Positions 1 through 37,561 of a DNA stretch of 37,561 nt are shown here, in pieces (within the stretch, counting starts at the first letter, position 1; each line of letters starts with the position of its first letter). The notes below the pieces were generated by a model. The model had not been told where the DNA came from. It searched no databases and saw nothing but the letters and a program-made list of their open reading frames with translations. The stretch is taken from IMG/VR virus record IMGVR_UViG_3300043415_000050, positions 1-37,561 of that record, one strand, 5' to 3'. Position numbers and translations under genes: made by a program. The DNA is from a virus (Duplodnaviria; Caudoviricetes).

Positions 1-309
1 ACGCAATGTTCTGGGCATAGCTTGCGGCTGAACCTGAGTTGCCAGAGATAATGGCAGCGGTTCCTGATGGGATCGTTCCCGTAGAACTGGTGACATTCTG
101 GAACTGACCAGAGAAAATGGGGTTAGGATACACTGGCACAGTCGTAGATGACGCGGCCACATCTGCGGTCACGACAAAATTACGGAGAACACCAGTTGAT
201 TGCCTGTTCTGAGGGTTCACGGCATAAACGCCAGGAATCTGGAACACAGTGCCTTTAGTAATGGTTCCGCTGGTGCTGCTGACAGCAAGGTTAAAGCCAG
301 TGCTGGCGT
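1..309. repeat. Terminal direct repeat / circular overlap, left copy
   Basis: Identical to 37253-37561 except at positions 128, 179 and 257 (A here, G in the right copy). Confidence 0.97.
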
Positions 310-1036
310 TAGTCTGTACGCTAGAACCTGACTGAGCTGAAACAGTAAACGCGGTTGCGGTGCCGGTAGTAAACACGCCAACGTTCTGATCCTGTGCAAA
401 GTTGAAGCCCAGCGTATTGTCGCCAAGTGCGCCTTTCTCGAAGATGCGAGAAATGACACCCTGAGGATTGAACAGGTTGGTAAGACCGCCAACGATCCCG
501 ACTTCGGTCTGTGGATCGACAACAAAGTTGCGCATGTCGTCCATTGGGGCTGCTTCCTGATTCAAACGTGCGCGTGCAGCAAGGATGGCCGCAATAGACT
601 GAGCCTGAGTTGGAGTGCCTGACAGCTGGCCGGGAGTGCCTACCAAATTGTAGACATTATAGAACTGCTGCAACCCGTCATAGTCAATTTTATTGGCTAC
701 GGCTGCGATGGCTGGCTTCAGAAATCTATCTGAAAAATCAGAGATATTGAGCGTTAAGTCCTGGGTAGAAAAAGCCATATCCACGCCGAATTGTGTTGTC
801 AACGTGAGGGGCGTGAATGTTTCAACACTTGATTCTACCTGCAACGCTGGGCCGGTACGACCTACATAACGTGGAGGCAGGCGCAAATTTGTCGTGGTTC
901 CGATTTTCGCCCCTTCAATGGCAAAACGGTTGTCATACTGGCGATTGATAGAGCGGGCAAAAACGCAGTTATTGATGAGGACACGAAGGGCCTCATTCGT
1001 AATATCCGAAATTGTCAAAAGTGTATTAGTGGTCAT
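1..1036 (-). CDS. Major capsid protein, P22 gp5-like (5' part; continues across the overlap to the stop at 37047, 413 aa in total)
   Basis: ATG at 1036 after GGAG. Translates MTTNTLLTISDITNEALRVLINNCVFARSINRQYDNRFAIEGAKIGTT..., typical of P22 coat proteins. The frame is open to the window edge and joins ORF 37047..37499. Missing from the ORF track because it is split. Confidence 0.92.
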   Translation of the reverse strand, partial: MTTNTLLTISDITNEALRVLINNCVFARSINRQYDNRFAIEGAKIGTTTNLRLPPRYVGRTGPALQVESSVETFTPLTLTTQFGVDMAFSTQDLTLNISDFSDRFLKPAIAAVANKIDYDGLQQFYNVYNLVGTPGQLSGTPTQAQSIAAILAARARLNQEAAPMDDMRNFVVDPQTEVGIVGGLTNLFNPQGVISRIFEKGALGDNTLGFNFAQDQNVGVFTTGTATAFTVSAQSGSSVQTNASTGFNLAVSSTSGTITKGTVFQIPGVYAVNPQNRQSTGVLRNFVVTADVAASSTTVPVYPNPIFSGQFQNVTSSTGTIPSGTAAIISGNSGSAASYAQNIA

Positions 1037-1166
1037 CTTTATTGCTCCAAAAGAAAGAAAAAAGGGTATTAGCCTTGATTGTTTCCCCTGGTGGGAGCCT
1101 ATCCCATGATTGACCGGGTACTGCCTGACTGACCAGACCGGCTAGAGACTGGTAGACGTGCAGGTC

Positions 1167-1751
1167 TTATATCATGTCTGATCGTTTTTTGCTAATAGTT
1201 TCTGCAAATGTTGCGCGTCTTTTTTCGTTTGATTCTGGCGTGTGTTTTTTGCCTTTCATGCCTGCATTTGGGTTGGTTGCGTGCCACAATCTCAGTGATT
1301 CGCGCCGCTTTTGTTTAGTTTCTTCCGATTGTGTTTTGCCTTTTCTGGCTTCAGTCATTTTCTGTTTTGTTTCGTCGCTGGCCTTTTTGCCAAGCTGACA
1401 TTCCCTCATCTTTGGCGTTGACAGTCCTTTTTTTGCCGCGCTCAGCTTTAACCGCGTTTCTTCGGTGTGAACCATGCCTGACGCGCCTTCTCCACCATCA
1501 GTCATGTTGACCAACTCTGCGCCGGATTCCCGTAACTGCTTGATGTAGATTTTTTCCAGGTCAAACGCTGCCTGCTCTGACTCGCAGTTGACGATCTGGA
1601 TTCTGATGTTTGCCGCACCGTATTTCTGCACAATGTTTTTGTGCCAGACGGTACGCTTTGAGAATTGATATGCGCGGTTGCCATGCCCTTTCCCGACGTA
1701 AAAAATCGAGCCATCTGGCTTGGCGTGCGTGTAGACGTAAAACTGTTTCAT
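1167..1751 (-). CDS. Free-standing GIY-YIG homing endonuclease with NUMOD3 repeats
   Basis: FYVY...FYVGKG...R, conserved E and N-x-T-x-GGEG, then repeated (H/S)xEETKxKxS NUMOD3-type motifs. Confidence 0.88.
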   Translation of the reverse strand: MKQFYVYTHAKPDGSIFYVGKGHGNRAYQFSKRTVWHKNIVQKYGAANIRIQIVNCESEQAAFDLEKIYIKQLRESGAELVNMTDGGEGASGMVHTEETRLKLSAAKKGLSTPKMRECQLGKKASDETKQKMTEARKGKTQSEETKQKRRESLRLWHATNPNAGMKGKKHTPESNEKRRATFAETISKKRSDMI

Positions 1752-1777
1752 GACTTGGCTCCAGTGTAGAGTAGTGA

Positions 1778-1846
1778 TGTAGGGCGCGGCTGGTTAGCTC
1801 ACTACACTAACCGGAGTTTCGAACCTCCTGCCGCGCTTACATTATA
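1778..1846 (-). ncRNA. Three-way-junction RNA (c4-antisense-like), copy A, with TATAAT -10 box
   Basis: TATAAT at 1846-1841. Closing stem GCGCGGC/GCCGCGC, hairpins GGAG-GTTCGAAA-CTCC and GGTTAG-TGTAGTGAG-CTAACC. Confidence 0.7.
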
Positions 1847-1849
1847 CCG

Positions 1850-2689
1850 CTATCGCTTGTATCTGGCTTCTTTTGCCTTGCGTTCTTCAGCGTTTCTGGC
1901 GGCAATAAACTCAGCCGTGGTCATTTCGCTGTACGCTTTCTTATTGCCGACACTAGCACTCGTCCCATGCAGCGGCTTAATCGGCTGCGGTGCTTTGCTA
2001 GTCGTTGGCGTGCCATTGATGATCTGCGCCAGCTTCATTCCGGCAGCAATCGGCGGCAGTCGTGCAATTTCATACGCCAGTTCCGGATTCTTTCCCAGCT
2101 GGTAGGCAATCATCGGGCCGTTATCCAGTTCCAGCACTGCCTGCCGGATGGTGGGATTTTGCGCCAGATTCGGGTCAGACGTAATCGTTTCAATCACCGC
2201 ATCATAGTCGGAGAACTGCTGCCTTGCCGCGTTCTCAGCATTGGCAATCCGCTGCTGTGTCTGCTGCTGGCGCTGATATTCCTCGCGCTGCTGCCATTCC
2301 TGTGCAATAGCCTGCCGCGCTTCCAGTACAGCTGACTGCTTGTTGTACTGGAACATGTCCTGCACATAACGCGGATCATAAACGCCGCCGCTGTATTGAT
2401 TAGGGTCAGGCGGTTGTATCTGCTGTTGCTGTGGCGCCTGTTCCTGTGGTGCTGCATACCGTTCCAGCATGGCCTGCTGAGTCGCCAGCGCTTTTTCTAG
2501 TCGCTCAGCCTGACGCCTAGCCTCATGTTTTTCGCGTGTCAGCTCATCGATGCGCCGACGATACCAAGGGTCTTTTTCCTTCGGCTGTTCCTCAGTTTCT
2601 TCAACTGCTTCCGGTGCTTCCGCTTCCGTCTGATCTGATACAGCCTCAACTGCATCAGGCGTCTGCATTTCTGCTATTTCTTCGCTCAT
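1850..2689 (-). CDS. Capsid scaffolding protein
   Basis: Acidic N-terminus, RRRIDELTREK coiled coil and basic C-terminus. Located between portal and capsid. Confidence 0.8.
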   Translation of the reverse strand: MSEEIAEMQTPDAVEAVSDQTEAEAPEAVEETEEQPKEKDPWYRRRIDELTREKHEARRQAERLEKALATQQAMLERYAAPQEQAPQQQQIQPPDPNQYSGGVYDPRYVQDMFQYNKQSAVLEARQAIAQEWQQREEYQRQQQTQQRIANAENAARQQFSDYDAVIETITSDPNLAQNPTIRQAVLELDNGPMIAYQLGKNPELAYEIARLPPIAAGMKLAQIINGTPTTSKAPQPIKPLHGTSASVGNKKAYSEMTTAEFIAARNAEERKAKEARYKR

Positions 2690-2697
2690 AATCGCCC

Positions 2698-4854
2698 CTA
2701 TGATTGCACGGGTTTAGACTCCCCGGTGAGTGCATTGACGTCCGGCTGGCGCGTCATGCTGCCAGCCCCTCTTGCCGCCGGTGCTTGGGGTCTTGCCCCG
2801 CCAGCGGATTGCATTTCGGGTTGAGTCATCGCCTGCGCTTCCATCGCTTCCAGCTCGTCACCCGTCTCCATCGCTTCCGTGCTGCCTGCCTGCATCATCA
2901 TCAGCAGGTTTTCACGGACAGCCGCCTGTAGCTGCGTGTCCGTCATCATGACCTTGCCTTCAACTTCCATGCGTTTCGTCTGGCTGTCGTACCATTCCCG
3001 TTCAACGCGCTGGATTTCCAGCATACGCTGATCGCGCAGACCTTGTATCTCGGCTGACATGTGTTCCATCTGGCCGGCCAGCTGCTCCATTTGCTGCTGA
3101 GCCTGGACAACCTCTGGTGGCACTTTGTCGCCGTTCTGCGCCTGTGGCTGGAGGTTTGGTGGCAGCATTAACTGCAAACGTCTGGCAATTTCCTCAGCGC
3201 CCGGCCAGTCCATATTCTTCACCATCAAGTCGCCGATGATTTGGAACAGCGCTGGGTTGGCCTGCGTCAACGCCAGCATCATCTGGGCTGATTCATCGCG
3301 TTTGGTGGCGTAAGACGGGCCGCTATCGCAAACTACATCGTACCGGCCAATAGTCGGATTGTAGATCGATTCAATGCCGGGATTATCAGTGTACGCGCTG
3401 GCCTGCGGCAGATTCGGATCAAGCCTGACAGACCGCGCTGCACCGTCCTCGCCGATAATGCGGGCAATGCGGGGCCGGTCGTAAACGTGCGGAATCATGT
3501 CAAGAATGACGCGGCCAACCTGCCGGATGGAACGTGACAGATTGTCTTGGAAATGGAAGATAGCGGTGTCTGCCTGCTTCTGTCTGAGCGCCAGCGCACG
3601 GCCAGACGTTTCGTTACTCTGATCGCCCAGCGATGGCTGATAGATGCCCATTGATTGCATGATGTCGTTTTCAGCCAGCTGGACAGCCTGCATGATTGCG
3701 CTGGATGCCTGCGGAGGCTGGGCGCGCTGTGGTGGGCCTACTGGCGTGCCGGCAATGCTGACGGGGTCATATTCAAGATATGCAAGGGTTGCCTTGTTCG
3801 CCATTCCCCAATTCGGATCGGTCTCAAACTGCCCAGCCACGCCGATGAATGGCGCTTTCGGTGCGAGTGCCACGTTCTCAGCGTTTGCTGACAGGTAATA
3901 GTTGTACAGGCGCTGGGCATCCTTGGCATTGCGCACCAGACCGGACAGGTAGCGCCTGCCCTGTAGCCACAATTCCTGCCCGATGACGGGAATGACTGGA
4001 ATGTAACAGGTAGGAATTTCGGTGCGTTCTAGCACCTTGTCGCCAGTCACTTTGCACCACATGCAGCGTTTAACGTCGGCAATCCTGACGCGCATCGGAT
4101 CAGCAGGGTCTACAATCTCGCGCTGCTCGTGTTCGATGTAATAGTATTCAGCAACGCGCACTGAGTCGGTCGTGTACCAGCCCTGAGCATCGCCGTTCCC
4201 AGCTGTGGCAAAACTGGTCATGTCAACGTCAGGGTAAAGGCGATTGAACTCGTCCTTGCTGACTTCTTCAGCGATGATGCACCATTCGGCATCCGATCCG
4301 TCAGGCGCATGACTGTGTGGGTCGTAATAGACCTTTAGCGGGTCGGGTATGCGGTCGATGTAGATTTCCTGATCCCACCCGTCACTGTCTGCCCAGTCAT
4401 TCCTAATGCGAATGTACCCGATGCCGGCATCTACCGACCATTCAATAGCCGTGTCATAAGCAATGCTGGCGTTCGAGTTGTCCTGAATGTGCCGGACAAT
4501 ACCCATCAGCACTTCGGCGGTTTTTTGATCGGCTTCGTCGTTGGCCGGACGATAGCGCACACTGGGCGTGTTTTGTCGAATCTGATTGACCACGCGGTTA
4601 CGGAATTGCAGCAGCCTGTTCACGACAAGCATGGGGCGCTCTTGGCCTGGGCGGTTGCGATCGCTGCGGGCAATTTGACTCCATTGATCTCCAAGCCGCG
4701 CAAACTTGATGTCATCTAACATCAATTCGCGATTAGCTGACTCGGCCTCCATCGCAAGATCAAACTTCTTGCGGATCTCGCGCAGCATGTCGTCATCGAA
4801 ATTGCCGGTATCGTCATCGTCTGACGGTGCAGCAGTGGTGATTAGATTGTCCAT
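2698..4854 (-). CDS. Portal protein, P22 gp1-like
   Basis: GDQW, RPMLVVNRL, GLVRNAKDAQRLYNY and NETSGRAL motifs plus a C-terminal coiled-coil barrel. Start moved to ATG 4854 (GGAG upstream). Confidence 0.93.
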   Translation of the reverse strand: MDNLITTAAPSDDDDTGNFDDDMLREIRKKFDLAMEAESANRELMLDDIKFARLGDQWSQIARSDRNRPGQERPMLVVNRLLQFRNRVVNQIRQNTPSVRYRPANDEADQKTAEVLMGIVRHIQDNSNASIAYDTAIEWSVDAGIGYIRIRNDWADSDGWDQEIYIDRIPDPLKVYYDPHSHAPDGSDAEWCIIAEEVSKDEFNRLYPDVDMTSFATAGNGDAQGWYTTDSVRVAEYYYIEHEQREIVDPADPMRVRIADVKRCMWCKVTGDKVLERTEIPTCYIPVIPVIGQELWLQGRRYLSGLVRNAKDAQRLYNYYLSANAENVALAPKAPFIGVAGQFETDPNWGMANKATLAYLEYDPVSIAGTPVGPPQRAQPPQASSAIMQAVQLAENDIMQSMGIYQPSLGDQSNETSGRALALRQKQADTAIFHFQDNLSRSIRQVGRVILDMIPHVYDRPRIARIIGEDGAARSVRLDPNLPQASAYTDNPGIESIYNPTIGRYDVVCDSGPSYATKRDESAQMMLALTQANPALFQIIGDLMVKNMDWPGAEEIARRLQLMLPPNLQPQAQNGDKVPPEVVQAQQQMEQLAGQMEHMSAEIQGLRDQRMLEIQRVEREWYDSQTKRMEVEGKVMMTDTQLQAAVRENLLMMMQAGSTEAMETGDELEAMEAQAMTQPEMQSAGGARPQAPAARGAGSMTRQPDVNALTGESKPVQS

Positions 4855-4864
4855 AGTTACTCCG

Positions 4865-6127
4865 TCAGAATGATTGCCAGCTTCCGGCACGTTGCGCAGT
4901 ATTATCACGCCTTGTCCGCTGATTGTCATTTTTCATGCCGTCGATGGCGGTTGCAAGGTAGCGGAAGGCGTCAGCTCCGTGTGAAAACTCATCGTGCAGC
5001 GGCTTGCCTGCCGTGTCAGTCTTAGCGTTAATCGCACGGCGGTAACGCTTCAAACACTCTTGCAAGCGTGCAGTCTTGGCCTTGTCCATCCAGACACGCG
5101 GGAACAGCATCCTGGCTGCCCTAATGCCGCCCTCAACGTCACCAATGGGAACTATCTCGGTATTCCAGCCCATCGATTTCATGATTTCATCAGCAGAATG
5201 GCCGGTTCGGTAGTCTTTCACAACAGCGTCGTGCGGCAGGTAGAGCGTTCCCCAGTTGTAGTTTTTCTGCCTGAGCAGGTTGGAGTACCAGTCCAGCGTC
5301 ATATGCGACTCTTCCACATAGTCGATGATTCTGCACTCTGAGCCAGCTCGCTGGACAATGATAATCGCCATCGAGTCTGCCCACCCCAGATCGAACACGG
5401 CGTGCGCTTTCAGCTTTGGGTCGTGCGTGACTGCCGTAATCCGGCCATCGTCAAACATGGTTTGATACTCGCCAGCATAGATTGCGCCATCCACCACTGA
5501 CTTGGGTTTGCCTTCCCAGATGTTGTCGTACTGATCCGGCATGGTTTTGAGGCAGTGTTCACGCTCACGGTCGAGAACATCGGGGAACCACGGATTGTCA
5601 CGCCAGTTGATCGCAATCACCAGACTGTCAGGCGGCGTGTTTACAATGAAACGCTGGTAAGTTGGGTCGGTGTCTAGGTCAGGGTTGAGCGTGAGCCATA
5701 TTTCTGACTCAGGCTTGCGGATCGTTGGCGTAAGGATTGCCCAGGATTTGTCTGATACGGACTGGGCTTCCTCTATCCATACCTTGTCCATACCCTCAAA
5801 ACTTTTGATTGACTCAACACTGTGCATAGCAAGACCAGCAAACGAAAACAAACTGCCGTTCTTGCCGCGTATCTCAGTCTCCAGCACTTCGTAAAACTGC
5901 CCAAGCCCTAACGCCTGTATCTGATCCGTCAGGAGCTGATGCACTGATTGCTTAATAGACTTCTGGATCTCTCGAGCGCACAAAATGCGCAGCGGTTTCG
6001 ATGCGGCAAGGATCAGCAGCGCACGAGCCACTGCCCATGACTTGCCGGAGCCTCTACCGCCGTGCAGGACTTTGTAGCGGTAGGGCTGGAAGATAGGCTT
6101 GAGCTTGGCGGGGAATTGGGCGTTCAT
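4865..6127 (-). CDS. terL: Terminase large subunit (PBSX-type)
   Basis: Walker A GGRGSGKS, Walker B WIEEAQ, and RNase H-like FDLG...D and HGADAFRY motifs. Confidence 0.96.
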   Translation of the reverse strand: MNAQFPAKLKPIFQPYRYKVLHGGRGSGKSWAVARALLILAASKPLRILCAREIQKSIKQSVHQLLTDQIQALGLGQFYEVLETEIRGKNGSLFSFAGLAMHSVESIKSFEGMDKVWIEEAQSVSDKSWAILTPTIRKPESEIWLTLNPDLDTDPTYQRFIVNTPPDSLVIAINWRDNPWFPDVLDREREHCLKTMPDQYDNIWEGKPKSVVDGAIYAGEYQTMFDDGRITAVTHDPKLKAHAVFDLGWADSMAIIIVQRAGSECRIIDYVEESHMTLDWYSNLLRQKNYNWGTLYLPHDAVVKDYRTGHSADEIMKSMGWNTEIVPIGDVEGGIRAARMLFPRVWMDKAKTARLQECLKRYRRAINAKTDTAGKPLHDEFSHGADAFRYLATAIDGMKNDNQRTRRDNTAQRAGSWQSF

Positions 6128-6129
6128 GT

Positions 6130-6546
6130 TTATAATCCAAACACCACAATGGCACTTGGAAATGGCGCGGCATTTTTACACCCACCAAACTTGATTCGCC
6201 CACGAATAAACACAACATGTCCTTTCATAACATAGTCATGCCACCATGCCGTATCAGTCCTAGCTGGAAGCAGACACACAATTAAAGCGCCGGCAAGAGA
6301 GGATTGATAAGCCTTTTTAACCCATTGACCAATGTTTCTGCCATAAGGCGGGTTCATCCAGCAGCGCCCTGTCCACTCTTGTGCTAATCCATTTTGTTCT
6401 GGCGTGTAGTAGTTCAAACATTTTGCATTTTCAGCAATAGCGCAGACGTCAGTTTGAAATTGATAGATGGCGTTGTATTTATCAAACAGATATTGAGGCG
6501 TGTACCACATGTCTGTTTTACTGCTAAACATGAGATCAGTGTTCAC
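6130..6546 (-). CDS. Phage DNA N6-adenine methyltransferase (phage Dam family)
   Basis: WYTPQ, DVCA, NGLAQEW, MNPPY, LLPARTDTAWW and GRIKF motifs. The GTG start overlaps the upstream TGA (alternative ATG at 6531). Confidence 0.9.
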   Translation of the reverse strand: MNTDLMFSSKTDMWYTPQYLFDKYNAIYQFQTDVCAIAENAKCLNYYTPEQNGLAQEWTGRCWMNPPYGRNIGQWVKKAYQSSLAGALIVCLLPARTDTAWWHDYVMKGHVVFIRGRIKFGGCKNAAPFPSAIVVFGL

Positions 6547-6701
6547 TGTCTCACGCCGCGCAACTTGCACTCACCCACTGCTTTAGCCGCTGGCTTCCCG
6601 AAATGACAGCACCAAGCGTTGTACTGCGCCAGATGTTTCGCTGGCGCCTTGCGTCCGGCGTTGTGGAAGCTGGGGCAGGATTGGCAGTGGGTGGGTTTCA
6701 T
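6543..6701 (-). CDS. Small Cys-rich protein (52 aa)
   Basis: MKPTHCQSCPSF...WCCHF...GECK. Fills the gap and is coupled to the MTase by a GTGA overlap. Confidence 0.6.
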   Translation of the reverse strand: MKPTHCQSCPSFHNAGRKAPAKHLAQYNAWCCHFGKPAAKAVGECKLRGVRQ

Positions 6702-6723
6702 TGGTTTGTGGAGTCCAGATGGC

Positions 6724-7044
6724 TCACTCAGGCTCCACAAACGAAATGCTGATTGAGTGATTGACGGGGCCGCCGTTAGGCCCTGACACAGTTGTGTCCG
6801 TCCTTGCAAGTTTTGGGACGTGGTATTCGATGACGGATTGAAACAGCTGAAACGCTTTTTCTGGGTTATCAACTGCAACCTTATCAAGCCATTCAGCAAG
6901 ACGATGCGCATTGCCGTCCACAAAATCAGCAATAGCCGCCCGTGCATCAGCAGTCGAGCGATTAACAGACCCTTTTGGCCTTCCTTTGCCAGCGTTGGTT
7001 AGATTTTCTGGAGCGCCTCCCGGCTTACCCCTTGCTCCTGCCAT
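6724..7044 (-). CDS. terS: Probable terminase small subunit
   Basis: N-terminal GRPKG motif and C-terminal SGPNGGPV-beta tail typical of TerS. Upstream of terL. Confidence 0.7.
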   Translation of the reverse strand: MAGARGKPGGAPENLTNAGKGRPKGSVNRSTADARAAIADFVDGNAHRLAEWLDKVAVDNPEKAFQLFQSVIEYHVPKLARTDTTVSGPNGGPVNHSISISFVEPE

Positions 7045-7071
7045 GATCCTTGTACCCCGTCAGTAAATTAT

Positions 7072-7341
7072 TTACTGCTCCATCTCCACACACTCGCCAA
7101 GCAGTGCGGCGTATCCAGCAAGGTCAATGTAATCATCTGCATGAAACTTTCCCTGCAACCCTCTTGCCAGCTTCAGCGCCACCATCAACCGCCATCCGTC
7201 AGTTTCACTTAACGGTATGCGTGACATGGCATTGTAAATCTTGACAGCCCTCGCCATGCTCCGTTCTGAATCCTGATCGCGTATCGCCGCTCGATTCTTC
7301 AGCGCGTCGAGTGCTTCCTGTAGAAATTCCTCGGCTCTCAT
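7072..7341 (-). CDS. DUF6378-like helical phage protein
   Basis: MVALKLAR...HADDYIDLAGYAAL signature. Confidence 0.75.
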   Translation of the reverse strand: MRAEEFLQEALDALKNRAAIRDQDSERSMARAVKIYNAMSRIPLSETDGWRLMVALKLARGLQGKFHADDYIDLAGYAALLGECVEMEQ

Positions 7342-7574
7342 GTTTCATCTTTGTTTTTAGTAATGACGCTAATTTCAATTTCGTACTGGTTGCCGTGTTT
7401 GTCCTCCACAACGCGGACAGCTCCAGGTGGCGCCCAATCCATCAGCGCCGCGATAAAAGCGCTTGTGCAATCCACCTTGCTAGACCACAAAGAATCGTCT
7501 TTTTTGCTCACGGTGCCAATGTAAATTCTGTCTGTCAGCGGTGAAGCGCCGATGTGAATGTCGTTAAGTTTCAT
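7338..7574 (-). CDS. Hypothetical phage protein
   Basis: 78-aa ORF with ATGA coupling to the next gene. Confidence 0.7.
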   Translation of the reverse strand: MKLNDIHIGASPLTDRIYIGTVSKKDDSLWSSKVDCTSAFIAALMDWAPPGAVRVVEDKHGNQYEIEISVITKNKDET

Positions 7575-7615
7575 TTTTTATCCCTAAATCCGCCACGGCG
7601 CAGGTGAATGTTTGT

Positions 7616-7813
7616 TCATGTTCGCTCCACAAGCAGCTTAAACGCATGGTGCCGCGCTCTGGCCAGCTCCATCCCGCCGAGCGTCAGACGGTTCACTGTT
7701 TCCAAGAACTCATCAATCGCCTGATCGGATGGCATCGACATTCTGGCCGCTGCAACGGAATCGTATAACCAGCGTTCATCATGCTCCATTGCTGTCGTTG
7801 ATCCGGCCATCAC
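7616..7813 (-). CDS. Hypothetical protein
   Basis: Coupled to the upstream HNH gene. Start uncertain. Confidence 0.6.
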   Translation of the reverse strand: MMAGSTTAMEHDERWLYDSVAAARMSMPSDQAIDEFLETVNRLTLGGMELARARHHAFKLLVERT

Positions 7814-8289
7814 AGCGCACCTTGTGCTTGACTCAATGAGTCAAAATACTGAGCTGGCCGACCAGGAATGTCAACACGGTATTGTCCGCGGCGTTCCAGA
7901 AAAGTGACGTTTGGCGGCAGTTTGGCTACTGGTTCGTTTTTAACGCGCCTGTTTAGTTTGATTGTTCCGGCTTCCAAGTAATCGCGCGCAAGCGTAAGGT
8001 TATCAATGCAATCGTTGAACTTGTCATCGTCCATGTGCTGGATGTAACCAGGCGGCCATGCTTGATGTTCAATCAGCCAGACAAGGCGGTATCTGGCAAC
8101 ATTGGCGCCAGCGACGTAGATGAGATAACAGTTGTTTGATTTGCTGACACTGCCAGCTTCGGCGCCGACCTTGCGGGGCGTGCCGTGATTGCGGCGTGCG
8201 TGATAGAACCGTCCTGTCTTGCGGTCGTATGTGTAGCGTTCTGTGACGTAGGACAGAATGTCCTGTATGGTCATTGTTGTGTATCTCAT
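7810..8289 (-). CDS. Divergent HNH endonuclease-like protein
   Basis: YDRKTGRF, RLVWLIEHQAWPPGYIQHMDDDKFNDCIDNL, and a degenerate AP2-like tail. Confidence 0.7.
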   Translation of the reverse strand: MRYTTMTIQDILSYVTERYTYDRKTGRFYHARRNHGTPRKVGAEAGSVSKSNNCYLIYVAGANVARYRLVWLIEHQAWPPGYIQHMDDDKFNDCIDNLTLARDYLEAGTIKLNRRVKNEPVAKLPPNVTFLERRGQYRVDIPGRPAQYFDSLSQAQGAL

Positions 8290-8813
8290 GCAGCCACCTG
8301 CTTTCTAGGCACCGGCTGGAACGTGTGCAGGTCTGCTTTGGCAGCAAGGTAAGCAGCGTGGGCGGCTTCTGGTGTTGCGAACAGGCCAAGAGAACGATAT
8401 TTGCCGTTAAGCTTTATTCTTGCTTGCCATTTGTTTTCTTTTTTGCGCCAATTAACGCCAGTAAAGCCTGAAGTATTATCGCTTCTCAATTTGCGTGTTT
8501 GAGCGTTTTCTGCGCTAGTGGCTTCACGCAAATTATCAATGCAATTATTTAAACCGTCGCCATCAATATGGCTTACATGATTTGCAGGCCAAGCGCCGTA
8601 AACATACAGCCAAGCCAGCCTGTTAGCATAATAATTCTTGCCGTTAATGATTATTCTTCTGCATTGACGTTGGCCGTTGTTTTTCACCAAAACCTGACCA
8701 GCAACGCTTCCGGCTTTTAGCCCGCCACGGTCAAAGCGCCAAGTAAACACGCCAGTGGTGGGGTTGTAGTGCAGAAGTTCGCGGAGCTGTTCCGCGGTAA
8801 GAACGTTGTTCAT
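8286..8813 (-). CDS. HNH homing endonuclease with C-terminal AP2 domain
   Basis: LHYNPTTGVFTW, RLAWLYVYGAWP..HIDGDGLNNCIDNLREAT, and NTSGFTGV..KWQARI..LGLFATPEAAHAAY. ATG at 8813 after GAGGGAG. Confidence 0.9.
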   Translation of the reverse strand: MNNVLTAEQLRELLHYNPTTGVFTWRFDRGGLKAGSVAGQVLVKNNGQRQCRRIIINGKNYYANRLAWLYVYGAWPANHVSHIDGDGLNNCIDNLREATSAENAQTRKLRSDNTSGFTGVNWRKKENKWQARIKLNGKYRSLGLFATPEAAHAAYLAAKADLHTFQPVPRKQVAA

Positions 8814-8841
8814 GATTGCTCCCTCAGCCCCTATGAGTGGT

Positions 8842-8894
8842 TGTGGCAATGGAAATAGGGTTTTTCCATGTTCGGCTTCGAATACCTAGCCACA
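8842..8894 (-). ncRNA. Three-way-junction RNA (c4-antisense-like), copy B
   Basis: Closing stem TGTGGC/GCCACA, hairpins GGT-ATTCGAA-GCC and ATGGAAA-AACCCTA-TTTCCAT. Confidence 0.68.
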
Positions 8895-8899
8895 GGGTC

Positions 8900-8928
8900 A
8901 GTATGCCACAACGCAACGATGCCTGCAA
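8900..8928 (-). promoter_or_regulatory. Sigma70-like promoter for RNA copy B and the HNH gene
   Basis: TTGCAG-17 bp-CATACT. Confidence 0.55.
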
Positions 8929-9034
8929 CAACATCGCAAACAATTCTTAGGCTTGCTACGCCACGCAATCCTACCGCCCTATGTCGTTGTACCAGTTTGC
9001 CTTAAAAATCGCTCTGTGAGGCTCTCAAGCGCCT

Positions 9035-9226
9035 TTACGGGTAGGTTTTGAAATAAACTTCAAGCCTCATCACGTCTTCATGATGCAGATACGCCAGTTT
9101 GCCTGATGCAAAGTCGCTCAGCATCCGCGCTGGTATCCCTGCACTGTCGGCGACGGTGGACAGGCGGCGGTGGGCTAGGCGCTGGCGCAATTCCCGATAT
9201 TTAATTTCTGATATTTTATTTTTCAT
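9035..9226 (-). CDS. Small XRE/Cro-like HTH protein
   Basis: LRQRLAHRRLSTVADSAGIPARMLSDFASG resembles the Cro-like protein at 11364. Start moved to ATG 9226. Confidence 0.7.
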   Translation of the reverse strand: MKNKISEIKYRELRQRLAHRRLSTVADSAGIPARMLSDFASGKLAYLHHEDVMRLEVYFKTYP

Positions 9227-9254
9227 AATTTCAATTTCCAAGTTTACTTCGTCA

Positions 9255-9466
9255 CCCCCTACTGCCTTCAGGGGGTCTAGGGGGTCACGACCCCCTGCTT
9301 CACGCAGCATCACGACCGACCCCCTCAACCCCCTGCGTTTACCCTTCCTAAAGGAAGGGGTGTAAACTGGGGGGTCTTGGGGGGTTCCCAGGGGGAACAG
9401 GTCATGTGCCTTGCCCCCCCAAACCCCCTCAACCCCCTAGAACCCCCTAGGGGGTCGCAGGGGGTT
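9255..9466. repeat. Putative replication origin: G5/C5 iteron-like direct and inverted repeats
   Basis: Many ACCCCCT/AGGGGGT units, CCCCCTCAACCCCCT twice, hairpin ACCCCTTCCT-AA-AGGAAGGGGT and palindrome ACCCCCTAGGGGGT. Lies immediately after the primase-helicase gene. Confidence 0.7.
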
Positions 9467-9475
9467 AAAAATAGA

Positions 9476-11380
9476 TCATAAATTGTCAACATCCTTTCTC
9501 ACCATCATAGCGCTGATTTGAATATCGTTTATAAATATCCAGCCATTTTCATAATACTGAATAATCTCATCATTTATTAACGACATAATAATTCCGCTAT
9601 CCCTCCCTGGTTCAATTTTATTATCTGCGGTTCTTTTTTTCATGCCAATATCATCAATTAAAAATTGATGCAGCGCAGAACGGGTTATGTAAGGTTTCCC
9701 TTGCCTAGTTTCCCCGCTGGCTTTAATCCAAGCCAATTCCATGATCCTCAAGTTTTCATTGTGCTTGGCTGGCTTCTTACTGACCGGTTTTTCTTCCCTG
9801 ACAACGCCATCCTCCATAGTAAAAACAGCCCCCATAATGGCCGTTCCATCTTCATCCGGCCACCCCAAGTCAATCTGTTCCAGCTTGCCATAAAATGACT
9901 TTGGCGGCTCTGCATCCTTCATCTTTGTGCAGCTCACTTCAATCAAGCCATCTTCCACACCTGACACCAGCACGGCAGCATCCAGCGATGCCTTCCATGC
10001 GCTTGATCCACGCGCCCTTGTCTTGGCTTCCCCAGAATGGCCCGTGTGATGATTAAGTATCACGCTTGATCCCAGCGCACTGGCAACAATGCTGCACGCA
10101 TTGAACATGTTTCTCGTGTCTCTGGCGCTGTTTTCATCGCCGGTCATGTGATTGTTCACAGTGTCCACAAAAATGGCCGTAATAGGCTCGCTGGTGGCTT
10201 CTCTGACTGCGTTGATGATCTTGGCAGCGGCGACAGGCGAATCCATGTCAATGCCGCGATTAGAAATGTACAGGTTATCTAGTTGGCTCACCTGGTGCTT
10301 GAGGCACCATGCCTTGACGCGCTGCCTTAGCCCGTAATTTCCCTCACCAGCCATGTAAATCACGGTACCTGCCTTAATCTTGTGGCCATGCCATTCCATG
10401 CCGCAAGCAATGTGACACGCCATGTCCAGCGTGATAAAAGTTTTGCCCACGCCGCTTTCGCCGTAGACCATGCTGGTGGCTTGATCTGGTATCCAGCCCT
10501 TAATGATCCATTCAAGCGGAGCAGGCTGACTCAGGTAAGACGTTGCCTGCGTGTAGTAGTAGTCACTGGTTGCAGCTTTGTAACTCTCAAGCAGGTCAGT
10601 TGCGCCCTGACTGCCCAGTGCTACATCTGCTGCAATGTCGTGTTCTGGTTCGTAACGGCTGACAGATCGCACAATCTGCGCCAGCTCGGAAGATGGCAGC
10701 GGCATTTCACAGCGTGTTTCATTGGCAACTGACAATGCGGCCATGATTTCAGCCTCAGTAAAGCCATAATGCCGCATGGCACCGCCCATTGATGCCAGCC
10801 CATCATTCCTGTTACCCTTGATAAGTTCGCCAGCTGCCGCCTTGTGCTTTGGTTCCGTCTTGCGCTTGGACAGGTAAGCCTCTTTCCATGCCTGAGGAAT
10901 CACCATTGGCGCTATGCCATCGGTTGGGTCTGATGACCCCTCCCATTCATATGACTTGCCATTAATGCAGGACGGCCATGCAAGGAAATAGCGCCCGTCT
11001 GCCAGCAGGTCTATGCCGTCTGCCAGTTTGCATGATTTAAAGTCCTCATCATAAAACGCTATGTAATGCTGGCCGCCGCCTGCTGTCAGCTGCATCACGC
11101 CATCTGGCGCTGCACCGTGCGTTTCCGTCCATTTCTGCCAGGATTCTTCCCCGCCATTTCTGGGGTCAACATCAAACACCAGAATGCCAGAAACATTCCC
11201 ACTGGCTATGCCTATGTTGTAATCAGGGTTCTCCGCCCACCAATTGGCTATCTGTTTCTGATCTCTGGTGGCATCATGCACGCCATGCAGCGTGGCAGGC
11301 TGCTTGCCATTGGGAACAACAGGCAAAACATGCCACCCCCAAGACGCATACTGTAGCGCAGCCTCAAGCCTGCTGGTCAT
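9476..11380 (-). CDS. Bifunctional primase-polymerase + PriCT + RepA/AAA_25-like helicase
   Basis: GWHVLPV..GKQP, NIGIASG, VFDVD and TAGGGQHY (Prim-Pol); GNRNDGL (PriCT-1); GESGVGKT, VDT and HHTG..RGSSA (helicase). Confidence 0.92.
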   Translation of the reverse strand: MTSRLEAALQYASWGWHVLPVVPNGKQPATLHGVHDATRDQKQIANWWAENPDYNIGIASGNVSGILVFDVDPRNGGEESWQKWTETHGAAPDGVMQLTAGGGQHYIAFYDEDFKSCKLADGIDLLADGRYFLAWPSCINGKSYEWEGSSDPTDGIAPMVIPQAWKEAYLSKRKTEPKHKAAAGELIKGNRNDGLASMGGAMRHYGFTEAEIMAALSVANETRCEMPLPSSELAQIVRSVSRYEPEHDIAADVALGSQGATDLLESYKAATSDYYYTQATSYLSQPAPLEWIIKGWIPDQATSMVYGESGVGKTFITLDMACHIACGMEWHGHKIKAGTVIYMAGEGNYGLRQRVKAWCLKHQVSQLDNLYISNRGIDMDSPVAAAKIINAVREATSEPITAIFVDTVNNHMTGDENSARDTRNMFNACSIVASALGSSVILNHHTGHSGEAKTRARGSSAWKASLDAAVLVSGVEDGLIEVSCTKMKDAEPPKSFYGKLEQIDLGWPDEDGTAIMGAVFTMEDGVVREEKPVSKKPAKHNENLRIMELAWIKASGETRQGKPYITRSALHQFLIDDIGMKKRTADNKIEPGRDSGIIMSLINDEIIQYYENGWIFINDIQISAMMVRKDVDNL

Positions 11381-11549
11381 TGTCTTGGCCTTTCAGGTAG
11401 TCAAGCACCTTTCTAACGGTTTCATACTTCGGCTGACTTGCTCCTGACATCAAGCGGTAAAGCGCATTCGGGTGAATGCCAGCGCCACGCGCAACAGCTC
11501 TCAGGTTTCTATCTGCGAGCATCCGTTTAAGCCTATCAAGTTCTGACAT
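11364..11549 (-). CDS. Cro-like HTH regulator
   Basis: LRAVARGAGIHPNALYRLMSGASQPKYETV. First gene of the leftward unit, with a GAGGTG RBS. Confidence 0.82.
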   Translation of the reverse strand: MSELDRLKRMLADRNLRAVARGAGIHPNALYRLMSGASQPKYETVRKVLDYLKGQDNDQQA

Positions 11550-11584
11550 GTTCACCTCAAACAATTAAAAAAATCACATCACAG

Positions 11585-11621
11585 TATTGCAATAGTACCA
11601 CTGAGAAGTTATGATCTGCAA
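11585..11621. promoter_or_regulatory. Overlapping divergent sigma70 promoters with a palindromic operator candidate
   Basis: Plus strand: TTGCAA(11587)-17-TATGAT(11610). Minus strand: TTGCAG-18-TACTAT with extended TG. Palindrome TATTGCAATA at 11585-11594. Confidence 0.7.
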
Positions 11622-11672
11622 TACCACGCAAACAGACCTTCCTGACAGCGTGCCACAACGGAGACCACAAAC

Positions 11673-12344
11673 ATGGCTATCAATCTGAAATCCACAGGCA
11701 AACTGGCGCTAAATGGCGTCAAGATTCTTGTGTACGGCCAAGCCGGCGCGGGCAAAACCACGCTCATTGCCAGCCTTCCTTCCCCTGTTGTCCTATCTGC
11801 CGAGGGCGGCCTGCTGTCTATCGCAAACACTGACATCCCGTACATTGAAATCAGCAGCATGGCCGATCTGAAAGAGGCGTATACCTGGCTGGCGTCATCC
11901 AATGAAGCCGCCGGTTTTGAGTCAGTGGCGCTGGACTCCATTAGCGAGGTTGCAGAAGTTGTCCTTCAGCACGAACTGAAAAAAAACAAGGATGGCCGTG
12001 CAGCCTATGGTGAGATGAATACCACCATGACGGAGCTGATCCGTGCATTTCGTGACTTGTCCGGCAAGCATGTATACATGTCGGCCAAGCTAGAGAAATC
12101 CCAGGACGAAATGGGCAAGATTCTGTACAACCCCGCCATGCCTGGCAAGTCCCTCACTCAATCACTTCCCTATTTTTTTGATGAAATGCTGGCGCTCCGC
12201 GTTGAGCGGGATGCAGAAGGAAACACGCAGCGGGCGTTGTTGTGTGATGGTGATGGGCTGTGGCTGGCGAAAGATAGGTCTGGCCGGTTGGCAAAGTGGG
12301 AACAGCCTGATCTGGGTGCAGTTATCAGGAAGATAGCGTCATGA
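11673..12344 (+). CDS. Sak4-like (AAA_24) recombination ATPase
   Basis: VYGQAGAGKT, AEGG, LDSISE and AKDRSG motifs. Confidence 0.88.
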   Translation: MAINLKSTGKLALNGVKILVYGQAGAGKTTLIASLPSPVVLSAEGGLLSIANTDIPYIEISSMADLKEAYTWLASSNEAAGFESVALDSISEVAEVVLQHELKKNKDGRAAYGEMNTTMTELIRAFRDLSGKHVYMSAKLEKSQDEMGKILYNPAMPGKSLTQSLPYFFDEMLALRVERDAEGNTQRALLCDGDGLWLAKDRSGRLAKWEQPDLGAVIRKIAS

Positions 12345-12718
12345 ATGAATTGATTGCCAAATGGCTTGAATACAAATATTTGGAACGGCGCCTTACTGAT
12401 GAACGCCGCGCCATCGAGGACAAAATTATCCAGCTTCAGGACATTCCAGAATCGCTGGAAGGCGTCACCACGGTCAAGGATGGCCGCTATACGCTCAAGA
12501 TCACTGGCCGGATAGATCGAAAGGTCGATGCCGACTTGCTGCAAGAGATCGCAGCAGAACATGACCTTACCATGTATCTGCCAGATTTGTTTAGGTGGAA
12601 ACCTGAGATAAAAATGTCAGTGTGGAGGGCTACTGATGCCTCCATCACTGCGCCACTGGCGAAAGCCATTACTGCCAAGCCTGGCAGACCATCGTTTGCA
12701 ATCACAACTGAGGAGTAA
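12341..12718 (+). CDS. Conserved phage protein of Sak4 modules
   Basis: Coupled ORF with an N-terminal coiled coil and C-terminal KPGRPSF. Confidence 0.7.
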   Translation: MNELIAKWLEYKYLERRLTDERRAIEDKIIQLQDIPESLEGVTTVKDGRYTLKITGRIDRKVDADLLQEIAAEHDLTMYLPDLFRWKPEIKMSVWRATDASITAPLAKAITAKPGRPSFAITTEE

Positions 12719-12723
12719 TACCC

Positions 12724-13182
12724 ATGAGCTTTTTTGACGCTGAAATCAATCTGGATGACCTGCCCGAAGGTAACACATTAATTCCTGCTGACTGGTACTA
12801 CGCCACCATTATCGAAGCAGACCTGCGCATGACCAAAGCAGGCACCGGCCAGTACATTGCCATCAAATACCGCATCGACGGGCCAAGTCAGGCCAACCGC
12901 ACCATTTACGGCAACATCAACATCCGCAACCAGAACCCCACTGCCGAAGAAATCGGCAAGCGCGACTTGGGCAACCTGATGCGAGCCATTGGCGCTGCCA
13001 AGCTGCGCAGCACTGATGACTTGCTGAACAAGCAGCTCAGCATCCGTATTACGGTGCGCCAGAGTGAGCAGCGTGGGGATGAGAACGAGATCCGCGGCTA
13101 TAAAGCCATCGAAGGATCACCCGCCCCGATGCCATCGGCGGCCAAGCCTGTTGCAAAAGACGGTGCAATGCCACCCTGGTGA
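12724..13182 (+). CDS. DUF669 single-stranded DNA-binding protein
   Basis: IPADWYYATI, NEIRGYK and PPW terminus. Typical Sak4 partner. Confidence 0.82.
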   Translation: MSFFDAEINLDDLPEGNTLIPADWYYATIIEADLRMTKAGTGQYIAIKYRIDGPSQANRTIYGNINIRNQNPTAEEIGKRDLGNLMRAIGAAKLRSTDDLLNKQLSIRITVRQSEQRGDENEIRGYKAIEGSPAPMPSAAKPVAKDGAMPPW

Positions 13183-13190
13183 GGATGTGC

Positions 13191-13214
13191 GGCCACAGGG
13201 ATGTGGCCTTTTCT
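13191..13214 (+). terminator. Probable weak intrinsic terminator after ssb
   Basis: GGCCACA-GGGA-TGTGGCC followed by TTTTCT. Confidence 0.6.
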
Positions 13215-13226
13215 GAAGGAGATAAG

Positions 13227-14240
13227 ATGGACGAAATATCCAAACTGATAGACGCTTCCCACGAAGCCGAGCGGGATGATTTCAGACCGCATTTAGGCTG
13301 TTCATTGCTAGGTCATCAATGTGACCGCTACCTGTGGTTGTCATTCAGGTGGGCTATCAAGCCGCATCATTCTGGCCGCATCCTGAGACTGTTTAGGCGC
13401 GGACAAAACGAGGAGGCCACCATTATCAGTGACTTGCGCCGGATTGGTGTCCACGTTGAGTCTGTGGGATCAAAACAGACGCGGGTCGAGCTTGGCAGTC
13501 ATATTGCAGGCAGCGTGGATGCCATTGTCAGCAGGCTGCCGAATGGCTACGCTGGCAAAGCCGTGGCGGAGTTTAAAACGCATTCGGAGAAATCATTTAA
13601 TGAACTGGTAAAGTCTGGCGTGCGCAAGGCCAAATTGAGGCATTACGTCCAGGCGCACATTTACGCTTACGCACTGAAGCTGCCAAAGGTGCTTTATTAC
13701 GCCGTCAACAAAAACACGGACGCTATTTATACAGAATGGATGAACACTGACATTGAGACAGCAGAACGGTATGTTGACCGTGGCAGATCCATTGCGCTGG
13801 CTGATGAAATGCCAGCACCGCTTAGCAATGATCCAAGCTGGTACGAATGTAAAACCTGTGATTTTCACGAGTTTTGCCACACAACAAAAACCACTACACA
13901 GGTTAACTGCCGCACCTGCGCCCACTCAACCGCGCTTGGCAATTCAACCTGGCGGTGTGAACGGTTTGCATCCGATGGCATACCCGTTGAGTTTCAGCGC
14001 AAGGGTTGTGACAGTCATGCGCTGCACCCAGAACTGGTGCCATGGGAAAGAATGGCCAGTGAGCATGAATGGGAGGCGCTTTACTTGATAAACGGGACGC
14101 CAATTAGGAACGGTGAGGGCGACCGGATTGTATTCAGCAGTCATGAGTTGCTGGCGAACCCAGCTGCCTGCGTTGCTGCGCTGAATGATCCAGAACTGGC
14201 TGGTGTTAGGGAAGCATTTGACGCGAGGGTGGTGGGATGA
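13227..14240 (+). CDS. Cas4-like PD-(D/E)XK exonuclease with Cys cluster
   Basis: LGCSLLGHQCDR, GSVD, EFKT, YVQ and CKTCDFHEFC motifs. ATG at 13227 after AAGGAG. Confidence 0.85.
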   Translation: MDEISKLIDASHEAERDDFRPHLGCSLLGHQCDRYLWLSFRWAIKPHHSGRILRLFRRGQNEEATIISDLRRIGVHVESVGSKQTRVELGSHIAGSVDAIVSRLPNGYAGKAVAEFKTHSEKSFNELVKSGVRKAKLRHYVQAHIYAYALKLPKVLYYAVNKNTDAIYTEWMNTDIETAERYVDRGRSIALADEMPAPLSNDPSWYECKTCDFHEFCHTTKTTTQVNCRTCAHSTALGNSTWRCERFASDGIPVEFQRKGCDSHALHPELVPWERMASEHEWEALYLINGTPIRNGEGDRIVFSSHELLANPAACVAALNDPELAGVREAFDARVVG

Positions 14241-15880
14241 TCCTGCGAGATTATCAAGTCAGATCCCGTGAAATGCTCATGGACTGGTTCAAGGAAAACA
14301 AAGAAGGCCATCCAGTGGTGGTGCTGCCGACCGGAAGCGGGAAATCGGTCATTATTGCTGATTTTATCAAGCACGTCATGACGCAATGGAGTGAAAGAAA
14401 CTTCAGAATCCTCATGCTTTGCCACCAGAAAGAACTGATCGAACAGAACGCAGCCAAGATGCGCCACTTCTGGCCGAACGCCCCCATGGGAATCTACTCA
14501 GCCAGTGTGGGTAAACGACAAATGGGAGAACCGATCACGTTTGCAGGCATCCAGTCGGTATGGAACCGATCTGAGGAACTTGGTCATATTGATCTGTGCC
14601 TAGTGGATGAGTGCCACGCCATTGGAGCCACCGAGCAAGGCAGGTATAGGCAGCTTCTGGACGCGCTTTTGGCTATCAATCCAAAAATGCGAATCATAGG
14701 TTACAGCGCCACGCCTTACAGATTGGGACACGGCATGATTACGGACAAGCCAGCTATTTTTGATGCGCTGATAGAACCCATCAAAGTTGAAGAGCTGATC
14801 TATCAGGGCTATTTGTCCGTCCTGCGCAGCAAGATGACCATAAAACGCCTTGACGTGTCTGGCGTTAAGAAAAGTCATGGCGAGTACGTTGGGAACGCAT
14901 TACAGGCCGCTGTGAACACGCCGGAGAATAATGACGCCATCGTACGGGAGATCATTAAATACGGCGCAGACAGGCGCTCATGGCTTATTTTCTGCACTGG
15001 CATAGCCCACGCTCAGAACATCACGGATTGTTTGATCCAACAAGGCGTTACGGCAGCCTGTGTGACTGGTGAAACATCCAAAACGGAGCGTGAAACATTG
15101 CTGGCAGACTTCAAAGCCGGAAGGATCAGGGCTATGACTAACTATGCCGTTTTAACCACTGGCTTTGATGCGCCTGAGATTGATCTGATCGCCATGTTAC
15201 GCCCCACCATGTCGCCTGGCCTTTATGTCCAAATGGCCGGCAGAGGCATGAGGATTGCCGATGGTAAACATGATTGTCTGGTGCTGGACTTTGCCGGAGT
15301 GGTCGCCATGCACGGGCCTATTACGGCTGTACAGCCGCCTAGGCGCAGCGGCAATGGCGATGGTGAGGCACCGTTCAAGCTGTGCGAAGAATGCAACGAG
15401 ATCTGCAAGATCAGCGAAAAGGAATGTCCTGCTTGCGGCTGGATGTTCCCGCCGCCAAAGCCCAAAACGCTGGAACTGCACAATGATGACATCATGGGCA
15501 TTGATGGCGTCGAGATGGAAGTAACCGGATGGCACTGGAAACATCACATTGGCCGCTCATCTGGTATGGAAATGCTGGCGGTAACGTATTACGGCCATTT
15601 GTCAGATGCGCCAGTTACCGAGTATTTAACAGTTACGCATGAGAACTATGCTGGAGAAAGAGCGCGTAACCTGCTGATTTCAATGGCAAACAAGGCTGGC
15701 GTATCGCTGGCAGATGCTCGCGACATTTTTAGCACTGTTGATGTTATGAATACGGGAGAACCGCCGTTCATGATTGAGCATAAGCGGGATGGGAAGTTTA
15801 CACGAATCATAGGGAGGGAGTGGATTGAACGAAGATCAGGAACAAGCCAGGTTGGTGCAATGGTTTCGGCGCACGCATAG
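14237..15880 (+). CDS. SF2 helicase (RadD/YejH-like) with zinc ribbon
   Basis: LRDYQ, PTGSGKS, DECH, SATP, QMAGRGMR and CxxC..CxxC motifs. Confidence 0.93.
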   Translation: MILRDYQVRSREMLMDWFKENKEGHPVVVLPTGSGKSVIIADFIKHVMTQWSERNFRILMLCHQKELIEQNAAKMRHFWPNAPMGIYSASVGKRQMGEPITFAGIQSVWNRSEELGHIDLCLVDECHAIGATEQGRYRQLLDALLAINPKMRIIGYSATPYRLGHGMITDKPAIFDALIEPIKVEELIYQGYLSVLRSKMTIKRLDVSGVKKSHGEYVGNALQAAVNTPENNDAIVREIIKYGADRRSWLIFCTGIAHAQNITDCLIQQGVTAACVTGETSKTERETLLADFKAGRIRAMTNYAVLTTGFDAPEIDLIAMLRPTMSPGLYVQMAGRGMRIADGKHDCLVLDFAGVVAMHGPITAVQPPRRSGNGDGEAPFKLCEECNEICKISEKECPACGWMFPPPKPKTLELHNDDIMGIDGVEMEVTGWHWKHHIGRSSGMEMLAVTYYGHLSDAPVTEYLTVTHENYAGERARNLLISMANKAGVSLADARDIFSTVDVMNTGEPPFMIEHKRDGKFTRIIGREWIERRSGTSQVGAMVSAHA

Positions 15881-16145
15881 CGGTGTGCGAATCTTTGCAA
15901 TACCGAACGGAGGCCATAGGCATCCGGCTGTTGCAGCCAAGTTGAAGGTAACAGGCGTTATGCGAGGGGTGCCAGACTTGTTTATACCTGAATGGCGCGT
16001 TTGGATTGAGATGAAAGTTAAGGGAGGCAGGCTATCGCCAGATCAGAAAGACTGGATAGAGTATTTGGAAACACACGGATACCGCTGCATTGTCGCGTTT
16101 GGCGCTGATGATGCTATTAATCAGATCGGAGAACTACAATTATGA
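15825..16145 (+). CDS. VRR-NUC nuclease
   Basis: EQ..L, FAIPNGG, GVPDL, IEMK and LSPDQKDW motifs. Confidence 0.88.
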   Translation: MNEDQEQARLVQWFRRTHSGVRIFAIPNGGHRHPAVAAKLKVTGVMRGVPDLFIPEWRVWIEMKVKGGRLSPDQKDWIEYLETHGYRCIVAFGADDAINQIGELQL

Positions 16146-16360
16146 ACTACTGCATCAACTGCTTTTTCGCCCGCTCAGAAATGGACGTCATCTTCTGCCG
16201 CCGCAACGCTCCACGCGCGGCTCTGGTTCAGCCGACCGACGACCCCAACGAAATGCCTGTGTTTTACGCCGAGTGGCCCATGGTCGCAGACGATGACTGG
16301 TGCGGGGAGTATCGGGAGGCTGTGAGGGTGGATAATCAGAACAGAGAAAAGATGAATTAG
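16142..16360 (+). CDS. Small Cys-rich phage protein
   Basis: CINCFF..CRRNAP..WPMV...DWCGEY. Confidence 0.75.
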   Translation: MNYCINCFFARSEMDVIFCRRNAPRAALVQPTDDPNEMPVFYAEWPMVADDDWCGEYREAVRVDNQNREKMN

Positions 16361-16363
16361 CTA

Positions 16364-16393
16364 TTGACACAGGTCAAATTAACACCATATACT
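16364..16393 (+). promoter_or_regulatory. Near-consensus sigma70 promoter for the accessory operon
   Basis: TTGACA-18 bp-TATACT. Confidence 0.72.
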
Positions 16394-16429
16394 GTGTCTA
16401 CATCAACAAGCACAAAGGGAGTGCTAGAC

Positions 16430-16717
16430 ATGACGCCACACAAACACGCCGCCATTATCAAAGCTTGGGCCGATGGCGCTCAGGTTCAAACACGCATGAA
16501 TGGTATGCCGGAAAGCACATGGAGCGACATTGATTCACCAGCTTGGCATTCTGATTATTTTGAATACCGCATCAAGCCAACCATTATCACGCACGATCTG
16601 CGCGTAACGTGGAGTTCCATCATGAACCTGCCAGTGCAGGATTCCGGCATCCAGCGCAACCTTCGCCTTACTTTTACCGATGGCGTTCTGACAGACGCCA
16701 TTGTCATTAAGGAGTAA
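16430..16717 (+). CDS. Hypothetical phage protein
   Basis: PHKHAAIIKAWADGAQVQ...EYRIKP motif common in phage early genes. Start moved to ATG 16430. Confidence 0.75.
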   Translation: MTPHKHAAIIKAWADGAQVQTRMNGMPESTWSDIDSPAWHSDYFEYRIKPTIITHDLRVTWSSIMNLPVQDSGIQRNLRLTFTDGVLTDAIVIKE

Positions 16718-16719
16718 TC

Positions 16720-17106
16720 ATGAAGCACCTTTTGACAGCCGCACTACTGGCGGCATCATTCAACGCCAGCGCAGCCAGTGAAGTTCAGTGCATGGCAGAC
16801 GTCATCCACGCTGAGTCTCGCGGGGAGGGCGAGGCAGGCATGGCCGCAGTCGGTTACGCCCTGTTTAACCGCGTCAAGCAGGACGGGTTCAAACACAGCG
16901 TTTGCTGGCACTCGCGCCATGGGTTCCACAGGCTCCACGCTGACTTTGACCAGAAGGCATACACAGTGGCCGCGCTGGTGCTGGCTGGCGTGGAGACAAA
17001 CCCCATTGGCAACCGGACGCACTTTGACAGCGGGAAGCGTACGCCTAGTTATGCTGTGGCTGTGAAGCGCATAGGAAAGCAGCGGTTTTATAGGGTGGCG
17101 AGATGA
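16720..17106 (+). CDS. SleB-like cell wall hydrolase (Hydrolase_2) with signal peptide
   Basis: N-terminal signal ending ASA, CMADVIHAESRGE..GMAAVGYALFNRV, and RIGKQRFY. Confidence 0.85.
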   Translation: MKHLLTAALLAASFNASAASEVQCMADVIHAESRGEGEAGMAAVGYALFNRVKQDGFKHSVCWHSRHGFHRLHADFDQKAYTVAALVLAGVETNPIGNRTHFDSGKRTPSYAVAVKRIGKQRFYRVAR

Positions 17107-17306
17107 AAACAATAGTTGCCGCAGTTGCAATAGTAGCGTTTATTGCGTGGATTGTTTCTGGCATTGTTAAGTATGAGCGTGATTTTACACAGAAATGTAT
17201 TGCTGCTGGCGGGATGCCAAGCCGTTACATAACAATGATAGGCAAATCAGGATACCAAGAGCGCCTTTGCATCAACCCTGAAAGCGTCATTGAGGTCACG
17301 CCATGA
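17103..17306 (+). CDS. Small membrane-anchored protein
   Basis: N-terminal TM helix, CIAAGG and a second Cys. Confidence 0.7.
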   Translation: MKTIVAAVAIVAFIAWIVSGIVKYERDFTQKCIAAGGMPSRYITMIGKSGYQERLCINPESVIEVTP

Positions 17307-17485
17307 CCCCCCGCGAACAGCTCCGCGCACTGATGCGCAAGCACCAGCTGCACGCCCATCAAGTGGCCGCCTTGCTTAGCGTCAAGCCGAACACCGTGGC
17401 GTGTTGGGTGGCGGCAAACGTACCTAAAGAAATACCAGCAGTGAAGCTGGAACTACTCGCCCTAAAACTGGAGAACATGAAATGA
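17303..17485 (+). CDS. Small HTH protein
   Basis: LRALMRKHQL..HQVAALLSVKPNTVACW. Confidence 0.75.
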   Translation: MTPREQLRALMRKHQLHAHQVAALLSVKPNTVACWVAANVPKEIPAVKLELLALKLENMK

Positions 17486-17706
17486 TGCCATACAAAAAAC
17501 GATACACGCTATTGATGCGCTTGCAAGACCACGCCGGAGTGCTGATACAGGCCGCGTTGCTGGTGTTCCTTATCATTGCGGCATACGCGACCTATAAACC
17601 GCGCAGCAGGCCGGATATGGCTCTTAACGCAGCCGTAGACAGCTGCCAAGCTCGCGGGTATTTCGATGTAGGCACCGTTAGGGTTCAGTGCCAGGTGGGG
17701 GAGTGA
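17482..17706 (+). CDS. Small membrane-anchored protein
   Basis: One TM segment and a C..G.F..C motif. Confidence 0.68.
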   Translation: MMPYKKRYTLLMRLQDHAGVLIQAALLVFLIIAAYATYKPRSRPDMALNAAVDSCQARGYFDVGTVRVQCQVGE

Positions 17707-17708
17707 GC

Positions 17709-17933
17709 ATGATTACGACAGTAACCACCATATTTAACGGCCACCCGCTCACAGTTGAAATTGGCTACGAACCAGGCGAGCCACGCACGTTTGACGATGA
17801 AGGATCAGACGAGGAACTGGAAATCATGCGCGTCTGGTATCAGGGCATTGAAGTCACAGGGTTAATTGGCGAGGACATGCTGGACAAACTGCACGCAAAG
17901 TTGCTGAGCGAAAAGGGGTGCAATGATGACTGA
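17709..17933 (+). CDS. Hypothetical acidic protein
   Basis: ATG at 17709 after GGAG. YEPGEP..DEG..EELEI motif. Confidence 0.7.
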   Translation: MITTVTTIFNGHPLTVEIGYEPGEPRTFDDEGSDEELEIMRVWYQGIEVTGLIGEDMLDKLHAKLLSEKGCNDD

Positions 17934-18474
17934 CCATCTTGTTGACGCCAACAAAAAGGTGGCGCTGTCTGTGGATGATGTGATTAAGATGGCGCGTGAG
18001 GCTGGCATGTTAGTAGTGGATGATCGCCTTATCGCAACAACGGGGCCGTTAATGGCTTTTGCTGCTGCGATTGCCAAGCATGAACGTGAGGAATGCGCAA
18101 AAACGTGTGAAGGCTGGATCGGCCCCAGCTACGAGTTTGACTTGGGCAGGCAGCATTGCGCCAAGAAAATCCGCGAAAGAAGTGATGCGTGGTTGCAGCA
18201 GATTGACGACGAAAACCTGCTGAAAATGGCAGCAAAGGCCGCCGGAATTGAAATTGTTGGCTGGTATAAAGGCTCCCCTATGACTCCGTTGCCGCATCCA
18301 TTTATCAACAACACTCAAGACTGGAACCCGCTTAAGTATGACAAAGACGCACTCGATCTGGCAACGCGGATGGATTTGACCGTCAAGTTTGTTGATAGAG
18401 GCGAGGGCCTGCCCGAATCTTTCCGCAGGGGTATCGTGCTGTATGCAGCAAAAGCGGCAGGTGGCCATGACTGA
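17923..18474 (+). CDS. Hypothetical two-module protein (A+B fusion)
   Basis: The N-half resembles 18467..18703 and the C-half resembles 18909..19184. Confidence 0.75.
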   Translation: MMTDHLVDANKKVALSVDDVIKMAREAGMLVVDDRLIATTGPLMAFAAAIAKHEREECAKTCEGWIGPSYEFDLGRQHCAKKIRERSDAWLQQIDDENLLKMAAKAAGIEIVGWYKGSPMTPLPHPFINNTQDWNPLKYDKDALDLATRMDLTVKFVDRGEGLPESFRRGIVLYAAKAAGGHD

Positions 18475-18703
18475 CGAAGAAATCATCCGCATGGCGCGTG
18501 AAGCTGACAGGGAATGGGATTGCGATAGAAACATGTATGAATGGCTTGAGCATTTTGCCAGACTGGTTGCCGCTCAGGAGCGCGAAGCTTGCGCCAAAAC
18601 ATGCGAATCTATCGCAAGCAATCCCAGTTCACTCTGGAGCGAGTCCGGTTGTTGGGCGCACGCTGCCGAGGCGTGCGCTGCTGAAATCAGGGAGCGGTCA
18701 TGA
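18467..18703 (+). CDS. Hypothetical protein, module A
   Basis: IIRMAREA..FARLVAAQEREACAKTCE..CAAEIRERS. Confidence 0.75.
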   Translation: MTDEEIIRMAREADREWDCDRNMYEWLEHFARLVAAQEREACAKTCESIASNPSSLWSESGCWAHAAEACAAEIRERS

Positions 18704-18912
18704 AACATTGGAAACACGCCCCAGCCTGGGCGAGATACAGGGCAACTGATGGAGACGGGTCTGTCTGGTGGTTTGAGATGCGGCCAGTGGCCGTGCTTTG
18801 TGAGGAAACTACGCACTCTCGCTGGGAAGCGTGGTCAGGCAGGACTGAGCGCGACAGGCGCAGCAAGGGCAATTTTGAGCAGTTTGCTGGGAGTTTGGAG
18901 GCAAGGCCATGA
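18700..18912 (+). CDS. Hypothetical Trp-rich protein, module C
   Basis: W..AP.WA...A.D.DG..WWFE..P...SLEARP. Confidence 0.75.
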   Translation: MKHWKHAPAWARYRATDGDGSVWWFEMRPVAVLCEETTHSRWEAWSGRTERDRRSKGNFEQFAGSLEARP

Positions 18913-19184
18913 GCGATGATGAACTGACTAAACTGGCAGCAGAAGCGTTTGGCATTGATGAATATGAGTCTCAATTTTGGGGATTTGATCCGCTCAATGA
19001 GGATGCCGATGCGTTTAGGCTGGCGGTTAAACTAAAGATTTCAGTTAAGTTTAACAGTAATTTTGTCGGGACTCTTCACGAGGACATTATTGGGTGCGCT
19101 GAGTTTTACTTTACCGATCCTTACGCAGCCACCCGCCGCGCCATTGTCAGGGCTGCTGCTGAGATAGGGAGGGGCATGGAATGA
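18909..19184 (+). CDS. Hypothetical protein, module B
   Basis: LTKLAAEAFG..FDPLNEDADAFRLAVKL..TRRAIVRAAAEIG. Confidence 0.75.
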   Translation: MSDDELTKLAAEAFGIDEYESQFWGFDPLNEDADAFRLAVKLKISVKFNSNFVGTLHEDIIGCAEFYFTDPYAATRRAIVRAAAEIGRGME

Positions 19185-19390
19185 AACCCGACTGGAATGA
19201 CGCGCCAGATTGGGCGCAGTGGTTAGCGATGGATAAAGATGGAACATGGTGGTGGTTCGAGCGAGAGCCGGGAAAAGGCGGTGTTTCATGGGGTGGATGG
19301 GGTCAACTGGATAGTTGCAGGTGTGTAGAAGCCTTTGGGCACCAAATACATGGAAAATTGTGGAGTCAATCATTGGAGCGACGCCCATGA
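19181..19390 (+). CDS. Hypothetical Trp-rich protein, module C paralog
   Basis: DWNDAPDWAQWLAMDKDGTWWWFEREP...SLERRP. Confidence 0.75.
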   Translation: MKPDWNDAPDWAQWLAMDKDGTWWWFEREPGKGGVSWGGWGQLDSCRCVEAFGHQIHGKLWSQSLERRP

Positions 19391-19647
19391 CCGACCGCTA
19401 CCTAGCAGGCACAGCCACGTTACGCACGCCAGCCGAGGAACCGCCACCGGCCAAGACCAAAATACTGTTGCTATCGCCATACGGGATACTCAGCATTGGG
19501 CCTTGGAGCGACTGGTTTGTGGCCTGGGCGCCGCTGCCGAAGATACCGGCTCATATCAAAGAACAAATGAGGATGAAAAGATGCTCTGCCCCATCTGCAA
19601 ACAGTGGACAACAATCAAAGACAGCCGTCAGACCAAGCTTAACATGA
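19387..19647 (+). CDS. Hypothetical protein (DUF551-like W.PLP motif)
   Basis: EEPPP..KILLL..G...VAWAPLPK. ATGA-coupled start at 19387. Confidence 0.65.
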   Translation: MTDRYLAGTATLRTPAEEPPPAKTKILLLSPYGILSIGPWSDWFVAWAPLPKIPAHIKEQMRMKRCSAPSANSGQQSKTAVRPSLT

Positions 19648-19781
19648 CGCGCCGCCGCCACGAGTGCGGGAACGGCCATCGGTTTAACACGCTTGAGATG
19701 ACCGTGCAGTTTTACGCCGAAATTACGGGAATCGACATGGGAAAGCTTGCTGAGATCAAGCATGACGGTGATATAATTTAA
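19581..19781 (+). CDS. NrdR-N-like zinc-ribbon protein (66 aa)
   Basis: MLCPIC...IKDSR...TRRRHECGNGHRFNTLE. ATG at 19581 after GAGG. Confidence 0.8.
   Translation: MLCPICKQWTTIKDSRQTKLNMTRRRHECGNGHRFNTLEMTVQFYAEITGIDMGKLAEIKHDGDII
19769..19777 (+). promoter_or_regulatory. Extended -10 promoter
   Basis: TGaTATAAT, a perfect extended -10, with no credible CDS downstream. Confidence 0.7.
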
Positions 19782-19782
19782 C

Positions 19783-20042
19783 GGCAGGCCATGGCCCACT
19801 GCTGACCGAGGGGAAAGGCCTTTCTGGTGGCGCATCGACCAGTTACCCCGATGCCTGACACGTCCGAACAGGGGGCGGCGTACCGGTAACGGCGCCTGAC
19901 ACAGGTAATCCTGCGAGCCGGTGGAAGGCCGGCATCATTATCCATAGGGATGACGGCTTATATACGGTCAGTCGTCATCCCTGCGGGTAATGTGTATTCA
20001 ATCGACCCCGCAGAGCCTCATGCTTGCCGTGGGGCTTTTTTA
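19783..20042 (+). ncRNA. Unidentified ~255-nt structured RNA
   Basis: Bounded by a promoter and a terminator. Contains an H-type pseudoknot, at least five hairpins and GCCTGACAC twice. Confidence 0.62.
20014..20042 (+). terminator. Intrinsic terminator (rightward)
   Basis: AGCCTCATG-CTTGC-CGTGGGGCT followed by a T tract. Confidence 0.8.
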
Positions 20043-20047
20043 TGGGC

Positions 20048-20075
20048 AAAAAAAACCGCTAGGGGTGCTAGCGGT
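20048..20075 (-). terminator. Intrinsic terminator of the late/lysis transcript
   Basis: ACCGCTAG-CACCC-CTAGCGGT followed by T7 on the minus strand. Confidence 0.85.
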
Positions 20076-20126
20076 CAAGTACGCCACAAAGGCCTGAGAA
20101 CCATATCGATCATTATCTCGGAATGG

Positions 20127-20188
20127 TGGTAGAATAGCAAGGCGGCTAGGGTAGCTCCTGAACCACTGTAAAACCGACAGTGTGCCGC
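20127..20188 (+). ncRNA. Three-way-junction RNA (c4-antisense-like), orphan copy C, with extended -10
   Basis: TGgTAGAAT promoter, GCGGC/GCCGC closing stem, AGGG-TAGC-TCCT hairpin, GAA linker and CACTGT-AAAACCG-ACAGTG hairpin. Confidence 0.68.
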
Positions 20189-20206
20189 GCTTCTGAACGA
20201 TAACGG

Positions 20207-20617
20207 CTATTCTGGCCGCTTCCCGTCAATCAGCTCCTGTATCGACAACCCACCAGTCCATTGCAGGTGAGCCATCTCGCGGAACCGCTTCCAGCGTCCA
20301 GCCCACTCCAGCCCGCACGTTTCGCCGATTTCGCCGCATTTCCGGAACAAATCAAGGTCAATCCAGTCAATCTTGCCGTGCTTCAATGGCGCAAAGTCAA
20401 ACGCTAAGCCGTAGTTATGATATGAATGACCTGGTGGCGCGTTAGTAACCTTCGCGCCTGGTATTGTGCGCCCTTTGGCATACAATGCCGCCTGATCTTC
20501 CATCGAGCGCAGCGTGCTGGTAATAATTACGTCAATGCCTGCCGCTTCACACGCCAGTATGAAAGCCTTGCAGCGTTTGCGTACCTTGGGGTAAAGGTCG
20601 TCGATGGAGCGGCTCAT
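20207..20617 (-). CDS. Endolysin, M15 L-Ala-D-Glu peptidase family
   Basis: TLRS..Q..LYAKGRT, SYHNYGLAFD and EWAGRW..EMAHLQ motifs. Start at ATG 20617. Confidence 0.92.
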   Translation of the reverse strand: MSRSIDDLYPKVRKRCKAFILACEAAGIDVIITSTLRSMEDQAALYAKGRTIPGAKVTNAPPGHSYHNYGLAFDFAPLKHGKIDWIDLDLFRKCGEIGETCGLEWAGRWKRFREMAHLQWTGGLSIQELIDGKRPE

Positions 20618-20880
20618 TCTGTGTACCCGTACGACGCAAACACCAGCCACGCGCCTTTAAACTGGCCGTGGAACGATTCAGACAGTCTTGGCCTATCATC
20701 AAACGGTTTATGAATGAAGCCATCGCATCCAGATTCAGGACTCACAAACACTGGATGACACTGGCAATCGTCAATGCTGTGTTTTTCAGAATCGCACAAT
20801 GGTATGTAATGCGTGGCATCCTGCCCTATAACGTATTCAAGGCGCCACATGTCTTTGTCAGTTATGGCGTTTGCGCTCAC
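20614..20880 (-). CDS. Hypothetical His/Cys-rich protein in the lysis cassette
   Basis: H.IP..D...H....CQCHP....H..FD.R. Coupled at both ends (GTGA and ATGA overlaps). Confidence 0.7.
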   Translation of the reverse strand: MSANAITDKDMWRLEYVIGQDATHYIPLCDSEKHSIDDCQCHPVFVSPESGCDGFIHKPFDDRPRLSESFHGQFKGAWLVFASYGYTE

Positions 20881-21083
20881 GTCACCACCCCTTTTTCCTT
20901 CAACCACAAGTACAGCCCGATAGTCACAACACCCACAATCCAGAACATTTTTTCGATGATAGATTTTCCAACTGCCTTGTAAGCTGTCTCGGTCAGTTTA
21001 TAAACCGCCATGTCAGCCGCACGGCCAGCTATCTCGTCAATTTGCTCATCAGTGAGCCACGTTTTTTCCCGTTCGATACTCAT
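20877..21083 (-). CDS. Small membrane protein (holin/antiholin-like)
   Basis: One C-terminal TM segment. Located in the lysis cassette. Confidence 0.65.
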   Translation of the reverse strand: MSIEREKTWLTDEQIDEIAGRAADMAVYKLTETAYKAVGKSIIEKMFWIVGVVTIGLYLWLKEKGVVT

Positions 21084-21253
21084 TTCAGTTTATCCGGCCA
21101 TAACGCACCAACAACTCCGACAGCGGCCATGCCAAGACTGGCGATGTGTTCCGCCTGATCGTCACTGACTTGCATCAATCCCAAGCTGGTCATGATCCAG
21201 ATAATGCCGCGCCATGTGCTGCCTTCCGACAGTCGAGCCAGTATGTATGTCAT
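21080..21253 (-). CDS. Probable holin (57 aa, two TM; below the ORF track cutoff)
   Basis: MTYILARLSEGSTWRGIIWIMTSLGLMQVSDDQAEHIASLGMAAVGVVGALWPDKLK. Confidence 0.72.
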   Translation of the reverse strand: MTYILARLSEGSTWRGIIWIMTSLGLMQVSDDQAEHIASLGMAAVGVVGALWPDKLK

Positions 21254-21254
21254 G

Positions 21255-22301
21255 TCAGTGTCCTATAGCCAGCCAGTAATAACTGTTTGCCGCGCTACCT
21301 TTGGCGACAAAGCCTGATGCGGTAGTGCTTACCACGCTGGAGTAATGCACGTTGGAGTCGTATGACTGGATAAACACGGCCAGCGTGCTAGTCGGAAACG
21401 CGGCAGGGTAGTTGATCGCGGTGTTTGTCGTGTTAATCGTGTCAAAACCCCACTTAACCAGCAGGTTGCCGCTGGCAGTTGGCAGCAACAACGCACCAGC
21501 AGCGGCCAATGTTGCGGTAATGTCATCCGCAGTTAGCACGGCATCGCCGTTGACTGTTAACGCGCTGAAATCAGTCTGGGTGGTGGTGATCGGCCAATCA
21601 GTGTAATCGGTGTTATCTACGCTAAACGTAGCTGCTGATCCGTCCCAGCCGATGTAGAGATTCTCGGCAGCTGGGCCGGTAGAGTCACCAGTGCCGACCG
21701 CAATCGGGATACTGCTTGGATCAGTTTCGATAATGCCGTACGCTACCGCGCTGATGCCCGTCAGGTTGCCGCTGTCGCACACAACAAACACGGTAGTAAT
21801 GTCAGACGCGCCGTTATAGTTCGCCGCGCTAATGCGCCCGTAGACCGTGCCAGCGGTAGCCGTAGCGCGTATGCGCCGATTGTCCTGAAATGTCGTCAGG
21901 TAATCGCCTTCCACATAGAACGAGATAGACGTGTCAGGATTGACAGTAGCGGCAGTGAACTGAGTCCAGTTTGAGACCGCGAGCTGTGCGTTTACATCGT
22001 TGATACCGCTAATGTTGTCGAACGTGCTGATGACTACGCCGTGTGACTGCCCGTATGATGGCGCAGTCTCAAGGATCATCTTGTACGCCTGACCGCCAGT
22101 CAGCCAGATTTCACCGCCAGTTTCACCGCGTGCGTTGAGCTGTATGGGGTTGCTCCATGCAACAGTTCCGGCTTGATCCTGATAAGCGGCTACTGGCGTG
22201 GACGTGCCGGCCTCATAAAACCAGATCAGGCCGGAGGACAGGAACGTGCCATCGTCTGAAAATTGCGGGTCTTGAAGAAGGGGGGATAGGTAGCAGGTCA
22301 T
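21255..22301 (-). CDS. Tail fibre with podovirus head-binding-type N-terminus and gp53-like C-terminal domain
   Basis: G..L..G.IWFYEAGTSTP..Y.D....NPIQLNARGE at the N-terminus and LVKWG...YPAAFP...YWLAIGH at the C-terminus. Confidence 0.8.
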   Translation of the reverse strand: MTCYLSPLLQDPQFSDDGTFLSSGLIWFYEAGTSTPVAAYQDQAGTVAWSNPIQLNARGETGGEIWLTGGQAYKMILETAPSYGQSHGVVISTFDNISGINDVNAQLAVSNWTQFTAATVNPDTSISFYVEGDYLTTFQDNRRIRATATAGTVYGRISAANYNGASDITTVFVVCDSGNLTGISAVAYGIIETDPSSIPIAVGTGDSTGPAAENLYIGWDGSAATFSVDNTDYTDWPITTTQTDFSALTVNGDAVLTADDITATLAAAGALLLPTASGNLLVKWGFDTINTTNTAINYPAAFPTSTLAVFIQSYDSNVHYSSVVSTTASGFVAKGSAANSYYWLAIGH

Positions 22302-22302
22302 G

Positions 22303-23937
22303 TCAATATCCTTGTCTGGTTCCGATAGCCGCACCAGTGGCAGCAGCAGGCATTCTGGCTAGGTCAAGCAATGATACCGCACCACGGCGCATTCTGCCTG
22401 GTTCGCTAATAGCTTGGCGTACAAGATAATCTTGAACGGCTGGAGACCACGCAGCATGACTTCCGGCGTAGGCAGCAAGGGCGGCAGGCGCTTGACCTAT
22501 GGAATGAGCCAAACCAAGGGAGACAAGATCAGAAATGGCAGACCTTGGCGCAGTTCCGGATTCTGGGAACTTGTTACCCATCAATTCCACGTTTTTACGC
22601 CCCCAATCTGTCCATTCTGATTTATTTCTGGCGAAATTACCTTTCCAGCGCGAAGTATCTTCTTTTCTCAGTTGTTGCAGCAAGTTTGCTGGCGTTGCAA
22701 GCTCGCTGCCCACGCTGCTGCTTGATGCGGAACCTAGCAAAGCCAGTTTGCGATATGCCGCATCAGCGTTGCGCAAGATGTCGCCATACCCTGGATTTTC
22801 CTGTTCCATCATGTCAGTGAGAGCTGTTTTAACTTCGCCAAACTTTCTGCTCATGATGGGGTCGCCGGATTTTTCAAATTTTGCCAAAAGTTTTTCCAGC
22901 TCAGAATCTATAATCTTGATTGTTTCGCCTGATACTTTTTTGTCTGGATCAAAATGCAATCCAACAGTATCCTTGAAAATTGAGTCAAACTTTCGCCCCA
23001 TATCTTCTGTTATGTCGTACATTTCGCCGCGTATTGCAGTCAATCTGTCGCTAAGTTCTGGCGTAACCCTGCCTTCTGAGTTCTTGGCAAGATCATCATA
23101 AACCTTGTCAACGGCGCGATATGCTTTTTCAATGCCTGAAGCACCTGCCTTGATATCACCAATGTCGGTGTATTGCTGGTTTAGTATCTTGCGCCCAAGC
23201 AACGCAACGTCAGTTGCATCTGATTCAGCCACGCTGCCAAGCCCTGTATTCAATTCATCAATGATATTGCGCAACGATGCAGTATTGAACGATTCCAGCG
23301 CCCTTGACTGCGCCCGCTGAATGTTTGAACCAATGAATGGAATAGACGTCATCTTTTCTTCTGTCTGTTTCCATCCTTCGCCAAGTGCTTGCGCTAGTGT
23401 TGGCCTAACGCCTTTCTCAACCAGTTCGCGCACGTTTTCGCCGGCTACAGGGCCGCGCAACATGCTGGACAATCCGCGAACTGCTGATTCACCAAGAGCA
23501 GAACCAGTGGCACCATATAATGCCTCTTTGCCTCTGTGTTCTGGCGCAAGCGCAAATGCCCGTGTTGCCGCATCAATAGCGCGACCACGGAGAGAGCCTG
23601 CGCCGCTTCTCATCAAATACGCCTGCATTGCCAAATCACCAAACTCAGCAGGCATTCCCGCCTGTTCCTCATAGGCTTTCATGCGGTCAAGTTCGGCAAT
23701 ATCTTCTGGAGGCAAATCGCCAAACATTCCCTTCAGCCCACGCCCAGCACGCCGCAATGCAATGGCTGCGCCTTTGGCAAACTGTTTCGGTATGCCTTCG
23801 CCGCGTGGATTATCGAGGCTAATGCTAAAAAAATCTCCAGCCTGCGGCCTTGCCCTTGCAGTCTCAACGCCTGACCAGTCCTGCTCCCAAGGTGCAGCGC
23901 CAGTTGTTTCCCATTCTTGTTCCCATGGATTAGGCAC
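22303..23937 (-). CDS. Probable DNA ejection (internal virion) protein
   Basis: Large Ala/Gly-rich helical protein, third of the ejection trio. Confidence 0.65.
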   Translation of the reverse strand: MPNPWEQEWETTGAAPWEQDWSGVETARARPQAGDFFSISLDNPRGEGIPKQFAKGAAIALRRAGRGLKGMFGDLPPEDIAELDRMKAYEEQAGMPAEFGDLAMQAYLMRSGAGSLRGRAIDAATRAFALAPEHRGKEALYGATGSALGESAVRGLSSMLRGPVAGENVRELVEKGVRPTLAQALGEGWKQTEEKMTSIPFIGSNIQRAQSRALESFNTASLRNIIDELNTGLGSVAESDATDVALLGRKILNQQYTDIGDIKAGASGIEKAYRAVDKVYDDLAKNSEGRVTPELSDRLTAIRGEMYDITEDMGRKFDSIFKDTVGLHFDPDKKVSGETIKIIDSELEKLLAKFEKSGDPIMSRKFGEVKTALTDMMEQENPGYGDILRNADAAYRKLALLGSASSSSVGSELATPANLLQQLRKEDTSRWKGNFARNKSEWTDWGRKNVELMGNKFPESGTAPRSAISDLVSLGLAHSIGQAPAALAAYAGSHAAWSPAVQDYLVRQAISEPGRMRRGAVSLLDLARMPAAATGAAIGTRQGY

Positions 23938-23939
23938 TG

Positions 23940-25559
23940 TTATTTCCTCCAGCTTGCAGGGTTTTTAGGATCGCCGCCAAGATATTCATGACCGCTTACA
24001 ATGTCACCAATTCGCAGTTGTTTTGGTTTTGCTGATGGCGCTGTCGGCATGTCCGAGTATTGCTGAGATTCTGCTTTTGGTTTTGTTGCGTCAAGCTCAG
24101 ACACAAGCGCATCGTAATCAGACGGTTCCGGCGTTTTCACCTTGCCAGACATTCTGTTACTGATCTGTTTGGCTTCTTCCTTGCTGATCTTGCCTTCGCC
24201 TATCATTTTTCTGATCTGGTCTGGCGTTGGTTTTGATTTCGTCACAATCCTGTCGCGCATAAGGCGCAAATACTCGCCCAGCGGTTGCAATCTTTCACCG
24301 GCTGGAGTTCCGCTTGCCGCGTCACCAACTTGCAGCAATTTAGCCCTAAGATCAGCGTCAGATTGTGGGCCAGGTGAGTTTGCAATTCCACTGGCAAGCT
24401 GCTGAACAATGGTATTCAATGCCGCCGTTTGTTCGCCGCCTGGGATGCTTACGCCCATGTAATTGGCTAGTTTATTCAGCAATACTTCAGTTGGAGACGT
24501 CAAAGACTGACTAATAATGCTTTCAAGTTCCTTTGGTGATCTCATGCCCATGTATGACTCAAGGCTTTTCTGAACTTCCTGTTCTTCAGCGGCTTTCATT
24601 TCTGCCGATTTTTTCTGTCCAGCGGTTTCAACGTCCTTTTCTTGTTTGAGCGTTGCCGCCTGCTCTGGCGTATACAATCCACCAGCGCCACCAACTGCAC
24701 CAGCCCTGCGATTGATTTCAGCTGTAGCCAGTGGTCTTTCTTCCGGCAAGCCTTTGCTTGCAATAGTTGCCAGTGCCTTGTCGGACATTTTTGTAAAATC
24801 TGCCATCTGACCGCCGCCAGTTTGTGGCGCAGGCATACCACCGCCCATGCCGCCACCGTAACCACCGCCAAGCCCAGGCACGGGGGGTTTAAACGTGGGG
24901 TAGCCATCAACCATAACGACTTCACCAAGCGCTTGCGCTGGTGTCGGCTGCACGCCAGCGGCCATGCGGCCAGACTGTGCGCCAAATGCCGCCGCTTCTT
25001 CCTGGTCAGCTTTCAAGCGGTTGGTATACACGCCAGAACCGGCGGCAACATACTCTAGCGATTCAGGCGAGTGAATTTTGTCATTTAGCGGCTGGCCAAA
25101 CCCGATGCCCATCTGCTCCAGTATCGGCGCAGTCCGGCCAACATCGATAAAAAACTGCTGGCGTGCCTGTTGTTCCGGCATTCCGCTGTCCATGCTCATG
25201 TGGAACTTGTCGATCAGCGGCACAATCGCTTGCGCTTGCTGCTTCATAACAGTTTGCTGCATTTCCTGCTGCGTCTTGGCCGTGCCTGCCAGATTCTTGT
25301 TGATGTCTGTCAGCGTTTTCTGCGCCTTAAACTGAAAATCAGGATACTTCAACGCCAGTTCAGGCCGATACGCTGCTATCTGCTCAACGCCGGCCTGTGG
25401 ATTCTCTCTAAGAAGCTGGCGCAATCCTCTGGTGGCTTCCAATTCATCGTATAGCGCCGCGTTTTCAATGCCGCCACGGATGGATTTCTGCACCGATTCA
25501 CGGGCAGCAGGTTCAGCGCCGTAAAGCATACGGGTTAATTCGAGAAGATCACTGGCCAT
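23940..25559 (-). CDS. Probable DNA ejection (internal virion) protein
   Basis: Gln/Ala-rich helical protein. Start moved to ATG 25559 (GGAG upstream). Confidence 0.65.
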   Translation of the reverse strand: MASDLLELTRMLYGAEPAARESVQKSIRGGIENAALYDELEATRGLRQLLRENPQAGVEQIAAYRPELALKYPDFQFKAQKTLTDINKNLAGTAKTQQEMQQTVMKQQAQAIVPLIDKFHMSMDSGMPEQQARQQFFIDVGRTAPILEQMGIGFGQPLNDKIHSPESLEYVAAGSGVYTNRLKADQEEAAAFGAQSGRMAAGVQPTPAQALGEVVMVDGYPTFKPPVPGLGGGYGGGMGGGMPAPQTGGGQMADFTKMSDKALATIASKGLPEERPLATAEINRRAGAVGGAGGLYTPEQAATLKQEKDVETAGQKKSAEMKAAEEQEVQKSLESYMGMRSPKELESIISQSLTSPTEVLLNKLANYMGVSIPGGEQTAALNTIVQQLASGIANSPGPQSDADLRAKLLQVGDAASGTPAGERLQPLGEYLRLMRDRIVTKSKPTPDQIRKMIGEGKISKEEAKQISNRMSGKVKTPEPSDYDALVSELDATKPKAESQQYSDMPTAPSAKPKQLRIGDIVSGHEYLGGDPKNPASWRK

Positions 25560-25560
25560 G

Positions 25561-26517
25561 TTAATAACTCCCGCTGCCAAACTGTGGCATGATGTTTTTA
25601 TAGACGCTTTGGCTTGATGATGGCGTACCGCCCAAAGACTGGAAGTTAGGCGTAATCGCTTTTTCCATCGCTTGATAACTAGTCGTACCCATCGGCATGT
25701 TAGGGGTGCCGCTGAATAATTTATCAAACGCCCCCATACCGGCCAAACCGCTGATACCGCTGCCGATTGCGCCAACTGCATTGCCCATGGCTTGATACGG
25801 CGCTGCTGCACTGACTGCGTTAGCTTGTCCGATCTGGCTTTGCGCGCCAGTCACGGTGTTCATAACGTTGGTTCCCACGCCTGCAAGCGTTCCAGCCGCT
25901 TGACTGCCCAAACCAGTAGCGTTGCCATAGATGCCAGCCGCCTGTTGATTAGCGGCCAGTCGGGTGCGTCCAAGCGCTTGATTTGCTTCAAACGCTGCTT
26001 TGTAAGCGTTCTGAGCGCGATCCCACGCACTATGGAAGCCAGTGGACGCCAAGCCCTGCCCGTACTGCTGGAGCGCTTGCTGCTGTGCGCCAGATAGCAG
26101 GCCGCCGCGAGCTGCCGCGCCCTGCTGCTGTGCCTGCAACCCTTGTTCAAGTTGGAACTGATAGCCAGGCGTGGCCTGCAACTCCGCAAGGTTGCGCACC
26201 ATAGGCGTGTAAAGCGGTGACTCGCGGTATCTGGCTTCGGTGTAAGGAGAATAATATGGCTCGTATTGTTTAACATCAGTCAAACCGGGCAATGCCGTTC
26301 TGTACTGACCGGCAGCGGCTTTGCCAAGATTCACGGCTGGCGCAAGATTCTTCTGTGCAGCGCCGTATGTCAGGCCGCCAAACATAAGCGCCTGCTGTGC
26401 CGCCTCGCGCTGAGCCTTAGCTGCCGCGTCTGCGCCCTGACTACCGAATAAGCCACCTAGCAGGCTGCTGCCCACTGTGGCACCGCCCATAATCGCTGCC
26501 GCGCCTAAGATTGCCAT
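25561..26517 (-). CDS. DNA ejection/pilot protein (P22 gp7-like)
   Basis: Hydrophobic Gly/Ala N-terminus and PGYQFQLEQG..AAARGGLLSGA motif. Confidence 0.78.
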   Translation of the reverse strand: MAILGAAAIMGGATVGSSLLGGLFGSQGADAAAKAQREAAQQALMFGGLTYGAAQKNLAPAVNLGKAAAGQYRTALPGLTDVKQYEPYYSPYTEARYRESPLYTPMVRNLAELQATPGYQFQLEQGLQAQQQGAAARGGLLSGAQQQALQQYGQGLASTGFHSAWDRAQNAYKAAFEANQALGRTRLAANQQAAGIYGNATGLGSQAAGTLAGVGTNVMNTVTGAQSQIGQANAVSAAAPYQAMGNAVGAIGSGISGLAGMGAFDKLFSGTPNMPMGTTSYQAMEKAITPNFQSLGGTPSSSQSVYKNIMPQFGSGSY

Positions 26518-26984
26518 GTTATTTCCCTCACTCTGCTGAGAATCGCAGTGTTCTGCACATTATATGACTTTAACTGGTTGAAATATCGTTCATCCAGCGT
26601 GTTTCCTGTCAAATACTCGTAAACAGTGGACATTACGTCATATTCAAACAACTGGTGAAACGCCACGCGGGGCGCATTGATTTTATCCAGCATCTGCATA
26701 GCTACAGGTGGAATGTCTGGCAGCCCTTGCAGCATCATCGAATGGTTAACTTCCGTCAGATCCCTGATGATGACAACCTTCCGCGCTGGATGCGCATTGA
26801 TCTGGTCGGCAATCAGGATGCCAGCCGTTTCACTGATGCCAGCTACCTCCGGCATGGCGTCCAGTTCGGCCAAATTGTAGTCTGCCAGAGATTCATGCAA
26901 ACAGACAGCGCCATTGCTGCTCAGCAGGTTAGCTATCCATGCTGTTCCTGATCTTGGCAGGCCAAGCACCATATAGCGAATCAT
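26505..26984 (-). CDS. Sulfotransferase-like P-loop protein
   Basis: VLGLPRSGTAW..NLL....CLHE and VVIIRD..EV..S. Confidence 0.7.
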   Translation of the reverse strand: MIRYMVLGLPRSGTAWIANLLSSNGAVCLHESLADYNLAELDAMPEVAGISETAGILIADQINAHPARKVVIIRDLTEVNHSMMLQGLPDIPPVAMQMLDKINAPRVAFHQLFEYDVMSTVYEYLTGNTLDERYFNQLKSYNVQNTAILSRVREITWQS

Positions 26985-27667
26985 GCCGCAGTCACCGTCA
27001 GAATGACCGCCGGCGACGATGGCATGTTATCAATCGTCATTTCTGGCACCGTTTCCAGCGACAGCGTTGTTTCTTGTCCAGACCAGTACAGCTCCACAAA
27101 ATCGCCAGCCGCCACCGTGATAAACAAATTGCACACAAGGCAATTATGCCCGTTTGTGCCGCCGTGCTTGTTTGGCACAGTGACCATCGTGCTGGATGCA
27201 GGGATTGATTCGGCATTCTTTGCAAACCAGACTACAGCGTCATGAAGCTGGCTGTCTGAATTGGCAAGTTGGATTGAATACTGCACGTTAAATGTGCCGG
27301 AATGCTCAAACACCACGCGGCCAGATGATTGCAGAAAGCAACCTTGCTCAATGGCGTTTGAGTTGATCTTAACAAGCTGCGATACATTTTTAAAAGCCAG
27401 CGCCTGGGTAGTATCGTCAAAGAATTGCCCGTAAACCGCAGCATTGCTGGATGCAGATAGCACGCCATCGACAAATGACAACCCAGCGCCCAGCGTAATT
27501 TCACGGAAACCGCCCGTGCCATCGCCCGCAATCGGGTTGGTGGCAGTTCCAGTCAGCTGGTTGACGCGATCAAGTAGCCTGATAATCCACTGTTGCCACT
27601 GCGGAGTAACACGATTAACGCTAACGTCCTGAATGCCGGTCTGAAATGGCGGGTTAGGGAGGGTCAT
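26981..27667 (-). CDS. Virion protein with C1q/BclA-like C-terminal beta domain (possible tail needle/knob)
   Basis: TPQWQQWI N-terminus, ITLGAGLSFVDGVL and YGQF.D...GTFNVQYSIQ...AGDFVELYW. Located near the gp10-like gene. Confidence 0.6.
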   Translation of the reverse strand: MTLPNPPFQTGIQDVSVNRVTPQWQQWIIRLLDRVNQLTGTATNPIAGDGTGGFREITLGAGLSFVDGVLSASSNAAVYGQFFDDTTQALAFKNVSQLVKINSNAIEQGCFLQSSGRVVFEHSGTFNVQYSIQLANSDSQLHDAVVWFAKNAESIPASSTMVTVPNKHGGTNGHNCLVCNLFITVAAGDFVELYWSGQETTLSLETVPEMTIDNMPSSPAVILTVTAA

Positions 27668-28608
27668 TTGCCCACCAGATCAGCCAAAGATCGACCGTTA
27701 CGGTTGACAATGTTGGGGATGCGGTCGTCGAAGATGACGAAGTTGCTGTTATTTCCTTGTGAATAACGGATGCCGGGGATGCCAAGTTCACGGAGTTTGC
27801 GAGAGGCAGCCACCTGTCCAGGTTCTCCGGTATTTTCAGCCAAGTTCATGAATTGATTGTAAATATGGGCTCCGGCAGGATCACCGTCACCAAATGCAGC
27901 AAGCAATCCCCTAATCTTTTCCGGCTGCTGGCTCAATGGCGCATCCCAATCAAGCAAGTGATGCTCCCCTAAAGGATCAGCGGCTTCCCTTGCTGGATCA
28001 AGCCATTTTAAATCTACGTTGTAGAGGTAACCGGGATTTTGGGCTGCTTTATCGCGCTGATCCATTAACAAGTCATATTCTTTTTTTGCATTGCGGCCAA
28101 TGTCAGACCTAAACTTTCCATATTCGCTTGAACTGTCTGAATGCATTATTTTTGCAAGTTCTGCAATTCTGGCATTTATGGAGTCGATAACGCCCCAGTT
28201 TTCTGCATCTTCTTGATACTCTTTAGCAACCGGACTATCAAACCCTTTAGCAAAATACAACCCGTGGCCGTACGACTGCGCTCCTGCGCCTTCTCCGACT
28301 TTGCCCATATCAAACTTCGTAAACGCATGAGGCGTGCCGTGACTGGCTTTGATAGCCGCCAGCGTCCCCGGCATTTGCCTGCCGACAGGGTTAATCATGC
28401 CCGCCAGCGTGCCTGTAGACTTGTAGAGCTGCGTATACGGATCGTCCTGCATGGTTGGCACGCCACCAACAAAAGCGCCCCACAAACGGGACGCTGCGCC
28501 GCTAGGATCACGGATGGCGCTGGCAATCATACTATCATCGGGGCCGAAGTCCTGTTCCGGCCATTTGCGCTTGGCGCGTTCGTACAATTCTGCTATTGAC
28601 GCCATCAT
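27664..28608 (-). CDS. Protein with polyvalent-protein ADP-ribosyltransferase-like domain
   Basis: SHGTPHAFTKFD...GEGAGAQSYGHGLYFA ... GIPGIRY...NFVIFD. Confidence 0.65.
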   Translation of the reverse strand: MMASIAELYERAKRKWPEQDFGPDDSMIASAIRDPSGAASRLWGAFVGGVPTMQDDPYTQLYKSTGTLAGMINPVGRQMPGTLAAIKASHGTPHAFTKFDMGKVGEGAGAQSYGHGLYFAKGFDSPVAKEYQEDAENWGVIDSINARIAELAKIMHSDSSSEYGKFRSDIGRNAKKEYDLLMDQRDKAAQNPGYLYNVDLKWLDPAREAADPLGEHHLLDWDAPLSQQPEKIRGLLAAFGDGDPAGAHIYNQFMNLAENTGEPGQVAASRKLRELGIPGIRYSQGNNSNFVIFDDRIPNIVNRNGRSLADLVGK

Positions 28609-28614
28609 TCCCCC

Positions 28615-30405
28615 TTATTTCGCCGCTTCCGTAGCGTACGCCGCTGCATTTATCAGCACAACCTTGACCGGATCACTGATCCTAAACTTAAACACGAAAC
28701 TCCTGGACACACCCAGCCGCCGCCATTCTGCACGTTTCAGATACTCGCCCATAGCGCCCGGAGATACCCACATTTCGTTGCCAAAAGTGTAACCACCGTC
28801 CCTGCTGACTTGCAGCATCACCTGTGGGTTGCTTCCCTGCCCGTCAACCAGCCCAATTCCCTGTTCCATGTCCAGACGGAGCCTGTAAACGTGAATCAGG
28901 TTAAACGAATTGGATGAAAACGTGTGTGGCGTTATCAGTTCCCTGATAATCGGGTCGCCATTGTCTGTGTAGGTGTCCACGTCCAGCTGGTACAGGTTGC
29001 CGTTGCGGTAATCGCTGGCGACAATCTGCCCGTTATACTGCGTGCCACGCAGTGCATAGTGGCGCGTATCGCTGCCGCTGGTAAGTCTGCTCCATGTTTC
29101 GGACGTGGCATCGTATAACCAGGTGGCGCCCTGTGCGCCGAAGTTCATCTCAAGGAACTCATGGCCGTTGAAGCGATACGCAAACGATATGCAATCGCCA
29201 GGCGACAGATAACCGTCTATGACGTAATCAAGGTCAGGCGGGCTGACCACAATCGGCTGGTAGTTGTACATCTTGACCACAGACACGCCGCCGCGTCGCG
29301 TTCTGGCAAGGAAATACAGGTTGCCATTGCATCGAGCGATTGACCACGGCGCAACGATGCCCACGTCAGTGGGTGATCCGCTAATACGCTGAAACGGGAA
29401 CGGATATGCGCCGGTGTTCTGCCAGTATTCGATGCTGATGTCACCGATCAGCACCAGATTGCCATTGTCCACGGCCAGCGCTTGCAAGTCGTCGGGATAC
29501 GCTTCCTTGCTGGCAAACTGGAGCGCGTTCCACGTCATTCCGTCATAAGGCTGGCTGATCTGGAACTGGCGCGTGTTCGGGATATTGGTAATGAAGTAGC
29601 TATCAAGGAACACAACCATGTCGCCGCCTTGGAAGCCGGCATCAGTGATCTGTCTGAAGCTGTTGAGAATCTTGATCGTGCCAGCGCATGGGACGGTTCC
29701 GGAACCGCCAGTGTTCAGTTCCCAAGTGTCAGCCGATGCGACCGTTCCCGTACCAGTAGCCGCGCCAGTGGCATAGAATGTCGTGCCAACCGTGTTATAC
29801 GGTGCGCCAATGAGCGTGAAGTTAGTATTGCCCAGCGCCGTGATAGTGACGTGCTGGCCTGCCGTGATCGCCGTGGCCGCAATGCTCGGCACATAAACGT
29901 AACCGGCTGCGGGAATGTTCGGGTTATTCGTCTGAATCTCAAGAAACTGCCCCGTCTGGCGCTTGTAGCCGGGTTCAGTAACAGTAAACGTGGAACCAGC
30001 GGTGCCGACCACCTGCAACTCAGGCGACTCAGGTTCAAATATCCAGCCGTTTAGCCCGTCCACAATCATCAACTGCTGACCATTGTCCGACATGCTAACA
30101 GTGCCGCTGGACGTGTTAATGCTGCCGCGATAAGTAGCGATGCCGTTGCCGGTCAGCTCCAGAAGTGCGTATGAATGAACCGAGTACAGTTTACCGGCAG
30201 CCTGAAACCACCACATGCCGCGGCTTGGCTGTTTGCTGGTATCAGTCCAGAACTTCAGGCCGGGCGTGCCGTAAGCCGCCAGTGATGTTTTATCCTTTTC
30301 AGGCTTAACCTCAAGGTACAGGTTCTGCCTTTTCTGGGCAGAAATAGCCTTCGATTTCCCGTCAATGCCGGGGCCAAGCAAAGGGAGCTGGATGGCTTCT
30401 TCCAT
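28615..30405 (-). CDS. Tail hub / packaged DNA stabilisation protein (P22 gp10-like)
   Basis: NLYLE, GTPGL, MSDNG, FASKEAYPD, TWLYDATSETW, SRDGGYTFG and WRRLG motifs. Confidence 0.88.
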   Translation of the reverse strand: MEEAIQLPLLGPGIDGKSKAISAQKRQNLYLEVKPEKDKTSLAAYGTPGLKFWTDTSKQPSRGMWWFQAAGKLYSVHSYALLELTGNGIATYRGSINTSSGTVSMSDNGQQLMIVDGLNGWIFEPESPELQVVGTAGSTFTVTEPGYKRQTGQFLEIQTNNPNIPAAGYVYVPSIAATAITAGQHVTITALGNTNFTLIGAPYNTVGTTFYATGAATGTGTVASADTWELNTGGSGTVPCAGTIKILNSFRQITDAGFQGGDMVVFLDSYFITNIPNTRQFQISQPYDGMTWNALQFASKEAYPDDLQALAVDNGNLVLIGDISIEYWQNTGAYPFPFQRISGSPTDVGIVAPWSIARCNGNLYFLARTRRGGVSVVKMYNYQPIVVSPPDLDYVIDGYLSPGDCISFAYRFNGHEFLEMNFGAQGATWLYDATSETWSRLTSGSDTRHYALRGTQYNGQIVASDYRNGNLYQLDVDTYTDNGDPIIRELITPHTFSSNSFNLIHVYRLRLDMEQGIGLVDGQGSNPQVMLQVSRDGGYTFGNEMWVSPGAMGEYLKRAEWRRLGVSRSFVFKFRISDPVKVVLINAAAYATEAAK

Positions 30406-30406
30406 G

Positions 30407-31678
30407 TTAGTAAAGCCCTGGCCCGAACGAGTTTGAGTAAATATTGTACCGGAGATTTTTATCTCCTCTAAGTGCTATATCCGTTCTAAGGCTGGGTGTT
30501 CTTTGATTCATTCTTTTCAATCGCATCAAGGAACGCTCGGCCATTTGGATGGTGTCCGGTCTAAGTTGAAATTGGTATTCCATTGCTATGCGCACGGCCA
30601 ACCCGAAAACTATAGCCTCCCAGTAACCCGGAGGCAGCTGCACATAAGCCGTCGGGTCTGCAATCATGTCCAGCGGCTTCCAGCTGGTCAGCGTCAAGCC
30701 GATGTTTGACTGCTGCGCCAGTGGGTAAATGTAGACCTTGCCGATGGGAAAACTCGGCTCATAGTACAGGTACTGCGGGAAGTTGGTCGACAGTGTCTTG
30801 AGCGCGATGGCGTTATAGTCGTCATATTGAACAATCGCCATCGGGTAATCAACCGGCAGGCCAGCGTTGTACAGCGTGAAGTAGGCGTCAATGATGCGGG
30901 TAGGCCGTGACGTGTTGAACTCAGCGCCCAGCCCGATCTCGAAAAACGTCTGATTAGGCTGGAGCGTAAACTGTTCGCGCACAACTTTGTATAGCGTCAG
31001 TTCATCAACCGACCAGCTATCGATCATCCGGTTGAGTGCTTCGATGCCATCCTTCAGCTCGGATGCGGTCAGGTCAGTATCCACACTGGCAACCTGTATC
31101 AGCCGCATGGCGGCACGCACCAGATCGTATCCGGTGTACATCTGCCCCACGTTCTGCACGGTTTTGACGCCAATAGCAGCGTATTCAGCGCCGGTGTCCG
31201 TCCATAGCGCCGTGTCCTGGTTCCACAGCGATTGCTCCAGATACCAGATCGGGCTGACAAGGTTCCAGATGTTCTGGATCGTTTGCCCGTTGGCAATGTT
31301 GCCGCCAGCAATCAGCAGATCATACTGAACCACAACCGTGCCGGTTCCCGTGCCTGCGCCGGTACACTGGAAAGTCACGCCGACCGTGTTTGATGGCGCG
31401 CCGATCAGGGTAAAGTTGGTTGAGCCAATAGCCTCAATGGTCACAGTCTGGCCGGCCACCAGTCCCGTCACAGGTTCGCCGCCCCATGGCGCGTAGAACG
31501 TGATTGTGTTGTTGCTGGTGATGCTGATAGGGTTGGTGATCTGAGTCGTTAGCGCCGCATCTGAGTAAATGTAAGCAGGCGTCTGCGTGCCGCCAACAAA
31601 TACCTCACAGGCGGCATCGCCCAGCGTTGCCCCGGCAGGCGGAACAAGGATCAGCGTGAATTGGTTGGCGGTAGGCAT
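30407..31678 (-). CDS. Head-tail adaptor (P22 gp4-like) with long N-terminal extension
   Basis: The C-half has DLVRAAMRLI..ELKDGIEALNRMIDSW and LPPGYWEAIVFGLAVRIAMEY. Confidence 0.8.
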   Translation of the reverse strand: MPTANQFTLILVPPAGATLGDAACEVFVGGTQTPAYIYSDAALTTQITNPISITSNNTITFYAPWGGEPVTGLVAGQTVTIEAIGSTNFTLIGAPSNTVGVTFQCTGAGTGTGTVVVQYDLLIAGGNIANGQTIQNIWNLVSPIWYLEQSLWNQDTALWTDTGAEYAAIGVKTVQNVGQMYTGYDLVRAAMRLIQVASVDTDLTASELKDGIEALNRMIDSWSVDELTLYKVVREQFTLQPNQTFFEIGLGAEFNTSRPTRIIDAYFTLYNAGLPVDYPMAIVQYDDYNAIALKTLSTNFPQYLYYEPSFPIGKVYIYPLAQQSNIGLTLTSWKPLDMIADPTAYVQLPPGYWEAIVFGLAVRIAMEYQFQLRPDTIQMAERSLMRLKRMNQRTPSLRTDIALRGDKNLRYNIYSNSFGPGLY

Positions 31679-31693
31679 GGTTAGCAGTCCTTA

Positions 31694-32233
31694 TTATGTT
31701 GAATAAGTGCAAGATGCAATAATTCTCGCCCCGCTATAAACGCTATTCACTAAAACAGCACCGCCGAGCAAATAACCTCTTAACAAACTTTCTCCAGCTC
31801 CGGCATTGATTGTTATTGCATTAGAGTTTGTTGTATATCCGATATTTGCGCCGCCTGATTTTGAACATTGATATGGAAGCCCAGATATTGCAAATGCACC
31901 AGAATCCGCCGTTGATGGCATTGTTATATCAAAAAACACTGTAACAATGTTTCCTATTTTTGTATAAGTTGCATAAGCAATGCTTAAAGTTACCCCGTTT
32001 CCAGCTGGCGTCCATGTTCCTTCTTCATAATCAGAAAATAATTCAGAAGTTACAATTCCGGCACTATTTGATGTTGCTGAAAAATCTACGCCTTTTCCGC
32101 TTGTTCCAATGATAACATTGTCTGTTGTTGTAAGCGTTGTAAACTTGCCAGTTGAAGGCGTTACATTGCCTATTGGCCCAGGTGATGCAAGATCACCAGC
32201 CCACCCGCCTTGATCCGATAACCATCCGCTCAT
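31694..32233 (-). CDS. Small tail-fibre-type protein
   Basis: TPSTGKFTTL, GVDFSA, DYEEGTWTP, YTKIGNIV and ISGLPY motifs. Confidence 0.72.
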   Translation of the reverse strand: MSGWLSDQGGWAGDLASPGPIGNVTPSTGKFTTLTTTDNVIIGTSGKGVDFSATSNSAGIVTSELFSDYEEGTWTPAGNGVTLSIAYATYTKIGNIVTVFFDITMPSTADSGAFAISGLPYQCSKSGGANIGYTTNSNAITINAGAGESLLRGYLLGGAVLVNSVYSGARIIASCTYST

Positions 32234-32244
32234 TTTTTACCTTT

Positions 32245-33894
32245 TTAATATGATGCAACAGTAGCAGCAGTGTTGGGGTTTGCTTGTGTCACATTGTTTA
32301 ACATTCTTCCCTGCCATCCAGAAGTTCCTCGATGGTACATCGTTCCAGACACTCTGTTGTAAGAACAATCATTTATGCTGTAATTATCGCCCCAGCAATC
32401 ATCTACAATCGGATAAGACCATTCTTGAATTGAGTTGTTAATAACAGTGTTTCCTTGAGCGTTCCATGTCGAGTCAGACCAATAAATGTACAACGGAGAA
32501 TCACTTTGCGATGCTGCATCAGTTGCTGATGATCTGTAAATGCGATTTCCAGAAATTAAGCACTCTATGCTGCCTTCAACCCTAAGCTTAGAATCAATTA
32601 AAGAGTTATTGACAAAAGTCATTTGCTTTTGTCTGAGCAGTCTTACATTGCATGACGCGCTTGAAACGCTCCCAAATCCATTTATAGAATTGTTACCAAC
32701 AACATTAAATTGCCCACCTTCGTCTAAATATATTGGATATCCTGTAGTTGAAACTTTAATTGTGTTATTGCTTACAATGTTGTAATTGTTGGCGTGTGCG
32801 GTATACCAAATGCCGTATCTATTCCCGGTTAAAGCATCAACCAACACCGTATTACCATCGAAAACGCAATAAGTAGACGCATAAAACAAAGACAATCCAC
32901 CGTTGTTGCATTTTGAAACAGTGTTTCCTGATGCCGTGCAATAATTTGAACACTCAAAATCGATGCCAACATCGCTGCAAATTGTTACGGTATTTCCTGT
33001 TACGGCAACCCTTTGTCCGCATGAACCCCATATCCCGCCAGTGGTGTTTTTGACTACGTTTCCTGTAATTGATATGTCATAAGTTCGTGTTCCTGGGTCT
33101 CCGCCAGACCCATCTCCGCCCCAGAATTGAACGCCATGCAGAGCTGTATCAATATAGTTGTTAGCAACAGAACCGCTGTCGGCAAAATCAAGATTAATCG
33201 CCTGACCTGTAATGTTTTCAATTCTGTTGTTTGTAATGCGATATTTTGTTGATGACGCTAGGCTTATGCCTTTGCCACCTACATGATGAATGTAGACGCC
33301 GGCAACAATCAGATCGGATTTTGCACTGGCATAGATTGCGTCAGCGTTTGCAACCGAGTTTCCATCAATTTGACCACAACCTATAATTTTTGATAAGTTG
33401 TTCATTGTTATGGCTGGAGAGCTTCCAGACAACTTTTTTACAATTCCGTTTATTTCAAGCGTTTGGTTTGCCGCAAGCGATACAGATGTAATGCCAACAG
33501 TCACATTTTCTGGCACTTCAACTTTTTTTGCTCCGGTGTCTAATGCTTTTTGAAATGCAACTGTTTCATCAAGACCAGATCCAATAACTCCAAAATCAGT
33601 AACGCTCACCGTCTCCCGCGCCTTATCCTGCACTGATCGCGTCACCGCTCCCGTGCCAGCCTGCTCAAACCCCACAAAGCTGCTGCCTGCATCGGTTGCA
33701 AGGTCGGAGATCATGCCAGACGCGCCGCCAGTAGGGGATTCGATAGGGAAGTCCACGGCTGTGGTGCTGACCTGTAGCGCAGTGGCGTTTCCTGCGCCAT
33801 CCTGAACGGTTGCCAGTGAGCCAGATGCGCCATTGGGTAGTTGAAGCAAACCGCCAAAACTGAGATTGATATGTTGCGGGCCGAGATTCGACAT
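32245..33894 (-). CDS. Tailspike, right-handed beta-helix (pectate-lyase-like depolymerase)
   Basis: QAGTGAVTRSVQDKARETVSVTDFG..DETVAFQKA followed by many I.GN.. beta-helix repeats. Confidence 0.88.
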   Translation of the reverse strand: MSNLGPQHINLSFGGLLQLPNGASGSLATVQDGAGNATALQVSTTAVDFPIESPTGGASGMISDLATDAGSSFVGFEQAGTGAVTRSVQDKARETVSVTDFGVIGSGLDETVAFQKALDTGAKKVEVPENVTVGITSVSLAANQTLEINGIVKKLSGSSPAITMNNLSKIIGCGQIDGNSVANADAIYASAKSDLIVAGVYIHHVGGKGISLASSTKYRITNNRIENITGQAINLDFADSGSVANNYIDTALHGVQFWGGDGSGGDPGTRTYDISITGNVVKNTTGGIWGSCGQRVAVTGNTVTICSDVGIDFECSNYCTASGNTVSKCNNGGLSLFYASTYCVFDGNTVLVDALTGNRYGIWYTAHANNYNIVSNNTIKVSTTGYPIYLDEGGQFNVVGNNSINGFGSVSSASCNVRLLRQKQMTFVNNSLIDSKLRVEGSIECLISGNRIYRSSATDAASQSDSPLYIYWSDSTWNAQGNTVINNSIQEWSYPIVDDCWGDNYSINDCSYNRVSGTMYHRGTSGWQGRMLNNVTQANPNTAATVASY

Positions 33895-33896
33895 TG

Positions 33897-34115
33897 TTAC
33901 CCCTTTGTTGTGTTCTGGCCTGCCAAATATGCGAGCAGGAAGCCTAAAATTATCTCAAGCGCGTGAGTCAAATCCGACCGCATGACAGCGCCACATTCCG
34001 CATTGACTTTGCCATCTGGCTGCCACCAGTACCAGGCGGCGCAATTCAGCGTCATCACGATTACGACAGCGCAAAACGTGCCAATAACCCATGAAATCAG
34101 GTTAACCGGCTGCAA
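33897..34115 (-). CDS. Small two-TM membrane protein
   Basis: Two hydrophobic segments. Fills the gap in the operon. Confidence 0.6.
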   Translation of the reverse strand: MQPVNLISWVIGTFCAVVIVMTLNCAAWYWWQPDGKVNAECGAVMRSDLTHALEIILGFLLAYLAGQNTTKG

Positions 34116-34446
34116 CAGTAGCCCAGCCCACGCCAGTGGATTGCAGTGTCACCCATTTGCCTTGATTGCCCGACATGATAATGCCGCTGTTCATCATGAC
34201 AATGACGCCAAGCGGGTACACGTTCGCGTCATGGCTTGATATGCCAGCCAGCGTGCAGGCGACAATGTGAATGATGCGTCCAGCGCAAGTAGTGGCGTCC
34301 GGCAGAAGCAGCGTCAGGTCTGATGATGCGTTGCTAATGATAGTCTCATCAGTTGCGCCAACTGTGTAGCGTGTAATGTCGGTCAGGATGACGGGCGGCA
34401 CAGGTGCCGAATTGCCGCCGCCGCCGCCGATCCAGCCGCCGGTCAT
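34102..34446 (-). CDS. Small fibre-associated beta-domain protein
   Basis: YTV...D....N...TLLLPDA....GRII.I motif typical of fibre knob domains. ATGA-coupled start. Confidence 0.62.
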   Translation of the reverse strand: MTGGWIGGGGGNSAPVPPVILTDITRYTVGATDETIISNASSDLTLLLPDATTCAGRIIHIVACTLAGISSHDANVYPLGVIVMMNSGIIMSGNQGKWVTLQSTGVGWATVAAG

Positions 34447-34730
34447 ACTGCGACAGACCCGGCAAGCTGTTGCATGGCCCAGTCGTAACACTTAGACAGA
34501 AAATCATCGCCGGCTGCTGCGTCAATGTCGGCCAGCGGAACATGAAACCGCTTAAAGTCCACTGGCTGAATGTTGTCGTGCGCTGGTTTTTCTGCGTAAC
34601 CAGCAAGGTCGATCATGACAGAAAACTGATTATCTCGGATGCGAGACAGAGACGCAGTTACAACCCGATAATACGCGCCGTTGAACCCAATGCCGAAATT
34701 AGATTCTTGAAGATCATATTGTATTGCCAT
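34443..34730 (-). CDS. Probable fibre assembly/chaperone protein
   Basis: Small ORF directly after the fibre gene, with FGI....AYYRV and CYDW motifs. Confidence 0.55.
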   Translation of the reverse strand: MAIQYDLQESNFGIGFNGAYYRVVTASLSRIRDNQFSVMIDLAGYAEKPAHDNIQPVDFKRFHVPLADIDAAAGDDFLSKCYDWAMQQLAGSVAV

Positions 34731-34739
34731 TGTGGTTCC

Positions 34740-36038
34740 TTATGCGTAAGTGATCTCAGCGGATTGCACGGTAGCAAGCCATCGGATATTGGTAGCTGCT
34801 GCGCCAGTTGCCGTAATTGAAAGACCGCCGTTAGTGGTGTCGGCAGACAGCGCCAACGTCCATGCGGGGACGTTGCTAATAGCCGTCACAGTTGATGCAA
34901 CCAGCGTTGTAGTCGCTGCGGTTCCTTCGCGCCTAATCAGCCCTTCAATTTTCCACGCTGCTGATGCAGTGCCATTGGCGGCTTTTTGCCTAGCCACCAC
35001 AATGCCAGAAAAAGCATAGGCAGTGTTATTTTGAAGAATGAGCTGGTTTGCTCCTGCTGCTGCTGCCGTATCTGACGTTAACACAGAAGCTGTAGCATCT
35101 GTTGTGGTTTTCGTGCAGTTAATTGTGCCGTATTGAGCCGCGCCGTTACCATAGCCGCTATAACTTTCAAGCGCAAATTTTCCGGTTTCTTTTGCCTGAG
35201 CGCCGTTGCCCAGCGCAATCGAATATGATGCAGATGCAGTACAAGACGTGCCAAATGATACAGCATTAGACCCAGACGCAACGCACAATGAGCCGGCTGA
35301 AACCGAACCGCTTGCGGAACTTCTTGTTAGCTGTCCGAATGCAAAGCTGTTGGCGCCTGTTGCGCCATAACTGCTTGTGTTATCTGTAATTCCCATTGAA
35401 ATTGAATCAGCGCCAGAAGCATAACTATTGCCTATCGCTATGGCATTATTTCCGCTGGTTGCCACGGGTCTCGCCATTGTAGAGAGGCAGTTTTCAGCGT
35501 ACCCACGCATAGTTTTTTTGCTGCCAGTCTGCCAGTTGGTTCCGTTACAGACAATTTGAGTGCCTTCGCCCTGCCGCAACACAATAGTTGCAACGCCGTC
35601 AATGGTTTCGGCTGCGTTTGGGTCAATCGTAATCGCGCCGGTTCCGCTATTCCAGATTGTGCAGTTAAACCCGGAGCCAAGCGACGCCGCTGCGGTGAGC
35701 GAGATTGTAAATGTGCCAGACGTGCAATTAATGACCGTGCCAGCATCGCCAGACACAACCGTGTAGGCTGATGTTTTGTTTGATATGGTAATTGCAGAAC
35801 CGCCGCCGCCGCTTGCTGATAGCGTGCCGCCCGCAAAAGTAAGACCTGACCCGATGGTTACTGCGTTTAATGCGGAGCCGTTTCCGTACGCGATGCCATT
35901 AACACTGGTTCCCAGCGTAATGGCTGGCGTTGTCGTTGCTGACGCAACTGTGCCAGAGAAGCCGTTAGCCGTAACGACAGATGTTGACGTTACTGTACCA
36001 CTTCCGCCGCCTGTTTGACTTGCCCAGCAGCCGCCCAT
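34740..36038 (-). CDS. Tail fibre with YadA-head-like repeats
   Basis: Ser/Thr/Gly/Ala-rich, with AYTVVSGDAG..TIDG knob and repeated ASG..S.A.G units. Confidence 0.78.
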   Translation of the reverse strand: MGGCWASQTGGGSGTVTSTSVVTANGFSGTVASATTTPAITLGTSVNGIAYGNGSALNAVTIGSGLTFAGGTLSASGGGGSAITISNKTSAYTVVSGDAGTVINCTSGTFTISLTAAASLGSGFNCTIWNSGTGAITIDPNAAETIDGVATIVLRQGEGTQIVCNGTNWQTGSKKTMRGYAENCLSTMARPVATSGNNAIAIGNSYASGADSISMGITDNTSSYGATGANSFAFGQLTRSSASGSVSAGSLCVASGSNAVSFGTSCTASASYSIALGNGAQAKETGKFALESYSGYGNGAAQYGTINCTKTTTDATASVLTSDTAAAAGANQLILQNNTAYAFSGIVVARQKAANGTASAAWKIEGLIRREGTAATTTLVASTVTAISNVPAWTLALSADTTNGGLSITATGAAATNIRWLATVQSAEITYA

Positions 36039-36379
36039 TATGCTGTCACCTCGTAAACAACAGGATTAGAGCCGACAGTGCGCGATATCCGCAGCGCCAT
36101 CAAACGACCTAAAAAAATGTCGGTAGTTGCTGACGTTACCGCCCCATCGGGCCAGTTTTGCCAGTTGGCTGATGCCGGGTTGGTTGCTGCGTTTTGAGTC
36201 GTTGAAAACTCAACGAGTCCAGTGCAACCGGAGCCTGGAATGATTGTTACAGTAACCGGAGCATGAAGTTCTGAGACGTCGACAACATCAGCAGTTGAAG
36301 TAACTGATCCGCTGTAAAACGAAGCGACATTGGCCGGATCAGTGGCCGGGATTTGAGTTGGTGTCAGTTGCGTTGCCAT
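36038..36379 (-). CDS. Hypothetical beta-rich virion protein
   Basis: ATG at 36379, with V.FS...W..W...ALR. pattern. Confidence 0.65.
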   Translation of the reverse strand: MATQLTPTQIPATDPANVASFYSGSVTSTADVVDVSELHAPVTVTIIPGSGCTGLVEFSTTQNAATNPASANWQNWPDGAVTSATTDIFLGRLMALRISRTVGSNPVVYEVTA

Positions 36380-36575
36380 CTTCTTTCCTCGGCCTTCCAC
36401 GCGGCCTTTTGGGTGTATCTGACTGACTCATCAAAGGATCGTCAGTGCCGTTCAAAAAATCTTGGCTGAGCCGCCATCCTTGTGCGTATAGCCTGCGGTA
36501 ATCATCCAGATCAACCGCTATCAATGAATTAGCATAATCGTCCTTGTGGACGGATGCCGGAAAATCGTACGTCAT
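36339..36575 (-). CDS. Small protein with AT-hook-like motif
   Basis: FP..........GW motif and PKRPRGRPRK. Typical post-capsid gene. Confidence 0.68.
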   Translation of the reverse strand: MTYDFPASVHKDDYANSLIAVDLDDYRRLYAQGWRLSQDFLNGTDDPLMSQSDTPKRPRGRPRKEDGNATDTNSNPGH

Positions 36576-36596
36576 GTTCCTTCCCTAGAGGAATGA

Positions 36597-36614
36597 GGGG
36601 GAGCGAACTCCCCC
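36597..36614 (-). other. UUCG-capped stable hairpin (mRNA stabiliser or processing site)
   Basis: GGGGGAG-TTCG-CTCCCCC with no U tract. Confidence 0.55.
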
Positions 36615-36621
36615 GTCAATC

Positions 36622-36993
36622 TTAAGACTGTGCAGCAATAATGCCCAGGTTGGTCAGCTTGCCATCGCCGAAGGCAGTCTGTGCAGGGTATGCACGCGCC
36701 ACATACACCAGATAGGTGTCAGCAGCAGGCGTCAGAGCGCCGGCAGTTGGATTGATGTAGCGGATTGCCAGAGTATTGGCAGCAGAAACGCGGGCGCTAG
36801 TGATAGCGGTAGCGTTGCCGGTGCTGGCAGTGGTGCTGATTGCCACAAAATCACCGACAGCAAGGCCGCTCACGGTGAAAGTCTGCTCAGCAGACGTGGC
36901 GGCACTGACACTGGCGGGCGTGACTGCAACAGACAGGACAGCCTGGCCGCGCAGGATCGATTCAGAAACTATATTGGGGCCTGGATTGCTCAT
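36622..36993 (-). CDS. Probable capsid decoration protein
   Basis: TPASVSAATSAEQTFTVSGLAVGD..ARVSAANTLAIRYIN. Directly after the capsid gene. Confidence 0.7.
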   Translation of the reverse strand: MSNPGPNIVSESILRGQAVLSVAVTPASVSAATSAEQTFTVSGLAVGDFVAISTTASTGNATAITSARVSAANTLAIRYINPTAGALTPAADTYLVYVARAYPAQTAFGDGKLTNLGIIAAQS

Positions 36994-37015
36994 AATTGAT
37001 GCTCCTAGAATGGGG

Positions 37016-37039
37016 TTGCCCCGTTTTTAGGCGGGGCGA
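37016..37039 (-). other. GC-rich hairpin after the capsid stop
   Basis: TCGCCCCGC-CTAAAA-ACGGGGCAA with no strong U tract. Confidence 0.5.
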
Positions 37040-37046
37040 ATGGGGT

Positions 37047-37561
37047 TTAAGCCGTGATACGGGTCGCGAGCTGCGGGTATGGGGTGGCAAATCCGTACAA
37101 TATATCCAGACGGGTTGGAAGCTGGTCTGAGTTAATATCGTACTGACGCACCATACGGATTGAAAACCCGTCAGCGTTAGCGCGTCCGGCCATATCTACA
37201 CCCTGCGGCAAGATAAGGTCAGCGGTAGCCATTGCAAATGCGTCTTTGTGGTACGCAATGTTCTGGGCATAGCTTGCGGCTGAACCTGAGTTGCCAGAGA
37301 TAATGGCAGCGGTTCCTGATGGGATCGTTCCCGTAGAACTGGTGACATTCTGGAACTGACCAGAGAAAATGGGGTTAGGGTACACTGGCACAGTCGTAGA
37401 TGACGCGGCCACATCTGCGGTCACGACAAAGTTACGGAGAACACCAGTTGATTGCCTGTTCTGAGGGTTCACGGCATAAACGCCAGGAATCTGGAACACA
37501 GTGCCTTTGGTAATGGTTCCGCTGGTGCTGCTGACAGCAAGGTTAAAGCCAGTGCTGGCGT
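37047..37561 (-). CDS. Major capsid protein (3' part)
   Basis: QNIAYHKDAFAMATADL..SIRMVRQYDI...RLDILYG..YPQLA is a P22-coat-type C-terminus. Confidence 0.92.
   Translation of the reverse strand, partial: ASTGFNLAVSSTSGTITKGTVFQIPGVYAVNPQNRQSTGVLRNFVVTADVAASSTTVPVYPNPIFSGQFQNVTSSTGTIPSGTAAIISGNSGSAASYAQNIAYHKDAFAMATADLILPQGVDMAGRANADGFSIRMVRQYDINSDQLPTRLDILYGFATPYPQLATRITA
37253..37561. repeat. Terminal direct repeat / circular overlap, right copy
   Basis: Matches 1-309 with 3 mismatches. Confidence 0.97.

Follow-up and report, generated by a model that had tools for sequence, protein, structure and literature searches.

Predicted int-alpA-type leader RNAs before two endonuclease genes of a phage: possible concentration-dependent brakes, with a third, gene-less copy that is probably a relic

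The window analysed here is a stretch of 37,561 nucleotides from a Caudoviricetes phage (IMG/VR record IMGVR_UViG_3300043415_000050). It carries three small predicted RNA elements, designated A, B and C (Table 1). Element A leads a GIY-YIG/NUMOD3 homing endonuclease gene that sits between the scaffold and major capsid genes, and element B leads an HNH_3-AP2 endonuclease gene, whose product shares 42% identity over 77 aa with an HNH-like paralog. No gene lies downstream of C, which adjoins the stop codon of a convergent endolysin gene. An earlier sequence-only reading had described three three-way junctions at these positions and strands, 4–6 nt behind -10-like hexamers, with unrelated nucleases after A and B. 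Both descriptions were confirmed, the latter by Pfam and PHROG assignments.

Table 1. Coordinates of the elements, their predicted parts and the neighbouring genes in the window.
Feature	Position	Strand	Remarks
GIY-YIG/NUMOD3 homing endonuclease gene	1167..1751	-	Pfam NUMOD3, PHROG 314
A site 2 region	1759..1769	-	site 2 at 1764-1769, scored as a 5-nt match; one base away from Shine-Dalgarno-like GGAG 1759-1762
A site 1	1771..1777	-	7-nt complement of whole P3 loop; proposed decoy
Element A	1784..1836	-	three-way junction; divergent int-alpA-like form without J2/3 linker
A P3 loop	1799-1805	-	
A P2	1813-1828	-	palindrome 1818-1823
A -10-like hexamer TATAAT	1841..1846	-	4 nt before P1; good -35 absent
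HNH-like paralog gene	7810..8289	-	159 aa; PHROG 99
HNH_3-AP2 endonuclease gene	8286..8813	-	Pfam HNH_3-AP2; 175 aa from ATG
B site 2 region	8819..8824	-	4-nt match, 8821-8824; overlaps Shine-Dalgarno-like GGAG 8819-8822
B site 1	8829..8834	-	6-nt complement of P3 loop
Element B	8842..8894	-	int-alpA-like three-way junction
B P3 loop	8856-8862	-	
B P2	8874-8886	-	palindrome 8877-8882
B extended -10-like hexamer CATACT	8900..8905	-	5 nt before P1; same in relative L564
C insertion	20103..20209	+	contains C with its promoter, plus two short tandem repeats (20196-20205)
C extended -10-like hexamer TAGAAT	20130..20135	+	6 nt before P1
Element C	20142..20188	+	canonical int-alpA-type scaffold
C P2	20149-20159	+	palindrome 20153-20156
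C P3 loop	20170-20176	+	
M15 peptidase endolysin gene	20207..20650	-	convergent to C

The three-way junction was the minimum-energy structure for all three elements, at -28.1 kcal/mol for A (z -4.5 against shuffles), -14.0 kcal/mol for B (z -2.0) and -16.4 kcal/mol for C (z -1.7). B and C alone are thus only modestly stabler than their shuffles, and a longer B leader gave competing folds (z -0.35). None of the three hexamers was called by a consensus promoter scan, because the scan demands a -35 match; the TG of an extended -10 box can be read at B and C. A descriptor combining junction and -10 box matched four times in the window (A, B, C and a fourth at 28516, antisense to ORF 27664-28608) and on average 0.08 times, at most once, in 25 simulated windows. 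With two loop-matching sites added it matched twice, compared with none in the simulations; the descriptor was written with the elements already known, which makes both comparisons partly circular.

The family had been presented as an unrecognised one and compared with C4 and CI RNAs. By model score and alignment, B and C are instead int-alpA-type RNAs (Rfam RF02996) and not members of the C4/CI/IsrK group, and A is best described as a divergent int-alpA-like form. The Rfam scan that the sequence-only reading had proposed yielded one near-cut-off match, B to int-alpA (34.8 bits, E 0.0012), just below the gathering cut-off of 35.8 bits; A and C had no match to the Rfam int-alpA model. The C4, c4-2 and isrK models matched neither A, B and C (at E up to 5-10) nor 20 related loci. 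A family model, R1, was built from 39 viral copies, none of them from the window, and without A-type copies since these were misaligned by MAFFT. On R1, C scored 41.6 bits (E 7e-11) and B 23.7 bits (E 3e-5); the score of A was not significant (8.5 bits, E 1.9) and that of its opposite strand was 13.2 bits. Aligned to Rfam and R1, B and C carry P1, the UA-G..C-GAA junction and a variable P3. Element A has the three-way junction without these junction bases and behaves by the two-site rule of the family described below; the copy at locus L272 looks like an intermediate form.

The int-alpA motif, which we take to be that of Weinberg et al. 2017, is typed 'Gene; sRNA' in Rfam. It has the same P1-P2-P3 junction and junction bases as B and C, and in its consensus, too, the terminal tail complements the loop. 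The Rfam structure line ends at what is here called site 1 and lacks the loop-tail pairing, and the model output contains no site 2, palindromic P2 loop or gene association. The model detects neither C nor A, the latter having a 4-bp P2 and lacking the J2/3 linker; among viral loci with a C-type scaffold, 15 of 20 scored above its cut-off, 14 of them at the matched site. In the searched literature, which covers few subscription papers, 'int-alpA' was met only as gene names and as a listed, uninvestigated Rfam match, and neither the motif core sequence nor a description of a two-site mechanism was found. The main text of PMC5737381, its supplement aside, contains no 'alpA'.

Int-alpA-type elements are numerous: about 1500 stored IMG/VR stretches were estimated for one motif pattern alone, and a genome scan with a loose pattern gave R1 matches in 13 of 68 genome loci tested, of 121 returned. 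A strict A-type pattern found 13 IMG/VR stretches with the same scaffold and other P3 loops, and blastn of A against cultured phages gave no match. For an enterobacterial-type copy, 17 phage records matched; of 24 RNA runs listed for it, four were inspected, two of them raw-read runs with no reads and two of them contig runs, which show neither ends nor strand. A loose A-type pattern was set aside as returning chance matches, none being A-like among the matches listed, of 106 distinct contexts.

Across the family, the P3 loop is complementary to its own leader. In 101 of 111 distinct copies, which are mutually related and mostly seeded by one pattern, the loop (79 distinct loops) has complements at two sites in tandem downstream of it, scored as one match of 5 or more nt and one of 4 or more nt. 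When loops and leaders were swapped (300 controls), two sites were found in 18% on average and 29% at most; an earlier and cruder parse had given 43 of 61 copies, compared with 5.7% in controls. Site 1 lies just after P1 and site 2 at the ribosome-binding region, ending 1-13 nt upstream of the start codon in 89 of the 90 copies with a start found, and the spacing between the sites peaks at 14-15 nt. Both A (7+5 nt) and B (6+4 nt) follow this rule. Site 1 is the stronger match in 72 of the 101 copies. In 89 of the 101, at least 4 loop bases are common to both sites, so one loop cannot fill both. The loop covaries with both sites, and within the fold the covariation expected of homologs was found in outer P1 and P3 (135 double-sided changes compared with 42.6 in shuffled data). 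The loop-site pairings are pseudoknots, beyond scoring by the folding tool used. G-U compared with A-C counts, taken as a probe of strand and of RNA-level action and uncontrolled for composition, were 15 to 52 and 27 to 36 at the site flanks and 34 to 31 in stems. These results bear out, at the level of predicted pairing, the proposal of a conserved scaffold whose variable loop finds short complementary sites at the downstream gene.

What follows the elements is more mixed than had been proposed. The link to nucleases stood as an enrichment, with endonucleases behind 23 of 95 viral copies compared with 3 of 346 control ORFs, and fell as a specific association, since replication proteins lie behind 34 of the 95. 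Among relatives of the HNH-AP2 gene an R1 match was found in at least 1 of 41 loci (L272, itself in the R1 training set), a lower bound since R1 misses A-type copies and the B homolog of the relative L564. The related idea of an element that travels with its nuclease applies to A, which accompanies the GIY-YIG gene at one genomic site, and fails for B, as seen in L564, and for C.

The enrichment would also agree with a guide RNA for the nuclease, or with an operator in the DNA to which the encoded protein binds, and intron endonucleases of T4 use operators to repress their own promoters (PMC2988022). We consider either role highly improbable. The complement of the loop sits in its own leader, no gene classed as an endonuclease follows 72 of the 95 viral copies, and the nucleases come from unrelated families, each with its own DNA-binding domains. 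Neither an external DNA target nor a single nuclease family was found for the variable segment. Furthermore, one loop core precedes two genes and nine different P3 loops precede one protein family, DUF1376, which points to a code read at the RNA level.

A second code may reside in P2. A palindrome of at least 4 nt was found in the P2 loop of 18 of 23 distinct variants, compared with 8.8 in shuffled loops, and none of 2000 shuffles reached 18; among non-canonical variants it was 11 of 13, with 6.0 expected. Only 5 of the 79 P3 loops are palindromic. Self-complementary loops are known to dimerise RNAs by kissing, and dimerisation is what the P2 palindromes suggest here. A and B carry the identical P2 palindrome and would therefore not be orthogonal at a kissing step.

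Our preferred reading, to which we give a little less than an even chance, is that A and B are leader RNAs acting as concentration-dependent brakes on their endonucleases and that C is probably a gene-less relic. The junctions of A and B would form at the start of their own transcripts. On a lone transcript site 1, transcribed ahead of site 2 and in most copies the stronger match, would capture the single P3 loop, and with the loop on this decoy the ribosome site would remain accessible. With growing numbers of transcripts or short 5' fragments, kissing would set in between their palindromic P2 loops; site 2 would then be covered by an additional or re-positioned P3 loop, and translation would be shut off. 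The outcome would be a short pulse followed by a ceiling of a protein harmful in excess, such as a nuclease, a replication initiator or an antirepressor, and distinct loops would keep several copies per genome mostly independent.

Part of this evidence would also be expected of a static throttle in cis, in which the loop flips between the two sites of one mRNA to set a fixed low rate and P2 is structural or bound by a protein. Loop-site covariation suffices for such a throttle, the match at site 2 is the stronger in 28 of the 101 copies, and P2 lacks a palindrome in 5 of the 23 variants and 11 of the 111 copies. It leaves palindromes far above chance unexplained and gives no reason for keeping so elaborate a fold when a weaker ribosome site could serve; we regard it as unlikely.

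A comparison with the known antisense RNAs of phages suggests another possibility. The P1/P7 C4 RNA is a small branched RNA that heads a phage transcript and controls a gene through short complementary sites, and P4 CI and P1 C4 are processed by RNase P to a discrete stable RNA. By analogy, a stable RNA of about 55 nt, set free through termination or processing, could pair in trans with both sites of new transcripts, without mRNA dimers, including transcripts from a superinfecting phage that shares the code. The junction lies right behind a -10-like box (found before the fold in 58 of 111 copies compared with 15.5 in shuffled sequence) and is followed by a linker that is 74% pyrimidine, and loops diversify before one gene family. 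A U-rich run behind P1 occurs in only 47 of the 111 copies, so a short terminated form would not be general. According to PMC4825925, P4 CI, which causes termination, has the upstream seqA and the downstream seqC as its pairing partners, IsrK activates and has short and long isoforms, and both are, like the elements here, small branched RNAs heading a phage transcript that control a downstream gene through short complements in their own transcript. The differences are considerable. Unlike in P4 CI and P1 C4, the fold starts 4-6 nt after the -10 box (start sites being predicted), which leaves no space for an upstream target; both targets lie downstream within about 45 nt, one of them at the ribosome-binding region; and A and B precede endonucleases rather than an icd/ash-type leader gene. 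The route does not by itself need a P2 palindrome, and the Rfam models of these RNAs gave no match. It seems to us about as unlikely as the throttle.

Alternatively, a host or phage factor could bind the junction and shift the loop, for instance at induction or stress. Riboswitches do use two alternative pairings, and the canonical form shows little or no variation in its junction bases, in part through pattern selection. In contrast, the conserved bases of J1/2 and J2/3 are missing from A, which yet keeps the two-site rule, and no metabolite is common to the downstream genes. Such a ligand or protein switch is quite improbable in our judgement. According to PMC7357161, a crystal dimer of the preQ1-III riboswitch has the RBS tail of one monomer paired with the loop of the other; unlike for that riboswitch, no ligand is known for the int-alpA-type motif.

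The preferred, dimer-dependent brake has a functional parallel in T4-type homing endonucleases. Hairpins that sequester the ribosome-binding site limit translation of I-TevI, I-TevII, I-TevIII, segB and Aeh1 mobE, as described in PMC2988022, and an RNA structure restricting translation of a phage homing endonuclease is likewise what is proposed here. Those hairpins are plain stems, and a late promoter within them relieves the block (PMC2988022), whereas here the loop of a separate junction would reach the ribosome site, a second site would compete for the loop, and the promoter precedes the entire fold.

Across the family, int-alpA-type leaders may represent a widespread, protein-free autoregulation in which an mRNA counts its copies by kissing and hands an anti-RBS loop from decoy to RBS. 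With two exchangeable codes, they would be a plug-in pulse generator for nucleases and replication initiators in several phyla, of which phages stack differently coded copies. We regard this broader proposal as a possibility, less probable than the brake at A and B. The analysis gives an orphan Rfam motif a testable switch model whose base pairs are specified. Should the switch depend on dimers, it would represent a rare natural instance of translation controlled by mRNAs that pair with each other in trans. It would then account for the tolerance of phages towards homing endonucleases and for their metering of replication initiators, and could supply synthetic biology with a re-codable feedback part of about 90 nt.

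The three loci and their relatives offer natural experiments. At A, three loop/site sets occur on one scaffold, all before the same GIY-YIG gene, with compensatory changes at site 1 in the L242-type and L300 relatives; the relative L254 is without both A and the gene. At B, the stems are replaced and the loop is kept. The 88%-identical phage L564 lacks the HNH-AP2 gene, and its B-type element directly precedes the HNH-like paralog gene. P1 is changed and the P2 and P3 stems are replaced in this homolog, with the loop core and both sites retained; as a bare junction it folds three-way (-14.7), and with 8 nt of flank it does not (z -0.09).

The third locus is gene-less and mismatched. In its own leader the P3 loop of C lacks any match of at least 4 nt, and it has a 6-nt match in the leader of A. 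The claim that copies within one genome carry distinct codes is supported, each loop having its longest match in its own leader with the exception of C. None of the 54 matches to the P3 pattern of C was a homolog with its gene, and no R1 match was found in 80 endolysin loci. The loop of C further matches 8 nt shortly ahead of ORF 17103, beside a site matched by the B loop; a trans target there was rejected as chance, the site lying in coding sequence and being present in a relative without C. The stretch holding C is absent at the same place in the relative L309 (net about +85 nt), and its end coincides with the stop codon of the endolysin gene. A 17-bp helix is predicted between the 3' end of this gene and the 5' arm of C. 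As a copy of the same cassette that leads no gene, C is probably a relic.

The three elements called by the sequence-only reading (A, B and C) were recovered, each as a predicted three-way junction with a closing stem (P1), two arms (P2 and P3) and a variable P3 loop. A -10-like hexamer precedes each fold (see table), and a promoter scan of the window reported none of the three. Two elements do lead unrelated nucleases, as had been claimed. A descriptor of junction plus -10 box matched the window four times vs 0.08 per simulated window, and twice vs 0 once two loop-matching sites were added, both comparisons being partly circular. The feature is real and belongs to a known but functionally orphan motif type, with a proposed mechanism that is specific and cheaply testable.

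Coordinates of the elements and of neighbouring or related features (window positions unless a locus is named)
Feature	Position	Strand	Remarks
Element A	1784..1836	-	fold z -4.5; -10 gap 4 nt; P2 palindrome 6 nt; leads GIY-YIG/NUMOD3 gene
Element B	8842..8894	-	fold z -2.0; -10 gap 5 nt; P2 palindrome 6 nt; leads HNH-AP2 gene
Element C	20142..20188	+	fold z -1.7; -10 gap 6 nt; P2 palindrome 4 nt
GIY-YIG/NUMOD3 endonuclease gene			behind A, between scaffold and capsid genes
P2 of A	1813-1828	-	resembles a tRNA T-arm
Opposite strand of A	1783-1838	+	15/16 first bases like 5' end of some canonical copies
17-bp helix (G-U pairs included)	20138-20222	+	C 5' arm with endolysin 3'-end antisense, at insertion boundary
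115-aa gene, then terminator-like hairpin	L254:4274-4620	+	between scaffold and capsid
Single long hairpins	L262 ~650-720; L268 ~1150-1220		upstream of other HNH-AP2 relatives; no three-way junction
Dam-type DNA adenine methyltransferase	6130-6570	-	adjoins terminase genes
G/C-run direct and inverted repeats	~9300-9480		directly after primase gene; origin-like; also in L564
Promoter-like site	19750-19777	+	opens the region in the next row
Intergenic region including that promoter-like site	19750-20080		hairpin-rich after the promoter-like site; early and late genes meet here at back-to-back terminator-like hairpins; ~85-nt additional segment in L309
314-aa ORF	27664-28608	-	among virion genes; no Pfam match

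Kinship with the C4, c4-2 and isrK antisense RNAs was not borne out, none of these models matching in an Rfam scan of the three elements. A and C had no relevant Rfam match, and B reached 34.8 bits against int-alpA (RF02996), one bit below its cut-off. By estimate, a pattern for the C scaffold fits 1500 IMG/VR stretches, 121 of which were listed. Of 20 such loci scanned, 15 had an int-alpA match above the cut-off, and in 14 this coincided with the pattern-matched site. A model (R1), built from 39 viral copies with the window copies left out, gave 41.6 bits for C and 23.7 bits for B. Outer P1 and P3 covary strongly in this sample, and inner P1 and P2 are nearly invariant, partly through selection of copies. 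B and C are therefore assigned to the int-alpA type. A scored only 8.5 bits on R1 and is at most a candidate member, one that would function in the same way. Genome records with matches carry the labels alpha-, beta-, gamma- and deltaproteobacteria, Planctomycetaceae, Synergistaceae and Acidobacteriota.

Two features extend beyond the Rfam model: paired loop-matched sites and a palindromic P2. From 133 R1 matches, 111 distinct copies remained after removal of 22 duplicates, edge-cut or unparsed rows. Two P3-loop complements lie within 55 nt downstream in 101 of the 111, vs 18% (maximum 29%) in a loop/leader swap control. Site 1 starts ~12 nt past the inner P1 strand, and site 2 usually follows at 14-15 nt. 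Of the 90 copies for which a start codon was located, 89 have it 1-13 nt past the end of site 2. The stronger complement is site 1 in 72 copies and site 2 in 28, and at least four loop bases are common to both sites in 89/101. In the window, the complements measure 7 and 5 nt for A and 6 and 4 nt for B, with site 2 of each at or beside a Shine-Dalgarno-like GGAG; C has no P3-loop complementary site in its own leader. P2 carries a palindrome of at least 4 nt in 100/111 copies, against 5 of 79 P3 loops. Palindromes of 4 nt or more occur in 18 of 23 distinct P2 variants (8.8 expected; 0/2000 shuffles) and in 11 of 13 non-canonical ones (6.0 expected; 5/2000 shuffles). Paired copies ~500-600 nt apart were seen at five loci (L003, L014, L036, L066, L075); in the two inspected (L003, L036) the loops differ, each best matched by its own leader.

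The comparisons show that the fold covaries, that a single loop has two targets in overlapping register, the second at the ribosome-binding site, that the other loop is palindromic, and that a promoter-like box stands ahead of the fold (58/111 copies vs 15.5 shuffled). Tentatively, the P3 loop of the monomer would pair with site 1 as a decoy, dimerisation or excess leader would shift it to the ribosome-binding site, and the downstream gene would come under negative feedback; this is the leading reading, at somewhat less than even confidence. Rival readings are a static throttle in cis, considered unlikely, a released small RNA working in trans, just as unlikely, and a triggered switch, considered distinctly more so. 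Portions of published work treat IsrK and CI RNAs (PMC4825925), hairpins of T4 endonucleases (PMC2988022) and RNA dimers (PMC7357161). The string int-alpA occurs in parts of PMC12370729 and PMC13612085, once as gene names and once as a listed Rfam hit; the available part of PMC10690425 does not mention the motif. The main text of PMC5737381 lacks alpA, and its supplement, which may bear on novelty, lay outside a literature search that found no int-alpA-type two-site mechanism.

The proposed link to nucleases held as enrichment and failed as specificity. Behind 95 viral copies stand 23 endonucleases (including HNH, NUMOD4-HNH, GIY-YIG and EndoVII-like), vs 3 among 346 ORFs called mechanically in a control set of 134 unrelated viral loci (leave-one-out recall 14/22). 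A further 34 lead replication proteins (including DUF1376, HTH_36, O- and P-like, primase and helicase), 2 antirepressor-type genes, 34 others and 2 no ORF. Of 94 first-called ORFs, 70 were scanned with Pfam and 27 with PHROGs, the remainder being assigned by blastp. For genes of such variety, a guide RNA or operator role is very improbable.

Travel with the nuclease was upheld for A, at one site only, and not for B. The A scaffold was found in 12/12 GIY-YIG relatives; a strict pattern returned 13 stretches, namely those 12 and L300, whose element also leads a GIY-YIG-type gene. Of the 13, 10 were inspected, and in all of these the cassette lies behind the scaffold gene. The A scaffold carries three distinct P3 loops, those of the window, the L242-type and L300, and each has matching sites of its own. 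An 87%-identical relative (L254) has neither A nor nuclease and carries another gene there; A and nuclease were therefore gained or lost together, at this one site. The scaffold-capsid interval is a hot spot for inserted genes. The opposite strand of A scores 13.2 bits on R1, above A itself; P3 of A may derive from an inverted canonical element, or the likeness may be chance. Other A-type copies have no canonical-like 5' end on that strand. A loose A-type search also matched a tRNA-like stretch (L154).

For B, an 88%-identical relative (L564) has retained the promoter, the two sites and the core of the loop, whereas P1 shows compensatory changes, the P2 and P3 stems are replaced and the palindrome is a different one. 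HNH-AP2 is missing there, so that an HNH-like paralog, the following gene, stands behind the element. Folded alone, the 49-nt L564 element has the junction as its best structure, but not with flanks. The long hairpins of L262 and L268 are possibly another leader type.

C has no downstream gene, the convergent endolysin's stop codon lying 18 nt past it, and is probably a cassette that lost its gene. Element and promoter are missing from an 88%-identical relative (L309), an ~85-nt insertion at the endolysin stop. In a long C transcript, pairing with the end of the endolysin gene through the 17-bp helix is favoured (-33.1 vs -28.9 kcal/mol), and the helix may reflect insertion by microhomology or inactivation of C; C possibly acts as antisense on endolysin. 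In a related complete genome, two copies that differ in loop and palindrome likewise stand ahead of nuclease-like genes, the second gene being assigned by inspection.

The window, 37.6 kb long, makes up one complete IMG/VR record and has phage gene content (P22-like portal, terminase, Prim-Pol/AAA primase), its capsid gene spanning both record ends. The HGT...F..F...G.G.YF stretch of the 314-aa ORF may be akin to ADP-ribosyltransferase-like domains of polyvalent phage proteins.

What the first reader, a model, noticed from the sequence alone, without database searches (positions are those of the whole stretch)
19769..20042. Stand-alone ~255-nt structured ncRNA with a pseudoknot, its own promoter and terminator
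Seen: a perfect TGnTATAAT, then no credible CDS up to an intrinsic terminator. It contains a compact H-type pseudoknot (CTGGT 19824-28/ACCAG 19838-42; GCATCG 19832-37/CGATGC 19849-54), a GTAA GNRA hairpin (19877-96), CAGG-TAAT-CCTG, a 7-nt T-loop-like hairpin GCCGG-TGGAAGG-CCGGC, a 13-bp stem (19946-58/19970-82) and CTGCGGG/CCCGCAG. GCCTGACAC follows structured units twice, 41 nt apart. I cannot assign it to a known family. Inference: a phage RNA processed into modules, for example a decoy or antitoxin mimic (type III ToxI antitoxins are short pseudoknots that some phages mimic), a protein-binding scaffold or a ribozyme.
Basis: partly seen in the sequence, partly recalled or inferred. Interest (0 to 1): 0.8.

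Follow-up and report, generated by a model that had tools for sequence, protein, structure and literature searches.

The report
Modular folded RNA of water phages
An uncultured water phage carries a stretch whose base-paired fold is kept by matching mutations in a sister phage and whose middle part differs between relatives; it matches no catalogued RNA family, is likely made as its own 260-base non-coding RNA, and likely works as a decoy or scaffold that binds a host factor.

Summary
The element is real. Window 19783-20041 lies between two converging operons of a podovirus-like phage, flanked by the window's only perfect extended -10 box and an intrinsic terminator.

Against the one other full-length allele found (two contigs), 35 of 256 aligned bases differ. 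These include 6 two-sided and 10 wobble-keeping changes in a fitted structure. The core diverges 10% against 29% at silent sites.

New here:
- a long-range helix (19855-59 with 19967-71) with a two-sided change;
- a variable domain after the T-loop hairpin: absent in the window, 113 nt closed by a second T-loop hairpin in the other allele, different again in an RNA-library contig.

The H-type pseudoknot is present but invariant, so covariation cannot prove it. The 9-mer repeat is chance-level and not conserved, which removes the ToxI-like processing idea.

No Rfam family matches; ToxI, CRISPR-repeat mimic and known ribozyme membership fail. Transcription is not shown.

Best reading: a stand-alone accessory RNA acting as a decoy or scaffold (0.45); a functional structured RNA at all, about 0.9. 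The scan holds no sequence look-alike, but it noted comparable modular phage RNAs on other DNA.

The parts
19581..19781 (+). Last gene of the rightward (replication) operon, an NrdR-like zinc-ribbon protein; its last codons overlap the -10 box
   Evidence: Pfam PF22811 E 3.8e-9; sequence
19750..19777 (+). Predicted sigma-70 promoter: weak -35, TG at 19769-70, TATAAT at 19772-77 (TATACT in the other allele)
   Evidence: 19776 change also in run X24; activity inferred
19783..20041 (+). Predicted RNA, about 259 nt (short form; about 371 nt in the L126/L155 allele)
   Evidence: ends inferred from promoter and terminator
19783..19803 (+). P1, 5' hairpin with a variable interior; two-sided change at 19785/19801
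19808..19823 (+). P2 hairpin with a GAAAG(G/U) loop; three two-sided changes
   Evidence: same variants in 2-4 contigs of run X3 and in X24
19824..19854 (+). H-type pseudoknot (5 bp + 6 bp); stems invariant, so no covariation
19855..19859 (+). 5' strand of long-range helix P3, pairing with 19967-71 in the loop of P8 (second pseudoknot); A-U to G-C at 19858/19968; 6 bp in the other allele
   Evidence: one event, chosen with both alleles in view; rival partners 19802-08 and 19896-900 mismatch in the other allele
19861..19877 (+). P4 hairpin; three wobble-keeping changes
19877..19896 (+). P5, GUAA tetraloop hairpin; two-sided change at 19885/19890, two wobble-keeping changes
   Evidence: 19885 and 19890 both changed in all 4 runs laid
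19902..19913 (+). P6 hairpin, invariant
19917..19933 (+). P7, T-loop-type hairpin (U...A pentaloop plus two extruded bases); duplicated in the long allele; the variable domain sits right after 19933
   Evidence: T-loop definition from PMC4810234 passages
19936..19992 (+). P8, 19-bp interrupted hairpin (19936-55 with 19973-92); three wobble-keeping changes; its loop carries the 3' strand of P3
19993..20013 (+). Nearly invariant linker; CCCGCAG could pair with 19981-87 only in an alternative fold
20014..20042 (+). Predicted intrinsic terminator; stem kept, loop variable
20054..20076 (-). Predicted terminator of the leftward (lysis/structural) operon; would stop antisense read-through short of the RNA
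20207..20650 (-). Endolysin (M15/VanY peptidase), last gene of the leftward operon

Best explanation
The stretch is a conserved base-paired element with a variable middle that is likely transcribed as a stand-alone RNA of about 260 bases and likely acts in trans as a compact decoy or scaffold that binds a host factor.

Shown: position, motifs, sequence conservation, pair-keeping changes on the + strand, and three architectures at 19933.

Inferred: host sigma-70 polymerase starts at about 19783 and stops at about 20041. The chain folds into P1, P2, an H-type pseudoknot, four short hairpins and a long hairpin whose loop reaches back to 19855-59. The GUAA and T-loop hairpins make tertiary contacts. 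Recombination between two copies of the T-loop hairpin removes or swaps the middle domain, the window being the form without it. The unit behaves as an accessory cassette at the early/late junction.

Guessed: the partner is a host protein or RNA involved in defence or gene expression.
For: - Core 19824-20020 differs at 20 of 197 sites against 171 of 582 fourfold-degenerate sites in 6 shared genes, P 1e-8.
- Fitted structure: 6 two-sided and 10 wobble-keeping changes. RNAalifold alone finds 5 two-sided pairs among 79.
- All 10 one-sided changes involve a G-U pair on the + strand, and the + strand folds better (z -2.67 against -1.88). The long allele has z -3.91.
- Promoter and both terminators are kept in the other allele.
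- The same RNA sits beside a different downstream gene in L155 (Rha).
- The short form is also in run X5: a 222-nt contig across 19933, 12 differences, no gap.
- No + strand gene follows the terminator in the window or in L126.
Against: - Only two distinct full-length alleles; each pair change is one event, and the structure was fitted with both in view.
- Window-only predictions give weak tests: MFE 2 two-sided and 9 broken, P 0.09 and 0.06; centroid 1 and 6, P 0.38 and 0.014.
- The 3' half has no two-sided change within itself, and the pseudoknot is invariant.
- Two RNA libraries hold the region, but at depths like the neighbouring genes (X24 41 against 35-53; X4 6 against 3-4). One contig runs in from the upstream gene, so neither transcription nor a separate transcript is shown.
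- No partner is identified and the host is unknown.
- The 113-nt domain on its own does not fold better than shuffles (z -0.70).
Confidence: 0.45

Rival explanations
1. A cis-acting 3' element of the early operon: it protects or processes the mRNA end, or switches the terminator to control read-through into an accessory gene such as rha.
For: It begins 2 bases after the last early stop codon. An X24 contig is continuous from the upstream gene. In the window an alternative pairing 20006-11/20029-34 competes with the terminator (p 0.33, 0.5 kcal/mol apart). L155 has rha downstream on the same strand.
Against: The competing pairing is lost in the other allele (p 0.00), which is the one with rha downstream in L155. 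rha has its own promoter-like site and leader. A conserved extended -10 sits exactly in front of P1. 260-370 nt with two pseudoknots is far more than an end cap needs (inference).
Confidence: 0.15
2. A ribozyme of an undescribed class, cutting itself or another RNA, with the invariant stretches 19824-57 and 19896-918 as its core.
For: Long invariant stretches, pseudoknots and T-loops are typical of catalytic cores (established knowledge). A 17-nt piece of the twister-sister model matches the second T-loop hairpin (E 8.5).
Against: No ribozyme family reaches threshold. The hammerhead core motif is absent from both alleles. The pseudoknot has no room for the nested helix of HDV-like ribozymes (sequence; family features recalled).
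Confidence: 0.12
3. An RNA that self-assembles into an RNA-only oligomer, a small analogue of GOLLD and ROOL.
For: Conserved 5' and 3' parts joined by a variable middle, as described for GOLLD and ROOL (10.1101/2024.12.08.627333). P3 could form between molecules.
Against: It is a third of GOLLD's size. No Rfam similarity, no tRNA genes in the window, and no self-complementary loop shared by both alleles.
Confidence: 0.1
4. A specific mimic of a known defence RNA: a ToxI-type antitoxin or a type I-C CRISPR repeat (Racr).
For: A 31-nt H-type pseudoknot is ToxI-sized (PMC5086642). 19971-20003 is the best-matching place for 3 of the 4 repeat-pattern sequences tried and shares 23 of 32 letters, counted by eye, with one published solitary repeat.
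Against: No tandem repeats, which ToxI and pseudo-ToxI need. No AAAU or AAAA site in the window form. Repeat-match scores are reached by 55-69 of 500 shuffles for the commonest repeat. No CRISPR repeat family matches. The published repeat was picked by a motif taken from this RNA. The segment is locked in P8.
Confidence: 0.06
5. Not an RNA gene: a DNA-level site, a small-protein gene, or chance hairpins preserved by recent recombination.
For: L155 and L126 are identical over the RNA, which fits recent exchange. An ATG at 19950 is in frame for about 24 codons in both alleles.
Against: That frame runs through the terminator, shifts, and changes 6 residues in its first 24 codons (read by eye). 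The 113-nt insertion breaks the minus-strand frame. G-U-keeping changes are strand-specific. Three adjacent pairs of P2 change on both sides.
Confidence: 0.07

Closest known systems
GOLLD and ROOL RNAs (large ornate RNAs of phages and prophages; 10.1101/2024.12.08.627333)
   Same: Phage-encoded, protein-free, many hairpins with pseudoknots, conserved ends joined by a variable middle, function unknown.
   Different: 259-371 nt against more than 800 nt for many GOLLD; no Rfam match; no tRNA island; oligomer formation untested.
Type III antitoxin ToxI and phage pseudo-ToxI (PMC5086642, PMC3475682)
   Same: Contains a compact H-type pseudoknot of similar length.
   Different: Single copy inside a larger fold, no 34-36-nt tandem repeats, no A-rich toxin sites in the window form, no toxin gene nearby.
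RNA anti-CRISPRs (Racr) and viral sgRNAs (PMC10651486; 10.64898/2026.06.01.729453)
   Same: Promoter-driven phage non-coding RNAs that act as decoys; this is the kind of action proposed here.
   Different: Similarity to I-C repeats is at chance level; no tracrRNA or repeat family matches; much longer than the ~90-nt vsgRNAs.
T-loop-bearing RNAs: RNase P, T-box, twister-sister
   Same: U...A pentaloop hairpins; the long allele has two.
   Different: Only the motif is shared. No family match, and a recalled likeness to RNase P's conserved regions is broken by the other allele.

Membership tests
Any Rfam 15 family | Score at the family's gathering threshold | tested here: not met
   0 hits in the window; best E 0.048, cow-rumen-1 tail, 20 against 53 bits; long allele best hits are terminator shapes
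ToxI / type III antitoxin | Tandem 34-36-nt repeats, about 2.8-5.5 copies | tested here: not met
   Only a 9-mer twice, chance-level, first copy changed; feature
ToxI / type III antitoxin | H-type pseudoknot | tested here: inconclusive
   Stems present but invariant
ToxI / type III antitoxin | A-rich toxin cleavage sites flanking each unit | tested here: not met
   No AAAU or AAAA in the window form; one AAAA only in the inserted domain of L126
ToxI / type III antitoxin | Neutralises a ToxN-like RNase | not testable with these tools
   needs an assay
Racr (type I-C) | Close match to a CRISPR repeat | tested here: not met
   Score 18, reached by 55-82 of 500 shuffles for the two array repeats; no CRISPR family
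GOLLD / ROOL | Match to the family covariance model | tested here: not met
GOLLD / ROOL | Conserved ends with a variable linker | tested here: met
   feature
GOLLD / ROOL | Often beside tRNA genes | tested here: not met
   0 tRNAs in the window, L126, L155 and L220
GOLLD / ROOL | RNA-only cage | not testable with these tools
   needs cryo-EM or mass photometry
Known self-cleaving ribozymes | Family model or catalytic core motif | tested here: not met
tRNA / tmRNA | ARAGORN call | tested here: not met
RNase P RNA | P4 helix between the 5' and 3' conserved regions (recalled) | tested here: not met
   The candidate strands change non-complementarily in the other allele; no Rfam hit

The most novel reading that the evidence does not exclude
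A phage RNA chassis with plug-in payloads: a fixed, doubly pseudoknotted core presents an exchangeable domain between two T-loop hairpins, swapped by recombination at the repeats. The paired T-loops clamp tRNA elbows or a defence protein, giving a new RNA-only class of counter-defence or host-takeover factor.
Probability: 0.12. Interest if true: 0.85.

Novelty: new variant of a known kind. Interest (0 to 1): 0.52.

Why it matters
Phage RNAs with ornate folds and no known job (GOLLD, ROOL) are an open question, and RNA decoys are an emerging form of counter-defence. This one is small, has natural long and short forms that serve as a ready-made domain deletion, and sits in a slot where accessory genes are exchanged. 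That makes it cheap to synthesise, probe and test. Its weight is limited by a narrow known range and by the lack of a host, a transcript or a partner.

Tried and rejected
Pattern scans for more homologs:
- 17-mer of P6: 1 of 4, the known contig.
- T-loop hairpin in metagenomes: 1 of 88, L155.
- Pseudoknot 19-mer in prokaryote genomes: 0 of 21.

Covariance-model and BLAST searches:
- Model R1 over 10 related phage records: only the known one.
- Models R1 and R2 over 49 of the 80 terminase relatives plus the known record as control: only the control. The 31 shortest records were not searched.
- Ten long relatives read nearly whole: only weak hits, best E 0.006 and 0.046. The L482 hit lies within long ORFs; no comparable promoter-to-terminator folded unit or T-loop hairpin was found. 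Models from two alleles are insensitive, so this does not show absence.
- Weak hit L143/L159 is the linker of an SSB gene, by my reading of the sequence.
- BLAST of phage isolates and plasmids: nothing meaningful.

Other checks:
- No antisense target in the phage's own genome above chance (best 12 nt, E 0.46).
- The 12-nt likeness to L489 is inside a protein gene.
- The Cas5d look-up rang nowhere, controls included, and shows nothing.
- One junk protein alignment (22303, 28% identity) was dropped from the silent-site count.
- Read-level variation of the 3' half was not obtained beyond, so P3 and P8 rest on two alleles.
- Summed contig depth peaks over the RNA in run X3 (about 100 against 17-71 in the nearby bins), but it is no measure of copy number or expression.

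Full report
Setting. The window is a complete-looking 37,561-base virus record. PHROGs annotates a rightward block (Sak4-like annealing protein, Cas4-like exonuclease, helicase, small genes) and leftward blocks with terminase, portal, head and lysis genes. The nearest isolates are distant: terminase 55% to Pseudomonas phages LKA5 and H66, helicase 57% to Idiomarinaceae phage 1N2-2. The host is unknown. The finding fills the gap between the last rightward gene (NrdR-like zinc ribbon, 19581-19781) and the endolysin on the other strand (20650-20207).

Observation. Every listed motif is at its stated place. The region folds better than shuffles (z -2.67; minus strand -1.88). The H-type pseudoknot geometry arises in 10 of 2000 shuffles and 11 times in both strands of the window, this one included. 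A 9-mer repeat arises in 562 of 5000 shuffles. The promoter is the only perfect TGnTATAAT of 5 near-consensus sites (all). No Rfam family reaches threshold, and ARAGORN finds nothing.

Homologs. The endolysin search gave 5 loci, one from a close phage (L121, also fetched as L126 and L220). It carries the element with a 113-nt insertion after the T-loop hairpin, ending in a second copy of that hairpin. A metagenome contig, L155 (1 of 88 pattern hits), has the identical RNA. Its zinc-ribbon gene differs at 48 sites, and downstream it has a rha gene where L126 has the lysin. A chimeric contig is not excluded. All other searches were empty (see Tried and rejected).

Run-level variants. Four public runs laid at 80% likeness show further variants. 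A drinking-water run (X5) has a 222-nt contig across 19933 without an insertion and with 12 differences, so the short form is not a one-off assembly error. An RNA library labelled marine (X24) continues at 19933 into the L121-type domain. A freshwater RNA library (X4) continues into a third, unrelated sequence of at least 138 letters; whether that contig rejoins the 3' half is unknown.

Selection. Between the window and L126, 35 of 256 aligned bases differ. The core 19824-20020 differs at 20 of 197 sites against 171 of 582 fourfold-degenerate sites in six shared genes (P 1e-8; a seventh, misaligned gene dropped). Beyond the two terminators the spacer is rearranged.

Structure. Two-sided changes fall at 19785/19801 (P1), 19808-10/19821-23 (P2, three pairs), 19885/19890 (P5) and 19858/19968. 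Wobble-keeping changes fall at 19861, 19863, 19876 (P4), 19883, 19895 (P5), 19919 (P7), 19943, 19945, 19953 (P8) and 20021 (terminator). RNAalifold recovers five of the two-sided pairs unprompted. The pair 19858/19968 defines a long-range helix between 19855-59 and the loop of P8. Two other possible partners for the same loop mismatch in L126.

Limits of the structural evidence. The model was fitted with both alleles in view, and each change is one event. The H-type pseudoknot and P6 are invariant. Invariant alternatives exist: 19850-55 with 19931-36, and CUGCGGG/CCCGCAG, which costs 5-6 kcal/mol against P8.

Coding. The frame from ATG 19950 is open for about 24 codons in both alleles but changes six of them, crosses the terminator and shifts (read by eye). 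It has no PHROG match. The insertion is not a multiple of three.

Expression. Not shown. The two RNA libraries hold the region only as contigs, at depths like neighbouring genes, and DNA may be present in them.

Mechanism. I commit to a stand-alone RNA made by host polymerase that acts in trans as a decoy or scaffold (0.45). Promoter, terminator and the lack of a downstream same-strand gene in two of three contexts argue for a separate transcript. Its place in a slot where a rha cassette also comes and goes argues for an accessory, host-facing role (inference). The duplicated T-loop hairpin offers a route for loss or exchange of the middle domain: the window's single copy matches the first copy in its loop and the second copy after it. 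T-loops bind an inserted base, and pairs of them recognise the tRNA elbow in three RNA classes (PMC4810234, passages); whether these do so is untested. Rivals are a cis 3' element (0.15), a new ribozyme (0.12), an RNA-only oligomer (0.10), a ToxI or CRISPR-repeat mimic (0.06) and a non-RNA explanation (0.07).

Comparison with what is known. ToxI antitoxins are 34-36-nt repeats cut at A-rich sites (PMC5086642, passages), and phage pseudo-ToxI needs repeat expansion (PMC3475682, passages). Neither feature is met. A likeness of 19971-20003 to type I-C repeats was tested with repeats from 3 of 201 genomes, one of them a non-array chance match, and is at chance level (PMC10651486, passages and supplement look-ups). 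vsgRNAs are about 90 nt and tracrRNA-like (10.64898/2026.06.01.729453, first of nine parts). GOLLD and ROOL share the plan of conserved ends and a variable linker but not size or sequence (10.1101/2024.12.08.627333, passages and section 5). It therefore resembles the orphan ornate phage RNAs in plan and is a member of no family tested.

In print. Nine literature searches (listings and abstract starts only, apart from the papers named above) showed no description of this RNA. Motif look-ups in the supplements of the 10,006 candidate viral RNAs (PMC10690425, abstract and outline) found nothing in six files, but files 1, 2 and 4 were not searched and may hold the alignments. The scan's own index has no sequence look-alike. 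It lists other modular or pseudoknotted phage RNAs on other DNA, which I did not check.

Verdict. A real, selected, structured element, very likely a non-coding RNA gene (about 0.9), of an uncatalogued family with a narrow known range and natural domain-swap variants. Function is inferred only. Interest 0.52.

Noticed in passing
window 20124-20194 (+); L155 1002-1095: A promoter-like site and a 53-nt structured-looking leader that precede a rha gene in L155 are kept in the window without the gene, and are missing in L126. It recalls c4-type antisense leaders (recalled); Rfam gave no such match.
   Followed up: partly
L155 364-525: The zinc-ribbon gene body differs from L126 at 48 sites while both flanks are identical: a gene-sized recombination patch or a chimeric contig.
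   Followed up: partly
window 17923-19390: Small paralogous genes: two match phrog_5086 and two match phrog_21375/phrog_1972. The stretch 19122-19182 attracts many unrelated contigs in three runs.
   Followed up: no
window 1167-1751, 7810-8289, 8286-8849: One homing endonuclease and two adjacent HNH endonuclease genes; none lies beside the RNA.
   Followed up: no
L126 2355-2450: The inserted domain holds further short hairpins with T-loop-like and GUAA loops and a closing stem, by eye; alone it folds no better than shuffles.
   Followed up: partly
L082, L114, L015, L063, L047 and similar: Several viral contigs carry long arrays of an 18-nt unit containing the same 9-mer; unrelated to this RNA.
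   Followed up: no
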